Shown here piece by piece: positions 1 through 64,000 of a stretch of DNA of 64,000 bases; position 1 is the first letter of the stretch, and every line of letters begins with the position of its first letter. The position numbers were made by a program, and so were the translations under genes. Source of the stretch: Candidatus Lindowbacteria bacterium RIFCSPLOWO2_12_FULL_62_27 (GTDB lineage Bacteria > Lindowbacteria > 2-12-FULL-62-27); the NCBI GenBank assembly GCA_001784175.1, contig MFPR01000006.1, forward strand, positions 186,001 to 250,000, in the 5' to 3' direction. The notes below the pieces were generated by a model, which was not told where the DNA came from, did no database searches, and was given only the letters and a program-made list of their open reading frames with translations.

Positions 1-1
1 G

Positions 2-631
2 AACCCCCGCTATGTGGAGTTTCTCCGCCGGGAGGGGCTGTCCAAGGAGGAAAAAAGTTACTTGAAGGAAAAAATGAACAACGCGCGCTGGATCCTGAAT
101 ACGCTTCACCAGCGCAATCTGTCGCTCTATCTGGTGGCCCGGTACATCGTCGACGTTCAGCCCGATTTTTTCCGCGGGCAGTTCGACAAGCTGCGGCCGC
201 TCACGCTCAAGCAGGTGGCGGACACGCTGGCCCTGTCGATCTCCACCGTCAGCCGGCTCAGCAACCGGAAATACGCCGACACCCCGGTCGGCCTCTTTCA
301 GCTCAAGTACTTTTTCTCCAACAGCGTCCTGACCGAGTCGGGACAGAGCCTGTCGAGCCGTTCGGTCAAGCAGAAGATCCGGATGATGATCGATTCGGAG
401 GACGCGGCCGTGCCTCTGTCCGATGTCGACATTCTGGACCGGCTCAACACGGAGGGTATCCGGATCCAGCGCCGGACGGTCGCCAAGTACCGCGAATCGA
501 TGAGCATTCTGCCCCGGCGGCTCCGCCGCACGGCTGCGGGCCCCGGTCCGCCGGACGCCGCGGAGCCCGTGGAAACCGACGGGGAATCATTCCAAGGAGG
601 AACGCATGCAGCTCAAAGTGACAGGACGTGA
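2..631 (+). CDS. rpoN: RNA polymerase sigma-54 factor, C-terminal part (5' truncated by window edge)
   Basis: HTH LRPLTLKQVADTLALSISTVSR, TPVGLFQLKYFF, RpoN box RRTVAKYRE; reading frame open to the window start. Confidence 0.97.
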   Translation, partial: NPRYVEFLRREGLSKEEKSYLKEKMNNARWILNTLHQRNLSLYLVARYIVDVQPDFFRGQFDKLRPLTLKQVADTLALSISTVSRLSNRKYADTPVGLFQLKYFFSNSVLTESGQSLSSRSVKQKIRMMIDSEDAAVPLSDVDILDRLNTEGIRIQRRTVAKYRESMSILPRRLRRTAAGPGPPDAAEPVETDGESFQGGTHAAQSDRT

Positions 632-1148
632 TTTTCCACTGACGCGATCATTGAAGGACTACGTCGAGCGGCGCCTGGAGCGGGTGGAGCGGCACGTGCC
701 GCGGATCATCCGCGTGGACGCGATTTTACGGATGGAGCGGAACGACCACATCGCGGACATCCGGCTGAGCGCCGCCAAGTTCAAGCTCGCCGTGAGCGGC
801 CGGTCGACGGAGAGCATGTACGCCTCGATCGACGACGCGATCGGCAAGCTCGAGCGCGTGTCGATGCGGCAGAAGGAGCGCAAGATCCAGACGCCGCGCC
901 AGCGCGCCATCCGCGACCACCGGGCGCGGGCCGCCCGGCAGGACCGGGAGGCCGGCGCGGACGACGGGGATGTGGTGAAGGTGACGAAACTCTGGGTGAA
1001 GCCGATGAGCGTCGACGAGGCGATGCTGCAGCTCAAGACGCTCGACTATTCATTTTTTGTTTTTCAGGACGCGGAGGACAGTCACGTCAAAGTCATTTAC
1101 CGGCGAAACGACCTGACGATGGGTCTGATCGAGCCGGATGTTGCGTAA
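606..1148 (+). CDS. hpf: Ribosome hibernation promoting factor, long form
   Basis: MYASIDDAIGKLER; C-terminal KPMSVDEAMLQL...FFVFQD...VIYRR; SD AAGGAGG; directly after rpoN. Confidence 0.95.
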   Translation: MQLKVTGRDFPLTRSLKDYVERRLERVERHVPRIIRVDAILRMERNDHIADIRLSAAKFKLAVSGRSTESMYASIDDAIGKLERVSMRQKERKIQTPRQRAIRDHRARAARQDREAGADDGDVVKVTKLWVKPMSVDEAMLQLKTLDYSFFVFQDAEDSHVKVIYRRNDLTMGLIEPDVA

Positions 1149-1175
1149 AAACGAAAGCGAGGTCTGCACCGAAGC

Positions 1176-1634
1176 ATGAGACTACTCGATATTTTGCCCC
1201 AAACGTGCATCAAGGCGGAGCTCCGTGGAAAGAACCGCCGGGAGGTCGTTCTGGAGCTTGTGGAACTTTTGACGAAATCCGGCGCCGTGAAGGACAAGGC
1301 GAAGGTGATCGACGCGGTGATGGAGCGCGAGAAGCTGATGAGCACGGGGATCGGCAACGGCGTTGCGATCCCGCACGCGAAGACCAGCTCCTGCTCGCGT
1401 CTCTGCGCCGCCCTGGGCCGCTCGAGCGGCGTTCCCTTCGACGCGCTGGACGAAAAACCCGTCAAGCTTGTTTTCCTGCTGGTCACCCCCGAAGCCGAAA
1501 CGGGCCCGCACATCAGCGCCCTAGCCCGCATCTCGCGGCTGCTCAAGCACAAAGTTTTCAAGGATTCCCTTCTTGCGGCGAAAGGCGAAGCCGAGATTTA
1601 CCGCATCATCGAAGAGGAGGAGCGGAAGCGCTAG
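1176..1634 (+). CDS. ptsN: PTS EIIA (Ntr/fructose class)
   Basis: EREKLMSTGIGNGVAIPHAK phospho-His motif; rpoN operon context. Confidence 0.93.
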   Translation: MRLLDILPQTCIKAELRGKNRREVVLELVELLTKSGAVKDKAKVIDAVMEREKLMSTGIGNGVAIPHAKTSSCSRLCAALGRSSGVPFDALDEKPVKLVFLLVTPEAETGPHISALARISRLLKHKVFKDSLLAAKGEAEIYRIIEEEERKR

Positions 1635-1643
1635 GCGCCGCGG

Positions 1644-2654
1644 ATGGGACTTCCCGTCAGGGAACTATTCAAAAACGAGCGGAGCCTGCATCTGCAGTTC
1701 GTGGCCGGGGATGGCGGCCTGAGCCGGATCATCCGCACCTCGGAGATCGTGCAGCCGGCCGCCGCCTTCGCCTCGGGACTCTGGCCGCCCCGGTACCGGG
1801 GCCGGCGCCAGGCCGAGGCGGTGGGCCGGATCAATCGCCGGATCGCGCCGCGGTTCAAGATCGCCAAACCTCTGCAGGGCGCCGTCTGGGTCATCGGGTC
1901 CCTCGAGATGGCGGCGCTTTTGTCGGCGCCGGCGGCGCTGCGCACGCGATTCATTGAATTTTTCAAGCGCCTGAACCCCGCCGCCGCCGTCTTCACGGAC
2001 GGCCTGTCGCCCGCCCGGCTGGACCCGGACCTGGTGCGGCAATCCTCGATCCCGATGTTCACGACGCGGCTGACCTACACCCATTTTCTCGCGGCCTTCT
2101 ACACGTTTCTGGAAAACCGCCTGGCGCCGAAGACGGACGCCCACGGGACCTTTGTCACGCTCTTCGGCCTCGGCGTGCTCATCATGGGCCCGAGCGGCGT
2201 CGGAAAGTCCGAGATCGCGCTGTCGCTCATCGAGCGCGGCCACCGTCTGGTGGCGGACGACATCGTTCAGATCCGCCTGCAGCAGAACCGGGAGCTGATC
2301 GGCTCGGCGCCGGAGCTGGGCCGGCACCACATGGAGATCCGGGGTCTTGGGATTCTGAACGTCCGGCAGCTTTTCGGTGTCGCGGCCGTGGTGGACGAAC
2401 AGCCCATCGACCTCGTGGTCGACCTTCTGCCGCAGACCGCGCGCCGCCGCCACGAGGAGCGGCTGGGGGAGGTCCGGAGCAAAAAGATTCTGGGCGTGCA
2501 GGTCCCGCACGTGGTCGTGCAGGTGCGGACGGGCCGGCACATGGCCGTGATCATCGAGGCGGCCGCGCGGAACCACAAACTGCGGTCGATCGGCTACGAC
2601 ACCGCCGAATCCTTCCGGCGCCGCCTGGCGCGGCACCTGCTCGGCAAGTCTTGA
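1644..2654 (+). CDS. hprK: HPr(Ser) kinase/phosphorylase
   Basis: Walker A GPSGVGKSE, GHRLVADD, HHMEIRGLGILNV signature. Confidence 0.96.
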   Translation: MGLPVRELFKNERSLHLQFVAGDGGLSRIIRTSEIVQPAAAFASGLWPPRYRGRRQAEAVGRINRRIAPRFKIAKPLQGAVWVIGSLEMAALLSAPAALRTRFIEFFKRLNPAAAVFTDGLSPARLDPDLVRQSSIPMFTTRLTYTHFLAAFYTFLENRLAPKTDAHGTFVTLFGLGVLIMGPSGVGKSEIALSLIERGHRLVADDIVQIRLQQNRELIGSAPELGRHHMEIRGLGILNVRQLFGVAAVVDEQPIDLVVDLLPQTARRRHEERLGEVRSKKILGVQVPHVVVQVRTGRHMAVIIEAAARNHKLRSIGYDTAESFRRRLARHLLGKS

Positions 2655-3520
2655 GCCTGGACTTCGTCATCATCACCGGCCTGTCGGGGGCCGGCAAGAG
2701 CACGGCGCTGCGCACGTTCGAAGACATCGGCTTTTACTGCATGGACAACCTCCCGCCCCAGCTTCTGCCAAAATTCGCCGAGGTGATCTTGAGCTCGAAG
2801 GCGTACAGCCGCGTGGCTACCGTCTGCGACGTGCGCTCGCAGAACGTCTCCGACGAACTTCTGGCCGCGCTCGCGGAACTGTCCGGCCATGAGGGGGTCC
2901 AGCCGCTTCTGATTTTTCTCGACGCCGGCCTTCCCGTGCTCCTCCGCCGGTTCAGCACGACGCGCCGCAAGCACCCGCTGGGCGCGGCCGAGGGACTGGA
3001 GCGGAGCATCGAGCGGGAGCGCGGGCTTTTGCTCGCCCTGCGGGAGAAGGCCGACATTCTGCTGGACACGAGCGACCTGTCGCTGCGGGAATTCCAGGAG
3101 AAGCTGATCGATTTTTTTTCGACCGACGAGCGCCCGCGCCTGCTGGTGTATCTCACCTCGTTCGGCTACAAGTTTGGCCTGCCGACCTCGGCCGATATCG
3201 TGCTGGACGTGCGGTTTTTGCCCAACCCTTTTTATGATTCCGCCCTCACGCACCAGACCGGCCTTGATCCCGGCGTGCGGGAGTTTGTGCTCAAGACCGA
3301 TGACGCGCGGATTTTTCTGGAAAAGACGGAGGACTGGTTTTCGTTTCTGATCCCCAAATATGTGGAGGAGGGCAAGTCGCATCTCGGAATTTCCATCGGA
3401 TGCACCGGCGGCCGCCACCGGTCGGTCGTGGTCGCCGAGCGCCTGAAATCCTTCTTCGAATCCCGATTCGGCCCCGGGCTCCTCTCGGTCAGCGTCCTGC
3501 ACCGGGACGTCGGCAAATAA
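2651..3520 (+). CDS. rapZ: RNase adapter RapZ/YvcJ P-loop protein
   Basis: GLSGAGKS, SFGYKFG, DVRFLPNPF, IGCTGGRHRSV. Confidence 0.96.
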   Translation: MSLDFVIITGLSGAGKSTALRTFEDIGFYCMDNLPPQLLPKFAEVILSSKAYSRVATVCDVRSQNVSDELLAALAELSGHEGVQPLLIFLDAGLPVLLRRFSTTRRKHPLGAAEGLERSIERERGLLLALREKADILLDTSDLSLREFQEKLIDFFSTDERPRLLVYLTSFGYKFGLPTSADIVLDVRFLPNPFYDSALTHQTGLDPGVREFVLKTDDARIFLEKTEDWFSFLIPKYVEEGKSHLGISIGCTGGRHRSVVVAERLKSFFESRFGPGLLSVSVLHRDVGK

Positions 3521-3523
3521 TCC

Positions 3524-4783
3524 ATGGCGCGCACGCTCTGGCGGCTCTTCATGACGCCCGGCCTGTACATCAAGCGCTGGATGCTCTTGTGCGCGGTCGG
3601 AACGTTCATGACCTACTGGGGCCTGCACCGGATCCGGGACGAGATGGCGAAATACGAGATCAAATACAATCTGCAGTTTCTCCTGATCGGATTCGGTCTT
3701 GCCTTTGTGCTCTTCGGTCTCTACAAGCTGATCTCCTCGGCGCTCAAGTATGCCGGGTTCACCCGCCGGGCGCTTCTGGCGCGCCTCGTGGACGAATCGT
3801 ACCTGGCGCTTGGCCCCAAAATCGTCGTGATCGGCGGCGGCACCGGTCTGGCGACGCTTCTGGCCGGGCTCAAGCGCCGCACGTCGAACCTCACCGCCTG
3901 CGTGACGGTGACGGACGAAGGCGGCAGTTCCGGCCGGGTGCGGGACGCGTTCGGAATTGTGGCGCCCGGCGACATCCGGAACTGCATCGTGGCCCTTTCC
4001 AACGCCCCCGCGCTCCTTTCGGAATTGTTCAATTACCGCTTCGAGGAGGGCGACGGCCTGAAAGGCCACAGCCTCGGCAATCTCTTCATCGCCGCGCTGA
4101 CGCGGATCACCGGCAGTTTCGAGCGCGCCGTCGAGGAGTCGTGCCGCGTGCTGTCGACGACCGGCCGCGTCTACCCGCTCACGCGCGCGAACATCCGGCT
4201 CGTCGCGGAGCTTGCGGACGGCCGGGAGGTTCGTGGGGAGGCGCTGATCGGCAAGTCGGGCGGCGCGATCCGGAATTTGCGGATCGAGCCGGCGGAGTTT
4301 GAAGTAACGCCGGAGGTGGTCTCCGCGATCCTGGCCGCGGATCTTGTGCTGATCGGCCCCGGCAGCCTGTACACCAGCATCATGCCGAACCTGATTCCCG
4401 GCAAGTGCAGGCAGGCGCTGCTGGAAACCCGCGCGCCGGTGATTTATATTTGCAACATCATGACCCAGTCCTCCGAGACCCTGGGATTCACCGCCTCCGA
4501 TCACGTGCGCGCGATTTACGGGCACACGCCGGACCTCTTTGACTGGATCGTCGTCAACACGGCGTCGCCGCCGGCGCAGTACCTCGACAAGTACGGCCAG
4601 GAGGGCGCGGCGCCGGTCCGCGCCGATCGGGAGGGTCTTGAGAAGCTGGGCCTCCGGGTCATTTCCGGCGATTTTCTAAAAGGCGACGTGCCGGTTCAGA
4701 CCGCCGAAGGCCCCAAGCACGTGCTGCGGCACGACGCGGAAAAATTGACCGAAAGCATTCTGCGCTTATGCCGACCGACGTAG
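3524..4783 (+). CDS. yvcK: YvcK/GlmR family gluconeogenesis factor with N-terminal membrane segments
   Basis: IGGGTGL, DEGGSSG, PGDIRNC, GHSLGNL, GPGSLYTSIMPNL. Confidence 0.93.
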   Translation: MARTLWRLFMTPGLYIKRWMLLCAVGTFMTYWGLHRIRDEMAKYEIKYNLQFLLIGFGLAFVLFGLYKLISSALKYAGFTRRALLARLVDESYLALGPKIVVIGGGTGLATLLAGLKRRTSNLTACVTVTDEGGSSGRVRDAFGIVAPGDIRNCIVALSNAPALLSELFNYRFEEGDGLKGHSLGNLFIAALTRITGSFERAVEESCRVLSTTGRVYPLTRANIRLVAELADGREVRGEALIGKSGGAIRNLRIEPAEFEVTPEVVSAILAADLVLIGPGSLYTSIMPNLIPGKCRQALLETRAPVIYICNIMTQSSETLGFTASDHVRAIYGHTPDLFDWIVVNTASPPAQYLDKYGQEGAAPVRADREGLEKLGLRVISGDFLKGDVPVQTAEGPKHVLRHDAEKLTESILRLCRPT

Positions 4784-5163
4784 CGCGCCGGGCCGTTCTG
4801 GTGGTCACCCACGGCGGCGTGGGCGGCGAGCTGGTGGCCGTGGCGAGGGAACTGTTGGGCGACATCCCTCACCTGGCGGCCGTTTCCGTGACCGCGCGGG
4901 ACTCGATGGAGGAAGTGTCGGCGAAGATCGAGAAGTGGGCATTGAAGATTCCTGCCGGCGCCCGGGCCGTGATCCTGACGGATCTCAAGAATTCCAGCGC
5001 GACCGTGTCCGCGCTCACGCTTTCAAAAAAATATCCGCTCGATTGTCTCTGCGGCGTCAATCTGCCGCTGCTCCTCAAAGCGCTCTCGCCCTCCGATGCC
5101 GGCCTCCCGGACCTGGTGGCGGCGGGCCGGACCGGAATTGACGTCGTAGGGAAATCCAAATGA
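4768..5163 (+). CDS. PTS mannose/fructose/sorbose family EIIA
   Basis: VVTHGG phospho-His near the N-terminus, GVNLPLLL motif. Confidence 0.85.
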   Translation: MPTDVARRAVLVVTHGGVGGELVAVARELLGDIPHLAAVSVTARDSMEEVSAKIEKWALKIPAGARAVILTDLKNSSATVSALTLSKKYPLDCLCGVNLPLLLKALSPSDAGLPDLVAAGRTGIDVVGKSK

Positions 5164-5639
5164 GCATCGCTCTCATTCGGGTCGACGACCGCCTGGTTCA
5201 CGCGCAGGTGGTGGTGGGGTGGATCGAGTATCTTCAGTGCAACCGGGTCTTGGTGGCCGACGACGGGGTGGCGGACGATCCTGACCGGGTGGACCTCTTT
5301 CGCATGGTGATCCCGCAGGAGGTCCAGTTGGACGCGTTGGATATTCACAGCCTGGCCGGCGACTGGGCGGATCTCGCCGCCTCACCCGATCCGACGCTCC
5401 TGTTGTTTGCGAATCCGCTCACGCTGGCGACCGCGGTGGATATGGGCGCGCGCCCGGCCTCGGTAAATCTGGGCGGGATGCACGTGGCGCCGGGCCGCAG
5501 GCAGTGGATGCACGGTCTTTATGCATCGGACAGCGAGATCGCCGCGGTCCGAAGGCTGATCGGCCTGGGGATCGATTTCGAAATCCGCCTCATCCCGACA
5601 GCCGCGCGCCAGGAAGTCGACGGTGATTTTGAGGCATGA
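5160..5639 (+). CDS. PTS mannose/sorbose family EIIB
   Basis: IRVDDRLVHAQVVVGW; VNLGGM. Confidence 0.9.
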   Translation: MSIALIRVDDRLVHAQVVVGWIEYLQCNRVLVADDGVADDPDRVDLFRMVIPQEVQLDALDIHSLAGDWADLAASPDPTLLLFANPLTLATAVDMGARPASVNLGGMHVAPGRRQWMHGLYASDSEIAAVRRLIGLGIDFEIRLIPTAARQEVDGDFEA

Positions 5640-6301
5640 CCTTCACCGAAACCCTCCTGTTCTCTCTGGCCGCCGCCCTGCTGTCGCTGGACCAGATGGC
5701 CTGTTTTCAGATGCTGTTGTCGAGGCCCATTCTGACGGCCCTGATCCTGGGCGCCCTCTTCGGGAACCTGACGGACGCAGCCTTGGTGGGCGTCTGCCTT
5801 GAACTCTTGTTTGTCCGCACGATCTCCGTCAAGGAGCGCGCGTCGGCGGACCCGACCCTGGCGACCGCCGCGGCGCTGGGAGGCATCTGGGGTGTTTCGA
5901 CCGCCCTGCACCCACTGGCGCTCGCGCCTTTCGCCGCCGCGCTGGGCCTGCTGGCGTCCTTTCTCTCCAAGTGGTTTGACGTGAGGCTTCGGAACGTGAA
6001 TGTGACGCTTTCCCATGTGTTGCATCATGCGGGCATGATCCAGCTCACAGCGGCGGCCGCGCTTCTCGCCAAGTCATTCGGATTCTATTTCCTCACCATT
6101 CTCGCCGTGCAGGGCGCGCTGCCCAAGATCGTGGCCGCCCTTGGCGCGCACGCGCCGGCCGCTGGAGTCTTCGCCTGGCTGGCGCTGGTTCCCGTCTGCC
6201 TGGGCCACGCCTCCGCGACGCTGCAGCAGACCGTTCCTCGCGGCGTTTGGCTCTTGGGCTTGGGCGTGGGATTGGCGGGCGTACTGGCGGTGCGACTGTG
6301 A
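5636..6301 (+). CDS. PTS mannose family EIIC (short, divergent)
   Basis: QMLLSRPILT, GVCLELLF; multiple TM segments; between IIB and IID. Confidence 0.8.
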   Translation: MTFTETLLFSLAAALLSLDQMACFQMLLSRPILTALILGALFGNLTDAALVGVCLELLFVRTISVKERASADPTLATAAALGGIWGVSTALHPLALAPFAAALGLLASFLSKWFDVRLRNVNVTLSHVLHHAGMIQLTAAAALLAKSFGFYFLTILAVQGALPKIVAALGAHAPAAGVFAWLALVPVCLGHASATLQQTVPRGVWLLGLGVGLAGVLAVRL

Positions 6302-7074
6302 TCGGTCCGGCGCAGAGGATAGGAATATTTGCGCGCTCGTTTTTTGTCCAGGCCGCGTGGAACGCCGAGCGAATGCAAAACGTGGGATTTCTTTTCGCCC
6401 TGCGCCCCGCTCTGAAGCGAATCTGGGAGGGCGACCAAACCGGCTTCGAGGAGTCCTGCGCGCGCGCCTACGCGTTCGTCAACACGCATCCCTACTTCGC
6501 GCCCGCCGTGATGGGCGTCGCGCTTCACATCGAGGACAAGATCGCGACCGGCCTGGCACTTCCCGAGCGCGTGGATGAGGCGAAGACCCGGATCACCGGC
6601 CCGCTCAACGCGCTCGGCAGCCTGTGGTTCTGGGACCATCTGCGCCTCCTGTCTTTCCTGGCGGCCCTGCCGATCATTCTGTTTTCGTCTCCGGCGGCGG
6701 TGGCGGCCGGCGGCTGTCTCTTTTTTCTGATCTTCAATTTTTTCCACCTCCGCACCCGCTGGGTCGGCCTCACGCTCGGCCTCCGGCACGGTGAGGACAT
6801 GCTGCCGGACCTTCTCAGCCTCTTTCCGCCGAGACTGCTCCAGTCATTCCGGCGGGCCAGCGCGTTTCTCATCGGGCTTTTGACGCCGGTCCTCCTGGTG
6901 ATTGTCTCGGAGCGCCTGCCGCCGCCGGCGCCGGGCCCGTTTTCCGCCCTCGTCTCCGGACTGGTCATGGCCGTTACCGCGATGCTGGTCATCCACCGGC
7001 GCTGGCTCTCCGTCTATCAACTGTTGACCCTGGCCCTGGCGCTGGCAGTCGGAGTCGCGCGGTGGGCGCTGTGA
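6298..7074 (+). CDS. PTS mannose family EIID
   Basis: RSFFVQAAWNAERMQNVGF, FVNTHPY, GPLNALGSLWFW; GTG start overlaps the IIC stop. Confidence 0.9.
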   Translation: MIGPAQRIGIFARSFFVQAAWNAERMQNVGFLFALRPALKRIWEGDQTGFEESCARAYAFVNTHPYFAPAVMGVALHIEDKIATGLALPERVDEAKTRITGPLNALGSLWFWDHLRLLSFLAALPIILFSSPAAVAAGGCLFFLIFNFFHLRTRWVGLTLGLRHGEDMLPDLLSLFPPRLLQSFRRASAFLIGLLTPVLLVIVSERLPPPAPGPFSALVSGLVMAVTAMLVIHRRWLSVYQLLTLALALAVGVARWAL

Positions 7075-7373
7075 CCCGCCCGGCCCGGCCGCGCGCGCGG
7101 GGTGTCGTGCGGCAGACGCTCGTGATCCAGAACGTGTCCGGCCTGCACGCCCGCGCCGCCGCAAAACTTGTCCAGCTCTGCGAAAAATACAAATCGTCCA
7201 TCAAGCTCATCCGTGGCAGGTCCTCGGCGAACGCCAAAAGCATCATGGGCGTGATGATGCTGGAGGCCGCGCGGGGCGCGCGCCTGACCGTGGTGGCCCG
7301 CGGCGCCGACGCGTCGCCCTGCGTCAGGGCCATCGCGCGGCTGATCGACGGCAAGTTCGGCGAGGCCAAGTAG
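7071..7373 (+). CDS. ptsH: Phosphocarrier protein HPr
   Basis: GLHARAAAKLV (His15) and AKSIMGVMML (Ser46); GTGA overlap start assumed. Confidence 0.95.
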   Translation: MTRPARPRARGVVRQTLVIQNVSGLHARAAAKLVQLCEKYKSSIKLIRGRSSANAKSIMGVMMLEAARGARLTVVARGADASPCVRAIARLIDGKFGEAK

Positions 7374-7374
7374 C

Positions 7375-9171
7375 GTGCCGCTCTTGACCTTCCGCGGCCA
7401 TTCCGCCTCGCCGGGCCTGGCGACGGGCCGGGCCTTCTGGGTGGCGGACGTGCCGGTGGTGTCGGTGCACCGGAAAATTTCCCGGCAGGAAGTCCGCGAG
7501 GAGAAGGTGCGTCTGGCGGCCGCATACGTGCGGGCGCACGAGGAGCTAAAGAACATCGAAACGAAATCGCAGTCGCGCCATCCGCAGGGCCTCAAGGACA
7601 TTTTCTCCGCGCACCGCCTCATGCTCGAAGACCCGATCATCCGGTCGCGGATCGAGGCGTCGGTCCGCCGCCGGCTCATCTGCGCTGAATGGGCCGTCGA
7701 AGGGGTGTACGATGAAATTGCCGGCGTGTTTTCCAGCATGAAGAACCGCCATCAGGCCGGCCGGATGTACGATGTCAAGGACGTCATGCGGGTCCTTCTT
7801 GACCATCTGGCCGGCGCCGGCGAGACCGCCATCGGAGGAGAACTTGCGAACCTTCCGGACGCGCCCTTTATCGCCATCGCCCACGAACTTTCGCCGGCCC
7901 GGACCGCCGCCTTCATCGGAAGCAAAGTGGCCGGCATGGTCACGCGGCTGGGCGGCCGCACGTCCCATGCGGCCATCATCGCGCGGGAAATCGGCATCCC
8001 GTTCGTGTTCGGCCTGCCCTCCCGCAGCCTCAATCGCATCAAGCCGGACGACATGCTTCTTGTGAACGGCGGCGAGGGATCGGTCGTCGTCAATCCTCCG
8101 GCGGCGATTTCCCGCCGGTTTCGCGGCCGGCAGTCCGAGATCCGGAAGATCCGCAAAACCTATCAACGGATCGCCGCCCGGCCGACGCGCACTCGTGACG
8201 GCGTGGACGTGCGGATCTGGGCGAACATCGAAACGGAAAACGAAATACCGGGCGCCAAGAAGTACGGCGCCTGCGGCGTGGGGCTTTTCCGGACGGAATA
8301 TCTCTATCTTCAGGATCAGATGCCGGACGAGCAGGCGCTGTACGAAGTGTACCGGAAGGTTGCGCGGGCCGTGTCGCCGGGTTCGGTGGTGGTCCGGACG
8401 ATGGACCTGGGCGGGGACAAATTTCTTTCTCCGATCGAATTTCCGTCCGACATGAATCCGATGCTCGGCATGAGGGCGATCCGCCTGTGTCTGGCCCAGC
8501 CGAAACTCCTGATCCCCCAGCTTCGGGCCGCGCTCCGCGCCAACCTTCGACGCAACCTCCGGCTCTGCCTGCCGATGGTGAGCGCCGTCGAGGAAATTCT
8601 GGAGGTCCGCAAGTATCTGGACCATGCGGTGGAGGACCTCCGACGGAGCCGGACGCCCTTTTGCGCCCTGCCGCTGGGAATCATGGTGGAGGTCCCGTCG
8701 GTCGCCATCCGGATCGAGCGGTTCCTGCCGCACGCCGATTTCTTTTCGATCGGCACGAACGACCTCATCCAGTACACGCTGGCCGTGAGCCGCACGATGG
8801 AGCAGGTCGCGTATCTGTACCGCCCGCTGGACCCGAGCGTCCTCTGGCTGATCTCGCGGGTCGTCTCGGTATGCCGGGACAGCGGCAAGGAAGTGTCGCT
8901 GTGCGGCGAGGAGGCGAACAATCCGTTGATCGTCCCGTTTTTGCTCGGCGTGGGTCTCCGGGACCTCTCGATGGCGCCGCCGGCGATTCTCGAAATCAAG
9001 AGCCTCATCTCCGGCCTCGAAATCCCCCGCTGCCAGGCCATCGCGCGCCGCATGCTTGAATTCTCCACCGCCCGCGAGGTAGAACGGTATCTGCGAAGCG
9101 AGGTGTTCCCGATGCTTAAAACGATTATTCCGCACCATTACAGTTATGTGTCCCTCGAGAGCGAGCTCTAG
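7375..9171 (+). CDS. ptsI: PTS enzyme I (PEP-protein phosphotransferase)
   Basis: GGRTSHAAI, GVGLFRTEYLY, RTMDLGGDK, DFFSIGTNDLIQY, SLCGE. Confidence 0.97.
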   Translation: MPLLTFRGHSASPGLATGRAFWVADVPVVSVHRKISRQEVREEKVRLAAAYVRAHEELKNIETKSQSRHPQGLKDIFSAHRLMLEDPIIRSRIEASVRRRLICAEWAVEGVYDEIAGVFSSMKNRHQAGRMYDVKDVMRVLLDHLAGAGETAIGGELANLPDAPFIAIAHELSPARTAAFIGSKVAGMVTRLGGRTSHAAIIAREIGIPFVFGLPSRSLNRIKPDDMLLVNGGEGSVVVNPPAAISRRFRGRQSEIRKIRKTYQRIAARPTRTRDGVDVRIWANIETENEIPGAKKYGACGVGLFRTEYLYLQDQMPDEQALYEVYRKVARAVSPGSVVVRTMDLGGDKFLSPIEFPSDMNPMLGMRAIRLCLAQPKLLIPQLRAALRANLRRNLRLCLPMVSAVEEILEVRKYLDHAVEDLRRSRTPFCALPLGIMVEVPSVAIRIERFLPHADFFSIGTNDLIQYTLAVSRTMEQVAYLYRPLDPSVLWLISRVVSVCRDSGKEVSLCGEEANNPLIVPFLLGVGLRDLSMAPPAILEIKSLISGLEIPRCQAIARRMLEFSTAREVERYLRSEVFPMLKTIIPHHYSYVSLESEL

Positions 9172-9474
9172 GTGATCCCTCTGATCCCCGGCCGGTTTCA
9201 CAGGAAAAAGGGCGCCGGCGATGCGCTCGTGTTCCGCCGCAAGGAGGGGACCGCCCTCCGGACCTCGCGGCTGGGCAATCTGCTGGTGTACATCGGTCCT
9301 CACCCCGACCATCCCCACCTCGCGCTGTTCAAGAGCGAGGAGAACCCCAACTGGTTTTACTGGGACGCGCCTGAAAACTTCGAGGCGCTCGACGATATCC
9401 CGGAGGAGAGCCGGATCGGCGGGTTCAGGGCGACCCGCCCGCCGGAGGCGCTGTGGGGTCGGAAGGAAACATGA
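9172..9474 (+). CDS. Hypothetical protein, 100 aa
   Basis: Fills the gap exactly between the ptsI stop and the next ATG (ATGA overlap). Confidence 0.6.
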   Translation: MIPLIPGRFHRKKGAGDALVFRRKEGTALRTSRLGNLLVYIGPHPDHPHLALFKSEENPNWFYWDAPENFEALDDIPEESRIGGFRATRPPEALWGRKET

Positions 9475-11249
9475 AGAAGGGATTTTTCAATTCGATCTAC
9501 CTGCTCTCCTTCGTCGCGTCCCTCTTCATCGTGCTTCCCCTGTCCTCATGGATCGGCGGCGAGCGGGAAAAAGTGCTGGAGGAGCGGAGCCGGCAGGAGG
9601 AGCGGCAGGCTGCGTTTTCCGTTCTGAACCGGCTCTATGCGCACACCGGCCAGAGCACCCTGAAACTGATGGACGAAGTCGCCCGGTCAGTGCGCCAGGC
9701 GAATCTGCAGCAGACGGATTTCCGATATGTCAGCTCCGGCCTGTACGATTGTGTCGAGCGGCCGGGCCAGACGGGCGCATTTCAGTTCCGGCTGGCCGAA
9801 AAATTTTCCGAAAATATTCTGGATGTCCCACCGGACGCCCTCACCATGAGCCGCGAGGAGTTCGCCGGGCAGGGCCGGGCGGGCGATCCGGTTTCCCACT
9901 ACTGGATCGCGATCCCGTCGATCGATCAGCCATCGTCGATCGTGACGTTGGCGATCCGCGACCTCAAACACCGCGCGACCCTGGAGGAGAAGCGGATGGC
10001 GTTCTGGGGATCGGTGGCGATCGCCTTTTTGATCTTCTTCGCCGCGCTCTCCGCCGCGATGTTCGCCATCGTCCGCCGCCCCATCGGCCGGCTCCGGGAG
10101 GCGCTCTTGTCGGAGAAGGGCGAGATCGAGGTTCTGGCGCCCGACGAATTCGGCGAGTTCGGGTATCTGGTGGAGGCCATCCAGACCCACGTGCGCCGGA
10201 CGCGCTCGTTCGTCGCGACGGCGGAAAACGTTGATCCCATCACGGGCCTCCTTTCGGGTCAGGCGGCGCTGGCCGCGTATCTGGAGGCGCACCAGAACGC
10301 GGACGAGGTCTGCGTCGTCTTTTTCAGGGCCAATTCCGCGAAGGAGTACGTCAAGACCTTTGGCCGGCTCTTCCGGGACCGGATTTTGAAAATCACCGGC
10401 TCCGTGGTCGCCACAGGCCTGCCCGTGGGCGCGAAACTCTTCGCCGTCCAGGATCATTTCCTGATGACGTTTCTCACGGAGTCGGCGTTTCAACAGTGTT
10501 ATTCGGTCATCCAGAAGTATTTCTCCCGCGCCATCCAGCCGCTCTTTGAGAAGGGCGAAGCCTCCAAGGTCCCGCTCCTGACGCTGTCGGCCGTCGGCCT
10601 GTCCAACAAGAGCGCCGGGTTCGAAACGTTTCATGAAACCCTCCAGAAACTGCACGAGGACTGGGACAAGCTGGTGAACAAGCAGAACAGCGGCTGGGCC
10701 ATGATGAATTCAGACGATCAGTGGGTGAAGGGCATCCCGGAGGAGATCGAGGGCGGTGAGACGGAGGTGATCCCGGAGGAGCCGGAGGCGTTGAAGGACC
10801 CGGTATTTGCGCGCAAGGTCTTCATCGTGAAACTGGCGTTCATGTTCAAGTTCGATCCCCAGAAGGCGTCCAAGCTCTACAAGATGGGCTACACCCGGCT
10901 CCCGGCGCTTCTGGACGACGGCATTCTCGAAAAAGTAAAAAAATTCGGCCCGGACGCCGCCGCCGACATCAAGGGCTTGATCGACCGCATCCGGATGGTT
11001 CCGAAATCCCGGCTCTATTACAACGAGAGCGATTTCAAACAGGTCTTCGTCACCGACATCCGCATGATCCGGAAAATTCCGAGGGAAATCCTGAGCCGGT
11101 GGTTCTCCGCCGGATTCCGATCCCTCGAGGATCTCGCCTATGTCGGCACGGACGATCTCCTCAAGATCGACGGCACCGCCGCGCGCGCGGACGTGCAGGC
11201 CGTGATCGATCAGGCGAAGCTTGCTGCGCCCCCGGCCGGCGCCGGCTGA
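9471..11249 (+). CDS. Membrane sensor-like protein: 2 TM, periplasmic domain, HAMP-like linker, degenerate GGDEF-like domain, C-terminal HhH-like repeats
   Basis: Two hydrophobic helices; RRPIGRL...DEFGEF; DPITGLL entry motif without GGDEF; KLYKMGYTRL and SAGFRSLEDLAY HhH-like segments. Confidence 0.65.
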   Translation: MKKGFFNSIYLLSFVASLFIVLPLSSWIGGEREKVLEERSRQEERQAAFSVLNRLYAHTGQSTLKLMDEVARSVRQANLQQTDFRYVSSGLYDCVERPGQTGAFQFRLAEKFSENILDVPPDALTMSREEFAGQGRAGDPVSHYWIAIPSIDQPSSIVTLAIRDLKHRATLEEKRMAFWGSVAIAFLIFFAALSAAMFAIVRRPIGRLREALLSEKGEIEVLAPDEFGEFGYLVEAIQTHVRRTRSFVATAENVDPITGLLSGQAALAAYLEAHQNADEVCVVFFRANSAKEYVKTFGRLFRDRILKITGSVVATGLPVGAKLFAVQDHFLMTFLTESAFQQCYSVIQKYFSRAIQPLFEKGEASKVPLLTLSAVGLSNKSAGFETFHETLQKLHEDWDKLVNKQNSGWAMMNSDDQWVKGIPEEIEGGETEVIPEEPEALKDPVFARKVFIVKLAFMFKFDPQKASKLYKMGYTRLPALLDDGILEKVKKFGPDAAADIKGLIDRIRMVPKSRLYYNESDFKQVFVTDIRMIRKIPREILSRWFSAGFRSLEDLAYVGTDDLLKIDGTAARADVQAVIDQAKLAAPPAGAG

Positions 11250-11253
11250 CCCC

Positions 11254-12525
11254 ATGCCCGTCACGGAAGAGCAGTTCGAGTCCTGGATCCAGGACGTCGA
11301 CACCGCCCGGGCCTCGACCGAAGACCGGTGGGAGGAGAATTTCGTCAAGCTGGCGTCGAGGAAACAGCTCGACTCGAAAGTCCTGGAGCTGGGCGACACG
11401 CCCCGCCTGATGGCCGACGTCCGGGACCCGGACGGCAACACACTCGTCCGGAAATACGACCAGCTCACCAAACCCGTCTGGCAGCGGCTGCGGTCGCGGG
11501 AAGACACCCCGCATGTGTATTTCATCTGCGAAAAACCGATCCGCGTCGTCGAGAGCATCAATCTCGAGTTCTTCAATTACGACGACTATCAGATCCTCGG
11601 GGCGTTCCTGGCGGAAAAGGGGAAGCAGAAGTCGGCCGGATACCTTTTTACCGAGGCCCTCAAATGCGAGACGGCGGATGCTTTCATCAACAAGGGCGTC
11701 TACCATTACCGGGCCGGCGACACCGGCGTATTCGACAATTATCGTCTGTCCAAGAAACATCTGGACAAGGGACTCGTGATGCTGCGGCGGATGCGCCTGC
11801 TCCCGCCTGATGAGTCGTTCCGGCGGAAAACCTGCCAAAAGGCGCTCGACGAAATCGACTTCAAGACCTCGGCCGGCCCCATCCGCTGGATCAAGGCCTT
11901 CGTCCGGCTGGTCACGTTTCACTTCGAGCCTGACATTTTCTACGTGGGCGCCGCGGACAGGAAGATTCTGAAGAACGGAGACATCCTGCGGTCCATGTTC
12001 GACACCATCGCCAAATACGAACTTCAGATGCTCAAGGACGCCGTCGAAACCTTTGTCTATTCGGTCAAAATCGAAATCCCTTCGGACTTTGAGGACGCCG
12101 TCGGGACGCTGGACGCCGCCGTGGCGCGCACGAAGGAGGCGAGGACAGAGGGGGAAGTGGTGGAACTGGCCGGCCCGATCGGAGAAATTTATGCCCGGTC
12201 CCAGCAGGTGGCGGCGCGACGGGATCAGGTCCGCACGGAGGCGAAGCGTGCAGCGGAGCTGTCCATCGTGGACCGGCTGACGGGAGAGGAGCTGGCGCAG
12301 ATCAAGCGTTTGGACATGAGCTACTCCCTGAAATCCCCCCGGGAGCTGACCGATCTGGCCGAGCGCAAGGACCTCGACCGGACCACGATGCTCTGGCTCT
12401 ACAAGGAGCGTTCTCACATCAAGATGATCATGGAGGCTCTCTATCACAATGCCGCGACGTCGGACGACCTGAAGCAGGAAATGGCGGTGCGGCTCGGTTT
12501 GGGCGGCAGACCGCGGTCGTTCTGA
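11254..12525 (+). CDS. Hypothetical cytoplasmic protein
   Basis: Long ORF with host-like codon usage, 4 nt after the upstream stop; no family recognised. Confidence 0.75.
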   Translation: MPVTEEQFESWIQDVDTARASTEDRWEENFVKLASRKQLDSKVLELGDTPRLMADVRDPDGNTLVRKYDQLTKPVWQRLRSREDTPHVYFICEKPIRVVESINLEFFNYDDYQILGAFLAEKGKQKSAGYLFTEALKCETADAFINKGVYHYRAGDTGVFDNYRLSKKHLDKGLVMLRRMRLLPPDESFRRKTCQKALDEIDFKTSAGPIRWIKAFVRLVTFHFEPDIFYVGAADRKILKNGDILRSMFDTIAKYELQMLKDAVETFVYSVKIEIPSDFEDAVGTLDAAVARTKEARTEGEVVELAGPIGEIYARSQQVAARRDQVRTEAKRAAELSIVDRLTGEELAQIKRLDMSYSLKSPRELTDLAERKDLDRTTMLWLYKERSHIKMIMEALYHNAATSDDLKQEMAVRLGLGGRPRSF

Positions 12526-12540
12526 GGGGTTTCCGTTTCC

Positions 12541-12569
12541 TTTACATTTGTCCGGCTCCATCCTACACT
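12541..12569 (+). promoter_or_regulatory. Putative sigma70-type promoter TTTACA-N17-TACACT
   Basis: Consensus-like hexamers in an AT-rich gap; -10 ends 9 nt before ATG 12579. Confidence 0.6.
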
Positions 12570-12578
12570 TGAGAACTC

Positions 12579-13334
12579 ATGGACACGATGGATTCCACGA
12601 TTCTCGCGCCGCAGGTGATTGTGGCCGACGACGATGAACTGGCCTTGATGCTGCTGCAGGACGGGCTCAAAGGCATGGGATTTCAGACCGTCGGATGCAA
12701 GAACGGCAAGGAGGTGTTGCTTCTGGCGCTCAAGCGCGCGCCGGAGGCCATCCTCCTGGACGACCGCATGCCCGGGCTCGACAGCGTCCGGACCATCAAG
12801 CTGGTGCGGATCATGGAGCCGATCCGGGCCGTGCCGGTGATCCTCCTGGCGGAGACGCCGGACAGGGAGACGGTGGTGCGGGCCATCCAGATGGGCGCCA
12901 ACGACTGCGTGTCGAAGGAGGGATCGATCCACGACATCAACCTCCGGCTTCAGCGCGCCATCAAGGCGCCGGTGAAGCAGCCCGCGCCGCTGTTCGAGCA
13001 GCTCAAGTATTTCTTCCATTACGATGACACGTCCCTGACGCTCGACATCGAATCCGAAATCACGACCGAAGCCGGCAAGAACATGGTGGAGTTGGTCCGG
13101 TCCCTGACCGGGCTCATGCCCGTCAAGTTCCTCGTGAATCTGGACAAGGTTCCCGCCATCGCCGCAAGCGGGATCGGCTACCTTTCCGACGTCAAGGACA
13201 CGGTGATCAACTGCGGGGGCACCATTGCGCTGTCCCACGTCGATCTCAACCGCTACCAGCCGAACGTCCGGCGGTTCCTCGAGAAGTATTTCCAGATCGA
13301 GGTCCAGGCGGTCGTCGAGAAGAATCCGGGCTGA
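12579..13334 (+). CDS. Response regulator REC + STAS-like domain (paralog 1)
   Basis: VADDD...LLDDRMPG receiver; C-terminal NLDKVPAIAASGIGYL resembles the STAS DLxxVxxIDSSGLG motif. Confidence 0.8.
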   Translation: MDTMDSTILAPQVIVADDDELALMLLQDGLKGMGFQTVGCKNGKEVLLLALKRAPEAILLDDRMPGLDSVRTIKLVRIMEPIRAVPVILLAETPDRETVVRAIQMGANDCVSKEGSIHDINLRLQRAIKAPVKQPAPLFEQLKYFFHYDDTSLTLDIESEITTEAGKNMVELVRSLTGLMPVKFLVNLDKVPAIAASGIGYLSDVKDTVINCGGTIALSHVDLNRYQPNVRRFLEKYFQIEVQAVVEKNPG

Positions 13335-13340
13335 TCCGCC

Positions 13341-14624
13341 ATGGACCAGGCCGCGCCGTCCCAGTCCCAAATCGAATCCTTCATCCACTACCTCGTCGAA
13401 AACGAGATCGTCGACGCGGCCGCCGCGCGCCGCGCGCTCGAGGGGATCAGCCGGGTGGACCTGCGGATCGGCCGCGTGGCGCTCCTGGAGGGATTCATCT
13501 CGCCGGAGGAGATCAACAAGATCCTCTGGATCCAGCGGGAGGCGAATGACAGGAAGTTCGGCGAGATTGCGGTGGAGCTCAAGATCATGAAACCCGAAGA
13601 CGTCCGCCGCGCGCTCGAGCTTCAGCAGGATGAGCTGTTCGCCTTCTGCCAGTCCCTCATCATCGACGGCCTGATCTCGCCGGGGACGCTCTACGCGCTC
13701 CTCAAGGGATTTCTCGAGCAGGATTTCGACCGGGAGATCGAGCAGCGCCGGAGGGACGTGCACGCGCGGATTTCAAAATCGATCCGGGACGTCCTCAAAA
13801 AAATATCCATCGTCGCGCCCATGCCCGACACCGTCGCGCGGCTCCTGTCGATGCTCAACGACCCCGACGTCGACTTGGACGAAGTGGCGCGGGTCATCAG
13901 CCTGGATGTGGGTCTGACCGCGATGCTCCTCCGGCTGTCCAATTCAGCGTTCTACGGCCTCAAGTCCCAGGTCACCACGGTGAACAAGGCGGTGACGGTG
14001 ATCGGCACGAAGAAACTTCGGCAGCTCGTCATCTCCGCCGCCATGATGGACCGGTTCAAGAATCTTCAACGCGACCGGTTTCTCCGGTTCTGGGAGCAGT
14101 CGATGCGGGCGGCGCAGTGGTCGAAGGAACTGGCGCAGTTTGCGGGCAAGCCGGAGATCGACGAATTTTTTCTGGCCGGGTTTCTGCACAACATCGGCGA
14201 GATCGTCATTCTGCAGCATTTCCCGGACGAGGTGCGGCGGATCGAGGAACTGGCGCGCGGGGGCCGGCCGCCGCTGGAAAGCGAAGTCCAGGTTCTGGGA
14301 TGCGACCGGGCCGATATGGGATCGTATCTCCTGTCGCTCTGGCAGCTCCCGCCCGCCGTCGTCCAGGCGTCCATGCTCGCGCACCACCCGCGGCTGCACC
14401 TCCAGCAAATGTCGGGCATCACGCCCGAGTCCAAGGTCGTCAACATGGCCGTCGCCATCGTCAATTGCGCGCCCAACGTCAACGCCTTCGGCCAGGGCAT
14501 GCATCTCGGGCAGGTGGTGGAGGACTACAAGACCATCATCGCGATCGATTACCGGAACGTCAAGGAGATGCACGAGCGGGTCGAGAAAATCGTGCTGGAA
14601 CTGATGAGGTGGTTCAGCGTTTGA
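13341..14624 (+). CDS. MshEN-like repeat + HDOD domain protein (paralog 1)
   Basis: 24-aa RIGRVALLEGFISPEEINKILWIQ plus a second repeat; HDOD LLRLSNSAFYG, AGFLHNIG, LWQLP. Confidence 0.85.
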   Translation: MDQAAPSQSQIESFIHYLVENEIVDAAAARRALEGISRVDLRIGRVALLEGFISPEEINKILWIQREANDRKFGEIAVELKIMKPEDVRRALELQQDELFAFCQSLIIDGLISPGTLYALLKGFLEQDFDREIEQRRRDVHARISKSIRDVLKKISIVAPMPDTVARLLSMLNDPDVDLDEVARVISLDVGLTAMLLRLSNSAFYGLKSQVTTVNKAVTVIGTKKLRQLVISAAMMDRFKNLQRDRFLRFWEQSMRAAQWSKELAQFAGKPEIDEFFLAGFLHNIGEIVILQHFPDEVRRIEELARGGRPPLESEVQVLGCDRADMGSYLLSLWQLPPAVVQASMLAHHPRLHLQQMSGITPESKVVNMAVAIVNCAPNVNAFGQGMHLGQVVEDYKTIIAIDYRNVKEMHERVEKIVLELMRWFSV

Positions 14625-16584
14625 CGGGGGAGAGAAGGTCCCGGTAGGTTTCGTAGTAATGGATCGCGAATCCCGCGAACGAGGGGATTTTTGAAAGTTC
14701 GAACCGCGCCTGTTCCATCGCCAGCTTCAGCCGGTCCGCCGGCATCCCCGCGAACGTGACCTTCGAGGAGGGCACGAAAATCTTTTCCTTCAGCCGCCAG
14801 TAGCGCAGAGCGGCAGGGTCGATCCGCCTCGTTTTCGTCCACGCGACAAACGTGTCGAGGCCGCCCTCCGGCACATAATAAAACGCGCCGCTGTCGCCGC
14901 TCGCCCGGGCGAACAGGAATGTGCCGGCGGCCAGAACCGGCAGGCCCGCCTGGGCGTCCGTCCGGAAGGACCACTGGGTTTCGTCCGGCAGGCCGAACGT
15001 TTCGAGCCCGACGAAAATCGGCTTGCCGGCCTTCGCGGCATACTCGAGTTCTCCGCCGGCGTGCGCGATCACGCCGTCCGCGCCGTACGCGACCGTGCGG
15101 TAATCCATGATGCCGACGTTGTCGACGAGGTCGATGAGGTGGTCGCTGACGAGTTTCCGTTGGCCGCCGAATTCCACGATGAATTTCTCGTTCGTGAACT
15201 CATCCGGCGAGTCGAACCAGAACGGGACATCGCACCCGTACGGGAGGCCCGCGGCATGCGCGAGGTCACGGGATTTTTTGAGGATCAGAAGGAAATTCTG
15301 CAGAATCCAGTCGCGGCGGTACCCGCCGAATCCGGAATTCAAGTAGGGCTCGATGTCATAATGAAACGCGTAAAACCGCTCGATCGTGTCGGACTCGCGG
15401 TTGTACCGGATCACGTTGCGCATGGTCGCCAGGACGGTGTCGTGATACTCGGGCAGCGCAAACCGCGTCCAGCCGTCCATCGCATGGACTTTGACGCCCT
15501 TGCGGTTCAGCCGTCCGAGGAAGGGGCGCATGCGGCCGGCGTCGACGACCGACGCGCCGCCCGAATCGAGACGATCGGGCTCGTTGGGGATCTGGAGAAA
15601 CAGGTGATCGATTTTTTCGCGCATCATGAACTGGAGAAGCGCGTTTTGCTCGGCCGGGTTCTTGAGGTACTTCGACGTCTCCCAGACCCATGTGGCCTGT
15701 TTCAACCCCTTCCCCCCTTGTGGGGGAAGGCTGGGATGGGGGGCCCGTAGCGGCGGCGGTTTCCCCTGCGCCGTCACAAACGCGAGAGTTTTTAGATAAA
15801 CGGATCCCTGTTCTTCCCGTGACGCATCCAAGATCAATCCGGCGAGCTGATCCCGGCGGATGCCGTCCGGAAACGCCGTCAGCGGCACCCGCGCGAGCCG
15901 CCACTCCGTCGTGATCTCGCCACCCTCCACGAACGCCTCCAGCGGCCCGATCGGAAGCGCGTCTTCCTTCCGGTCCCAGTTCGCGTCTGAGATTTTCAAA
16001 TAGATATTCTCCCCGCCCTTCTCGCCTCTTACCCAGAACGCCAGCTCTGAAAACGGCTCCGCGTTGAGAAAAACACGGCTGTCCGGTTCATCCCTCAGAT
16101 TGTAAAAATGGGTCCACAGGCCGCAGAATCCCGTCGCGGCGCGGCTGTAGCGCAGCGCCAGCGCCCGCCGGCCGTCCGGCGTTGCTTCAATACCGCACAG
16201 AGCGCTCGAAGGCGCGCGCTGGTAGACGTTATAGTATCCGCCGAGGCTGTTTTGATTGCCCTCGTCGTAATGCGACACGAGAAATACGCCCCGCTCGCCG
16301 ATCTCGGGCGCCCGGCTCCTGTAGGCGGACGCGGCCGGCCTGACCGGCGGAACTTTGCGGAGCCTGTAAATGTCGAGCCTGTCTTTTTTTTCATGGATCA
16401 CACCGATCTGCCCGGCGCGGATTTCGGATACATCCTTGAAGCCCCAGTCGGCGAGCAGGATCTCCGTTCCCAGCACAGGATGCGGCACGTGTGATTCCGC
16501 GGCCGGCCGGTCGAAGGCCGTGCCGAGAAGGAAAGGAAGCGCGATAAAAATCGGAAGGATAACTCGCAGGGATCGGACGTTCAT
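14614..16584 (-). CDS. Secreted protein: CBM11/CIA30-like beta-sandwich + putative glycoside-hydrolase-like TIM barrel
   Basis: Signal-peptide-like N-terminus; LAFWVRGEKGGENIYLKI and EWRLARVPL; FHYDIEPY, GIMDYR, VGLET, GFAIHYYE. Confidence 0.65.
   Translation of the reverse strand: MNVRSLRVILPIFIALPFLLGTAFDRPAAESHVPHPVLGTEILLADWGFKDVSEIRAGQIGVIHEKKDRLDIYRLRKVPPVRPAASAYRSRAPEIGERGVFLVSHYDEGNQNSLGGYYNVYQRAPSSALCGIEATPDGRRALALRYSRAATGFCGLWTHFYNLRDEPDSRVFLNAEPFSELAFWVRGEKGGENIYLKISDANWDRKEDALPIGPLEAFVEGGEITTEWRLARVPLTAFPDGIRRDQLAGLILDASREEQGSVYLKTLAFVTAQGKPPPLRAPHPSLPPQGGKGLKQATWVWETSKYLKNPAEQNALLQFMMREKIDHLFLQIPNEPDRLDSGGASVVDAGRMRPFLGRLNRKGVKVHAMDGWTRFALPEYHDTVLATMRNVIRYNRESDTIERFYAFHYDIEPYLNSGFGGYRRDWILQNFLLILKKSRDLAHAAGLPYGCDVPFWFDSPDEFTNEKFIVEFGGQRKLVSDHLIDLVDNVGIMDYRTVAYGADGVIAHAGGELEYAAKAGKPIFVGLETFGLPDETQWSFRTDAQAGLPVLAAGTFLFARASGDSGAFYYVPEGGLDTFVAWTKTRRIDPAALRYWRLKEKIFVPSSKVTFAGMPADRLKLAMEQARFELSKIPSFAGFAIHYYETYRDLLSPVKR
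15706..15743. repeat. Solo palindromic REP-like unit inside a CDS, in frame
   Basis: CCCCTTCCCCCCTTGTGGGGGAAGGCTGGGATGGGGGG is the reverse complement of about 32156-32193. Confidence 0.9.
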
Positions 16585-18533
16585 GGGCTCCAGAACAAAT
16601 TGCCCGCAAATCCGCCCTCCAGCGCTTTCATCGCCAGGATCGCCCAGGCGGTGCCGATCGCCGACGGCGCCGGAGAAAACTGATGCTCGATTTCCCGGTC
16701 CGCGTACCGGATGCCGCCCCGGACGTTCATCTTCGGATCCAGCATATGGATCAGAATGTCCTCCGCCTCGCCGGGCTTGCCCAGCCGCGCGGCCGCGACG
16801 GCCACGCCGAGCGTCCCCTCGGACCAGGCCAGCTCAAATTCGTTCCAATCCATGCTCGGCTTGTTCGGGAAAAAATGATGCTGTGAAGGCGTGTCCTCGT
16901 AGACAGGCAAATCCAGATATGGCTTGTAGCCCAGAATCCCGTTCGACCGGTTGCGATACCGTCCGGCCGACTCCATGGCCGTCCGGGCGAGATCCCGCTC
17001 GCCCGCCGCTTCCAGAAACAGCGCGCCCCAGGACGCGCAGTCCAGTGCCTGGACCGTGTCGGGGCCGTCCGGCCTCATGCCCCTGTGGAACTGCCCGGTG
17101 GTTCGATCGAACATCTTGAGGAGGCCCGATCGTATTTTTTCGGCCGCCTCCCGGTACTTCGCCTGCTCGGTGATGTAGCCGAGGTCGCGCAGGAAAAAGA
17201 AGGCGTCGATATTATGCTCGGCGCTGCACCATACAACCTCACCCGGACGGTAGACTTCCTGAAGCGTCCCGCCTTCGGACGCGTAGATGTAGACGCCCTT
17301 GCCGCCGGTGACCAGCCCGTACCGCGGGTCGCCGGCGGATTGTATCTGCCGGCTCAAGACCGCCGATGCTATTTTTTCGGCGAACTGCAGGTAGTCGGCA
17401 AGGATGCGGTCGTCGTTCAAGGCATTGGGATTTTTCGCGAGCTCCGACAGAATGTAGTAACTGACCGCGTATCCCACCCAGCAGTTTGCGCCTGTGCGGA
17501 TGATGGCGCCGTCGTTGTCATTTTCGTCCGGCCATGTGTTGTGGGTATTGAGCCCGAACCAGAGATCGCCGTCGGGCCGGGCGCTGCGCATCATGCCGTT
17601 GATGATTTTGGCCGCCTCCCGGCCGCGGCCGAGCATGGAGAGCGCGATCACGGACACGGCGTTGTCGTAGATGGACGAGCGGGAAAATGTGTAGCGGTAG
17701 CCGTGCGCGGCCGGAGACTGGTTATAGGAAAGAACGAGACCGCGGCGCTGATAAACGGGAAAAGGAATCGTCGGGTTTGGCACCATCTGGCCGATCAGGA
17801 ACGCCTCGAGATCCGCCGCCTTTTCGGCCACGGCGCCCACGAGCGGTTTGTTTTTGCCGGAGGCGCGATACCGTTCCGTGACCTGCCGTTTGGGAAACAG
17901 TCTGGGCGGCGGCTCGGCGTCTCCAAAAACGGCGGTCGTGACGGCCGTCATGAAATCGGTGAAAATCTCGTCCGGCGCGCGGCGATCGGCCGCCCCCTGC
18001 CGGATCGAGAGGCGGAACATGAATGCGCCATCGGCCGACGTCTGGCGGGCGGAGTTTTTCCAGAAGAAGAAATAGTAGATGTGGTGAATTTCCCCGCCAA
18101 ACTCGGCGCGTGTGTATTTGACCTGCAGATCATCCGGCCCGATCCGGATCGTCTTGTATTTCCGCTTCTCCAGGGACCAGCCGTCGTCGATGTAGCAGAC
18201 CTCGGGGATGTGGAAATCGCTTTCGAATTTGCCGTAGACGACCATGAAATAAAGCTCAGCGCCGGTGGCGGAGTTCCGGTAAAACCGGGAACTCAGATAG
18301 GGATCCTCCCTGCCCTCAACCTCCTCGCCTTTCCACGCTCCCGCGGCGTACGGGATGCCGCCGAAGTTCCCGCTGTGAAACAGATGGGTTGCAAACGAAA
18401 CACGGGATTCGTGACCGGTGTAAAAATACTGGTTGACGTCCGAGACATAGGTGTGAAGCCGCGCCTCTACAGGCGCCTGCGCGATCAGCAGGGCCATGGC
18501 ATGAAAGACAAACCAGAAAGGCCCCCTTTTCAT
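16581..18533 (-). CDS. Exosortase-associated EpsI-like domain fused to a putative (alpha/alpha)6 glycoside-hydrolase-like domain
   Basis: EpsI-type HIPEVCYIDDGW and YYFFFW; C-terminal SIYDNAV, SAEHNIDAFF, ALDCASWG, WSEGT; ATG overlaps the exosortase stop. Confidence 0.7.
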   Translation of the reverse strand: MKRGPFWFVFHAMALLIAQAPVEARLHTYVSDVNQYFYTGHESRVSFATHLFHSGNFGGIPYAAGAWKGEEVEGREDPYLSSRFYRNSATGAELYFMVVYGKFESDFHIPEVCYIDDGWSLEKRKYKTIRIGPDDLQVKYTRAEFGGEIHHIYYFFFWKNSARQTSADGAFMFRLSIRQGAADRRAPDEIFTDFMTAVTTAVFGDAEPPPRLFPKRQVTERYRASGKNKPLVGAVAEKAADLEAFLIGQMVPNPTIPFPVYQRRGLVLSYNQSPAAHGYRYTFSRSSIYDNAVSVIALSMLGRGREAAKIINGMMRSARPDGDLWFGLNTHNTWPDENDNDGAIIRTGANCWVGYAVSYYILSELAKNPNALNDDRILADYLQFAEKIASAVLSRQIQSAGDPRYGLVTGGKGVYIYASEGGTLQEVYRPGEVVWCSAEHNIDAFFFLRDLGYITEQAKYREAAEKIRSGLLKMFDRTTGQFHRGMRPDGPDTVQALDCASWGALFLEAAGERDLARTAMESAGRYRNRSNGILGYKPYLDLPVYEDTPSQHHFFPNKPSMDWNEFELAWSEGTLGVAVAAARLGKPGEAEDILIHMLDPKMNVRGGIRYADREIEHQFSPAPSAIGTAWAILAMKALEGGFAGNLFWSP

Positions 18534-19324
18534 CGCCGTCGCCTTTTCAAAACCGCTCCGGCCCAGACAAGGCTTCCCAGCGCCATCAGATAGAAGATCC
18601 ATGCAGAAGGACCGTGCCAGAATTTGACGGCCGTGTCGACTCCCCACGCCTGCCCGACTCCCAGCATGGCGGTCACGCGGAGGACGTTGAAGGCGATCGA
18701 GGAGACGATGGAGAAGGCGATCAGCATGAACTTGCGCGCAAAGTTCAGTTCCAACAGATGCGCGAGAAGTGCGGAGATCGCGAAGAGCACGATCAGCGAT
18801 TGAAACCCGGAACAGGCGGCCGCCACGCGGACCGGGCCGTCCTTGAGATGCACCAGGGATCCTTCATGAGAAAGCGGCGCGCTCATGAGGGCCATAAGAC
18901 CGAGAGACGCGCGCTGCGCGAACAACTGCAGGATGGAGAGAAACTCCGCATAAAAAGGAAAGGGCATCGTGAAGAGCACGGCGCAGTAGAGGCCGTCGAC
19001 CCGCCGGGACACGCCGGGCGTCAGAAAACGGAGCAGCAGAATAGAAGTCAGCAGGAAGCTCGCCATTCCCAGATAGGGGCCCTTCCACGTGAGATAACAG
19101 CCCCACGCCACCACCGCCAGCGCCGCCCCCCATGCCGGGTGGCCGGCCGGGACCTGCTTCGGGGGCCGGAGTTTCTCGGCGATCCACCAGCCGGCGACGA
19201 AAAAAAGCGAGAAATCGTAGTACGGATTATCTACGCAGTTCCGCCCGTACCAGTAAAAGTCGTTTCTGAAAAAAACCGCCAGCCCCAGATGCAGGGCCGC
19301 GGCGGTCAGACTTTTTGCTGGCAA
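18530..19324 (-). CDS. Exosortase/archaeosortase family protein
   Basis: Multi-TM; catalytic triad motifs VAAACSGFQSL, FNVLRV, FWHGP. Confidence 0.92.
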   Translation of the reverse strand: MPAKSLTAAALHLGLAVFFRNDFYWYGRNCVDNPYYDFSLFFVAGWWIAEKLRPPKQVPAGHPAWGAALAVVAWGCYLTWKGPYLGMASFLLTSILLLRFLTPGVSRRVDGLYCAVLFTMPFPFYAEFLSILQLFAQRASLGLMALMSAPLSHEGSLVHLKDGPVRVAAACSGFQSLIVLFAISALLAHLLELNFARKFMLIAFSIVSSIAFNVLRVTAMLGVGQAWGVDTAVKFWHGPSAWIFYLMALGSLVWAGAVLKRRRR

Positions 19325-19563
19325 GTCCGGCAGCGTCTGGTCAGCAGGTACCCTCCACCGATGGCAGCCGCCCCGAGAATCATCCAGAGGCCTGGAAGTT
19401 CAGGGGCGCTGGGCGCTCCTTTTCCCTTGTCGCCACCCTTGTCGTCGCTCTTGCCCTTGTCGACACTCTTTCCTTTATCCGCGTCCTTTTCCGCATACAC
19501 GATGGGCGCAACCGCAAACAGAACAACCGCGGTCACCAGGACCACACACACGATACGTTTCAC
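19306..19563 (-). CDS. Small secreted protein with a PEP-CTERM-like sorting tail (APELPG-TM-RR)
   Basis: Signal peptide, DKG low-complexity core, APELPG, hydrophobic helix, basic TRRCR; adjacent to the exosortase. Confidence 0.75.
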   Translation of the reverse strand: MKRIVCVVLVTAVVLFAVAPIVYAEKDADKGKSVDKGKSDDKGGDKGKGAPSAPELPGLWMILGAAAIGGGYLLTRRCRTCQQKV

Positions 19564-20405
19564 ATCTTCACCTCCTCTTCGAATATCACCAACTCCGGAT
19601 AGATCCAGTTCAGGATCGTATCGATCGCGAGTTTATAGTCCATTATCCCGTCAAAATTCCAGGCTTTCAAGTCATATCGGTCCATATCCCAGAGCGGGCC
19701 GGTGGAGCCGTCCCAGTCGTCGCCGCCGGACAGGGTCGACCCGTTGAGGAGATTGCCGGTGGCGTTTCCCTTAATGCCATGCCCGCCGCCGACCCGGAGG
19801 GAGACCGGAACATGCCCGGGCGATGCCCGCGGGAAGGGGAACACATAGACTTCTCCGGGTACCGGCGTTGACAACCCGGAAAAAATGCGGATCCTTTTCC
19901 GCGGCGCGGCGTTCTTCCGATACACGACGATCATCGTCGCCGCAGCGGTCGAATACTTGAACTTGCCCGTCGGGTTGACCACGTCTGAAAGGATCCTGCC
20001 GACGACGACCTCCGTTTCGCCGGCGGGATCGAACGCGAAAATCTCGTGATAGAGCGTTTCCAGCATGCGCCTCTGATATCCGGCGGCGCGCCGGACGGGA
20101 ACGGAAAAAACGGCGACTGAATCCACCCCCAGCCTGGCCGACTCGCCGGTTACGCAGATAAACCCGGCCACCGCTCCCTTTTGGACTTCCGGCGGAATCC
20201 GGAACGCACGCGTCGGATACAGCCGGTCGCCCGCCGGATGAATGAGCGACTCGCTCCCCACATGCACGGCGCAGCCGGGGAGCTCCGTGTCGTAGAGAAC
20301 GTCAAAGGACAGCACGCCGTCGGCGCAGGCCGGGAGGGCGGCAAACAGAAGACAGACAACCGCCGTAATCAGTATTTGAATGTGAGGTATCCGGTCGCGA
20401 ACCAT
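19560..20405 (-). CDS. Secreted hypothetical protein (weak DUF3344-like resemblance)
   Basis: Signal peptide; WDGSTGPLWDMDRYDL segment; overlap-coupled in the operon. Confidence 0.6.
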   Translation of the reverse strand: MVRDRIPHIQILITAVVCLLFAALPACADGVLSFDVLYDTELPGCAVHVGSESLIHPAGDRLYPTRAFRIPPEVQKGAVAGFICVTGESARLGVDSVAVFSVPVRRAAGYQRRMLETLYHEIFAFDPAGETEVVVGRILSDVVNPTGKFKYSTAAATMIVVYRKNAAPRKRIRIFSGLSTPVPGEVYVFPFPRASPGHVPVSLRVGGGHGIKGNATGNLLNGSTLSGGDDWDGSTGPLWDMDRYDLKAWNFDGIMDYKLAIDTILNWIYPELVIFEEEVKM

Positions 20406-22645
20406 GACACATCCCCGCTGAAATAGTCGGTGTACCGAAGCTCCGCCGTGTAGTCTGCGGAGTTTCCGATCGGCCCTGAGTAGACGAGATCGCCCTCGTG
20501 ATAGGAATCATGCAGCGCGTTTTCATGTTCGTGCTTGTAATGCGCGTACGTGTAGATTTTCGTTTCCGGATCGTATCGGGACCAGAACAGCCGTCCGGCG
20601 TAGACGGCCGCCATCGGCGATGTCACGTGTTTGTAGGTCGCCTCAATCCCGAGTCCGGCCGGGCTGGAGAGCTTGCGGGTGAGTTTTGCCTGCGTGGTCT
20701 CCCGGGTGATCCGGCTCACGCTGAAATGCTCCGCCGTGAACTCCTCAAACAGCGTCCAGCCCGGCGCGATCTCATCCTGGTGCGAGACGTCGTAGGTGGT
20801 GAGGTCCCCGATTTTCAAATTGCCTGTGGTCTGGTCGGCGAAATAGTCGTCCTCCGAATAGAGGAGGGTCGTCCGCCGGCCCCGGCTTTTGTGCTCGAGG
20901 ATCCCGTAGATGTCGCCCCGCCGGCGCTTGTTTCTGAGCGGGCTGAACGACGGCAGGTCCTGCTTGTACTCGTGCATGGCGCCATAGAGGACGGAATTGA
21001 GCGACGCGGACCATTGCTTCGCCCATCGCGCGGAAATGGACTCGCGGACGAGATCATAATTCCTGTCGCCGGCCCGCTGATCTTTTTCGATCAGATGCGC
21101 CTGGCTGCTTTTGACGAGAACGTTGTTGTCGGGCGAAAAATGATGCTGGTAATCCACGATGCGTTCCTCGGTGTACGTCTTATAGCGGACGGCCAGGTTC
21201 GGCGGGTCGGCGTCGTCGTAGCGGGTAAGCGAATACTTGACCCGGGCCTGCGGCGCGGTCATTTCGCGGATGACACGCATGCCCTCCTGCGCCTCCGCCG
21301 ATTCCGGATCGATGGACAACGCCTTCTGATAATACTCCATGGCGCGCCCGCCCATGCCCGCGAACCGCCAGGTGTTGCCGAGGCCCACCAGCGCGGACAC
21401 GTTGTCGGGCTCGCGATCGAGAAGCGTCTGGTACCATTGGACCGCCTCGTCCGTCTTGTCCTGCCACGAATAGAGCTTGCCAAGCGACAAATAATTGTTT
21501 TTGTTGTTGGCGTCGAGCTGGATGGACTTGCGAAGCTCGTTGGCGGCGTCCGCGAACCGGCGGGCGGAAGCGTACTGGTTGGCGAGTTCGCCGCGGGCCT
21601 GCGGCGCCTCCGGATTTTTTTCGAGAAACTGCTCGAGGAGTTGCACGGCTTCTCCGGATTTTCCTCTCTGGCCCAGAAGCCTCGCATGGGCCGTCACGAT
21701 CTCCTCGTCCGATGGGAACGATGCCAGAAGCTCCGCCGAAAGCCTGAATGCGTCATCCATTTTGCCCTGCCAGCGCAGGACGTCCCTAAGACCCCTTTTG
21801 GCGTCTCCGTCCGCCGGCTGAATCTCGAGAATCCGCCGGTATGCATCCTCCGCCTCGCGCAGCCGCCCCGTCCAGGACAGGACGCGAGCCCGGACGTTGA
21901 GCGCGTCGGTGTTCCGGGGGTTCTTTTCAAGAATGGCCCCGATGACTTTCAAGGATTCGTCGTACTTTCCGTTCCAGCCCAAGGCGCGCGCAAGGTTGAA
22001 GCGGATGTCGTCGTTGGCCGGATCCAGTTCAAGCGCCCGGGCGTACAAGCGCTCCGCGTCCGGCAGCCGTTTCTCGGCCACGGCCTTTTCAGCCTCCCGG
22101 AGCGTCTTCGAAACGGCCGGGGACGCCTGGGCGCGGATCACCGCGAGGGCCTGCCGGTTTTTCGGATCATCCTTCAGGAGCGCCTTTGCAAGGTCGACGG
22201 CCGCCGCCGTGTACTCGTCCGGATGGTCCATGAGTTCCAGCCGCAATTCGGCCGCGAGAACTTCCACGCGCGTATACGCGGTCTTCTTGAATCTGGCCCC
22301 GTGATCGGCCAGAAACCGCCGAAGCTTGTCGTATCGCTCGATCCATATATAATTCTTGATGATCCCGATGGCGGCGTCGCCGTAGTCCGGCGCAAGTTCG
22401 AGCACGCGCGAGAAAAGCGCCTCGGATTTATCGTACTTCTTGCTCCAGAGCATTCCCAACCCGTAGACGACCATGACGTCGACATCGTTGGGATTTTCCG
22501 CCAGAAATTTTTCGGCCAGTTCCGCGACGCCCGCATAATCGCCCTTGTTCAATTTTTCGCGCACCCGCTCAAACGGCTCCTGCGCGCCGGCGGGTCCGGG
22601 CCAGAGGAAGAGGCCGGCCAGCAACAGGAGGATACCCCTGCTCAT
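20369..22645 (-). CDS. TPR-repeat protein with C-terminal outer-membrane beta-barrel (PgaA/YaiO-like polysaccharide exporter)
   Basis: Signal peptide (AGA-QE); many TPRs (ARALGWNGKYDES, ARVLSWTGRLREA); C-terminal beta-strands ending YLTFKY. Confidence 0.8.
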   Translation of the reverse strand: MSRGILLLLAGLFLWPGPAGAQEPFERVREKLNKGDYAGVAELAEKFLAENPNDVDVMVVYGLGMLWSKKYDKSEALFSRVLELAPDYGDAAIGIIKNYIWIERYDKLRRFLADHGARFKKTAYTRVEVLAAELRLELMDHPDEYTAAAVDLAKALLKDDPKNRQALAVIRAQASPAVSKTLREAEKAVAEKRLPDAERLYARALELDPANDDIRFNLARALGWNGKYDESLKVIGAILEKNPRNTDALNVRARVLSWTGRLREAEDAYRRILEIQPADGDAKRGLRDVLRWQGKMDDAFRLSAELLASFPSDEEIVTAHARLLGQRGKSGEAVQLLEQFLEKNPEAPQARGELANQYASARRFADAANELRKSIQLDANNKNNYLSLGKLYSWQDKTDEAVQWYQTLLDREPDNVSALVGLGNTWRFAGMGGRAMEYYQKALSIDPESAEAQEGMRVIREMTAPQARVKYSLTRYDDADPPNLAVRYKTYTEERIVDYQHHFSPDNNVLVKSSQAHLIEKDQRAGDRNYDLVRESISARWAKQWSASLNSVLYGAMHEYKQDLPSFSPLRNKRRRGDIYGILEHKSRGRRTTLLYSEDDYFADQTTGNLKIGDLTTYDVSHQDEIAPGWTLFEEFTAEHFSVSRITRETTQAKLTRKLSSPAGLGIEATYKHVTSPMAAVYAGRLFWSRYDPETKIYTYAHYKHEHENALHDSYHEGDLVYSGPIGNSADYTAELRYTDYFSGDVSWFATGYLTFKY

Positions 22646-24072
22646 GACGTCGCCGGCGCCGGCTTGGCCCCGCCGAATCCCTTCCGCGTCATCACGCCCC
22701 ACTCGTGGCCGCCGCCGCGGATCTTGTCGATGATGGCCCAGAACCGCCACCAGACGTTGAGCTGGCGGTAGCCGAAGTTTTCGATGACCGCATAGAAGAT
22801 CAGCCGCGCGAGATGCGATATTTTCGGGTAGGTCCGAAATCCGATTTCCTCCAGGAGCAGCACCATGATGGACTGAATGATTCCGAGGACGACCGAGGCG
22901 AACGAAAAGAGCAGATAGAATTTCATGTTGAGATGTCCCGTGAGGATGCAGGCGGCGAAGATGAGGTACCCGAGGATTTCAAAGGGCGCGCTCAGCGTTT
23001 CGACGAAGAGATAGTACGGAAATCCGAGCATCCCGGCCGCGCCGTATTTCGGGTTGAACAGGATGCGCCGGAACTTGATCATGGCGTCGATCGTCCCCTT
23101 CTGCCAGCGCAGGCGCTGCCGGCGGAGCACTTTCAGATCCTCAGGAACTTCTGTCCAGCATACCGGATCAGGCGTAAAAACGATCCGGTAGGGCTCCCGG
23201 CGCTGCCGCATGAGATCGTGCATCGAAACCACCAGTTCCATGTCCTCGCCGAGGCTGCCCTTCCGGAATCCGCCGCAGTCGATCATCACATCCCGGCGGA
23301 ACGCGCCGAACGCGCCGGAGATCACGAGGAGGCTGTTGATCGCCGACCAGCCCATCCGGCCGAAGAGAAAGGCCCGGAGGTACTCGACCATCTGGAATCG
23401 CGCAAGCATGGACTGCGGCATGTCGACCCCGACGACCCGGCCGAGCTTGACGTCGCAGCCGTTGACGATGCGGATCATCCCGCCGACCGCAATGACCCGG
23501 GAATCCTCGATGAACGGCCGGACCATTTTGAGAATGCTGTCCTCCTCGAGAATGCTGTCCGCGTCGATGGCTAGTACGTAGGGATTGCGGGCCGCGTTGA
23601 TCCCGACGTTGTTCGCGTCCGCCTTCCCGCCGTTCTCCTTGTCGATCACCATGAGCTGCGGGTAGGCCGGACTGCGGTAGACGCGCCGGACCGCTTTGGT
23701 CGGAATGAGCCCCGGAACCTCCTCCGGGACGCTTCGGAGATCAAACGTGTCCCTCAAAACCGAAAGCGTCCGGTCGGGCGAACCGTCGCTGACGACGACG
23801 ACCTCGAAATTGGGATAGCGCAGATTGAGGAGGTTCTTGACGCTCTCCGCGATCGTCAGCTCCTCGCGGTAGGCCGGCACGATGATGCTGACGGGTAGGT
23901 TCAGCTCGCTGTGAAAGAGCTGGCCGAGTTCGACGCTCGACTGGTGACGTTTCTGCCGGCGGTGGTGAATGAACGACGCGGAGATGATGAGGATCGTGAT
24001 CGCGTTGATGATCAGAAAATACACGATGGTGATCCAGCCGAGAACCTCCAGAAAGCGCTCGAAGGCCTCCAC
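22642..24072 (-). CDS. Processive GT2 glycosyltransferase (PgaC/IcaA-like synthase)
   Basis: VPAYREE, KENGGKADANN, DADS, LGEDMEL, QRLRW (QxxRW), flanking TMs; GTG start inferred. Confidence 0.92.
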   Translation of the reverse strand: MEAFERFLEVLGWITIVYFLIINAITILIISASFIHHRRQKRHQSSVELGQLFHSELNLPVSIIVPAYREELTIAESVKNLLNLRYPNFEVVVVSDGSPDRTLSVLRDTFDLRSVPEEVPGLIPTKAVRRVYRSPAYPQLMVIDKENGGKADANNVGINAARNPYVLAIDADSILEEDSILKMVRPFIEDSRVIAVGGMIRIVNGCDVKLGRVVGVDMPQSMLARFQMVEYLRAFLFGRMGWSAINSLLVISGAFGAFRRDVMIDCGGFRKGSLGEDMELVVSMHDLMRQRREPYRIVFTPDPVCWTEVPEDLKVLRRQRLRWQKGTIDAMIKFRRILFNPKYGAAGMLGFPYYLFVETLSAPFEILGYLIFAACILTGHLNMKFYLLFSFASVVLGIIQSIMVLLLEEIGFRTYPKISHLARLIFYAVIENFGYRQLNVWWRFWAIIDKIRGGGHEWGVMTRKGFGGAKPAPATS

Positions 24073-24077
24073 CAGAC

Positions 24078-25211
24078 TCAGGCCGCCACCCAGGACGCCC
24101 GCTGAAGAGCCCAGACGGCCGCGTCGCGGGAAGCGCTCGCCTGACCGGGACGCGCGGCGGCGTCCCATAAGAGGCGCTCGCCTTTCTTGCCGAACGCCAT
24201 GAGCGCGCCCGCCGCGGCCTGTCGGACCGCAACGTCTCTGTCGCTGAGCAACTCGACGAGGTCCGGCGCCGCGCCGGTCGCCATGCACATCCCCAGCGCC
24301 TCGGCGGCGCCCTGCCGGATTTTTGGCGTCGGAGAAATCAGACACGTCCGGAGGACCCAGTCCGACGCCGGCAGGCCGATGCGCCCGAGCGCGCGGATGG
24401 CCGCGAATTTGAGCGTGTCGTCGTCGCCGCGCGCGACCGCCTCCAGGGCCGGCCGGGCCTCGACGACCCTGAAGTGTCCCATGATTTCGATCATGGGCTG
24501 GAGCCAGTTCGGCGCCACGCGGCCGGACAAGAACTGCCGGAGCGTCTCCATGGCGACGCCGGGGCCGAACTCGAGAAGCAGTTCAATGATTTTTGCCCGA
24601 CTCCAACCCTTCTGCCGGCAGACGACCGCGACCACTTCACGGATGACCTCCGGATCGCCGAGCATCCCGATCGACCGGGCCGAGTCGTAGGCGACAAGGG
24701 GATCCTTGTCTTTCAGAAGGCCGAGCAGGGTCGGGATCGATTCGGCCAGCCCGGCGTAGCCGCACAGAAGCGCGGCCCGGGCGCGCGTCCAGCCGCCGGC
24801 GGATTTCAGGTCCTTCAGGAAAACGGCGCTGAGACCGGTCTCGTCGCAGAATTTTTTCAACCGCGCGCGCTGGCTCACCGGAATGCGAACCGAGAAATGA
24901 CAGATCAATTGCACAAGATGTTCGCGATCGGCCTTTTTCAGCGCAGGGTAATCCGTCTTGTGGTCGCCGTCCGTCCCTGTCAGGAGACGCACCAGGATCG
25001 GCCGCCACACGGTCTCGATCCGCGCCTGCCGCCGGCGCTTCGAAAGAGACCGCAGTCTCAAGAAAAACAGATACATCACCAACGACGCGGCGACAAACAG
25101 CCCCATCCCCAGCGCAAACCCCGCCCACACCGTCTCGGCGCCGCCGCGCTGATAGGCCCAGCCGGTGAACGCGTCCAGGAGGCGATCGGCGCCCCCGCCT
25201 ACTCCGGCCAT
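24078..25211 (-). CDS. HEAT-repeat protein with N-terminal TM helix
   Basis: Repeated LxDxDxxVRxxAAxALG units; typical neighbour of this GT2 subfamily. Confidence 0.85.
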   Translation of the reverse strand: MAGVGGGADRLLDAFTGWAYQRGGAETVWAGFALGMGLFVAASLVMYLFFLRLRSLSKRRRQARIETVWRPILVRLLTGTDGDHKTDYPALKKADREHLVQLICHFSVRIPVSQRARLKKFCDETGLSAVFLKDLKSAGGWTRARAALLCGYAGLAESIPTLLGLLKDKDPLVAYDSARSIGMLGDPEVIREVVAVVCRQKGWSRAKIIELLLEFGPGVAMETLRQFLSGRVAPNWLQPMIEIMGHFRVVEARPALEAVARGDDDTLKFAAIRALGRIGLPASDWVLRTCLISPTPKIRQGAAEALGMCMATGAAPDLVELLSDRDVAVRQAAAGALMAFGKKGERLLWDAAARPGQASASRDAAVWALQRASWVAA

Positions 25212-26287
25212 TGGCCGTATTCGAGCCGGTCCAGAAACTCGATCGCGCTTTCATCTGCTTTCAACACGCCCGTGACGACGTCCACCGACTTGGGATTGCC
25301 CAAGGACTGCCCGAGCTGGCGCCGCCAAGTGGGAATGATCTTGCCTGAATCCTTGGAATCGGTGGCCGGCATCAAAACCGCGAACATCACCGGCTCGATG
25401 CGGGCGCACAGGTCGGTGGGCCGGGCCATGTCCAGGAGCTGTCTGGCCAGACCCGGCAGGCCCTGGTCGCTGACCGCGCCGCCGGTCATGGTCCTGAACC
25501 TCAGCAGGCCGAGGGAAAGCGGCATGTCCATCCGCCGGGCCACGGCCACCTGATGGTGCAGGCGCTCGATGAAGTGCCCGCGGTTGGTCAGTCCCGTGAG
25601 CTCGTCCACCACGGTGGTCGCGGCGAGCTTGGCGTTGCTTCGCACCAGCGTGGAATTAATGTGCGTCAGCTCCTTGATCTGCGCCCGGGCGCGGCGGAGG
25701 TCGTCGCGGATCTGCAGCGTGGTTTTCATCCGGGCCAGGAGTTCCTGCGCGTCGACGGGTTTTCGCAGAAAGTCCGCCGCCCCGAGGTCGAGCGCCCGGA
25801 CGACGCTTTCGGTGTCGGCTTTCTCCGACACCATCAGGATCGGAAACGGATTCTCGCTGAATTGCATTCGCATCTGCCGGCAGACCTCGTACCCGTCCAT
25901 GCCGGGCATCAGCATGTCAACGACGGCGATGTCCGGCCGGCCGGAGGTCACGGACTGGAGGAGTCCCAGCGCCTCCGGGCCGTTCGACGCGGTCCGGCAC
26001 ACAAAGCCGGCGCCCTCCAGCCGGACCCTCAGGATCTCAACGATGTCGGGGTCGTCATCCACCAGGAGCACGGTTTTTTTCCCGTCCTCCTGTTTCTCCG
26101 CGGGCGCCATGAGGTCGGCCTCGGAAAAGGAGAGGTCGATGTCGGCCTGGATCACCGAAGAGGCGAGGTCGCCGGCCGCGCCGGCCGCGGCGCCTGCATT
26201 GAGCGGCGCCTGCGACCCCGCCGCCGGCAGAAGGTCGGCTTCGGTGAAGAGGAGTTCGAGTTCCGACGAAGGTTCCGGCGGGGTCAC
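25199..26287 (-). CDS. Response regulator REC + degenerate GGDEF with intact RxxD I-site
   Basis: LLVDDD...VVDMLMPGMDG...KP; DELTGLTNR; RPTDLCARIEPVMF in place of RxxDxxxRxGGDEF. Confidence 0.85.
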   Translation of the reverse strand: MTPPEPSSELELLFTEADLLPAAGSQAPLNAGAAAGAAGDLASSVIQADIDLSFSEADLMAPAEKQEDGKKTVLLVDDDPDIVEILRVRLEGAGFVCRTASNGPEALGLLQSVTSGRPDIAVVDMLMPGMDGYEVCRQMRMQFSENPFPILMVSEKADTESVVRALDLGAADFLRKPVDAQELLARMKTTLQIRDDLRRARAQIKELTHINSTLVRSNAKLAATTVVDELTGLTNRGHFIERLHHQVAVARRMDMPLSLGLLRFRTMTGGAVSDQGLPGLARQLLDMARPTDLCARIEPVMFAVLMPATDSKDSGKIIPTWRRQLGQSLGNPKSVDVVTGVLKADESAIEFLDRLEYGQWPE

Positions 26288-26817
26288 TTTGACTCGCCGC
26301 TCTTGGGCGTCTCTCCCGCCGCCGCCTTTTTCTTCGCAAACTCGGCATCGTAAGCCTTCTTCAGGATCTCTTCCACCTTTTTTTTCTGAAACGGCTTGGC
26401 CAGAAAAAAGAAACTGCCCATGCCCGCCTGCGAGATCTGGTCGGCCGTGAAGCGTGCGCTGGTGATGATGAAGACCGTATCGGGATTGGTCGCGGCGATG
26501 ATCTGGATCGGCTTTGCGCCGCCGCCGTCCGTCTGGTCGATGTCCACCGCCGCAAAACGGACCTTCGACTCTGTCAGGATCGACCGGGCTTCCACCGCCG
26601 ATCCGACGACGCCCACGACCTTGTAGCCAGACTCCTCGATCTGGCTCTTGAGGATGTTCCGGTGAAATGCGGAGGCATCGACGAGGACGATCTGCTTCAG
26701 GTCGACGTCCTCCTCGATTTCCTCCTCGTCGTCTTCCTCCCAGTCATCCGGAAACTCGTAGAAATCCTCGCTGCCGTCGTCCAGCATGAAGAATTTCGGC
26801 TGTTCCTGCGGATCCAT
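26284..26817 (-). CDS. Atypical single-domain receiver with acidic N-terminal extension
   Basis: IVLVDAS, AVDID, FLAKPF; D/E-rich N-terminus; SD AAGGAGG. Confidence 0.75.
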   Translation of the reverse strand: MDPQEQPKFFMLDDGSEDFYEFPDDWEEDDEEEIEEDVDLKQIVLVDASAFHRNILKSQIEESGYKVVGVVGSAVEARSILTESKVRFAAVDIDQTDGGGAKPIQIIAATNPDTVFIITSARFTADQISQAGMGSFFFLAKPFQKKKVEEILKKAYDAEFAKKKAAAGETPKSGESK

Positions 26818-26832
26818 GTCGATCCCTCCTTC

Positions 26833-27693
26833 CTAAGCCGTCTTGCCCGCCGGCCCTGCCGGCGGCTTGGCCTTCGCGGCGGCCTCCTTTTCGGCGGCCT
26901 GTTTCTCAACGACCGCCTGAACATCGGCGATCGCCTTCCGGATGTAGGCGAGGAGCGGATTCTGTTTGCCCAGACCCTTGCCGAGAATCTCCAGCGCCTT
27001 CTGGAGGGCATGATCCGCTTCCTTCAACCGGTCGATGTTCTTGTAGAATAATCCCAGGTCCTTCCACAGCTCGCCGACCTTGATATGATCCTCGCCCAGC
27101 ACCTTCGACCGCACCTTGAGCGTGCGTTTGAGGAGCGCCTCGGCCTGCTCGTTCATGCCGAGGATCCGGCAGACGCCCGACAGTTCCTGGTAGGCGGAGA
27201 GGAGCCGGGGGTGGTCCGGGCGGAGTTTCTTGTGCCAGATGTTGAGGGAATTCTCGTAGGACTCGCGGGATTCCGGGTAGCGGGACCGGATGCGGTAAAA
27301 GGCGCCGAGATTGTACTTGATCTCCCCCACCAAAGGATGCTCCGGCCCGACCTCCGCCTCGGCTTTGCGGCTGTATTGATTGAAATGGAGTTCGATCTCG
27401 AAAAATTTGTCCAGCTTCAGATACGCCTCCGCCAGAAGGCCAAGCGTCAGCGGGATCTGGGGATGGTCCGCCTTGAGCTGGCCGCGGTGGATTTCCAGCG
27501 CCCGCTCCAGAACGGGAATGGAGTCGCGCCATTTCGACATCGACAGATACAGGGACCCGAGCCGGGTCAGGAGCGCGCCGGTTTCGGGATGGTTCGGCCC
27601 GAAGGCCGCGTCTTTTTCCTTTTCCGCAATCTTTTTCTTCAGATCCTCCTCGTAGGCCTTGGCGTTGGCCCGGAGGTTCGAAGTTTTATTCAT
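26833..27693 (-). CDS. Tetratricopeptide repeat protein (kinesin-light-chain type)
   Basis: Repeated GPxHP / LGEDH 42-aa-type TPR units. Confidence 0.85.
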   Translation of the reverse strand: MNKTSNLRANAKAYEEDLKKKIAEKEKDAAFGPNHPETGALLTRLGSLYLSMSKWRDSIPVLERALEIHRGQLKADHPQIPLTLGLLAEAYLKLDKFFEIELHFNQYSRKAEAEVGPEHPLVGEIKYNLGAFYRIRSRYPESRESYENSLNIWHKKLRPDHPRLLSAYQELSGVCRILGMNEQAEALLKRTLKVRSKVLGEDHIKVGELWKDLGLFYKNIDRLKEADHALQKALEILGKGLGKQNPLLAYIRKAIADVQAVVEKQAAEKEAAAKAKPPAGPAGKTA

Positions 27694-28967
27694 CGTCCTG
27701 TGAAGGTGGCCATGAGGTTGGCCATGTTGGCGTCCACCCGTTCGGCCATTTTATCCGGATTGAAATTCTCGCCCAGCTTGAGCGGCCCCCGGTACCGCTT
27801 GCCGAGCTGATCGAGCTGCTCGGAATAGGCGAACGCGTCCAGCTTCGGGTCCAGCTCGCTGATCGTCGAGGCCATATGCACGATGTAGACTTCGTCGGCG
27901 AGGTTGGGCGTGTTGAGGAGCAGTTGGAAATCGTGATGGTGGAGCATGGTGCTCTGGATCGTGGATTTCGGCAGTTGCCACAGATTGAACAAAAATCCGC
28001 CGAGGTCGGCGTGGTTCCCGCCCAGCACCGCCTTCTCGGCGTCGATCGGCTTCTTGCCGGCGGCCAGCAGTTCCTCGATTTTGGTCTGCATCGGCCGGAA
28101 GTATTGATACATGAGAAGGTATCCGATGTCGTGCAGCAAGCCGCACACGAACAGCTCGTCCGCTTCCGCCAAACGCTTGTGCTCGCCGACCTCCTTGCTC
28201 CACTGCGCCGTCCGGATGGCGTTTTCCCAGAATCTTTGCGCAAACTGCGGCGGCACCGCCTGGAACTTCTGCATGACCGCCGCCGCGATCACCAGTTGCC
28301 GGAGCTTCTTGATGCCGAGCACGACGAGGGCCTTGGTCACGCTGGTGATTTTGTCGCGAAGCCCGTAGAAGGCCGAGTTGACGACGCGGAGCATCGTCGA
28401 GGTGAGGCCGGGATCGAGCGAGAGAATTTCGCCGACCTTGTCGAGATTGACCTCCGGGTCGTCCAGCATGACCACGGCGCGCTGGGCGGTGGCGGGCAGG
28501 GGCGAAATTTCCTCGATGTTTTTCAGTACCGTGCGGACCTGCCGGTCAAGCCCGATTTTTTCCTCGGTCGGCGGCGGATCGGGTTCCTTGGCGAGCTCGG
28601 GGTTGGTTCCAAGGAAGGTCTTGATATGGCCGATGATTTTGTCGGTGGTCGTGAGCTTCTGGGTGACGGCGGCCTGGGCAAAGAGGAAGAGGTCGTCTTT
28701 CTGGAGTTTCAGGAGCAGGCCGATCTGCTGCGCGTTCATGAGATTCAGCCGGCCCGCGCACTCGCCGAACATCCCGCCTCCGCGCGACTGCTCGAGCAGG
28801 ATGGAGTTGATCTGGTCGGGCTGAATGAATCCGCGAAACGCGCCCAGTTGACCGATCCGCCGGTCGAAGGCGCTCATCTGCCGCACCGCACGCAACACGT
28901 CATCCTGGGCCATGATGTTGGTGGCCCGAAGATACTGGATGAACTTCTGTAATTTGGCCAGACTCAT
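27690..28967 (-). CDS. MshEN-like repeat + HDOD domain protein (paralog 2)
   Basis: RIGQLGAFRGFIQPDQINSILLEQ; HDOD LRVVNSAFYG, GLLHDIG, HADLGG; start set by alignment to paralog 5. Confidence 0.85.
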   Translation of the reverse strand: MSLAKLQKFIQYLRATNIMAQDDVLRAVRQMSAFDRRIGQLGAFRGFIQPDQINSILLEQSRGGGMFGECAGRLNLMNAQQIGLLLKLQKDDLFLFAQAAVTQKLTTTDKIIGHIKTFLGTNPELAKEPDPPPTEEKIGLDRQVRTVLKNIEEISPLPATAQRAVVMLDDPEVNLDKVGEILSLDPGLTSTMLRVVNSAFYGLRDKITSVTKALVVLGIKKLRQLVIAAAVMQKFQAVPPQFAQRFWENAIRTAQWSKEVGEHKRLAEADELFVCGLLHDIGYLLMYQYFRPMQTKIEELLAAGKKPIDAEKAVLGGNHADLGGFLFNLWQLPKSTIQSTMLHHHDFQLLLNTPNLADEVYIVHMASTISELDPKLDAFAYSEQLDQLGKRYRGPLKLGENFNPDKMAERVDANMANLMATFTGR

Positions 28968-28975
28968 ACAGAATG

Positions 28976-29004
28976 TATATAGCCTTTCTTCATGACACGG
29001 GCAA
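28976..29004 (-). promoter_or_regulatory. Putative sigma70-type promoter TTGCCC-N17-TATATA
   Basis: -10 lies 8 nt before ATG 28967; no SD. Confidence 0.4.
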
Positions 29005-31764
29005 GGGGTCTTGAACTTCAACGGCGTTCGTCCCGGCGGCCTTCAGGTCCCCCCAGCGCAGCCGGGCGCAAGGGATGCCCCGGGGCGCCGGGGCGGTCAG
29101 GGCCAGCAGCGCGCCGTGGAACCGGATCGATCGATCCGTCGCCGCCGGCGACCATGTGTGGATGAGCCGAATGCGCCGGCCGCGGAGGGTCGTCGTGTAG
29201 ACCATCGAGGGGGCCTGACCCATGGTCGCCGGCAGGCGCGGTATCGGCTGAATCTCGATGCCTTCGTAAGTAACTTTCAGCCCGACGATCTCCTCGACGA
29301 GGAGCCTCGAAAAAATGGCTGCGGAATTGGTGTGAAAATCGTTCATGCTCGCGCCGTCGTTTTTGGGGCCGATCCCCCATGAATTCGGAATATAATTGAT
29401 CCCGCGGTTCTGCCGCGCATGGAGGGCGCGGTTGATGGGAAGCGTCTTGTCGACAAACTCGTTGGCCTGCTCCCATCGGCCGATTTTGTAGAGCGCGTCG
29501 CACAGAAACATCCCGGCATGGACATAGGGGCTGGCGTTTTCGGCGCCGTCGAGATTGCCGATCCGGCCGATCCGCAGTTCCTTCGAAAACCGGTTGAAGG
29601 GGACGCTGAAGGTTTTGAATCCATAGGGCGAATCGAGCGCGCGCGCGTCCCGGCCGATCGCTTGCTCGAGACGGTCCGCATGCCCGCCGGTGGACCGGTG
29701 CCTCAGAATTCCGCTCAACACCGCAAACGCCAGCGGCGTGGCGCTCACGCGATTCGCCAGAAACAATCGCCGGGCGGACTCGGGCAGCCGCCGTAGTCTC
29801 CGGCAGGCCGGGTCGATCCAGCGCCGGTGCAGCTTGTAAAGCGTGCGGCCCTCGGCATCCCGAAACGGCGACGCGATCTCCGTCTTCACGCGGCCGCCCA
29901 GCGCCCGGGCGAGTTCCCGTTCCGTCACCACGCCGTCCGAATCCCAGAATCCCCCGACCGTCCGGCCCTCCGGCGTGTAGCCGTGGATGATCCGAACGCA
30001 ACCGTCCGGAGACATCTGAACGAGGCGCCGGATAAACGCGCGATGCAAATCGTTCTGGAGGCGGCGGTAGGATGCGGTTTTTTTCGAGAGGCGTTTCCCC
30101 ACCGAGGTTCTGCGAACAGCATCAGGAAGATGCCGGTGGAGTTCCTCCATCGCGCCGAGCGCCTGATAGAGCTGTTCGAGGACCATCGTGCTGTTTTGAA
30201 TGAGCCCGATGGCGTCGTTCCAGTCACCGTCGCGGATGTTCACGAGCCCGCTTCGGGGATCACGGTTCGACACGACGTGGTCGACGTTTTCGATCAGGTG
30301 GTCGAGGACCGTGCTGTTCCTGGGAGAATCCTCGACGCGGCCCGTCCGGCGCGCCGGGTCCCAGTCGCGCAGCCTCTTGTATCCGGCGCGTTCCGTCAGA
30401 ACGTCAAAATCTCCCGTGCATTTCAAATAATGAGGGATCAACATCGTCGACAGCCACAGGCCCGAATCCATGAAGTATCTCAGATCGTACGCGCCGTCGA
30501 ATGAATACTGCCGCGGAAACCGGCCGTCCTCGAACTGTTGGCCCGAAAGCTCCAAAATCATGCGCCGGCCGGTGGCGGCATCAAAATCGACCGCGGCCGC
30601 CCCCGCCTGCGCCTTGTCCCGGACGCCCAGGAGATAATTCCAAAATAGGCGAAACCGGCTTCTGATCCTCGCGCAACCGCTCACCTGCTGTTTAAGCCAC
30701 GCGTGGGAGCAACTGAAGGCGCGGCTCGGCGCATCCAGCCTGGCGCCGCCGTACAATCGCCCCGCGCGGCGTTCCGATTTGGCGATGTTTCGATCGACTT
30801 CGCCCGCCGTCAGCCCCCGGTTGAGATGGCGTTGTGCGCCCGCCGGCGACGGAAACGCCCGCACGGCGTAATGCAGATCGGCCGATCGGCCCGGCCCAAG
30901 AACCATCTGGTCCTCCGTGTGCGCGCAGGCCGGCGCAACGAATCCGGAATGGGCCTGCCGCACGATTTCCCCCGGCCCGACGGCCGCCGGATGCGCGGCG
31001 CTCCGGTCCATGCCGCCGTAATAGGCGAGGGTCGACGTATTGTCGCAGTGCCGGCTGCCTCGAGGGAAACAATACCGGATGGCGCAGGCAATTCCCTCTT
31101 CCGTCGACCGGATCAGAATTCCCTTTCCGGGGACAGCCCATCCTTCGTGCCACCAGGGACTTTCGGCGTTGAACGAGAACCCGCGAGTAAGCAGGGGAAG
31201 GAAGAAAGAAATCAGGCTCACGCGGATCGGCCGCCCGGAAATATTCTGCGCGCCGGCCGACAGCAGGAGTTCCTCGCCATGAAGTCCGAACCGCAGACCG
31301 ACCCGGACCGCGGGCTTGCCGGCGAATCCGAGTTCCCGCGCGTGCCAGGCAAGACCGGTTGGCGTAAACACGGAAATGTTTCTGAGCGTCGCGCGGTCCA
31401 TCTGCGCCGTTCGAGGATAAAGGATCGGACCGGACAGGAGGCCGCGCGGCGTTCGGCCGGCGGACTCGATCCGAACGTGAAAATTGACCGGCGGATCCTC
31501 GCGGACCTGCGTGTCCCAGGGCGACGTCTCCTGAAAGACCGTCACGCCGTCCAGTGTATTGAACCGAACGCGCTCGCCGGTGAAAATCACGTAACTGGGA
31601 GTTTGGGGATCGTAATGAACGACGCGGCTGTCCGCAAGCGGCGCGCCCGAAGACCGGTCCACGATCAGCTCGCCGGTCGGCCCGAAATGGTGATGGCTGT
31701 CCACGCGCGCACAGTTCTTGAGCGCGAGGTAATCGCCAATGGTTTCCCAGAATGCAGTTCTCAC
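28990..31764 (-). CDS. GH94-like glycoside phosphorylase (cellobiose/chitobiose phosphorylase family)
   Basis: GVRDKAQ, DSGLWL, DGDWNDAIG catalytic motif, GAENASPYVHAG. Confidence 0.8.
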   Translation of the reverse strand: MRTAFWETIGDYLALKNCARVDSHHHFGPTGELIVDRSSGAPLADSRVVHYDPQTPSYVIFTGERVRFNTLDGVTVFQETSPWDTQVREDPPVNFHVRIESAGRTPRGLLSGPILYPRTAQMDRATLRNISVFTPTGLAWHARELGFAGKPAVRVGLRFGLHGEELLLSAGAQNISGRPIRVSLISFFLPLLTRGFSFNAESPWWHEGWAVPGKGILIRSTEEGIACAIRYCFPRGSRHCDNTSTLAYYGGMDRSAAHPAAVGPGEIVRQAHSGFVAPACAHTEDQMVLGPGRSADLHYAVRAFPSPAGAQRHLNRGLTAGEVDRNIAKSERRAGRLYGGARLDAPSRAFSCSHAWLKQQVSGCARIRSRFRLFWNYLLGVRDKAQAGAAAVDFDAATGRRMILELSGQQFEDGRFPRQYSFDGAYDLRYFMDSGLWLSTMLIPHYLKCTGDFDVLTERAGYKRLRDWDPARRTGRVEDSPRNSTVLDHLIENVDHVVSNRDPRSGLVNIRDGDWNDAIGLIQNSTMVLEQLYQALGAMEELHRHLPDAVRRTSVGKRLSKKTASYRRLQNDLHRAFIRRLVQMSPDGCVRIIHGYTPEGRTVGGFWDSDGVVTERELARALGGRVKTEIASPFRDAEGRTLYKLHRRWIDPACRRLRRLPESARRLFLANRVSATPLAFAVLSGILRHRSTGGHADRLEQAIGRDARALDSPYGFKTFSVPFNRFSKELRIGRIGNLDGAENASPYVHAGMFLCDALYKIGRWEQANEFVDKTLPINRALHARQNRGINYIPNSWGIGPKNDGASMNDFHTNSAAIFSRLLVEEIVGLKVTYEGIEIQPIPRLPATMGQAPSMVYTTTLRGRRIRLIHTWSPAATDRSIRFHGALLALTAPAPRGIPCARLRWGDLKAAGTNAVEVQDPLPVS

Positions 31765-32147
31765 TTCCTCCCCCCTTGTGGGGGAGGATCGAGGTGGGGG
31801 GTTACAGGGGTTACTGTGGTTACTGTATTGAAAATCATCTCCATCACCGCCTCTGTTTCCCGCATGACCTGATCATTCCAGACGCGGATTACCCGAAACC
31901 CCTGCGATTCGAGCCATCGGTCTCTGGCCTCGTCGTATTCGGTCTGCTCTGCGTGCTGTCCGCCATCCAGTTCGACGATCAGCCTTTTTTCAAAACAAAC
32001 GAAGTCCACGATGTAATTCCCGATCGGCGCCTGTCTCCGGAATTTTTGGCCTTCGATCTGCTTCAGACGCAGGCGGCGCCACAGCAATTTCTCGGCGTCT
32101 GTCAGGGTCTGGCGCAGTTCTCTGGCTCTGAAAACATTCTTCTTCAA
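31761..32147 (-). CDS. DUF559 / Vsr-like endonuclease domain protein
   Basis: ARELRQTLTDAEKLLWRRLR, KFRRQAPIGNYIVDF, IVELDGGQH, RDRWLESQGFRVIRVWN. Confidence 0.93.
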   Translation of the reverse strand: MKKNVFRARELRQTLTDAEKLLWRRLRLKQIEGQKFRRQAPIGNYIVDFVCFEKRLIVELDGGQHAEQTEYDEARDRWLESQGFRVIRVWNDQVMRETEAVMEMIFNTVTTVTPVTPHLDPPPQGGRK

Positions 32148-32200
32148 AACACCGACCCCCCATCCCAGCCTTCCCCCACAAGGGGGGAAGGGGGGAGAAC
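31761..32200. mobile_element. Putative DUF559-nuclease mini-element bounded by inverted palindromic repeats
   Basis: Left arm 31761-31801 and right arm 32156-32195 face each other around a single nuclease ORF; same arm layout as the gene-less doublets at 54088 and 60300. Confidence 0.6.
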
Positions 32201-32217
32201 ACAGTGAAAAGAGAGCG

Positions 32218-33969
32218 CTACCGCGTCCAATCGATTCGATTCACGTTTTTCAGAAGAATCGCGCCGGTGCCCAGGGAGGCGGTGAAGGCCAGGAGGCCTC
32301 CCGCATACCGGCCGATGCACAGCCAGCCGACGCCGAAGAGCGCGAGGTACACGGTGACTACGCCGAGCGCCCAGCTCCAGATCCGGAGGCGGTCGATGCC
32401 GCTGCCCTGAATGTCCGGGCATAATCGCCGGATCGGACCCCAGGCGCCGCCCGGGCGGACGCGGCGGTAGAACTCGACCATGTGCTCCTGCGGCACCGGT
32501 TTCGTGGCGAACGTGACGATAACCCAGACCACGGTGGAGACGCCCATGATGATCATGAAGCGCGCCGGATACAGGTGATCGCCGTCCATGAAGCCGGTCA
32601 GCCGGAACGTATTGGACAGGATGAGAGACGTTGCGAGGGCCGAGATTTCCGACCAGGCGTTGATCCGCCACCAGTACCATCGCAGGACGCCCAGAACGGC
32701 CGCGCCCGATGCGATTTCGCTCAGATACAGCCACGCGCCCACGATCGAGTCCATCTGCCACGCCATCACGCCGCCCAAGACCGTCATCGCCACCACGAAA
32801 AACTGCGACACGATCACGTAGTGCCGGTCGGTCGCGGCCGTTTTGATGAATCGCCGGTAGACATCGTTCATCAGGTACGACGCGCCCCAGTTCAGGTGCG
32901 TGGTGATGGTCGACATGAAGGCCGCGAGGAGCGACGCGACCATGATGCCGATCATGCCGACCGGGAGAAACTTGATCATCATCTTGGGATACGCCAGCTC
33001 CGGGTCGGGCAGGTCGGCGAAATAGACGATGGAGGCGAGCCCCACGACGATCCAGGGCCACGTTCGGACCACGAAATGCGCGATCGTGAACCACAAGAGC
33101 GCCAGCACGGCATGCCGCTCGTTCGCGGTGGCGAACAGCCTCTGCGCCAGAAAGCCGCCGCCCTGGCCGCCCCCCCACCACTGGATGAGGATGAAAAACA
33201 AAAACGTGTAGAGCGCCATATCGCCGGTCGCGAAGTTCGGCAGGAAATTGAACACTTGATCCGCCGGCGCCAGGGGCGACGAAAGAACGGCGCCGGCGTT
33301 CGACGACAGCGCCGCCTGAACCTTCCCGGCCAGCGCCGCGGGGCCGCCGGCGTCGGCCAACACGAAAATCATGAGTGAGATCGAACCGAACATGGCGAGC
33401 GCGAACTGGAAGAAATCGGTGACGACCACGCCCCAGAGGCCGGACATGACCGTGTAGATGAAACTGACGCCGACCAGGAGTGGGATCGCGACGGCCTTGC
33501 TCCAGCCGAACGTCTCGACCGAAATCTTCTGCATGCCGAGGATGACCCAGCCCATCGTGATGCCGTTGGCCAGGATCGACAGGTACAGCGCCTGAAACAG
33601 GCGCAAAATCGCCGCCGGCCGGCCCGCGTATCTCAGCTCGATGAACTCCACGTCCGTCATCAGGCGCGACCGCTGCCACAGCGGCGCGAAGAAAAACATG
33701 CAGAGCATGAATCCCATCACGCCGCACCACCAGTACCAGTTGCCCTGAAATCCCTGGGTCCGGACGATCCGCGCGATCGCCAGGGGCGTGTCGGCCGCGA
33801 AGGAGGTCGCGACGATCGATGTGCCGGCCAGCCACCAGGTGAGCTTGCGGCCGGCCACGAAATACTCGACGACGTTGGCGGTGCCGCGCCGGGCGAAGTA
33901 CAGGCCGAGGCCAAGCGTGATCACCATGTAAAAGGCGATGATCGACCAGTCGATCCAGCCGAGGATCAT
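32218..33969 (-). CDS. Sodium:solute symporter (SSS) family transporter
   Basis: EYFVAGRKLTWWLAGTSIVATSFAADTPL, AQRLFA, LLAAFMST; many TMs. Confidence 0.93.
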   Translation of the reverse strand: MILGWIDWSIIAFYMVITLGLGLYFARRGTANVVEYFVAGRKLTWWLAGTSIVATSFAADTPLAIARIVRTQGFQGNWYWWCGVMGFMLCMFFFAPLWQRSRLMTDVEFIELRYAGRPAAILRLFQALYLSILANGITMGWVILGMQKISVETFGWSKAVAIPLLVGVSFIYTVMSGLWGVVVTDFFQFALAMFGSISLMIFVLADAGGPAALAGKVQAALSSNAGAVLSSPLAPADQVFNFLPNFATGDMALYTFLFFILIQWWGGGQGGGFLAQRLFATANERHAVLALLWFTIAHFVVRTWPWIVVGLASIVYFADLPDPELAYPKMMIKFLPVGMIGIMVASLLAAFMSTITTHLNWGASYLMNDVYRRFIKTAATDRHYVIVSQFFVVAMTVLGGVMAWQMDSIVGAWLYLSEIASGAAVLGVLRWYWWRINAWSEISALATSLILSNTFRLTGFMDGDHLYPARFMIIMGVSTVVWVIVTFATKPVPQEHMVEFYRRVRPGGAWGPIRRLCPDIQGSGIDRLRIWSWALGVVTVYLALFGVGWLCIGRYAGGLLAFTASLGTGAILLKNVNRIDWTR

Positions 33970-33979
33970 GGACTGGGCC

Positions 33980-34882
33980 TCATGCGATCAACGACGCCAC
34001 GATGTCGTCCGCCTTGGTCAACTCGGCGTCGACATTGTCGAACACCGTGTTGATGTCCGATTGGACGATGTTCAGAATCTTCATGGCGTTCAGAGACAAT
34101 TTCGGCGTCCCGGCCTCGCCCGACGCGCCGAACCGGATCTTGCGGGCCACGTGATCCCCCACGTGGACCAGGGCGGCGAGGGTCTGGTTCAGCTCGGCCA
34201 GTTGCGGGTGGGGATAGTACCGGATGCTTTCTTCAAGATGAAGCGGCAATTTCCATTTTCGGGCCAGGAGCGCCCCGGCCTCGCAGTGGTCCAGCCCGAG
34301 AACGGCCCGCTCGGTCTCCGCCAGCGTCTTTTTTTCCTTCTTCGCCTTCTGGATGGCCTGGACAAACCGGTCGTGCAGGTACTGGTCGAACACGAGCTTG
34401 CCGATCCCGTGCAGAATGCCGGCCACGAGGCACTCCTCCGGCAGCGGATACTTGATCCGCGTGCCGACCATGTTGGCGATCACGCCCGTGCCGATCGAAT
34501 GCTTCCAGAACTCGATCAGGTCGAATTCCTTTTCCTTCCCGCCCTCCAGGCCGAAGAGCCGGACGACCGAAGCCGACAGCGCCAGGCTTTTGACGGCGTT
34601 GAACCCGAGGATCACGACGCCCTGGCTCACGGTCGAGATCTGCCGGGGGAATCCGTAGTAGGAGGAATTGACGATCTTGAGGATGCGGGCGGTCAGCGAC
34701 TGGTCCAGGCTGATCTGGCGGGTCAGCTCCTGCACGTTGCTCTTCGGATTCTCCATGACTTCGAGAATCCGCGCAATCACCGCGGGGAGCGTCGGGACTT
34801 TTTCTATGCACTGAATGATTTGCGTGACCGCCTCCGGCGCTCCGCCGCTGGTCCCTTCGGTTGTCGCTGCCGAATCAGCCAT
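33980..34882 (-). CDS. Stand-alone HDOD domain protein
   Basis: VPTLP, DQSLTARILKIVNSSYYG, FWKHS, AGILHGIGK, DHCEAG, KWKLP. Confidence 0.92.
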   Translation of the reverse strand: MADSAATTEGTSGGAPEAVTQIIQCIEKVPTLPAVIARILEVMENPKSNVQELTRQISLDQSLTARILKIVNSSYYGFPRQISTVSQGVVILGFNAVKSLALSASVVRLFGLEGGKEKEFDLIEFWKHSIGTGVIANMVGTRIKYPLPEECLVAGILHGIGKLVFDQYLHDRFVQAIQKAKKEKKTLAETERAVLGLDHCEAGALLARKWKLPLHLEESIRYYPHPQLAELNQTLAALVHVGDHVARKIRFGASGEAGTPKLSLNAMKILNIVQSDINTVFDNVDAELTKADDIVASLIA

Positions 34883-34891
34883 AGACCGGTG

Positions 34892-34953
34892 ACGCTATAT
34901 TAATATGGAGGAGAAGTAAACCTGTTTTTTATGACCTTGGGGTAAGGTACACT
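34892..34953. promoter_or_regulatory. Divergent promoter region (minus strand TTTACT-N17-TAGCGT; plus strand -10 TACACT)
   Basis: AT-rich 80-bp gap between divergent genes; both -10 boxes lie 9 nt from their ATG. Confidence 0.45.
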
Positions 34954-34962
34954 CTCGCCGAC

Positions 34963-36117
34963 ATGAACCTCAACGTTCTTGTGGTGGACGACGAAGCGGA
35001 TGTGTGCGAGGTCCTGAAAGACGGCCTGAAGGTGCACGGGATCGGCGTCACGATCGCCCGCGACGGCAAGGAGGCCGTTCTTCAGGCGCTCGTCAAGGCG
35101 CCGGACGCCGTGCTCATGGACATCCTTATGCCCGGGCTGGCCGGACTCGACGCGCTCGGCCTGTTCAAAATCATCGAGCCGATCCGGACCGTGCCGGTGA
35201 TCATGCTGACGGCGTTGAAGAGCAAGGAAGACATTCTGAACGCCATGCGGGCCGGTGCGGCGGATTACATCGGAAAGCCGTTCGACATCGCCGACACGGT
35301 GACCCGCCTCCGGCGGGTCGTGGCCCGGCCCGCGCCCATGACATTTCCCGTGTTCCGATATCTGTCGTATCGCGCGGGATCGGACGGCCGGGGCCTGCGG
35401 CTGGAACTCGAAGGGGATTTCTCAGAAGACGCGGCGGAGGATCTGGAGGTCCTGATCCGGGCGCTGTTGCCGCTGCAGCCGGTCCGGATCGACCTCGATT
35501 TCGAGAAAGTTCCGAACATCGGCGACCGGCTGGTTCCGAATCTCGTCGCGGTCCGGGACATGGCGGCGGCCCGGGGCGGTAAAGTTCTGGTCGCGAATCT
35601 CGATCCCAAAAAATACCGCGCCGCGGCCGTGTCCCCCATCCGAAACATCTTTCCGGCCGTCCCGGCGCCGCCGGAAGAACCTGTGCGGTCCACACGGGCC
35701 TCGAAAAAAGTGGACGCCGTCGCAAAAGACATCGACGAACAGATGTCCCAGGTCCTTTCGCGCCTCCCCGGACTCCGCTTCGATTTCAAGCTGCGGAACG
35801 AACTGTCCGTGCTCGAGCTTCAGGGACAACTGACCGGGGACACCAGGAGCGAAGTCGAGAAGGCGTTCCAGGCCGTCACGGAGGCCCACGCGCACGTGAT
35901 GGTCGTCATCGAGAAGGCTTCCCAGTTCGACGCGCGCGGCATGCTGCACTTGGTGGAAAAAATCACGGACACGAAAAACCGGGAGGGACTGAAAGTCTAC
36001 GTCGTTTGCCGCAATCAGGAGCTGCAGGTGGCCTACCGGAACGCCCGTGGGCATCTGGTGGCCGGCATCTACGACGATCGCGACAAGGCGCTGTCGTCGT
36101 TCCGGGCGTCCGGGTGA
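34963..36117 (+). CDS. Response regulator REC + two STAS-like domains (paralog 2)
   Basis: VVDDE...LMDILMPG...GKPF; LELEGDF...LDFEKVPNI and LELQGQL...IEKASQFDARG. Confidence 0.8.
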   Translation: MNLNVLVVDDEADVCEVLKDGLKVHGIGVTIARDGKEAVLQALVKAPDAVLMDILMPGLAGLDALGLFKIIEPIRTVPVIMLTALKSKEDILNAMRAGAADYIGKPFDIADTVTRLRRVVARPAPMTFPVFRYLSYRAGSDGRGLRLELEGDFSEDAAEDLEVLIRALLPLQPVRIDLDFEKVPNIGDRLVPNLVAVRDMAAARGGKVLVANLDPKKYRAAAVSPIRNIFPAVPAPPEEPVRSTRASKKVDAVAKDIDEQMSQVLSRLPGLRFDFKLRNELSVLELQGQLTGDTRSEVEKAFQAVTEAHAHVMVVIEKASQFDARGMLHLVEKITDTKNREGLKVYVVCRNQELQVAYRNARGHLVAGIYDDRDKALSSFRASG

Positions 36118-36141
36118 TCCCATGATCCTTGATACGGGAAT

Positions 36142-36170
36142 TTGACACCCGGCCAATCTTCGTTTACTAT
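36142..36170 (+). promoter_or_regulatory. Sigma70-type promoter TTGACA-N17-TACTAT
   Basis: Near-consensus; ATG 36177 is only 6 nt after the -10 box. Confidence 0.75.
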
Positions 36171-36176
36171 TGAGCC

Positions 36177-36563
36177 ATGAGTAAATCCGTCAACGTCCTT
36201 GTGGTGGATGACGACCGGGCCGTCTGCGACGTGATCCGCCGGACGCTCGAGGCGTCGTTCAAGCCGGTGTCGGTCAAGGTGGTCTATGACGGGGTGAGCG
36301 CGGTGGAGTCCCTGGACGAATCGCTCGATCTCATTGTCCTCGACCTCGGATTGCCCCAGCTTCGAGGGGAGGGCGTTTCGCTCGCGAACGAATTGAAAGG
36401 CGCGAACGCTCCCATCCTGATCATCACCGGCGAGCCGAATCCGGACCTTGAGTTCATGGGCGACATCAACGTCATGGGCATTCTGAAAAAACCGTTCGAC
36501 CTGAACGACCTCGTCAAAGCCTCAAAGACCATCCTGTCCGGCCGGGAATATTCCGGGAACTGA
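36177..36563 (+). CDS. Single-domain response regulator
   Basis: VVDDD, VLDLGLP, IITG, KKPF. Confidence 0.9.
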   Translation: MSKSVNVLVVDDDRAVCDVIRRTLEASFKPVSVKVVYDGVSAVESLDESLDLIVLDLGLPQLRGEGVSLANELKGANAPILIITGEPNPDLEFMGDINVMGILKKPFDLNDLVKASKTILSGREYSGN

Positions 36564-36575
36564 CGCCGCTTGGGG

Positions 36576-38192
36576 ATGGGCATGGAATCCGATACGATCG
36601 CCCAGGGCGAGGAACGATTTCAGAATCTCCTTCAGGCGATCCCCGACATCATCTACAAGATCGATCCGGCCGGCCGCTTCGTGTTCGTCAACGACTCCAT
36701 CCGGAGGCTCGGCTATGAGCCGGCGGACCTGATCGGAAAACATTTCAGCGAGATCCTCCACCCCGACGACGTGGCCCGGGTCAGCCGGGAGAACGTGCTG
36801 CCGAAACTTTCCGGGAAGCTGACGGGCGACGACCAGGCGCCGAGACTCTTTGACGAGCGCCGGACGAGAATGCGCATGACGAAAAATCTGGAGGTCCGCC
36901 TGCGCCCGAAAAACCGGGCCGACGTCAAGTTCGGCGAGGTCTTCGCGTATGGCGAGATCATCTCCACCGGACAGTTCGACCGCGACATCCGGAACCACAA
37001 CAAGACGTTTCTGGGTACCGTCGGCATCATCCGCGACGTCACGGACCGAAAAACCATGGAGGAAAAGCAGAAACGCCTGCAGGAACAGCTCATCCAGTCC
37101 GAGAAACTGCGGGCCCTCGGCGAAGTCCTCTCCAGCGTCGCGCACGAACTCAACAACCCTCTCACCGCCATCATCGGCTACGCCCAGCTCATGCAGTCCG
37201 CCGAAAACATCGAGTCGTGCCGCTCGGACCTCGACGCGATCCGGCAGGAGGCCAAACGCTGCGCCGACATTGTCCAGAACCTGGTCGCGTTCGCCCGGAA
37301 AAAGGGATTCCGGCGCGAGCCCTGCCGGATCAACCAGCTCATCGCCAATACGCTGAAGTTCCGGTCCTATCAAATGACGGTCGACAGCGTCCGCGTGTCC
37401 GTTTCGATGGATGACCGGATCCCCCAGACGATGGCGGATCCGAACCAGCTCCAGCAGGTCTTTCTGAACATCGTCAACAACGCGCTGGACGCGATGAAAA
37501 AGTCGCAGGTCCGGAGGCTGGAGGTGACCAGTCACCTGGTCGGAGAGATCATCCGGGTTTCGTTTGCGGACAGCGGCTGCGGGATTTCGACGGAGCATCT
37601 GGGCCGGATCTTCGAGCCGTTCTTCACGACCAAAACCGCCTCCGGCGGCACCGGACTCGGCCTCAGCGTCTGCTACGGCATCGTCACCGACCATGGCGGA
37701 AGGATCCGGGCCGAAAGCGAGCCCGAGAAGGGCGCCACGTTTGTCGTGGAACTGCCGGTGGTGGCGCCGCCCCTGTCCTACGAATTCTCGCCGCAGGACG
37801 CGGAGGAACCGCGGAAAGCTCCGCAGGCGGCGGCGGTCCTCGTGGTGGATGATGAACGTTCGTGCCTGGATGTCTTCGAGCGCTATCTCCGGCAGGTGGG
37901 CTGGTCGGTCCAAACGGCCGACACCGTGGGCAAGGCCATCGATCTCCTGGACCGGACGAAATTCTCCTTGATTGTCTCGGACCACAAAATGCCCGGGCGG
38001 GGCGGGGAGGAACTCTATGAGCACGTCGCCCGCCGGCACCCGCGCCTCCTGGACCGGTTCATTCTGGTCTCGGGCGACGTCATCAATCCCGCGTCGCGGC
38101 TGTTCATTGAAAAAAGCCGCGTGCGGGTACTCGAAAAACCGTTCGCGATGGAAAAACTCTCGGACCTGATGTCGGAGGTGCTGGAGGCCTGA
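36576..38192 (+). CDS. PAS-domain hybrid sensor histidine kinase (PAS-HisKA-HATPase-REC)
   Basis: PAS (IPDIIYKID...HPDD), VAHELNNPL, QVFLNIVNNA, DSGCGI, FEPFFTTK, GTGLGL, C-terminal receiver SDHKMPG. Confidence 0.95.
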   Translation: MGMESDTIAQGEERFQNLLQAIPDIIYKIDPAGRFVFVNDSIRRLGYEPADLIGKHFSEILHPDDVARVSRENVLPKLSGKLTGDDQAPRLFDERRTRMRMTKNLEVRLRPKNRADVKFGEVFAYGEIISTGQFDRDIRNHNKTFLGTVGIIRDVTDRKTMEEKQKRLQEQLIQSEKLRALGEVLSSVAHELNNPLTAIIGYAQLMQSAENIESCRSDLDAIRQEAKRCADIVQNLVAFARKKGFRREPCRINQLIANTLKFRSYQMTVDSVRVSVSMDDRIPQTMADPNQLQQVFLNIVNNALDAMKKSQVRRLEVTSHLVGEIIRVSFADSGCGISTEHLGRIFEPFFTTKTASGGTGLGLSVCYGIVTDHGGRIRAESEPEKGATFVVELPVVAPPLSYEFSPQDAEEPRKAPQAAAVLVVDDERSCLDVFERYLRQVGWSVQTADTVGKAIDLLDRTKFSLIVSDHKMPGRGGEELYEHVARRHPRLLDRFILVSGDVINPASRLFIEKSRVRVLEKPFAMEKLSDLMSEVLEA

Positions 38193-38198
38193 ATTCCG

Positions 38199-39479
38199 TC
38201 ACTCGAACTTGAACATCTTTTTCATCTCTTCCGTCTTGTCCCGCACCGTCACCGCGATGTCCTCCACCACCAGATTCTGAAGCCCGAGCCGGGCGCGGTA
38301 GGGATCGGCCAGGGACCCGATCTTCGCCATGTACTCGTAGGGGTCGATGTCGGAATCGAGGCCCGTGAGCGTTGCCGCGAGATGCACGATCATGGCCTCC
38401 GGCTTGATCGACTTCATCTGCTCGATCTGGCCGATGGGATAATGGTGGATCATGGCGCCCTGGATGACCACGGGCGGGAACTGCCAGATTTCGAACAGAA
38501 ACGACCCGATGTCCGCATGGCATCCTCCCAGAACCTGCCGCTCGGCCACCAGCGGATCTGTTCCGGAAGATTTCAGTTTCACGATCTCCTCATGTTCCGC
38601 AGGGAAATGCTGGTAGATCGCGAGTTCCCCCACGTTGTGGATGAAGCCATTGATGAACAGCATGTCGACGTCCGGTATTTTCAGAAACGTCCCGACTTCC
38701 TTGCACCACTGGGCCGCGGCAATGGCGCGGTCCCAGAATCGCGCCGCCTCCTCGGGCGGGATGTCCTTGAATTTCTGCATGACGCCCGCCACCAGCACCA
38801 GTTCCTTCACCTTCTTGGTGCCCAGCACCACCAGCGCCTGGGTGACCGTCTTGGCCTGTGACCGCAGTCCGTAAAAAGCCGAATTGACGATGCGGAGCAA
38901 GGTCGTGACGAGTCCCGGATCGATCGTGATGACCTTGCCGACCGCTTCCATGGAGGTCTTCGGATCGTCGAGCATCTGCGACACTTTCGTGACGACGCCG
39001 GGCAGCGGCGCGATGCCCTTGATCTTCTGCAGATTCTTCCGGATGTCGCCCTTCAGGCCGGCGGGCTTGCCGTCGCCCGGTCCCGCGCCCGCCGGCGCGG
39101 CGGCCTGCGCCGGCAGCGCCGCCATGAACGGCTTCAAAAGCCCCACCATCTCCGGCAGAGTCGCGACGCCGGCCGAGACGGCGGCCTGCGCGAACGAAAA
39201 CAGTTCGTCCCGCTGCAGCCTCAGAATCTCGTCGCCCTTCGTGTTGTCGATGTATCCCATCTCGACCGCCAGCTCGATGAATTTCTTGTTCACCTGCGTC
39301 TGGGACAGCATGACCTTGCTGACCTGCTCGGGCGTCAAAAACCCGCGCAGCATCGCAAGCTGGCCGATCCGCCGGTCCAGTTGCTGCATGGCCTTCACCG
39401 CGCGGATGATCTTCTCCTGTTCCATCAGCTTGTTGGTGCGAAGGTGGGCGATAAAGGTCTGGAGCGTCTGGATGTTCAT
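38199..39479 (-). CDS. MshEN-like repeat + HDOD domain protein (paralog 3)
   Basis: RIGQLAMLRGFLTPEQVSKVMLSQ; LLRIVNSAFYG, GFIHNVG, HADIG. Confidence 0.85.
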   Translation of the reverse strand: MNIQTLQTFIAHLRTNKLMEQEKIIRAVKAMQQLDRRIGQLAMLRGFLTPEQVSKVMLSQTQVNKKFIELAVEMGYIDNTKGDEILRLQRDELFSFAQAAVSAGVATLPEMVGLLKPFMAALPAQAAAPAGAGPGDGKPAGLKGDIRKNLQKIKGIAPLPGVVTKVSQMLDDPKTSMEAVGKVITIDPGLVTTLLRIVNSAFYGLRSQAKTVTQALVVLGTKKVKELVLVAGVMQKFKDIPPEEAARFWDRAIAAAQWCKEVGTFLKIPDVDMLFINGFIHNVGELAIYQHFPAEHEEIVKLKSSGTDPLVAERQVLGGCHADIGSFLFEIWQFPPVVIQGAMIHHYPIGQIEQMKSIKPEAMIVHLAATLTGLDSDIDPYEYMAKIGSLADPYRARLGLQNLVVEDIAVTVRDKTEEMKKMFKFE

Positions 39480-39535
39480 CGCCGTTCATATAATTCTGTT
39501 CCAATCCCAAAGTCAATATGATACGAGGGGGGCCG

Positions 39536-40297
39536 ATGATCGCGGAAGAGGAAAACTTGGACCATGCTCCAGCCGTGGAAAGCGCCGCGGCGCCAACCCG
39601 CGTCCTGGTTTTGGAGGACAACGACGACGGCCGGGAACTTTTGGTGGAGGGCCTGCAGAGTTCCGGCTGCGCGGCGCAGGGCGTAAAACGCGGCCGGGAG
39701 GCGGTATTGTCCGCCCTGCGGGACGCGCCGGATGTCCTGCTGGTCAATCCGGCGGCCTGCCAGATGGATCCCGTGCGGCTCCTGAAAATGATCAAACTGC
39801 TTGAGCCGCTCCGCCGCCGTCTCGTGTTTGTCATGCTGGACCTGGCGGACAAAGACGAGGTTCTGCGGCTGGTCCAGGCGGGCGCGGACGGGTGCGTGTC
39901 CAAGGACCTGTCGGTTCATGCGATCTACCTGAAACTCGCGCAGAGCCTCAAGCAACCGCGCGCGCCGGCGCCGACGCCGTTTGAACATCTTCGTTTCTCC
40001 GTACAGGCCGAGGGAGACACCGTCACGATCAGCGTCGAATCGGAACTGTCGGGCCCCTGCGCCAAGGAACTCGTGGCACTGGTCCGAACGCTCATCCCCG
40101 TCCAGCCATTCGCGCTTGTTCTGTCCCTGGAAAAAACGCCGGCCATCGCCACGAGCGCCATCGGTTACCTGTCCGAAGTCAAGGACACGGCGAAAGACTG
40201 CGGGGGGACATTCGTGCTGGCGCGCTTCGACGCCTCGAAATATCTTCCAAACATCCAGCGGGTGATCAAAACGAATTTCCAGATCACCCCGAATTGA
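39536..40297 (+). CDS. Pseudo-receiver REC + STAS-like domain (paralog 3)
   Basis: Clear paralog of 12579-13334 (LEKTPAIATSAIGYLSEVKDT); phosphoacceptor position is N (LLVNP); alternative start at 39518. Confidence 0.8.
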   Translation: MIAEEENLDHAPAVESAAAPTRVLVLEDNDDGRELLVEGLQSSGCAAQGVKRGREAVLSALRDAPDVLLVNPAACQMDPVRLLKMIKLLEPLRRRLVFVMLDLADKDEVLRLVQAGADGCVSKDLSVHAIYLKLAQSLKQPRAPAPTPFEHLRFSVQAEGDTVTISVESELSGPCAKELVALVRTLIPVQPFALVLSLEKTPAIATSAIGYLSEVKDTAKDCGGTFVLARFDASKYLPNIQRVIKTNFQITPN

Positions 40298-41564
40298 AAA
40301 TGGCCATGATGTTGCCGACCGCCGCGGAGATCTGGTCATGGGCCGTGCCGGCGTCCAGCGTGGAGAGGCCCTGCAGCGGCAGGCCCCGGTAGCGACCGAC
40401 GGTTTTGTCCAAAAGTTCGTGGAATTGAAAATCATCGAACGTTGACTCGATCCCCGACAGCGCCCCCGCGAGGTGCACCACCAGAACCTGGGACTTGACG
40501 TTCGGCATCGCCGACACCACGCTGAGATCGTGGTGATGCAGCATGGTGGACTGGATGATTTCGGCCGGCAGCTGCCAGAGCCCGAACAGATAGCCGCCGA
40601 GGTCCGCGTGCGTCCCTCCGAGATGCTCGCGCTCGGCTTCGAGGCGGTCGGCGCCGCCCGCCGCCTGCGCGTCGACGGCCGCCGCCTCCGCCCGGAAATA
40701 CTGCTGGACGAGCAGCTCGCCGACATTGTGGAGCAGGCCCGCCACGAACAGCTCATCGGCCTCGGCGAACCGGCACTGATGCCCGATCGTCTTGGCCCAC
40801 TCGCCCGCCCAGACCGACCGTTCCCAGAACCGGGCGGAGAAGTCGGGTGGCACGTTCCGGAACTTGTCCATGACCGCCGCCGCGAGGATGAGCTGGCGCA
40901 GTTTGGTGAGACCGAGCACCACGAGGGCGTTTTTGACGTTGCCGATGCGCGACCGCAGACCGTAGAATGCGGAGTTGACCATCTTGAGCAGGAGGCTGAC
41001 AAAGGAAGGATCGAGGGACAGCACCTGGCCGAGCTTGCCGAGGTCGACGTCCGGATCGTTGAGCATGGACATCGCCTTGGCGGCGGTCGGCGGCAGGGGC
41101 GCGATGGCGTTGATGCTCTTGAGCACTTTCTTGACGCGCACGATCGTCGCCTTCTGCGCCTCTTCGCTCGGATAGTCCGCCGGCGCGGTGAGGCCGCGGT
41201 CTTTCTGAAACTCATCCAGGCATTTGAGCATCCGGTCCATGGTGGAGAGCTTGAGAAGCACCGCCGCCTGGGAAAACAGGAAGAGATCGTCGTTCTGAAT
41301 ACGCAGCACCCGCTCGACCTGCTCGGATTTCATCGCCTGAACCTCGACCGCGCATTCTCCGAACCGCCGGCCAGAATCGCGGCTCTGGGCCTCCAGGATC
41401 TGCGCGATCTGCTCAGGTTTCAGAAACCCGTAGAGCGCCGCAAGCTGGCCGAGGCGCCGGTCCAGCCGGCCGTACTGTTTCAGCACCCGCTGAACGTCGG
41501 CCGGCCCCATCAGGTTCTGGCCGCGCAGGTATCCCATGAAGGCCTGGCATCGCGCGAGGCTCAT
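40284..41564 (-). CDS. MshEN-like repeat + HDOD domain protein (paralog 4)
   Basis: RLGQLAALYGFLKPEQIAQILEAQ...RFGECAVEV; LLKMVNSAFYG, AGLLHNVG, HADLGG. Confidence 0.85.
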   Translation of the reverse strand: MSLARCQAFMGYLRGQNLMGPADVQRVLKQYGRLDRRLGQLAALYGFLKPEQIAQILEAQSRDSGRRFGECAVEVQAMKSEQVERVLRIQNDDLFLFSQAAVLLKLSTMDRMLKCLDEFQKDRGLTAPADYPSEEAQKATIVRVKKVLKSINAIAPLPPTAAKAMSMLNDPDVDLGKLGQVLSLDPSFVSLLLKMVNSAFYGLRSRIGNVKNALVVLGLTKLRQLILAAAVMDKFRNVPPDFSARFWERSVWAGEWAKTIGHQCRFAEADELFVAGLLHNVGELLVQQYFRAEAAAVDAQAAGGADRLEAEREHLGGTHADLGGYLFGLWQLPAEIIQSTMLHHHDLSVVSAMPNVKSQVLVVHLAGALSGIESTFDDFQFHELLDKTVGRYRGLPLQGLSTLDAGTAHDQISAAVGNIMAIFNSG

Positions 41565-41565
41565 G

Positions 41566-42846
41566 TCACTTCCACTCGGTGAAGGACGTGAGCAGGTTCC
41601 CGAAATGCGTGTCGACCTGCTCGGCCAGCCGGTCGACGGCCATGTCCGGGCGGAACTTCAGCGGCGCCTGATAACGCTTGCTGATCTTTTCGAGCTCCTC
41701 CATGTACCCGAGCGCGTCCAGCTTCGGATCGAGATCGCAGATGTCGGCGGCCATGTGGACCACGAAGACCGCCGGCGACAGGTTGGGGCTGTTCACGAGA
41801 AGCTGGAGGTCATGGTGGTGGAACATCGCGCTCTGGATCGTGTCCTTGGGCATCTGCCACAGGTTGAACAAAAACCCGCCGACGTCCGCGTGCGACCCGC
41901 CGAGGACCGACTTTTCGGCGTCCACCATCCGTTTTCCTCCCCTCACCATCTCGTCGATCTCGTTTTGCTGCGGGCGGAAATACTGCATGGTCACGAGGTG
42001 GCCGGTGTTGTGCAATAGCCCGCAGACGAACAGCTCGTCCGATTCCTCCATCCTCAGCGCCTCGCCCAGCTCCTTGCTCCACTGCGCGCACCGCAGGGAA
42101 TCCTCCCAGAATTTCTGTGCGAAGGCCGGCGGGATCGACTGGAACTTCTGCATGACCGCGGCCGCGATGATCAGTTGCCGGATCTTCTTCAGCCCCAGCA
42201 CCACCAGGGCCTTCGTGACGCCCGTGACCTTTTCGCGCAGGCCGTAGAAGGCGGAGTTGACCACGCGAAGGAGCGTCGCGGTGAGACCGGGATCGAGGAT
42301 CAGCACGCCGCCGACTTTGTCCAAATCGACGTCCGGATCCTCCAGCATGCTGACTGCGCGCTGGGCGGTCGCAGGCAGCGGAGAAATTTTTTCGATCCCC
42401 TGAAGAATCGACCGGACCTGGCGGTCGATCCCGATCTTCTCGATGCTCGGCGGCGCCTCCGCCTCCCGGGCCATGTCGGGGTTGGCGCCGAGGAAGGACC
42501 TGATGTGGGACACGATCTTGTCGGTCGTGGTGAGTTTCTGGGTCACGGCGGCCTGCGCGAAGAGGAAGAGGTCGTCTTTTTGAAGTTTGATCAGCATGTC
42601 GATTTGCTGGGGGTTCATCAGTTTCAACCGCACGGCGCATTCCCCGAACCGGTCGCCGCTGCGGGCCTGCTCGAGGAGAATGGTGTTGATGTCCTCCGGC
42701 TGGATGAATCCGCGAAACGCGCCGAGGTGTCCAAGCCGCCGGTCAAACACGCTCATCTGCTTGACCGCCCTCAGCACGTCCTCCTGCTTCATCACGTCCT
42801 GCCCCCGCAGGTACTGGATGAACCGCTGCAATTTCGCGAGGCTCAT
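41566..42846 (-). CDS. MshEN-like repeat + HDOD domain protein (paralog 5)
   Basis: RLGHLGAFRGFIQPEDINTILLEQ...RFGECAVRL; very similar to paralog 2 along its length. Confidence 0.85.
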   Translation of the reverse strand: MSLAKLQRFIQYLRGQDVMKQEDVLRAVKQMSVFDRRLGHLGAFRGFIQPEDINTILLEQARSGDRFGECAVRLKLMNPQQIDMLIKLQKDDLFLFAQAAVTQKLTTTDKIVSHIRSFLGANPDMAREAEAPPSIEKIGIDRQVRSILQGIEKISPLPATAQRAVSMLEDPDVDLDKVGGVLILDPGLTATLLRVVNSAFYGLREKVTGVTKALVVLGLKKIRQLIIAAAVMQKFQSIPPAFAQKFWEDSLRCAQWSKELGEALRMEESDELFVCGLLHNTGHLVTMQYFRPQQNEIDEMVRGGKRMVDAEKSVLGGSHADVGGFLFNLWQMPKDTIQSAMFHHHDLQLLVNSPNLSPAVFVVHMAADICDLDPKLDALGYMEELEKISKRYQAPLKFRPDMAVDRLAEQVDTHFGNLLTSFTEWK

Positions 42847-43499
42847 CGGGGACCCCGAGGGAGTGCCGCTCTTGACTTTTTGATTTGTTGGCGAAAAGTC
42901 AAAAAGTCAAGAGCGGCCCCGAATGGGAATGGGCTGAATTGGAATTCTATAAAACCATGTTCGGTGACGGCGCCCATCAGCGCGGCGTCCTTTTTCGTTC
43001 GCGGAATCCGCCGCGCGAGCTGGCAGTCGAAGAGAACGCCGGCGCGGATGCCCCTCGGATGATCGGCAAGCCACCGGTCGTAAAACCCGCCGCCGTGGCC
43101 CAGCCGGACGCCGCTCGCCCGGTCCAGCCCGAGGCACGGCACGAGCACCAGATCCGACCGGCCCGGCGGCCCGCATCTTCGGCCGCGCGACGGCTCAAAA
43201 ATTCCGAACGCGCCGCGTTTCAGCGCCGCAAACGATGGCACCTGATAAAACACCATGCGCTTCCCCCTCACTTTCGGAAATGCCGGCCGCAGGCCGAGCC
43301 GGAGGACCCGGCGGTAGAAGGCCCATAGGTCAGGTTCGGGAAAGGACGGCGCAAACGCATAGAGGCGCCTCGGGCGGCAGGCGGCGACCAGCGCCCCAAG
43401 GTGCGCGCAGATCCGCCGGCTTCCCGCCCTGCGTTTCGACAAGGTCATGCGGCCAAGCCGCGCTCTAAAAATCGCCCTCCATCTCTTTTTGGTCGCCAT
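42843..43499 (-). CDS. ygfA: 5-formyltetrahydrofolate cyclo-ligase
   Basis: GAFGIFEP, DLVLVPCLGLD, RLGHGGGFYDRWL. Confidence 0.88.
   Translation of the reverse strand: MATKKRWRAIFRARLGRMTLSKRRAGSRRICAHLGALVAACRPRRLYAFAPSFPEPDLWAFYRRVLRLGLRPAFPKVRGKRMVFYQVPSFAALKRGAFGIFEPSRGRRCGPPGRSDLVLVPCLGLDRASGVRLGHGGGFYDRWLADHPRGIRAGVLFDCQLARRIPRTKKDAALMGAVTEHGFIEFQFSPFPFGAALDFLTFRQQIKKSRAALPRGPR
42865..42917. repeat. Perfect 19-bp inverted repeat with 15-nt loop
   Basis: GCCGCTCTTGACTTTTTGA ... TCAAAAAGTCAAGAGCGGC. Confidence 0.9.
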
Positions 43500-43528
43500 C
43501 GGCTCCGCTCAATTTTTCGTTCCCTCTC

Positions 43529-43557
43529 TTGACAACGGCCCTCCAAAACGGTAGACA
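43529..43557 (+). promoter_or_regulatory. Sigma70-type promoter TTGACA-N17-TAGACA
   Basis: Upstream of ferredoxin, which has SD GAGGAGG. Confidence 0.6.
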
Positions 43558-43595
43558 AGGCCAACAACACACATCGATCTTGAGGAGGCAAATGA

Positions 43596-43922
43596 ATGGC
43601 CTACATTGTGACTGAAGCCTGCATCAACTGCAAGTATACTGACTGCGCCGTGGTGTGCCCGGTCGACTGTTTCCACGAGGGGCCGAATTTCCTCGCCATC
43701 GACCCCGACGAATGCATCAGTTGCGGCCTGTGCGAGCCGGAGTGCCCGACCAAGGCCATCTATTCGGAGGACAATCTGCCGGAGGACCAGAAGGAGTACG
43801 TCGAGGTGAACGCGCGGCTCGCCAAGGGCTGGCCGGTCATCAAGGAGAAGAAAGAGGCGCTCCCGACGGCGGAGGAGTTCAAGGAGAAGAAGGGCAAGCG
43901 GGCGCTGTTGACGGAAGCCTGA
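43596..43922 (+). CDS. fdxA: 7Fe (3Fe-4S/4Fe-4S) ferredoxin
   Basis: [18 protein letters not shown] and [12 protein letters not shown], FdxA-type C-terminus. Confidence 0.95.
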
Positions 43923-43941
43923 CCGGTTTCACATTTTTCGC

Positions 43942-43969
43942 TTGACAAAACCAAAACTCGAATTACACT
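43942..43969 (+). promoter_or_regulatory. Sigma70-type promoter TTGACA-N16-TACACT
   Basis: Consensus-like hexamers upstream of the MerR-like gene. Confidence 0.6.
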
Positions 43970-43982
43970 TCCCGCGACATCA

Positions 43983-44031
43983 GCAAAGTAAAACAAAAAA
44001 CGCCTGATTGCCGCGGTTTTTGTTTCTTTGC
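43983..44031. other. Long AT-rich imperfect hairpin in the leader (terminator/attenuator or operator candidate)
   Basis: GCAAAGTAAAACAAAAAACGC...GCGGTTTTTGTTTCTTTGC, immediately before SD AGGAGA. Confidence 0.6.
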
Positions 44032-44044
44032 AGGAGAATTGGCC

Positions 44045-44542
44045 ATGAAGGAAAAAGCAGGGAAGACGGAGGATTTCACACGGGGGGATCTTTTGAAGGT
44101 CGTCCGGCTCACGCCCCGGCAGATCCAGTACTGGGATGAGTCGAACCTGATCCGCCCCACGCGCAAAACGAGACGCCGCCGCTATTATGATTTTGCCGGC
44201 GTGGTCGAGCTCCGGGTGGTCCAGGCGCTCCGCGAGGAGGGCTTTTCCACCCAGAAAATCAGGAAGTTCCTTGTCACGCTCAGGCGCATGATGCCCCGCG
44301 CACAGAATCTTCTGGCGCGGCTTCGGATTCATACCGATGGCAGAACCTTGATCTTTCAGGAAAAAGGCGCCTTCTTCGAAATGAACGGACAGGGACTCCT
44401 CAAACTCGACCTCGAACGGCTTTACCATCAGGTCCGTCCCGCTTCCAGGGCTTTTTCCGGGCCAATGGGCACCCGTGAGAGGGGAAGCCAGAACGTCCAT
44501 CGGATGAAGGGTGGGGATCAGCGGCTGAAACGGGCCGTCTGA
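44045..44542 (+). CDS. MerR-family HTH transcriptional regulator
   Basis: LTPRQIQYWDESNLIRP...RRYYDF...LRVVQALREEGFS. Confidence 0.85.
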   Translation: MKEKAGKTEDFTRGDLLKVVRLTPRQIQYWDESNLIRPTRKTRRRRYYDFAGVVELRVVQALREEGFSTQKIRKFLVTLRRMMPRAQNLLARLRIHTDGRTLIFQEKGAFFEMNGQGLLKLDLERLYHQVRPASRAFSGPMGTRERGSQNVHRMKGGDQRLKRAV

Positions 44543-44605
44543 GCCGGCGCGGCGGCATATGGGGCCGCAGTGCCGGTTTTTCCCTCGATGGACGAGGGGG
44601 AGAAT

Positions 44606-45142
44606 ATGGGGATCGAAGAGACGGGAGCGCTGATGGGCGTCCTCCGCCGGTTTGACACCGGGGTGACGGAGGGACATCTGCACACGCTCCTGTATGTGGG
44701 GCAGAAACTGCGGCTGATCGAGCCGCGGTATGTTTTTGATTTTCACGGCCTGATGCCGTACAGCGACGCCTTGGACCTCGAGATCGCGATGTCGATCTGG
44801 AACAGCGTGATTCGCATCCGGGACAACCGCATCCATGCGGCGACACGGGAGCGGATTAAGGTCGGGTCTGCGTCTCTTGACAAACTGATTGCGCTTTCCT
44901 ACGATACCCTGAAGTTTCTGGCGGCCAGTCTGCGTCTGGAGGAGGACCTTCAGAAGAGCCGGCAGGAGATGAAAGAGGAGTGCCATGCCAGCGGAGATTT
45001 TGAAGTTGAAGGACAAGGACAAGGAAGCGATCAATCTGAGCGCGTTCCAGCAGGAGGAAAAGCACCGGAGGCGCATCCAGATCCGCCAGCGCCGCGTCCG
45101 GCGCGATGCGCGCCAGGTCGAGGTCTACATCCGGCTCCATGA
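44606..45142 (+). CDS. Hypothetical protein (weak YwgA-like winged-helix resemblance); both ends uncertain
   Basis: HTLLY...YVFDF...PYSDALDLEI; its 3' end runs about 158 nt into the next gene. Confidence 0.45.
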   Translation: MGIEETGALMGVLRRFDTGVTEGHLHTLLYVGQKLRLIEPRYVFDFHGLMPYSDALDLEIAMSIWNSVIRIRDNRIHAATRERIKVGSASLDKLIALSYDTLKFLAASLRLEEDLQKSRQEMKEECHASGDFEVEGQGQGSDQSERVPAGGKAPEAHPDPPAPRPARCAPGRGLHPAP

Positions 45143-45461
45143 GTTCAATCGCTACAACCGCGTCTACCAGATGCTGGCGTTCGACAAGATCATCAAGGAC
45201 ATCGCGCTGTCCGGGTCGGTCGGCAACGTCGCATTTGAACTTCTGGACCGGCCGGGCGCCGAGAAGGCCGTGAAGATGATCATCGACCATCCGGAGATGA
45301 ACGCGCTGGGGATTCAGGAGAAGATCGAGATGGAATCCAAGATCGAGACGCACGAGTTCACCCTCTACAAGGCCATGGCGATGATGGACGAGGTCAAAAT
45401 TTCCTCCGGCAAGCACGGGGGGATCCAGCTCGAAGTCACCAAGAATCTGCGCAGCCGCTGA
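44985..45461 (+). CDS. Hypothetical protein
   Basis: SD GAGGAG, host-like codon usage, ends just before spoVG. Confidence 0.7.
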   Translation: MPAEILKLKDKDKEAINLSAFQQEEKHRRRIQIRQRRVRRDARQVEVYIRLHEFNRYNRVYQMLAFDKIIKDIALSGSVGNVAFELLDRPGAEKAVKMIIDHPEMNALGIQEKIEMESKIETHEFTLYKAMAMMDEVKISSGKHGGIQLEVTKNLRSR

Positions 45462-45476
45462 GCCGGGGTCGGGGCG

Positions 45477-45779
45477 ATGGAAATCACCGAAGTTCGAATC
45501 AAACGGTTTGAGGACCCGCAGGGCAAGCTCATGGGGTTCGCGTCGGTCACGTTCGACGGTTGTTTCGTCGTCCACAATCTGAGAATCGTCTCCGGCGAAA
45601 AGGGCGTCTTCGTCGCCATGCCGTCCCGCCAATTGCCGAACAATAAATTTGTCGATGTGGCCCATCCCGTCACCAACGAGATGCGCGCAAAAATCCAGCA
45701 GGCGGTTCTCCGCCAGTTTGAACAAACCAAGTCTGACCCTCCCAAAGAGACACCCCCGCCGGCGGAACCGTCCCATTGA
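45477..45779 (+). CDS. spoVG: SpoVG family protein
   Basis: MEITEVRI, ASVTFDGCFVVHNLRIV, GVFVAMPSR, DVAHPV. Confidence 0.95.
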   Translation: MEITEVRIKRFEDPQGKLMGFASVTFDGCFVVHNLRIVSGEKGVFVAMPSRQLPNNKFVDVAHPVTNEMRAKIQQAVLRQFEQTKSDPPKETPPPAEPSH

Positions 45780-47220
45780 CGCACAGGGATGGCGACGGCG
45801 CCTTCGATGGGCCGCCGCCGTCGCGGTCCTCTGGGCCTGCGCCGGCCCCGTTGCGCAGCCGGCGGCGGTCGCGCTGGAGACCGGGTCCGAAGAATTCCGC
45901 GTCATCCTGATTGAAGACAGTTTCATTTACATGAACGCGGGCCGGGACCGCGGCGTTCAGGTCGGCGACCTCTTCGTCGTCGAGCGGCCCGGCAAGGCCG
46001 TCGTCGATCCCGAAACCGGCGACACGCTCGGCCACGAGCCCGTCGCCATCGCGAAACTGCGCGTCCAGTACGCCGCGCCCCATTACGCGCGCACCTACGC
46101 AATGGAAGTGCTGGAGGGCGTCCCGGTCCAGATCAAGGACCGCGTGGCCCGGTGGTCCGGGGAAGCCGTGGGACGGGTGCCGGCGCCGGCCGTGATGGGC
46201 ATCGAAGTTGAGGAGCCGCGGCGGGCCGCCGGCGAGGGCGACAAGATTTTCACGGAGGAGAAACGCCGGAAGGGCGACATCGTCGGGGACTTTGAGGTCG
46301 AGGGCGAGGTCATCGATTACGATTTCGGCGACGTCGACGGCGACGGCATGCCGGAACTCGTCGCGCTCGAGGAACGCCGCATCGCGGTCTACCGGATATC
46401 GGCCGGCGCCCCGGAGGAGATATGGCAGGAAAAGCTGCGCGGGTATCAGTTCGTCGCGCTCGAGCTGTATGACGCCGATGCCGACGGCAAGGCGGAGATC
46501 TACGTGGGCCAGAAGCACGGGAACACCGGCCGGACCGACGTCTACCGGCATCAGGACGGCCACGTGGTCAAGCGCGGCGAGATCAAGGGCGTGTTCGTTC
46601 GGCAAAACGGCGGCGCCCTGTATGCCCAGCGCTACGGATTCGGCAAGCCATTTGCCGGCCCCATCATGGAGATCAAGTACGACATCGCGGCCAATGTCGT
46701 CACGAAAATCCGGGACCTCAAGGACGGCCCTTACAATGTCCTCGGGATGGGGATCGGCGCCTCCCGGATGGCCTATCTCGATCACAACGACCGCCTCACC
46801 ATCACCGACCGGACCGGCCAGATGATCTGGCGGGGCACCAACCCGCTCGGCGGATCGACACAGGACCTCGTGTCGGGAAACGGCCGGGAGAAGGTCAAAC
46901 TGCAGAAGAAAATCATGTTCGAGGATTTTGACGGCAGCGGCGGCGAGGATCTGCTCGTCGTGAAAAACGAACTCAATCCCTTCTGGGGATTCGTCGGGCC
47001 TTTCGGCGGAAACAAATACAAGAACGGCAAATTCGTGATCTACACCGACCGGCCCGGCGGCTGGGACGTGCTGAAGGAGACGCGGGAATTCGAGGGATAC
47101 GTGTCGGACTACGAATACGCCCGGGTCGGCGGCCCGAACAAGCAACTCAGCGTGTGCCTGGTGACCCCGGCCGGCCGGGAAAAATTCAAGAGCCGGATCA
47201 TCGTGGTGAGGGAACTGTGA
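45775..47220 (+). CDS. Putative lipoprotein with FlgT-C-like domain and FG-GAP/VCBS repeats; start uncertain
   Basis: Lipobox-like LWAC; YMNAGRDRGVQVGD...DPETGDTLG; GDVDGDGMPELV, DADADGKAEI, DFDGSGGEDL. Confidence 0.7.
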   Translation: MDAQGWRRRLRWAAAVAVLWACAGPVAQPAAVALETGSEEFRVILIEDSFIYMNAGRDRGVQVGDLFVVERPGKAVVDPETGDTLGHEPVAIAKLRVQYAAPHYARTYAMEVLEGVPVQIKDRVARWSGEAVGRVPAPAVMGIEVEEPRRAAGEGDKIFTEEKRRKGDIVGDFEVEGEVIDYDFGDVDGDGMPELVALEERRIAVYRISAGAPEEIWQEKLRGYQFVALELYDADADGKAEIYVGQKHGNTGRTDVYRHQDGHVVKRGEIKGVFVRQNGGALYAQRYGFGKPFAGPIMEIKYDIAANVVTKIRDLKDGPYNVLGMGIGASRMAYLDHNDRLTITDRTGQMIWRGTNPLGGSTQDLVSGNGREKVKLQKKIMFEDFDGSGGEDLLVVKNELNPFWGFVGPFGGNKYKNGKFVIYTDRPGGWDVLKETREFEGYVSDYEYARVGGPNKQLSVCLVTPAGREKFKSRIIVVREL

Positions 47221-48845
47221 GCCGAAAGCGCGCGAAGTACGTCTTCGTGACCGGCGGAGTTTTGTCGTCGATCGGCAAGGGCATCACGACCGCCGCGATC
47301 GGGACGCTGCTCAAGTCGCACGGGCTTTCGGTCACCGCGCTGAAGCTCGATCCGTATCTGAACGTGGATGCCGGCACCATGAGCCCGTTTCAGCACGGGG
47401 AGGTCTTCGTGACGGACGACGGGGCCGAGACCGACCTCGACCTCGGCCATTACGAGCGGTTCCTCGGCGTGCGGATGGGCGCGAAGAACAACGTGACCGC
47501 CGGCAAGGTCTACGCCGCGGTGATCGCCAAGGAGCGCCGGGGTGATTTTCTGGGCGCGACGGTGCAGATCGTGCCGCACGTGATCGAGGAGATCAAATCG
47601 CAGATCGCCGCGCTGGAAAACGGCATCGACGTCATTTTGGTCGAAGTCGGCGGGACCGTGGGCGACATCGAGAGCCAGCCGTTCCTGGAGGCGATCCGGC
47701 AGATGGCGCTCGAGCGGCGCGGCGACGCCGTCTTTGTGCACCTTACCCTTGTGCCGTATCTCTCGACCGTGCAGGAACTCAAGACCAAACCGACCCAGCA
47801 CAGCGTTCAGGAACTGCGCCGGATCGGCATCCAGCCCGACTTCATTTTCGCGCGCTCGCCGGTCCCCCTCTCCGACTCGGCGCGCGCCAAGGTCGCGCTC
47901 TTCTCGAACGTCGACGCCGCATCGGTCATCTCCCTGCCCGACGTCAAGTCCATCTACCAGATTCCTCCCCTCCTCGCAGCCGGGGGCGTCGACCGGCAGC
48001 TCCTCGAGCGGCTCCGGCCGGAGAAGGCGGAGAAGACGCCGAAGCCGCCGGCCAAATCAGCGGCGCCGCTCATGGAGCGCTGGGAGCGGCTCGCGAAGAC
48101 GGTTCTTTTGGCCAAGGATGCGGTGACGATCGCCATGGTCGGCAAATACATTGATCTTCAGGACGCCTACAAAAGCATTCTGGAGGCCCTGACCCACGCG
48201 GCCGCCGCGCACGACCGGAGGCTCGACCTCCGATGGGTCGACGCCGAGGAGCTGCAGGACCGCACGCTGGGCGAAACCTTCAAGGGCGTCGGCGGGATTC
48301 TGGTGCCGGGCGGATTCGGCGAGCGGGGGATCGAGGGCAAGGTCCGCGCCGTGAGTTACGCGCGCCTGAAATCCGTCCCGTATCTGGGCCTGTGCTTGGG
48401 CCTGCAGATCGCCGTCATCGAATACGCGCGCAACGTTCTCGGCCTCGATGGCGCCACCAGCACCGAATTTTCGCCGCGGCCCCGGCATCCCGTGATCGAC
48501 CTCATGGAGGAGCAGAAGAAGAAAAAAAATCTCGGCGGCACCATGCGCCTCGGCGCGTGCACCTGCAACATCCGCAAGGGAACGCTCGCGCACCGCATCT
48601 ACGGCCAGCCCAAAATCCGCGAGCGGCACCGGCACCGGTACGAAGTCAACGCCGCCTACGTCCAGCGCCTCGCCAAGGCCGGACTCGTCGCGGCCGGCAC
48701 GGACGAACGCACCGGCCTCGTCGAAATCGTCGAATGCCCTTCCCATCCGTTCTTCATCGGCGTCCAGTTCCATCCGGAGTTTCTCTCCGCCCCTCTGGCG
48801 CCGCATCCGCTCTTCAAGGCTTTTGTCGGCGCGGCGCTTCGGTGA
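47217..48845 (+). CDS. pyrG: CTP synthase
   Basis: KYVFVTGGVLSSIGKG, DPYLNVDAGTMSPFQHGEV, GLCLGLQ, QFHPEF. Confidence 0.98.
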   Translation: MSRKRAKYVFVTGGVLSSIGKGITTAAIGTLLKSHGLSVTALKLDPYLNVDAGTMSPFQHGEVFVTDDGAETDLDLGHYERFLGVRMGAKNNVTAGKVYAAVIAKERRGDFLGATVQIVPHVIEEIKSQIAALENGIDVILVEVGGTVGDIESQPFLEAIRQMALERRGDAVFVHLTLVPYLSTVQELKTKPTQHSVQELRRIGIQPDFIFARSPVPLSDSARAKVALFSNVDAASVISLPDVKSIYQIPPLLAAGGVDRQLLERLRPEKAEKTPKPPAKSAAPLMERWERLAKTVLLAKDAVTIAMVGKYIDLQDAYKSILEALTHAAAAHDRRLDLRWVDAEELQDRTLGETFKGVGGILVPGGFGERGIEGKVRAVSYARLKSVPYLGLCLGLQIAVIEYARNVLGLDGATSTEFSPRPRHPVIDLMEEQKKKKNLGGTMRLGACTCNIRKGTLAHRIYGQPKIRERHRHRYEVNAAYVQRLAKAGLVAAGTDERTGLVEIVECPSHPFFIGVQFHPEFLSAPLAPHPLFKAFVGAALR

Positions 48846-49675
48846 TCCCGCGCACCCGCCGCGTCCGCATCCGCCCCGGCCTCGAGCTGGGCGGAGGCGG
48901 ACCGATCGTCTTCATCGGCGGGCCGTGCGTCATCGAGAGCGAAAAGACGCTCCTGGAAACGTGCGGCCGCCTGGCGGAAATCTGCGGCGAGCTTGGAATT
49001 GGGTTTGTGTTCAAGACGTCGTATGACAAGGCGAACCGGACCAGCGTGCGGTCCTACCGCGGGCCAGGACTGCGCGCGGGACTGCGCGCGGTCGAGAAAG
49101 TGAAGAAAAAATTCGGCGTGCCGGCGCTTTTGGACGTCCACAAGGAATCGGAGTGCGGCCCGGCGGCCGAAGTCGCCGAGATTCTGCAGATCCCGGCCTT
49201 CCTGTGCCGCCAGACCGATTTGATTCAAGCCGCGGCGCGGACCCGGCGCGTGGTGAACATCAAGAAGGGGCAGTTTTTGTCGCCGTCGGACGCGCGGTAT
49301 GCCGCCGAAAAAGTAACCTCGGCCGGCAATCCCAACGTCACGCTGACCGAGCGCGGCGCCAGTTTCGGTTACGGGAATCTCGTGGTGGACATGCGGTCGC
49401 TGCAGATCATCCGGGAGTTCGGCATCCCCGCGATTTTCGACGCGACCCACAGCGTCCAGATGCCGGGCGCCGGCGGCAAAACCGCGGGCGACCGCCGCTT
49501 CGTCCCGGCGCTGTCGAGAGCCGCCGTCGCCGCCGGCATCGACGGCCTATTCATGGAAGTCCACCCCAACCCGGCCCGGGCCAAATCAGACGCGGCAAAT
49601 CAAATGCCGCTCGCGTCCGTCCGCGGGCTTCTCCGAGACCTGATCGAAATCGACCGGGTGGTCAAGTCAAAATGA
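48842..49675 (+). CDS. kdsA: KDO8P synthase
   Basis: GPCVIES, DKANRTS, QIPAFLCRQTDL, KKGQF, FDATHSVQ. Confidence 0.97.
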   Translation: MIPRTRRVRIRPGLELGGGGPIVFIGGPCVIESEKTLLETCGRLAEICGELGIGFVFKTSYDKANRTSVRSYRGPGLRAGLRAVEKVKKKFGVPALLDVHKESECGPAAEVAEILQIPAFLCRQTDLIQAAARTRRVVNIKKGQFLSPSDARYAAEKVTSAGNPNVTLTERGASFGYGNLVVDMRSLQIIREFGIPAIFDATHSVQMPGAGGKTAGDRRFVPALSRAAVAAGIDGLFMEVHPNPARAKSDAANQMPLASVRGLLRDLIEIDRVVKSK

Positions 49676-50643
49676 AGCCACGAATTCTGGTCCGTGAGGC
49701 CCGCCGCGTCCTGCGCGTCGAGGCCGACGCGATCCGCGCGATCCTGCCGCGGATCGGCCGGCCGTTTGTAGCCGCCGTCGAAACGCTCCACGCCTGCCGC
49801 GGCCGCGTCGTGGTCACGGGCGTCGGCAAGTCCGGCGCCGTCGGCCGGAAAATCATGGCGACCCTCGCGTCGACCGGGACACCGGCCCTTTTCCTGCACG
49901 CGGTCGAGGCCCTGCACGGTGATTTGGGGATGGCGACCAAGGACGACGTGGTCCTGGTCGTTTCGTACAGCGGTGAGACCGCGGAACTCACGACGCTCCT
50001 GCCCGCCTTCCGGCGGCTCGGCTGTCCCCTCATCGCCATCACGGGGAACCTCCGGTCGACCCTCGCGAAATTTTCCGACATCGTCCTCAACGTCCACGTG
50101 AAGCAGGAGGCCTGCCCCATGAACCTCGCGCCCACCGCCAGCACCACCGCCACGCTCGCGCTGGGCGACGCGCTCGCCGTCGCGCTCCTCAAGCTCCGCG
50201 GATTTACGCCGCGCGATTTCGCGCAGGTCCATCCGAGCGGCGCCCTCGGCCGGCGGCTCCTCACCCGGGTGTCGGACCTCATGCACACCGGCCCGGCGAT
50301 GCCGAAGGTCGACCGCCGCGCCACGATGCGCGAAGCGATCGTGGAGATGACCGCCAAGCGGCTGGGATTCACGTCGGTCCTCGACGGCGCCGGCCGGGCC
50401 CTCGGCGTCATCACGGACGGCGACCTCCGCCGCCATCTTCAGCGCGGCGGCGATTTCCTGGACCTCCCGGCCGAACGCCTCTGCACGCGGTCGCCCAAAT
50501 CGATTTCAAAAGACGCGCTGGCCGCGCAGGCCCTCGCGATCATGGAAAAAAATTCGATCACGTCCCTCCTCATCCTCGACGACCGCAAACGCGTCTTCGG
50601 ATGCATTCACATCCACGACATCCTGAAAGCAGGCGTGGCGTGA
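49672..50643 (+). CDS. kdsD: Arabinose-5-phosphate isomerase (KpsF/GutQ; SIS + CBS)
   Basis: GVGKSG, ASTGTPA, EALHGDLG, HPSGALG, TDGDLRR. Confidence 0.95.
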   Translation: MKPRILVREARRVLRVEADAIRAILPRIGRPFVAAVETLHACRGRVVVTGVGKSGAVGRKIMATLASTGTPALFLHAVEALHGDLGMATKDDVVLVVSYSGETAELTTLLPAFRRLGCPLIAITGNLRSTLAKFSDIVLNVHVKQEACPMNLAPTASTTATLALGDALAVALLKLRGFTPRDFAQVHPSGALGRRLLTRVSDLMHTGPAMPKVDRRATMREAIVEMTAKRLGFTSVLDGAGRALGVITDGDLRRHLQRGGDFLDLPAERLCTRSPKSISKDALAAQALAIMEKNSITSLLILDDRKRVFGCIHIHDILKAGVA

Positions 50644-51188
50644 TGGGCGCCGGCGCAGTGCCTTACGAAAAACTGAAAAAAATCCGCGCGTGTCTGTTCG
50701 ACGTCGACGGCGTTCTCACCGACGGCCGGATTCTCCTCGGCGAAGGGCCCGAGGGCGCGCTCCACGAGCACAAAGCCTTTCACGCGCGGGACGGCCAGGG
50801 CCTCATCCTCGCGAGCGACGCGGGCCTGGAGGTGGGCCTGGTGACGAGCCGGGCGTCGGCCATCGTCGAGCGGCGCGCACGGGAGCTTCGGATCGGCCAT
50901 GTGTTTCAGAACGTGAAAGACAAACTGCAGTGCGTGCGGGGCTTTCTCTCCGGCCGGGGCCTGCGGTTCGAGCAGCTTCTGTACATGGGCGACGATCTCC
51001 CCGACCTGCCGGTGCTGGACCGCGCCGGGTTTTCGGCGACGGTCCCGGAGGCGCCACGGGAAATCCGCGCCGGCGCCGATTACGTCACGGACCTTCCGGG
51101 CGGCTCGGGCGCGGTGCGCGAGGTGCTGGACCTTCTGTTTCGAACGCAGGGCCGGTGGCCGAAAATTCTAAAAAAATACCGCAAATAA
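50643..51188 (+). CDS. kdsC: KDO8P phosphatase
   Basis: FDVDGVLTDG, YMGDDLPDL, GGSGAVRE. Confidence 0.95.
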   Translation: MGAGAVPYEKLKKIRACLFDVDGVLTDGRILLGEGPEGALHEHKAFHARDGQGLILASDAGLEVGLVTSRASAIVERRARELRIGHVFQNVKDKLQCVRGFLSGRGLRFEQLLYMGDDLPDLPVLDRAGFSATVPEAPREIRAGADYVTDLPGGSGAVREVLDLLFRTQGRWPKILKKYRK

Positions 51189-51216
51189 TTGACAACGGAG
51201 CGGCGCGCGGTATATT
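51189..51216 (+). promoter_or_regulatory. Sigma70-type promoter TTGACA-N16-TATATT upstream of the nuo operon
   Basis: Near-consensus hexamers right after the kdsC stop. Confidence 0.65.
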
Positions 51217-51262
51217 TACTGTAGTGAACTGAGGGGAGTACAAATCAAGGGGGTGAGGAAGA

Positions 51263-51466
51263 GTGACCAATGGCAAGACATTGAGGCATCTGGTGGCGCC
51301 GGCATTTCGCGACCATACCTCAACGGGTGCGATGGCCGCTGATTTTTTTGCCGACTTCAAGGAGGCCACGGTCGAGCTGCAGCAGATGGTGAAGGGGAAA
51401 CCGCTTTCAGCAAGGCTGGTTTCCGAGCATGCGGTGAGACGGCTTCGGGAAAAAATACGAGTCTAG
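51263..51466 (+). CDS. Small hypothetical protein upstream of nuoA
   Basis: 67-aa ORF with SD-like GAGGA between the promoter and nuoA. Confidence 0.35.
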   Translation: MTNGKTLRHLVAPAFRDHTSTGAMAADFFADFKEATVELQQMVKGKPLSARLVSEHAVRRLREKIRV

Positions 51467-51485
51467 CGATCCGCGCGGAAATTCA

Positions 51486-51851
51486 ATGCTTTCTCCCTAT
51501 CTGCCCATACTGTTTCAACTGATCCTGGCCGCGGGCTTTGCCTGCGCGCTCCTGGTTCTCACGCACGTGTTTGGCCCGAGGCGGAGCACCGACGTGAAAC
51601 TTTCGCCCTTCGAGTGCGGCGTCGACCTTTTGGACTGCGCGCACCACCGGTTCAGCGTGAAGTTTTATCTCGTCGCGATGCTGTTCATTTTGTTTGACAT
51701 CGAAGCGATCTTTTTCTACCCGTGGGCCGTGATCTTCCGCGAGGAGATTTCGCAGGGGTTGCTTTTGCTGTCGGAAATGGGTACGTTTGTGGCGGTGCTT
51801 CTGGTCGGATTCATCTTCATCTGGAGGAAAGGGGTTCTGGAATGGGCGTAG
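51486..51851 (+). CDS. nuoA: NADH-quinone oxidoreductase subunit A
   Basis: [28 protein letters not shown]. Confidence 0.96.
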
Positions 51852-52354
51852 AGTTGATCCGCGGCGACAACTTTGTCACGACGTCTCTGGCCTCGGTCGT
51901 GAACTGGGCCCGCAAGTCCTCCCTGTGGCCGTTTCCGTTCGGCACCGCGTGCTGCGGCATCGAGATGATGGCGGCCCTGGCCTCGAAATTCGACATGGCC
52001 CGCTTCGGCGCCGAGGCCGTCCGGTTCTCGCCCCGGCAGGCCGACCTTCTGATCGTGGCCGGCACCATCTGCAACAAGATGGCGCCGGTCCTCAAGCGCG
52101 TGTACGACCAGATGTCGGACCCGAAATGGGTCATCGCCATGGGCGCCTGCGCCTCCTGCGGCGGGATTTTCGACAACTACACCGTCGTCCAGGGCATCGA
52201 CGAGATCATCCCCGTCGACATGTACGTCCCCGGCTGTCCGCCGTCGCCCCAGGCGCTCATGTACTCATTTACCCGGATTCAGGATATGGTCCAGCACGGG
52301 CGCGGCGCGTCCCTTGCGCCCATGTCCGAGTCCGTGGTCCCGCTTCCCGTCTGA
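51842..52354 (+). CDS. nuoB: NADH-quinone oxidoreductase subunit B
   Basis: [29 protein letters not shown]. Confidence 0.97.
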
Positions 52355-52374
52355 TCTCATCGAGTTTGTCCGAA

Positions 52375-52884
52375 ATGGATCCGCACGATATCCCCGCCAA
52401 ACTTGCGGCGCTCCTGCCCGGCCTCGACTGCGCGCTCGTCGAGTGCGCCGGCCAGTCGACGCTGGAGGTTCCGGCGGCCCGCGTCAAGGACGTGCTGCGA
52501 ATCCTGCGGGACGATTCGGCCCTGCGCTTTGACCAGCTTCTGGATCTCACCGCCGTCGATTATCCGGGGCGTGAGTTGCGGTTTGACGTCGTCTACATCC
52601 TGGTGTCGACCGCGTACTCGCGCCGGCTCCGCGTGAAAACGCGCATCGCGGACGGCGGCCCGGCCGGGCCGGCGCTGCCGACGGTGTCGGACCTGTGGCC
52701 GTCGGCGAACTGGGGCGAGCGCGAGTGTTTCGACATGTTCGGGATCCGGTTCGAGGGCCATCCGAACCTCAAGCGCATTCTGAACCCGGACAATTTTTAC
52801 GGATATCCGCTTCGCAAGACCTACCCGCTGCGGGGCGAGCGGGACCCGGCCTTTCTCGAGTACAAGGAAACAGAGCCGGCCTGA
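52375..52884 (+). CDS. nuoC: NADH-quinone oxidoreductase subunit C
   Basis: [34 protein letters not shown]. Confidence 0.95.
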
Positions 52885-54080
52885 TGGAAATCACGGACGA
52901 CACGCTTGAAGACACGCAGATTCTGACGATCAATTTCGGGCCCTCGCACCCCGCCACCCACGGGACGCTGCACCTGATCGCCAAACTGGACGGCGAGCGG
53001 ATCGCCGAAGCCGAACCGATCATCGGGTACCTGCACCGCGGCAAGGAAAAGATGGGAGAACACCTCAAATACAACCAGTACCTCACCATGACCGACCGCA
53101 TGAACTACCTGTCACCGGCCTTGAACAACATCGGCTGGTGCCTCGCGGTCGAAAAACTCATGGGGGTCGACCCGCCGCCGCGCGCGAAGTGGGTCGAAAC
53201 GATCGCGTGCGAACTTGCGCGGATCATGGACCACATGGTCTGCAACGGCATCAACGCTTTCGATATCGGCGCCGGCACCGTCTTCTTCTACATGTTCCAG
53301 CAGCGCGAGGTCATCACGGCCATTTTCGAGCGCATGACCGGCGCCCGCCTGACCATCACATGGCCAAGAGTCGGCGGCCTGCCCTACGACGTGCCGCCCG
53401 ACTTCAAGGACCAGGTGCGGGCGTTCCTGAATGGATTTTATCCGGCGCTGGCCGATTGCGATAATCTCCTCAAGAACAACCGCATTTTCATGGACCGCAC
53501 CATCGGCGTCTCGCCGATCACGGCCGACCGCGCGATCAGCCACGGATTCACGGGCCCGTGCCTGCGTGCCACCGGCTTTGAATATGATTTGCGCAAGCGC
53601 GAGCCGTATCTGTGCTACGACCAGGTCGACTTTGACGTCGCGGTCGGCACGAACGGCGACGTCTACGACCGGTTCTTCGTCCGGATGGAGGAATGCCGCC
53701 AGAGCGTGCGGATCATCGAGCAGTGTCTGGCCAAACTGCCGGACGAGGGGCCGTTCGCCGTCGACGACTACCGCGTGGTGTTGCCGCCCAAGGAAAAAGT
53801 CTACACCGAAATGGAGGCCATGATCTTTCATTTCAAACTCGTGATCGACGGCTTGAAGCCCCCGGCCGGCGAAATCTACCGGGGCATCGAAGCGGCGAAC
53901 GGCGAGCTCGGCTTTTTCATCGTCAGCGACGGCAGCGGCAAGCCGTACCGGGTGAAAGTCCGCTCGCCCTGTTTTTACATCTACTCGGCCTATCCGGAAC
54001 TCATCCGGGGCCTGATGATTTCGGACACCGTCGCCGTCCTCGGCAGCCTCAACGTCATCGCGGGGGAGCTGGACAGGTGA
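52884..54080 (+). CDS. nuoD: NADH-quinone oxidoreductase subunit D
   Basis: FGPSHPATHGTL, GYLHRG, GELGF, GELDR end. Confidence 0.97.
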   Translation: MEITDDTLEDTQILTINFGPSHPATHGTLHLIAKLDGERIAEAEPIIGYLHRGKEKMGEHLKYNQYLTMTDRMNYLSPALNNIGWCLAVEKLMGVDPPPRAKWVETIACELARIMDHMVCNGINAFDIGAGTVFFYMFQQREVITAIFERMTGARLTITWPRVGGLPYDVPPDFKDQVRAFLNGFYPALADCDNLLKNNRIFMDRTIGVSPITADRAISHGFTGPCLRATGFEYDLRKREPYLCYDQVDFDVAVGTNGDVYDRFFVRMEECRQSVRIIEQCLAKLPDEGPFAVDDYRVVLPPKEKVYTEMEAMIFHFKLVIDGLKPPAGEIYRGIEAANGELGFFIVSDGSGKPYRVKVRSPCFYIYSAYPELIRGLMISDTVAVLGSLNVIAGELDR

Positions 54081-54087
54081 TCATTAT

Positions 54088-54203
54088 TCACCTCCTCTCC
54101 CCCCGAAGGGGGGAGAGGATTGAGGTGAGGGGGGAGGAGACGGCGCTGACCGCAGCCTGCCACCCTCACCCCAACCCTCTCCCGCCAGAGGCGGGAGAGG
54201 GGG
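54088..54203. repeat. REPIN-like doublet: two inverted palindromic arms with a 22-nt spacer
   Basis: TCACCTCCTCTCCCCCCGAAGGGGGGAGAGGATTGAGGTGAGGGGGG ... CTGCCACCCTCACCCCAACCCTCTCCCGCCAGAGGCGGGAGAGGGGG; arms near-identical to 60300-60413. Confidence 0.9.
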
Positions 54204-54204
54204 A

Positions 54205-56057
<1,853 letters not shown>

Positions 56058-56058
<1 letters not shown>

Positions 56059-57581
56059 TGACTGAGAACAAGACGATCACGTTCTTCGTCGACGGCAAGC
56101 CCGTGACCGCGCCGGCGGGCGCGATGGTCATCCGCGCGGCGCTCGACGCGGGGGCCGTGATTCCGTACTTCTGTTACCATCCCGCCCTCAAACCCGCCGG
56201 CCTCTGCCGCATGTGCCTCGTCGAAATCGAGGGCTTCCCGAAACTCCAGGCCTCCTGCACGACCCCCGTGACGGAGGGGATGAAAGTCCACACCGACACC
56301 GCGCGCGTCGAGCAGGCGCGCAAGGACGTCCTCGAGTTTTACCTGCTGAATCATCCGCTCGATTGTCCCATCTGCGACAAGGCCGGGGAGTGCCAGCTTC
56401 AGAATTACACCTTCGCCTACGCCCGGCAGAATTCCCGGTACCGCGAGGGCGAAAAGCGCCGGTACAACTACGAGGACCTCGGGCCCAAACTCTTCCGCGA
56501 CATGGACCGGTGCGTGCACTGCCTGCGGTGCGTGCGGTTCTGCGAGGAGATCGTGGGGGACGACAACCTGAGCGTCTTCAAGCGCGGCAACGAAACGGAC
56601 ATCTCGATCTTCGGCAGCGCGGTGGTCAACGAATACGCGCTCAACATCGCCGAACTCTGCCCCGTCGGCGCACTGGTCTCGAAGGACTTTCTCTACAAGG
56701 CGCGCGTGTGGCACCTGAAAAAGACCGAGACGGTCTGCGCCTCATGCGCCACGGGCTGCAATATATATATGGAGAGCAAGGACCAGGTTGTCCAGCGCAT
56801 CACGCCGAGGGTCAACCCGGAGGTCAACGACCACTGGATCTGCGATTTCGGCCGGCTGAACTTCAAGCACATCAACAGTTCCCAGCGCATCCACGAGTCG
56901 ACCCGGCTGGAGGACGGCGTGCCGCAGGTGCTGGAAATGGACGACGCCGTCCGGCGGCTGGCCGGCATCCTCGCGGGCGCCCCGGCCGACCGGCTGGGTC
57001 TTCTGATCACGCCGGAGGCGACCAACGAGGAGATTTTCGAGTTTCGGCGCCTGGCCGAGCAGGTCCTCAAATGTCCGCATCATGCGTACGGTCTGGTTCC
57101 GCCCGAGGAAGGCAAACTCGATTTCTTGCGCAGCCGAGACAAATTCCCCAACTCAGCCGGCGCCCGGCGGCTCGGCGGCCTCTCCGGGCTGGGCTTTGAC
57201 GGACTCAGGATTCTGGAAATGGCCGAGAAGGGCGAACTTGAAGTTTTGTTGATGATCTACCCGCACAGCGTGTCAAAGCATCCGGGCGGCGAGGCCTTCT
57301 TGGGGCGGCTGGCCGCCGCGCTCGCGCAGGTTCAGACCTCGGTCGTGATCGATTATCTGCAGAGCAAGGTGTCCGGCGCCGCCACCATGATCATCCCGGG
57401 CCTGACGCACGCCGAAAAAAACGGCACGATGGACAATTCAAAAGGGATCACCCAGAAACTTCGCCGCGCCATTTTCCCGTCGCCGGACCAACTCAGCGAG
57501 CAGGAGATGCTGATCCGCGTCTCGACAGCGCTCGTCGAAAAAAGAGCGGGGGTTACTTTGTCTGCGTCTGACCCGCGCTGA
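56058..57581 (+). CDS. nuoG: NADH-quinone oxidoreductase subunit G (short form)
   Basis: FCYHP, CRMCLVE, NHPLDCPICDKAGEC, CVHCLRCVRFC, CASCATGC. Confidence 0.93.
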
Positions 57582-59172
57582 GCCGTTCCTGCATTTTTTT
57601 CTGAAAGCTCGCCTTGAAATCCGGCAGGTTGGCCGCCAGCGCGCCGAATTCCTGTTTGCGCAGGCACAGAAGGTCCATCGACTCGGCGCACCGGACCGTC
57701 GCCCGGCGGGTCGTCTGGCCGAGGATGGCCATCTCGCCGAAATACTCGCCGGGTCCCAGGGCCGCGAGAATTTTTTCCCCGCCGCCGTCCGGCAGGACCA
57801 CTTCGGCCTTCCCTGAGAGCACGATGTAGATCTGGTCGCCGATATCGCCCTGGCGGAACACCTCTTCGCCGGGCTCGTAGTGTTCCTGCTTGATCGCGCC
57901 CGCGCCGAACACCTTGAGCTGGACGAGATCGGGCGGGAAGAAGAAGTCGAGGAACCAGGCCATGGCCACTTTGACCTTGCGGTCCAGACCCGGCAGTTTG
58001 GAAAGATAGATGACGCGCCAGAAGAGCCATGCGAGGATTCCCGAAAACCGGAAATTCACAATCTCCGCCACGCCGCTCTGATGGCCGAGAGAACACATTT
58101 TTCCCAGACCCGTGAACGCAAATTGCTTTTTCTCCCCCTCGGACCGGATGGCCCGGACGATGTTGTGGGCCGCAACAACCGCCTGCCTCATCCCGAACTG
58201 CGCCGTCGGCGGGCAGAAGCCCTTGCCGCTCGGATGCGGCACGACGGCGCAATCCCCGAGCGCCCAGACGTGGTCGGACCCCTCGACCTGCAGGTCCAGT
58301 CCGGCCTTGATGTGGCCCCGGTCTTTGGGCAGGTCCAGCTTCTCGACGATGGGGTTGGGCGAGGCCGGCACGGTTGAGATGAGGGTCCGGGTGGGAATGC
58401 GCTCTCCGGACTGCAGGATCGCCTCGGTTTTGGTGGCGGCCACGAGCCGGGTATTCATCCGGAACTCCACGCCGCGCTTCTCCATCACTCGCTGGGCAAA
58501 CCGCCCGAGTTTCTCCTCCACCTCCGGCAGGATTCGGTCCTGGGAGTGCAGGAGGATCACGCGGATGTCGGACGGCGCCACGGCATCATAGTGTTTGTCC
58601 GCGATGAGTTTCACAAAATCGTTGAGGTCCGCCGCGCACTCGACGCCCGAAAACCCGCCGCCGGCGATCACGAAGGTCAGAAGTTCCTGTCGGAGTTTCG
58701 GGTCCTCCTCGATGTCGGCCTCCTCGACGGCGCGGATGGCGTGGTTGCGGATGTAGAGGGCGTCCCCGAGGTTTTTAAACGGGATCGCGTGTTCGGGCAT
58801 CCCGGCCATGCCTTTGAAGTGCGTGACCTTCCCGAGCGCGACGACCAGGTAGTCATAGGGCACGATATGCGGCCGGGGAACGAACCCGGGGGACGTGCGA
58901 ATGGTCTTGTTTTTGAGGTCAACCTCCTCGACGTCGCGGATGTGGAGCTTGGTTTTTTTCAGAAGGCGGACCAGGGGCGTCACCGCATCCATGATCCCGA
59001 TGCTGCCGGAGATGACCTCGGCCAGCATCGGCTGGAAGACAAAATAGTTCTCGTGGTTGATGAGATGGATTTCAAAATCGTCCTTGTAGCGGAGGGCCTT
59101 CTCCAGAGTCATGGCTGCGTACACGCCGCCGAAGCCCCCGCCCAGAATCGCAACTCGCTTTCGTCCGCCCAT
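57553..59172 (-). CDS. ndh: Type II NADH dehydrogenase (NDH-2) fused to a C-terminal cyclic-nucleotide-binding domain
   Basis: ILGGGFGG, IAGGGFSGVE, WALGDCA, PPTAQ; cNMP domain VFRQGDIGD...GEYFGEMAIL...RRATV. Confidence 0.9.
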   Translation of the reverse strand: MGGRKRVAILGGGFGGVYAAMTLEKALRYKDDFEIHLINHENYFVFQPMLAEVISGSIGIMDAVTPLVRLLKKTKLHIRDVEEVDLKNKTIRTSPGFVPRPHIVPYDYLVVALGKVTHFKGMAGMPEHAIPFKNLGDALYIRNHAIRAVEEADIEEDPKLRQELLTFVIAGGGFSGVECAADLNDFVKLIADKHYDAVAPSDIRVILLHSQDRILPEVEEKLGRFAQRVMEKRGVEFRMNTRLVAATKTEAILQSGERIPTRTLISTVPASPNPIVEKLDLPKDRGHIKAGLDLQVEGSDHVWALGDCAVVPHPSGKGFCPPTAQFGMRQAVVAAHNIVRAIRSEGEKKQFAFTGLGKMCSLGHQSGVAEIVNFRFSGILAWLFWRVIYLSKLPGLDRKVKVAMAWFLDFFFPPDLVQLKVFGAGAIKQEHYEPGEEVFRQGDIGDQIYIVLSGKAEVVLPDGGGEKILAALGPGEYFGEMAILGQTTRRATVRCAESMDLLCLRKQEFGALAANLPDFKASFQKKMQERLSAGQTQTK

Positions 59173-59293
59173 TGGCGGGAAGCATACCTAAAAAAGTCAA
59201 AAAAACAACTTGCTTTGCAACAATCTTGTTGCTAACGTCGCCCCCTATGGGACGGGCCGTGGACGGTTGTGTCTGCGAGTACGGGGGGAGGTC

Positions 59294-60274
59294 GTGAGCG
59301 GCGGCATCTGGATTCCGGAAACGCCGCCGATTCCTCTGCCAATCTGGCCGGCGTTTCTTCTGGTCATCGGCCTCGTCACGCTTGCCGTGCATTTCATGCT
59401 GATCCAATCCACGCTCGCCAGTGTCCTCGTCGCGGGCCTGTCGCGCGACCATGCGCAGGTGGTTCTGGCGCGCGCGCCGATCCTGGTGGCGTTCTTGATC
59501 AATTTCGGTATCCCGCCGCTCCTCGTGGTTCAGGCGCTCTACGGTTCCTTTTTCTATTCCGGCTCGATCCTCATCGCGGGCCCGTGGCTGGCGGTGGTGT
59601 TTCTGCTCATGGGGTCCTACGCGCTCGTGTATTTCGCGCGATACACCAGCCGGCTCGATTATTCGCGCTGGGCGAGCCTTCTCTCCGCGGCCGGCATCCT
59701 GACGATCGCCTTCATTTACTCCAACGTCATGTCCTGGATGATCCATCCGGGCGCATGGGGCGAAGCCTATCAGTCGGCCGGATCGCACTGGTATCCCCGG
59801 ACGGCCGAGGCGACCCTGCGCTGGGCGTGGATTCTGGGGCCGGCGCTCTGCTGGATGGGCTATTTCTGGCCGGCGCGATTCCGGCCGTTGTTTTTCACGG
59901 GTCTCATCGTGAGCGGCGTGGCGTTTGCGGGTCTGCTCTCCGTCGCGCAGTATCCGTTGACGGGCGGTCAGAAATTATATCAGTGGGCGGCCCTGGGCAT
60001 TCTGGCGGTGGTCGGCGTGGCGGGCGTCGACGCCGGCGGGAAGCTTCGGTGTCAAGTGATGCCGATCGTCGCGCTGGCGCTGGACGCCGCGTCGAAGGTC
60101 CTGACGCGGCACTGGATCCGGGAATCGCAGATCCGCGACCTGCACAACATCTGGACGCTGCCGGTGCAGATCCAGCCGTCGGTCGTGGCCGTCACGATCG
60201 GGTCTCTCGTGTTGTTTGTGGGCTTGGGCCTCTGGATGTGGAACGTCGTCCGGAAGGAAGGCGTGGCGCTCTAG
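59294..60274 (+). CDS. Multi-TM membrane protein upstream of Rieske (family seen beside cytochrome genes)
   Basis: About 8-9 TMs; TLAVHFML, INFGIPPLLVVQALYG; SD GGGGAGG before GTG 59294. Confidence 0.65.
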   Translation: MSGGIWIPETPPIPLPIWPAFLLVIGLVTLAVHFMLIQSTLASVLVAGLSRDHAQVVLARAPILVAFLINFGIPPLLVVQALYGSFFYSGSILIAGPWLAVVFLLMGSYALVYFARYTSRLDYSRWASLLSAAGILTIAFIYSNVMSWMIHPGAWGEAYQSAGSHWYPRTAEATLRWAWILGPALCWMGYFWPARFRPLFFTGLIVSGVAFAGLLSVAQYPLTGGQKLYQWAALGILAVVGVAGVDAGGKLRCQVMPIVALALDAASKVLTRHWIRESQIRDLHNIWTLPVQIQPSVVAVTIGSLVLFVGLGLWMWNVVRKEGVAL

Positions 60275-60299
60275 GTATGGATGGCCGAGCTATAACTAC

Positions 60300-60413
60300 T
60301 CACCTCCTCTCCCCCCGGAGGGGGGAGAGGATTGAGGTGAGGGGGGCGGGGGGCCGCGCCGGAAGTCTGCCACCCTCACCCCAACCCTCTCCCGCCAGAG
60401 GCGGGAGAGGGGG
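60300..60413. repeat. REPIN-like doublet, second copy (20-nt spacer)
   Basis: Arms match 54088-54203 except one loop base; the spacer is unrelated. Confidence 0.9.
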
Positions 60414-60427
60414 GGGCGGGGAGGAAC

Positions 60428-60856
60428 ATGGACCGCCGAAAATGGATCGACTGGGCGATCAAGGGCATCACCGGACTCTACGGCATGGCCATCGCCTATC
60501 CGCTCGTGCGGTTCCTCCACAGCGGCGAGGGCGAAGCGGAGGAGAAGGTCACGCAGATCAAGCTGGAGAAAAACGTGGTGCCGGAGCCCGGCACGTCCAA
60601 GATTTTCAAATTCGGATCCAAACCCGCCATCATCATCAAACGCCCGGACGGCGCCGTCCACGCGCTCTTGGCGACCTGCAGCCACCTCGGCTGCACGGTC
60701 GATTACGACAAGAAGGAAGACAAAATCGCCTGCGCCTGTCACGGCGGCCGCTACGACGCCTCCACCGGCGCCAACATCTCCGGCCCCCCGCCCGCGCCGC
60801 TCAAGCCGCTGAAGCTGGAAGAAAAGGACGACGGTTATTACGTCGGGGTGGTGTGA
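60428..60856 (+). CDS. Rieske 2Fe-2S subunit of a cytochrome bc-type complex
   Basis: Tat-like DRRKW + TM; CSHLGC and CACHGG. Confidence 0.95.
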   Translation: MDRRKWIDWAIKGITGLYGMAIAYPLVRFLHSGEGEAEEKVTQIKLEKNVVPEPGTSKIFKFGSKPAIIIKRPDGAVHALLATCSHLGCTVDYDKKEDKIACACHGGRYDASTGANISGPPPAPLKPLKLEEKDDGYYVGVV

Positions 60857-60862
60857 GACGGG

Positions 60863-62572
60863 ATGAACATAGCCACATTCGTTGCGTTGAAGTGGCGATT
60901 CCCTGTGGTCTTGCCACAGGGTCTCCTTGGATCGGCCATCTGGCGTATTCTGGGGCTGTCGGTTTCCTTGATTATATTTCTTATCGCAGTACCTCTCACG
61001 TGGGCGGCACATCGGATTGTCGGAGGCGCACCAGTGGGCCTCATTGAACACAATTGTGACCTCTCCATCAAAACGGGCGATGTCGATACCGCAGCGGCCG
61101 ATGAAATATCGTCCTATCTTATTGCCGGCGATTGGACATTCTCGTTTGTCCGTACAGGGGAACTCCTCAAGCGGATATCAAAAACAATCAATCCGGGGCT
61201 AAACCCCTATACATTCGATTGGACGCCGACCCCGCCTGCGACATTTCCGGAGGCGTGTGCGTTTAAGGGGGCGATCGTTGGGATCCAAATTGGCGACCGG
61301 TTTAGGTTTGGCGGGCCGTGTGTGGTGGATGCGAATGTGCTTGAAGAATATCCGCTCTATTTGATCATGCCGACGGCCAGCGGAGACGTCGTTGAGGAGT
61401 TTCCGCTATTTGGTGAAATTTTGTCCAACGGAAGCGAACTCTATGTCAGAAAAGAATCCGCGCCGGGAGTCTTTACGCCGCATCGGTTCAACATTGGAGG
61501 TGACGCGCTCATTACAACCGGAGCATTTGGGCACGGGTTGAGCGGACCCGGCGAATTCGACGATCCTAGCCAGTTCAATCCTGTTGCCTTGATGTTTTTG
61601 GATCCGGGATTGTACGAGGTCGAACTCGTCTGGTATATGCCGAAGCCTCCTACGTTCGTGGGCAAAGAGAAAATCAGCAGCGAAATCAAGCTGATCGACG
61701 TTCAAGTAAACCGCACGCCTTTGCAGGTGGTCCCTGAAGAAGCCAGAGAAGTAACGTACACCATCAACCCCAAAATCGATGCGCATCTAAACAGGCTGGC
61801 TTTTTTGGTCGAGCGCCGGAAGGGAAGCGGGGGACATGATCGCGAGCACCACACGCCGTCGTTGCCGGAAACACCGGAATGGGAAGTGATGGATGGAACA
61901 CAGGACAACACGAACACACATCCCACAGGCACGGTGGAAAGCCCGCTTATCGTTTCACGGCAGAGCACAGGTACGAAGAAATATCAAGCAAGCAAATTTG
62001 GGGGTCTGGAGCGGGCCAGAATTTTTGGAGTGCCGCCCAGTTTCCCATCCGTGTCTACTCAAAAGGACCTAAAGGACGAACTCGACCGTCAGAAAGGTCA
62101 AGTCTGCCAATTGGGATCCGTCGAGATCGAGGTTAAGGTGCCGGACCTCGAATTACTGCCGGATGCGCCGGACCCGGATGATTACGAAAAGATTGGTGGT
62201 ACTCCCGAACACCTTGGCCCACCATCATCGACAACGGACAATAACCACTGGGGGAAGCCCAGTGTAATTCAGGCTTTAAAGGACATAGCTGCCGCTTACG
62301 ATCTGATCCCCTTCTTGGGACCAATTAAATATAATGACATTAGCCTGCCGTGGGGTGGTGGTTTCGATGTGGACGGAAATTGGGGAGCAGATTTGGCGGC
62401 AAGCAATCACAGCGGCCATCGCATAGGGAAGGCCGCCGATGTACGATCCGACCCACCCAATTCTGATGGAATTTCATTGAGTGGACCGTTGGCATGGTCG
62501 CTCAAGGGTATCGTGAGTTACTACGGCGGAGAAGCAAAAGATCATGGCAATCACTGGCATCTGAAATTCTAA
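60863..62572 (+). CDS. Exported protein with C-terminal MepA-like (LAS) Zn murein endopeptidase domain
   Basis: N-terminal hydrophobic segment; HWG...NDISLPWGG, HSGHRIGKAAD (H-x6-D), terminal HWH. Confidence 0.65.
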   Translation: MNIATFVALKWRFPVVLPQGLLGSAIWRILGLSVSLIIFLIAVPLTWAAHRIVGGAPVGLIEHNCDLSIKTGDVDTAAADEISSYLIAGDWTFSFVRTGELLKRISKTINPGLNPYTFDWTPTPPATFPEACAFKGAIVGIQIGDRFRFGGPCVVDANVLEEYPLYLIMPTASGDVVEEFPLFGEILSNGSELYVRKESAPGVFTPHRFNIGGDALITTGAFGHGLSGPGEFDDPSQFNPVALMFLDPGLYEVELVWYMPKPPTFVGKEKISSEIKLIDVQVNRTPLQVVPEEAREVTYTINPKIDAHLNRLAFLVERRKGSGGHDREHHTPSLPETPEWEVMDGTQDNTNTHPTGTVESPLIVSRQSTGTKKYQASKFGGLERARIFGVPPSFPSVSTQKDLKDELDRQKGQVCQLGSVEIEVKVPDLELLPDAPDPDDYEKIGGTPEHLGPPSSTTDNNHWGKPSVIQALKDIAAAYDLIPFLGPIKYNDISLPWGGGFDVDGNWGADLAASNHSGHRIGKAADVRSDPPNSDGISLSGPLAWSLKGIVSYYGGEAKDHGNHWHLKF

Positions 62573-63657
62573 TGAACACCTTAAAAATTAATCTCGGTGT
62601 GTTTGTTGTAGGACTTTTTTTAATTTCACCCTCCTATGGCGATCACCTCGGCCCCGTTGATTTAAGCAGGATGCGCGTAGTCCACAGCGATGCTACCGAT
62701 TCGTTCAAATTCTTCTTAGACCCTGTCAGTGGAAACTATTTCGTTGAATATTTCGAGTTGGGTTCATCGGGGCAACTTGCCCGGGAAATCGCTCTCGTCG
62801 AACCGACAAACAAAGTCTCGCCCAAAACGAAAGTGGATATTACGCGAATGAATGCCGGATCATTCTCATATGAGTATACGGTGGAGAATGGACAGGACGC
62901 CAAACAACGTATCATCATGTTTAAGTTGTCATTCTCTAGAGATGTAACACTAAAAAACAGCGAAGGTCCCCTTGCTTGGCTGTCTCTACCTCAGAAAAAA
63001 GATGATGACCTCAACAACCGCGTCGGTTGGGTAAATATCAATCTTGTCGAAAGTTTTTTTGGTTTGGCCCCCGGCGAATCAAAACGCGGATTTAGAGTAG
63101 AAGCTGATTATTTACCTGGCATCATCAATGCTTCATATTCCGGCGCGGGTGTAGAAAAAAATGCCGAAGGAAGAGCCCTGAGTAATTGGTTTCCACACGA
63201 AATTTCCGAAAATCTTGAAGGGAAGATTGACGCTCTGTTAAATAATGACACCAATAAATTCACCGTCCGCAAAACGGTTGGGCCAATGAAACCAATTCCA
63301 ACTGATGCCGGTTTCATCTGCGACACGTTCATCCTCGACCTGATCGGCCAAGTACGCGAAGCGGTCACGGCGGGCTGGATCAAGCACGACCTGCGGAAAG
63401 ACCGGGACGAGGATGACGACGACGGCGACGAATCCGACCTATCCAATCCGGACAAGCAGTTGCCCGGCGTGGCAAAGTCGATCATCCGGAAGCTGACGAA
63501 GGTGCGGCGCGAGTGCATGCGCGGAAAATTCGGCAACGCGCGGGAGAAACTGCGGACGCTGATCCGTCAGGTGAACGCGCAGCGCGGGAAGCATTTGACC
63601 GAGGAATCCTACGCGCTGATCAAATTCAACACTGAGTTTTTGCTGGAGAAGCTTTGA
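62572..63657 (+). CDS. Secreted hypothetical protein with C-terminal FIMAH-like helical domain
   Basis: Signal peptide; GWIK...GVAKSIIRKL...LIRQVNAQRGKHLTEESYALIKFN; start overlaps the upstream stop. Confidence 0.65.
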   Translation: MNTLKINLGVFVVGLFLISPSYGDHLGPVDLSRMRVVHSDATDSFKFFLDPVSGNYFVEYFELGSSGQLAREIALVEPTNKVSPKTKVDITRMNAGSFSYEYTVENGQDAKQRIIMFKLSFSRDVTLKNSEGPLAWLSLPQKKDDDLNNRVGWVNINLVESFFGLAPGESKRGFRVEADYLPGIINASYSGAGVEKNAEGRALSNWFPHEISENLEGKIDALLNNDTNKFTVRKTVGPMKPIPTDAGFICDTFILDLIGQVREAVTAGWIKHDLRKDRDEDDDDGDESDLSNPDKQLPGVAKSIIRKLTKVRRECMRGKFGNAREKLRTLIRQVNAQRGKHLTEESYALIKFNTEFLLEKL

Positions 63658-64000
63658 TGAACGTCAAGGAATGGCTCAACCGGTTCCTCGAAGAGCGTCT
63701 GCCCGTGAAGGAAATGAAGGACCTGTCGGCCCACAAGCTGGTGCCGGAGCACAAGCAGGCGGTGTGGTACTATTTCGGCGGCATCTCCCTGTTCTTTTTC
63801 ATCATTCTCGTCTTCACCGGCATGGTCCTGCTGTTTCAGTATCAGCCCGGTCTCGAGAGCAGTCACGCGTCGGTGTTGCGGATCGTCACCAAAGTCGATT
63901 TTGGCTGGCTGATCCGGTCGGTCCACTCGTGGGCGGCGAACCTCATGCTGGTGGCGGTGTTCATTCACATGTTTTCGGTCTATTTCATGAAGGCCTACCA
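63657..64000 (+). CDS. Cytochrome b / b6 subunit (3' truncated by window edge; absent from the ORF track)
   Basis: Manual translation: MNVKEWL...WYYFGGISLFFFIILVFTG...GWLIRSVHSWAANLMLVAVFIHMFSVYFMKAY, with heme-ligand His residues. Confidence 0.93.
   Translation, partial: MNVKEWLNRFLEERLPVKEMKDLSAHKLVPEHKQAVWYYFGGISLFFFIILVFTGMVLLFQYQPGLESSHASVLRIVTKVDFGWLIRSVHSWAANLMLVAVFIHMFSVYFMKAY

Follow-up and report, generated by a model that had tools for sequence, protein, structure and literature searches.

An MshEN_N-type module joined to HDOD in nine paralogs of a Lindowbacteria genome: candidate c-di-GMP receptors

Five paralogs and their gene neighbours

The window, by which we mean the whole stretch of 64,000 nucleotides analysed here, contains five reading frames of 425-427 amino acids (W1 to W5, Table 1), where a preliminary description of this DNA had placed five paralogs of about 426 residues with one shared architecture. 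That architecture, a region of N-terminal repeats followed by an HDOD domain, is present in all five, and the string quoted as an example of the repeats, RLGQLAALYGFLKPEQIAQILEAQ-SRDSG-RRFGECAVEV...LRIQ, is found in W4. The reading frame of W2 runs from a TTG codon (27690-29021, minus strand), and the alignment of the paralogs indicates that its start is most likely the ATG at 28967.

Table 1. Positions in the window of the five paralogs, their domains and motifs, and nearby genes
Feature	Position	Strand	Remarks
W1 (427 aa)	13341-14624	+	
W1 N-domain	13341-13730	+	aa 1-130
W1 motif 1	13464-13535	+	R42-Q65
W1 motif 2	13554-13625	+	K72-Q95
W1 HDOD	13818-14387	+	aa 160-349
W2 (425 aa)	27690-28967	-	
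W2 motif 1	28788-28859	-	
W2 motif 2	28701-28772	-	
W2 HDOD	27933-28502	-	
W3 (426 aa)	38199-39479	-	
W3 motif 1	39300-39371	-	
W3 motif 2	39213-39284	-	degenerate
W3 HDOD	38439-39011	-	
W4 (426 aa)	40284-41564	-	
W4 motif 1	41385-41456	-	
W4 motif 2	41295-41366	-	
W4 HDOD	40530-41102	-	
W5 (426 aa)	41566-42846	-	
W5 motif 1	42667-42738	-	
W5 motif 2	42580-42651	-	
W5 HDOD	41812-42384	-	
REC + STAS-like protein (251 aa)	12579-13334	+	6 bp upstream of W1; paralogue of the 259-aa protein
REC + STAS-like protein (259 aa)	39518-40297	+	between W3 and W4, opposite strand; REC E 3.8e-8
TPR protein	26833-27693	-	directly downstream of W2
Single-domain receiver (REC)	26284-26817	-	after the TPR gene
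PAS-HisKA-HATPase-REC hybrid histidine kinase	36570-38192	+	convergent with W3
REC-GGDEF gene	25199-26287		

Pairwise identity among W1 to W5 ranges from 35 to 68%. Genome-wide there are nine full-length paralogs (30-68% identity), and other genera carry orthologues of seven. The expansion is therefore old, and the term 'locally expanded' used earlier is misleading. A scan of genome contigs with a single protein returned one locus, an unrelated HDOD protein matching in its HDOD part only (29% identity), with records of the genome itself possibly excluded.

The neighbours conserved in relatives are REC-STAS, TPR, REC and kinase genes. The pair formed by W1 and the REC + STAS-like gene is kept in two other genera. 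The pair of W2 and the TPR gene, in which the stop codon of W2 overlaps the start of its neighbour, is kept in three, and is followed by the receiver gene in G001 and G002. In G002 the kinase gene again adjoins W3, and the gene for the 259-residue REC + STAS-like protein, whose STAS match (E 0.036) is under the Pfam cut-off, holds its position. Proteins in which REC, the N-domain and HDOD are fused occur as well (P0090, P0091 and one in G003). A complex prediction for W1 and the protein encoded upstream of it, run without controls, scored 0.00, which speaks neither for nor against an interaction.

The paralogs were first described as bracketing a glycan-synthesis operon, and in this genome they do. 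However, in G001 and G002 the same paralogs adjoin without the exosortase/GT2 block. Escherichia coli NfrB is reportedly a fusion of a GT2 glycosyltransferase with MshEN, in which a receptor of MshEN type is linked to exopolysaccharide synthesis. W2 resembles it in being co-directional with the GT2/exosortase genes, but W2 is a separate protein rather than a direct fusion. Because the link to the block is not kept in these related genera, we downgraded the possibility that W2 is a trans-acting c-di-GMP receptor for the GT2 synthase of the same gene string. The REC-GGDEF gene was rejected as a local source of c-di-GMP; its motif reads EPVMF, and positions 2-108 of the 161 in the profile are matched.

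The N-terminal module and its relation to MshEN_N

The N-terminal 120 residues form four helical hairpins of 29 residues each, arranged as an eight-helix stack, with the 24-residue MshEN motif present only in the inner two. The tandem of MshEN-pattern repeats noticed at the outset is thus real, although it is part of a set of four hairpins, not two. The two motifs are separated by five residues in W2, W3 and W5 (24+5+24) and by six in W1 and W4 (24+6+24). The inner hairpins, 1 and 2 in a count from 0 to 3, are mutual repeats (hhalign 95%, E 1.8e-8). The outer hairpins can be aligned in register with this inner pair, yet the signal is weak (hhalign 20-57%) and neither retains the Gly at position 3, and they were not accepted as true MshEN motifs. 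In the AlphaFold2 models residues 93-123 are two helices, and no strands are predicted ahead of HDOD, as would be needed for a complete MshEN with its MshEN_C (T2SSE_N1) part. Lacking an alpha/beta subdomain after the helical bundle, the paralogs fall under the 'MshEN_N only' architectures of Wang et al.

Comparison with the Pfam model of MshEN (PF05157), proposed in the preliminary description as a check, came out negative, with no match in any of the five paralogs at E ≤ 1. Its six matches in the genome all lie outside the window and more than 5 kb away from any HDOD place, and a pairing of the paralogs with PilB-like ATPases was discarded. Regular expressions also proved too rigid as family detectors. 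The relaxed form of the published motif (Wang et al. 2016) occurs three times in the six-frame translation of the window (127,996 residues), always within the paralogs; it accepts motif 1 in three of the five copies and motif 2 in none, and a strict form likewise recovers motif 1 in some copies and motif 2 in none. A core pattern, [RKLM]-h-G-x13-h-x3-h-x2-Q, occurs 11 times in the same 127,996 residues. Nine of these are in the paralogs, where it matches both motifs in four copies and motif 1 alone in W3.

Since PF05157 missed the domain, we built family profiles. Among 177,635 PDB sequences the N-domain profile matched two proteins below E 0.1 and nothing else, namely PilF (E 1.3e-6, in three stretches) and MshE (5HTL, E 0.0033). 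Residues 32-88 of the query align with residues 4-60 of the 5HTL chain, which places R37 on R9, Q60 on Q32, and the start of motif 2 on R38. With the full-length profile, PilF and MshE were again the two matches outside the HDOD proteins. The family profile also finds the genuine MshEN region in a T2SSE-type ATPase of this genome (E 9.1e-5) and in frames of about 560-625 amino acids from other genomes.

AlphaFold2 models of W4 are confident for the full-length protein (pLDDT 89.8, pTM 0.88) and for the eight helices of the N-domain (pLDDT 90.9). The ten best Foldseek matches of the N-domain model are all c-di-GMP complexes of MshE or PilF-GSPII-B (rmsd 1.0-2.7 Å over 53-61 columns); the short length of the match makes for weak E-values (0.12-1.3). 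Compared by VIA-align with 48,161 representative chains, the model reached Z ≥ 8 with three, all of MshEN type. The best is 5htl_B (Z 10.8, rmsd 2.0 Å, 59 residues aligned, model 35-94 to chain 7-65), a value to be read with the caution attached to the tool, that helical bundles can reach Z of about 13 by chance. In these models the inner two hairpins pack into a bundle of four helices, which can be superposed on MshEN_N, the c-di-GMP-binding subdomain of MshE and PilF. The profile match in exact register and the predicted fold together uphold the earlier claim that the repeats are homologous to MshEN_N.

The same bundle in Vibrio cholerae MshE contains two 24-residue motifs with a five-residue spacer and the same R/G/L/Q register (PMC5013675). 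However, the paralogs lack the beta subdomain and the ATPase of MshE, having HDOD as output instead, and carry two extra degenerate hairpins that flank the bundle and might affect access to its pocket. Their motif 2 also differs. Its first residue is variable, being R, K, L or M in 29 of 36 family members and compatible with the extended (R/K/L) consensus; position 2 is F in place of L; and the turn glycine at position 10 (G47 of MshE), which Wang et al. call highly conserved (PMC5013675), is absent in 35 of 36 family members and in four of the five window copies. Thermus thermophilus PilF GSPII-B (8PDK, Z 9.3-10.2) belongs to the protein with the best profile match and offers a parallel for the non-Arg first position, since K and L there are reported to bind c-di-GMP, with hydrophobic residues raising affinity (PMC11731258). 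Unlike the paralogs, PilF is a pilus ATPase and contains three full GSPII domains, and the Asp contact described for its C-terminal subdomain (PMC11731258) has no counterpart in them.

The module as a whole has a counterpart in CheX fusions. Supplementary Table 4 of Wang et al. (PMC5013675) gives an (MshEN_N)2-CheX architecture for Geobacter lovleyi Glov_2742, and CheX-fused proteins, which account for no fewer than 20 of the 150 top-ranking cluster representatives, align with the module end to end over its approximately 115 residues (profile positions ~7-122, E 1e-13 to 1e-16). By sequence, then, the N-domain and the (MshEN_N)2 module of these proteins are homologues. The two families differ in output (CheX phosphatase or HDOD) and in the extent of the motif, hFG...G...Q being present in all four hairpins of the CheX family and in the inner two alone of the HDOD family.

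Across the 36 family members R37, G39, G46, F68 and Q90 are invariant and make up five of the nine invariant columns of the N-domain, while L57 (35/36), G69 (34/36) and Q60 (30/36) are kept in most members. By their correspondence to 5HTL, the best-conserved columns are those of the ligand-contact residues. Both half-sites are intact in seven of the nine paralogs, including W1 (K at motif 2 position 1), W2 (M at that position) and W4 (both motifs begin with R). One half-site is degenerate in W3 and in the C14 copy. In W3 the changes in motif 2 are G3 to I and L17 to G, and this half-site is probably weakened. The changes in W3 and in the C14 clade are of the same kind as the replacement of Gly by a bulky residue in XpsE and the loss of Gln in PilF (Q190E), which are reported to abolish or weaken binding (PMC5013675, PMC11731258).

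We conclude that the N-domain likely binds c-di-GMP, a prediction from sequence and models. It might instead be a degenerate MshEN_N scaffold that binds no nucleotide and serves for interaction or dimerisation, as in XpsE or in the X. citri PilB N-domain, which binds PilZ. The silence of PF05157, the missing turn glycine and the loss of Gly in the flanking hairpins are all consistent with this, as is the structural match of these non-binders themselves (Z 7.7-8.2 for PilB-N, 7.4 for XpsE-N), and the motif is described as lost in many MshEN domains (PMC5013675). However, the invariant columns are mostly ligand contacts of 5HTL (R, G, F/L, Q), and the signature of the inner hairpins is kept even in distant HDOD-fused lineages. 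Moreover, Z is 9.8-10.8 for the c-di-GMP-bound structures but 7.4-8.2 for those of degenerate type, and identity is 22-32% to binders but 7% to degenerate relatives. We therefore consider a scaffold of this kind unlikely.

The HDOD domain and its metal site

PF08668 matches all five window copies over residues ~155-349 (E 4.6e-47 to 4.8e-54; 160-183 bits against a Pfam gathering score of 22.9), in an alignment that spans positions 2-195 of the 196 in the profile, as the preliminary description had anticipated. PDB matches to this part include 3HC1, 3M1T, 9QZK and 1VQR, and in a single-sequence search the closest solved HDOD is 3HC1 (E 4.2e-23), in which five His and one Asp are reported to hold two iron ions (PMC12075610).

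This similarity raises the possibility that the paralogs are enzymes regulated by c-di-GMP, the N-domain controlling an HDOD that still has a metal site and splits a phosphoester such as c-di-GMP, pGpG or some other nucleotide. The paralogs retain the dyad's His, as they do the His of GxxHADxG in seven of nine paralogs and the HH(H) cluster in eight of nine; the dyad itself is intact in W2 and in the C3 copy. There is also a weak signal of the HD-family profile PF01966 in four of the five window copies (E 3.5e-4 to 0.012), under the cut-off in all five. However, the window copies lack the complete H...HD...H...HH..D ligand set of 3HC1. In place of H122, the first His ligand, the paralogs have D, R, N, Q or A, and no window copy keeps it; in seven of nine paralogs Asn stands for the bridging Asp, so that the dyad reads HN; and in W1, which has HN, the third His is also lost to R (GCDRADMG). 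In addition, the literature we consulted reports no catalytic HDOD protein, and describes Pseudomonas SadB, which also has an incomplete metal site, as an HDOD adaptor in a c-di-GMP-related biofilm pathway (PMC12075610). An enzymatic function is accordingly improbable. The N-domain of SadB is YbaK/ProRS-like, in contrast to the MshEN_N of the paralogs, and P. aeruginosa SadB is reported not to bind c-di-GMP in a Biacore assay (PMC12075610).

A candidate class of c-di-GMP receptors

The fusion is not restricted to this genome. The same N-domain-HDOD arrangement accounts for 30 of the 150 top-ranking cluster representatives from metagenomes. A Candidatus Hydrogenedentota cluster in the ESM Atlas (59 members, 445 aa) has the same domain order and size and a structural match over residues 1-424 (TM 0.64). 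It comes from another phylum, and its N-domain is recognized by PF05157 in 100% of members, whereas that of the paralogs goes undetected. To call the family new, as the preliminary description did, is therefore overstated. In the literature we found no paper describing the fusion, and MshEN_N-HDOD is an uncharacterised form of a known kind of receptor.

The genome encodes an ordinary c-di-GMP complement, with 11 strong GGDEF and 2 EAL matches, 4 PilZ matches and 6 of MshEN-ATPase type. If they bind, the nine MshEN_N-HDOD paralogs would be its largest class of c-di-GMP receptor candidates. Binding of another cyclic dinucleotide such as 3'3'-cGAMP in place of c-di-GMP, to which the off-canonical motif 2 and a section title of Wang et al. 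2016, 'MshEN can also bind cGAMP' (PMC5013675), might point, is very improbable given this complement and the retention in both half-sites of all positions that make guanine-discriminating contacts in 5HTL.

The most probable picture of each paralog is a soluble signalling protein of two domains. In the reading that we favour, with a probability of roughly 60%, c-di-GMP binds in seven paralogs, the N-domain shifts on HDOD, and the output is a non-catalytic interaction with conserved neighbours. The inner bundle of the seven intact-site paralogs would bind one c-di-GMP with sub-micromolar affinity, while W3 and the C14 copy would bind it more weakly or not at all. Binding would alter the seating of the N-domain on HDOD, which would act as a protein-interaction output as in SadB. 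The partners and output of HDOD are purely conjectural at this stage; likely targets would be the REC-STAS proteins, the TPR protein, the receiver and the hybrid kinase. The nine old paralogs may then be parallel read-outs of c-di-GMP into two-component or partner-switching circuits.

A broader proposal is more tentative, and we would give it well below even odds. MshEN_N-HDOD may be the main c-di-GMP receptor class of this deeply isolated lineage and HDOD a genuine c-di-GMP output. Each of the anciently diverged paralogs would sense local c-di-GMP with an affinity that depends on the residue opening motif 2, and would in response bind or release a partner of its own (REC-STAS, TPR or receiver). 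If so, the second messenger would be coupled directly to phosphorelay and partner-switching circuits, and the widespread HDOD domain would for the first time have a defined input and mechanism.

HDOD domains are very common in bacterial signalling. To our knowledge their function is essentially unknown, and SadB, the best-studied example, is an adaptor without a defined ligand input. Fusion to a well-understood, high-affinity c-di-GMP module would supply such an input and make the function of HDOD directly testable. The set of nine diverged paralogs, in two of which one half-site has degenerated naturally, comes with its own controls. Pfam labels these proteins as HDOD only, so censuses of c-di-GMP receptors undercount this lineage, and probably others too; the fusion may thus represent a receptor class overlooked by standard annotation.

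The window paralogs and their N-terminal domain

The preliminary description placed in this region five paralogs of about 426 amino acids, each with an N-terminal tandem of MshEN-like repeats and an HDOD domain. Open reading frames of 426-427 amino acids (W1-W5) are indeed present at all five positions, and their products are alignable from end to end with pairwise identities of 35-68%. The HDOD assignment likewise holds, with strong matches to the PF08668 profile in all five (E 4.6e-47 to 4.8e-54, residues ~155-349). The W2 frame reaches a TTG at 29021; judged by the paralog alignment, translation probably begins at the ATG at 28967. P0019, a database form of W2, begins at an internal Met of motif 2 (MFGECA...) and looks like a gene call that removes most of the sensor domain. 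A hydrophobicity scan found no convincing membrane segment in W1-W5 or in four further paralogs on other contigs (best 19-residue window 1.3-1.9); the most hydrophobic window is in a charged helix of the HDOD core in seven of the nine copies, and in the remaining two it lies in a different helix of the HDOD or N-domain.

The AlphaFold2 models (full length, pLDDT 89.8 and pTM 0.88; N-domain alone, pLDDT 90.9) show residues 1-123 as eight helices, which form four helix-turn-helix hairpins (h0-h3) with a period of 29 residues. By hhalign h1 is a clear repeat of h2 (95%, E 1.8e-8), and h0 and h3 match the two in register, though weakly (20-57%). W5 has exactly 24+5+24 residues across h1 and h2, and the spacer is six residues long in W1 and W4. 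The published relaxed MshEN motif, sought in all six frames of the window, has three occurrences, all within the paralogs, and nine of the 11 occurrences of the core motif pattern also lie there; the motif in these proteins is real rather than a product of chance.

The Pfam search proposed earlier came out negative, in that PF05157 has no match in W1-W5 at E ≤ 1; its six matches in the source genome all lie in frames of 518-623 amino acids on other contigs. However, a family profile built from 24 N-domains, including 19 database members picked from 36 full-length relatives (alignment A2), gave only two matches below E 0.1 among 177,635 PDB sequences. These are Thermus thermophilus PilF (E 1.3e-6), with one matching stretch in each of its three GSPII domains, and Vibrio cholerae MshE (5HTL, E 0.0033), the latter in exact register (R37=R9, Q60=Q32, motif 2 beginning at R38). 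PilF and MshE are again the two non-HDOD matches in the PDB to the full-length family profile. Positions 36-89 of the N-domain profile also match a PF05157-positive ATPase frame of the source genome (E 9.1e-5) and frames of ~560-625 amino acids in other genomes.

The predicted fold agrees with this assignment. The best 10 Foldseek matches of the N-domain model in the PDB are all MshE or PilF-GSPII-B complexes with c-di-GMP (rmsd 1.0-2.7 Å, 53-61 columns, 24-32% identity), with E-values (0.12-1.3) that are weak because the matched part is short. With VIA-align, three of 48,161 representative chains reach Z ≥ 8, and all are of MshEN type (5htl_B, 10.8; PilF, 10.2 and 9.8), followed by the degenerate Xanthomonas citri PilB-N (7.7) and XpsE-N (7.4). 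The matched region is h1 plus h2 (model residues 35-94). We regard the homology of the N-domain to MshEN_N as solid, although the proposed repeat tandem is invisible to PF05157 and is in fact a set of four hairpins with weakly aligned outer members. As the paralog models lack the MshEN_C beta subdomain, the proteins fall into the class termed 'MshEN_N only' by Wang et al. 2016 (PMC5013675). As separate observations, MshEN_N-like hairpins give sub-threshold Pfam matches to FumaraseC_C and DUF4388/PatA_N, and the C-terminal domain of fumarase C matches model residues 37-99 in structure (7c18_A, Z 6.5); these families may share a hairpin unit.

Predicted ligand contacts and the HDOD domain

Conservation at the c-di-GMP contact residues, as assigned by Wang et al. 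(PMC5013675), was counted over 36 family members. In motif 1, all of them have R1, G3 and the turn G, 35 have L at position 21 and 30 have Q24. Motif 2 has F at position 2 and Q24 throughout and G at position 3 in 34, and signature positions of the motif make up five of the nine columns that are invariant in the N-domain. Motif 2 starts with different residues among the members (R in 12, K in 8, L in 5, M in 4, others in 7). According to a PilF study (PMC11731258), K and L at the first-residue positions bind c-di-GMP better than R, and the consensus was widened to (R/K/L). In motif 2, 35 of 36 members lack a turn Gly, W3 is changed in motif 2 (G3 to I, L17 to G), and the clade of the paralog on contig C14 (6 of 36) lacks Q24 of motif 1. 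Such changes are reported to reduce or abolish binding in XpsE (PMC5013675) and PilF (Q190E; PMC11731258). Both half-sites are thus intact in seven of the nine paralogs. Binding of c-di-GMP is predicted from these residues as probable. Weighing the altered sites against the invariant columns, we consider it unlikely that the N-domain is a ligand-free scaffold.

The nearest solved structure to the HDOD domain is 3HC1 (E 4.2e-23, single-sequence search), whose di-iron site consists of five His and one Asp (PMC12075610). The paralogs mostly retain the later His ligands, and W2 and the copy on contig C3 keep the HD dyad. However, the first His is replaced, the dyad is HN in the other seven, and the PF01966 match stays under its cut-off. 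Together these favour a domain that, like the one in SadB, lacks catalytic activity or at most binds metal, and make it quite improbable that the paralogs are a regulated HD-type hydrolase. SadB, an HDOD protein, is a proteolysis adaptor and did not itself bind c-di-GMP (PMC12075610).

Distribution and age of the family

The N-domain profile matches 2,882 cluster representatives among 1.84 billion at E ≤ 1e-3. Among the best 150, four were already known family members, and the remainder were scanned for domains, 68 of them at E ≤ 1e-3 and another 78 at E ≤ 1e-5. HDOD occurs in 30 of the 150 (two as REC-N-HDOD, three as fragments), CheX in at least 20 and the T2SSE ATPase in three; the rest include stand-alone modules and multi-repeat proteins with zinc ribbons. 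Four of the last kind (P0083, P0088, P0102, P0108; 590-860 aa) carry 5-7 tandem MshEN_N-like hairpin modules. The CheX-fused proteins have the architecture given as (MshEN_N)2-CheX by Wang et al. (PMC5013675), with the motif in all four hairpins, whereas HDOD fusions, near and distant, have it in the inner two only. The ESM Atlas holds a cluster of 59 Hydrogenedentota members, all with PF05157 and PF08668, and one of 144, mostly Thermodesulfobacteriota, with HDOD and PatA_N.

Among the papers listed in literature searches on HDOD together with MshEN, T2SSE_N, GSPII or c-di-GMP, and on HDOD alone from 2019 on, we found no published description of an MshEN-HDOD fusion. The partners in Supplementary Table 4 of PMC5013675 are T2SSE, GT2, REC, HD-GYP, CheA, CheX, cyclase, kinase, AAA_31, M23 and TrxB, and 'HDOD' does not occur in two supplementary files of that paper. 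The fusion had been put forward as a candidate new family, uncharacterised so far; the second attribute stands, but the fusion is already in databases. It represents a known kind of receptor, in a variant that has yet to be characterised and that routine annotation overlooks in this lineage.

Of the nine full-length paralogs in the source genome (4.39 Mb, 44 contigs, 94% complete), five lie in the window and four on other contigs. The genome further contains five other HDOD proteins and one closely related HDOD-only gene, located 3' of a sigma-54 activator gene, whose HDOD part is very near the paralogs (E 7.8e-101) and which lacks the N-domain. Three same-family genomes in a sample of 40 relatives carry 4-5 full-length copies each; the lineage is very isolated, since all other genomes of the sample are related to it at no level below the domain. 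In a maximum-likelihood tree built from these nine paralogs, 11 copies of the three relatives and three distant outgroups, seven of the nine group with orthologues of other genera, five of these groupings with support of at least 95/80. The expansion is therefore old, with no recent local burst, and the earlier view of a locally expanded family does not survive. Profile matches in the genome include 11 strong and four weak ones to GGDEF, two to EAL and four to PilZ; that the ligand is another cyclic dinucleotide seems highly improbable.

Gene neighbourhood and proposed function

Features of the window, of the N-domain and of a related locus
Feature	Position	Strand	Remark
Receiver + STAS-like protein	12579-13334	+	adjoins W1
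W1	13341	+
Exosortase/DUF3485/TPR/GT2/HEAT/REC-GGDEF block	14614-26287		missing at the same place in G001 and G002 (paralogs adjacent)
GT2, longest ORF	22642-24345	-
HEAT-repeat gene	24078-25211	-
REC-GGDEF protein	25199-26287	-
W2	27690	-
P0019	27690-28772	-	360 aa
GH94-like/SSF/HDOD/REC-STAS block	28990-36117		missing at the same place in G001 and G002 (paralogs adjacent)
Sixth HDOD protein	33980-34882	-	300 aa
Receiver + STAS-like protein	34963-36117	+	adjoins sixth (stand-alone) HDOD protein
W3	38199	-
Receiver + STAS-like protein	39518-40297	+	adjoins W3/W4
W4	40284	-
W5	41566	-
Hairpin h0	residues 8-31		W4 numbering
Hairpin h1	residues 37-60		W4 numbering
Hairpin h2	residues 67-90		W4 numbering
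Hairpin h3	residues 96-119		W4 numbering
L012	G000:C19:35000-39000		sigma-54 activator (REC-AAA-HTH, 550 aa), then HDOD-only protein

W2 lies in a long string of genes that all run on the minus strand (GH94-like, W2, TPR, REC, REC-GGDEF, HEAT, a processive-type GT2 with QRLRW, TPR, exosortase, DUF3485, CBM30-like), and W1 lies on its other side after a REC-STAS-like gene. The GGDEF domain within this string carries EPVMF as its signature, matches only positions 2-108 of the 161 in the profile, and is probably degenerate and non-catalytic. The longest GT2 frame overlaps the HEAT-repeat gene by ~270 nucleotides and opens with ~90 Arg/Gly-rich residues, so its true start probably lies further downstream.

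In G001, a relative from another genus, the order is W2-TPR-REC, directly followed by a convergent W1-REC/STAS pair (L017). A 9.2-kb contig of a second such genome, G002 (L019), has W4, REC-STAS, W3, kinase, W2, TPR, REC and W1. The REC-STAS, TPR, REC and kinase neighbours are thus part of a conserved unit. The two blocks between the paralogs fall outside it, being absent from both orders, and reflect either insertion in the source genome or loss in G001 and G002. The paralogs do bracket a glycan-synthesis operon in the source genome, as had been claimed, but not in these relatives, where the exosortase/GT2 block is absent between them. REC-N-HDOD fusions occur in G003, from a further genus, and in metagenomes.

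Pairing of a REC-STAS gene with one of HDOD type recurs three times in the window. The REC-STAS proteins adjoining W1 and W3/W4 are clear paralogues, with STAS parts under the Pfam cut-offs. The sixth HDOD protein of the window (E 1.3e-60) lacks an N-terminal sensor module and has HG at the HD dyad.

Our main reading, to which we give a probability of roughly 0.6, is that the paralogs are soluble c-di-GMP receptors. The inner MshEN_N-type bundle (h1 and h2) would bind one c-di-GMP, and binding would alter the interaction surface of the non-catalytic HDOD output. We infer this output and its targets, which would most likely be the REC-STAS, TPR and receiver proteins encoded in the conserved neighbourhood. 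The fusion is of moderate interest because through it the enigmatic HDOD domain would gain a testable input.
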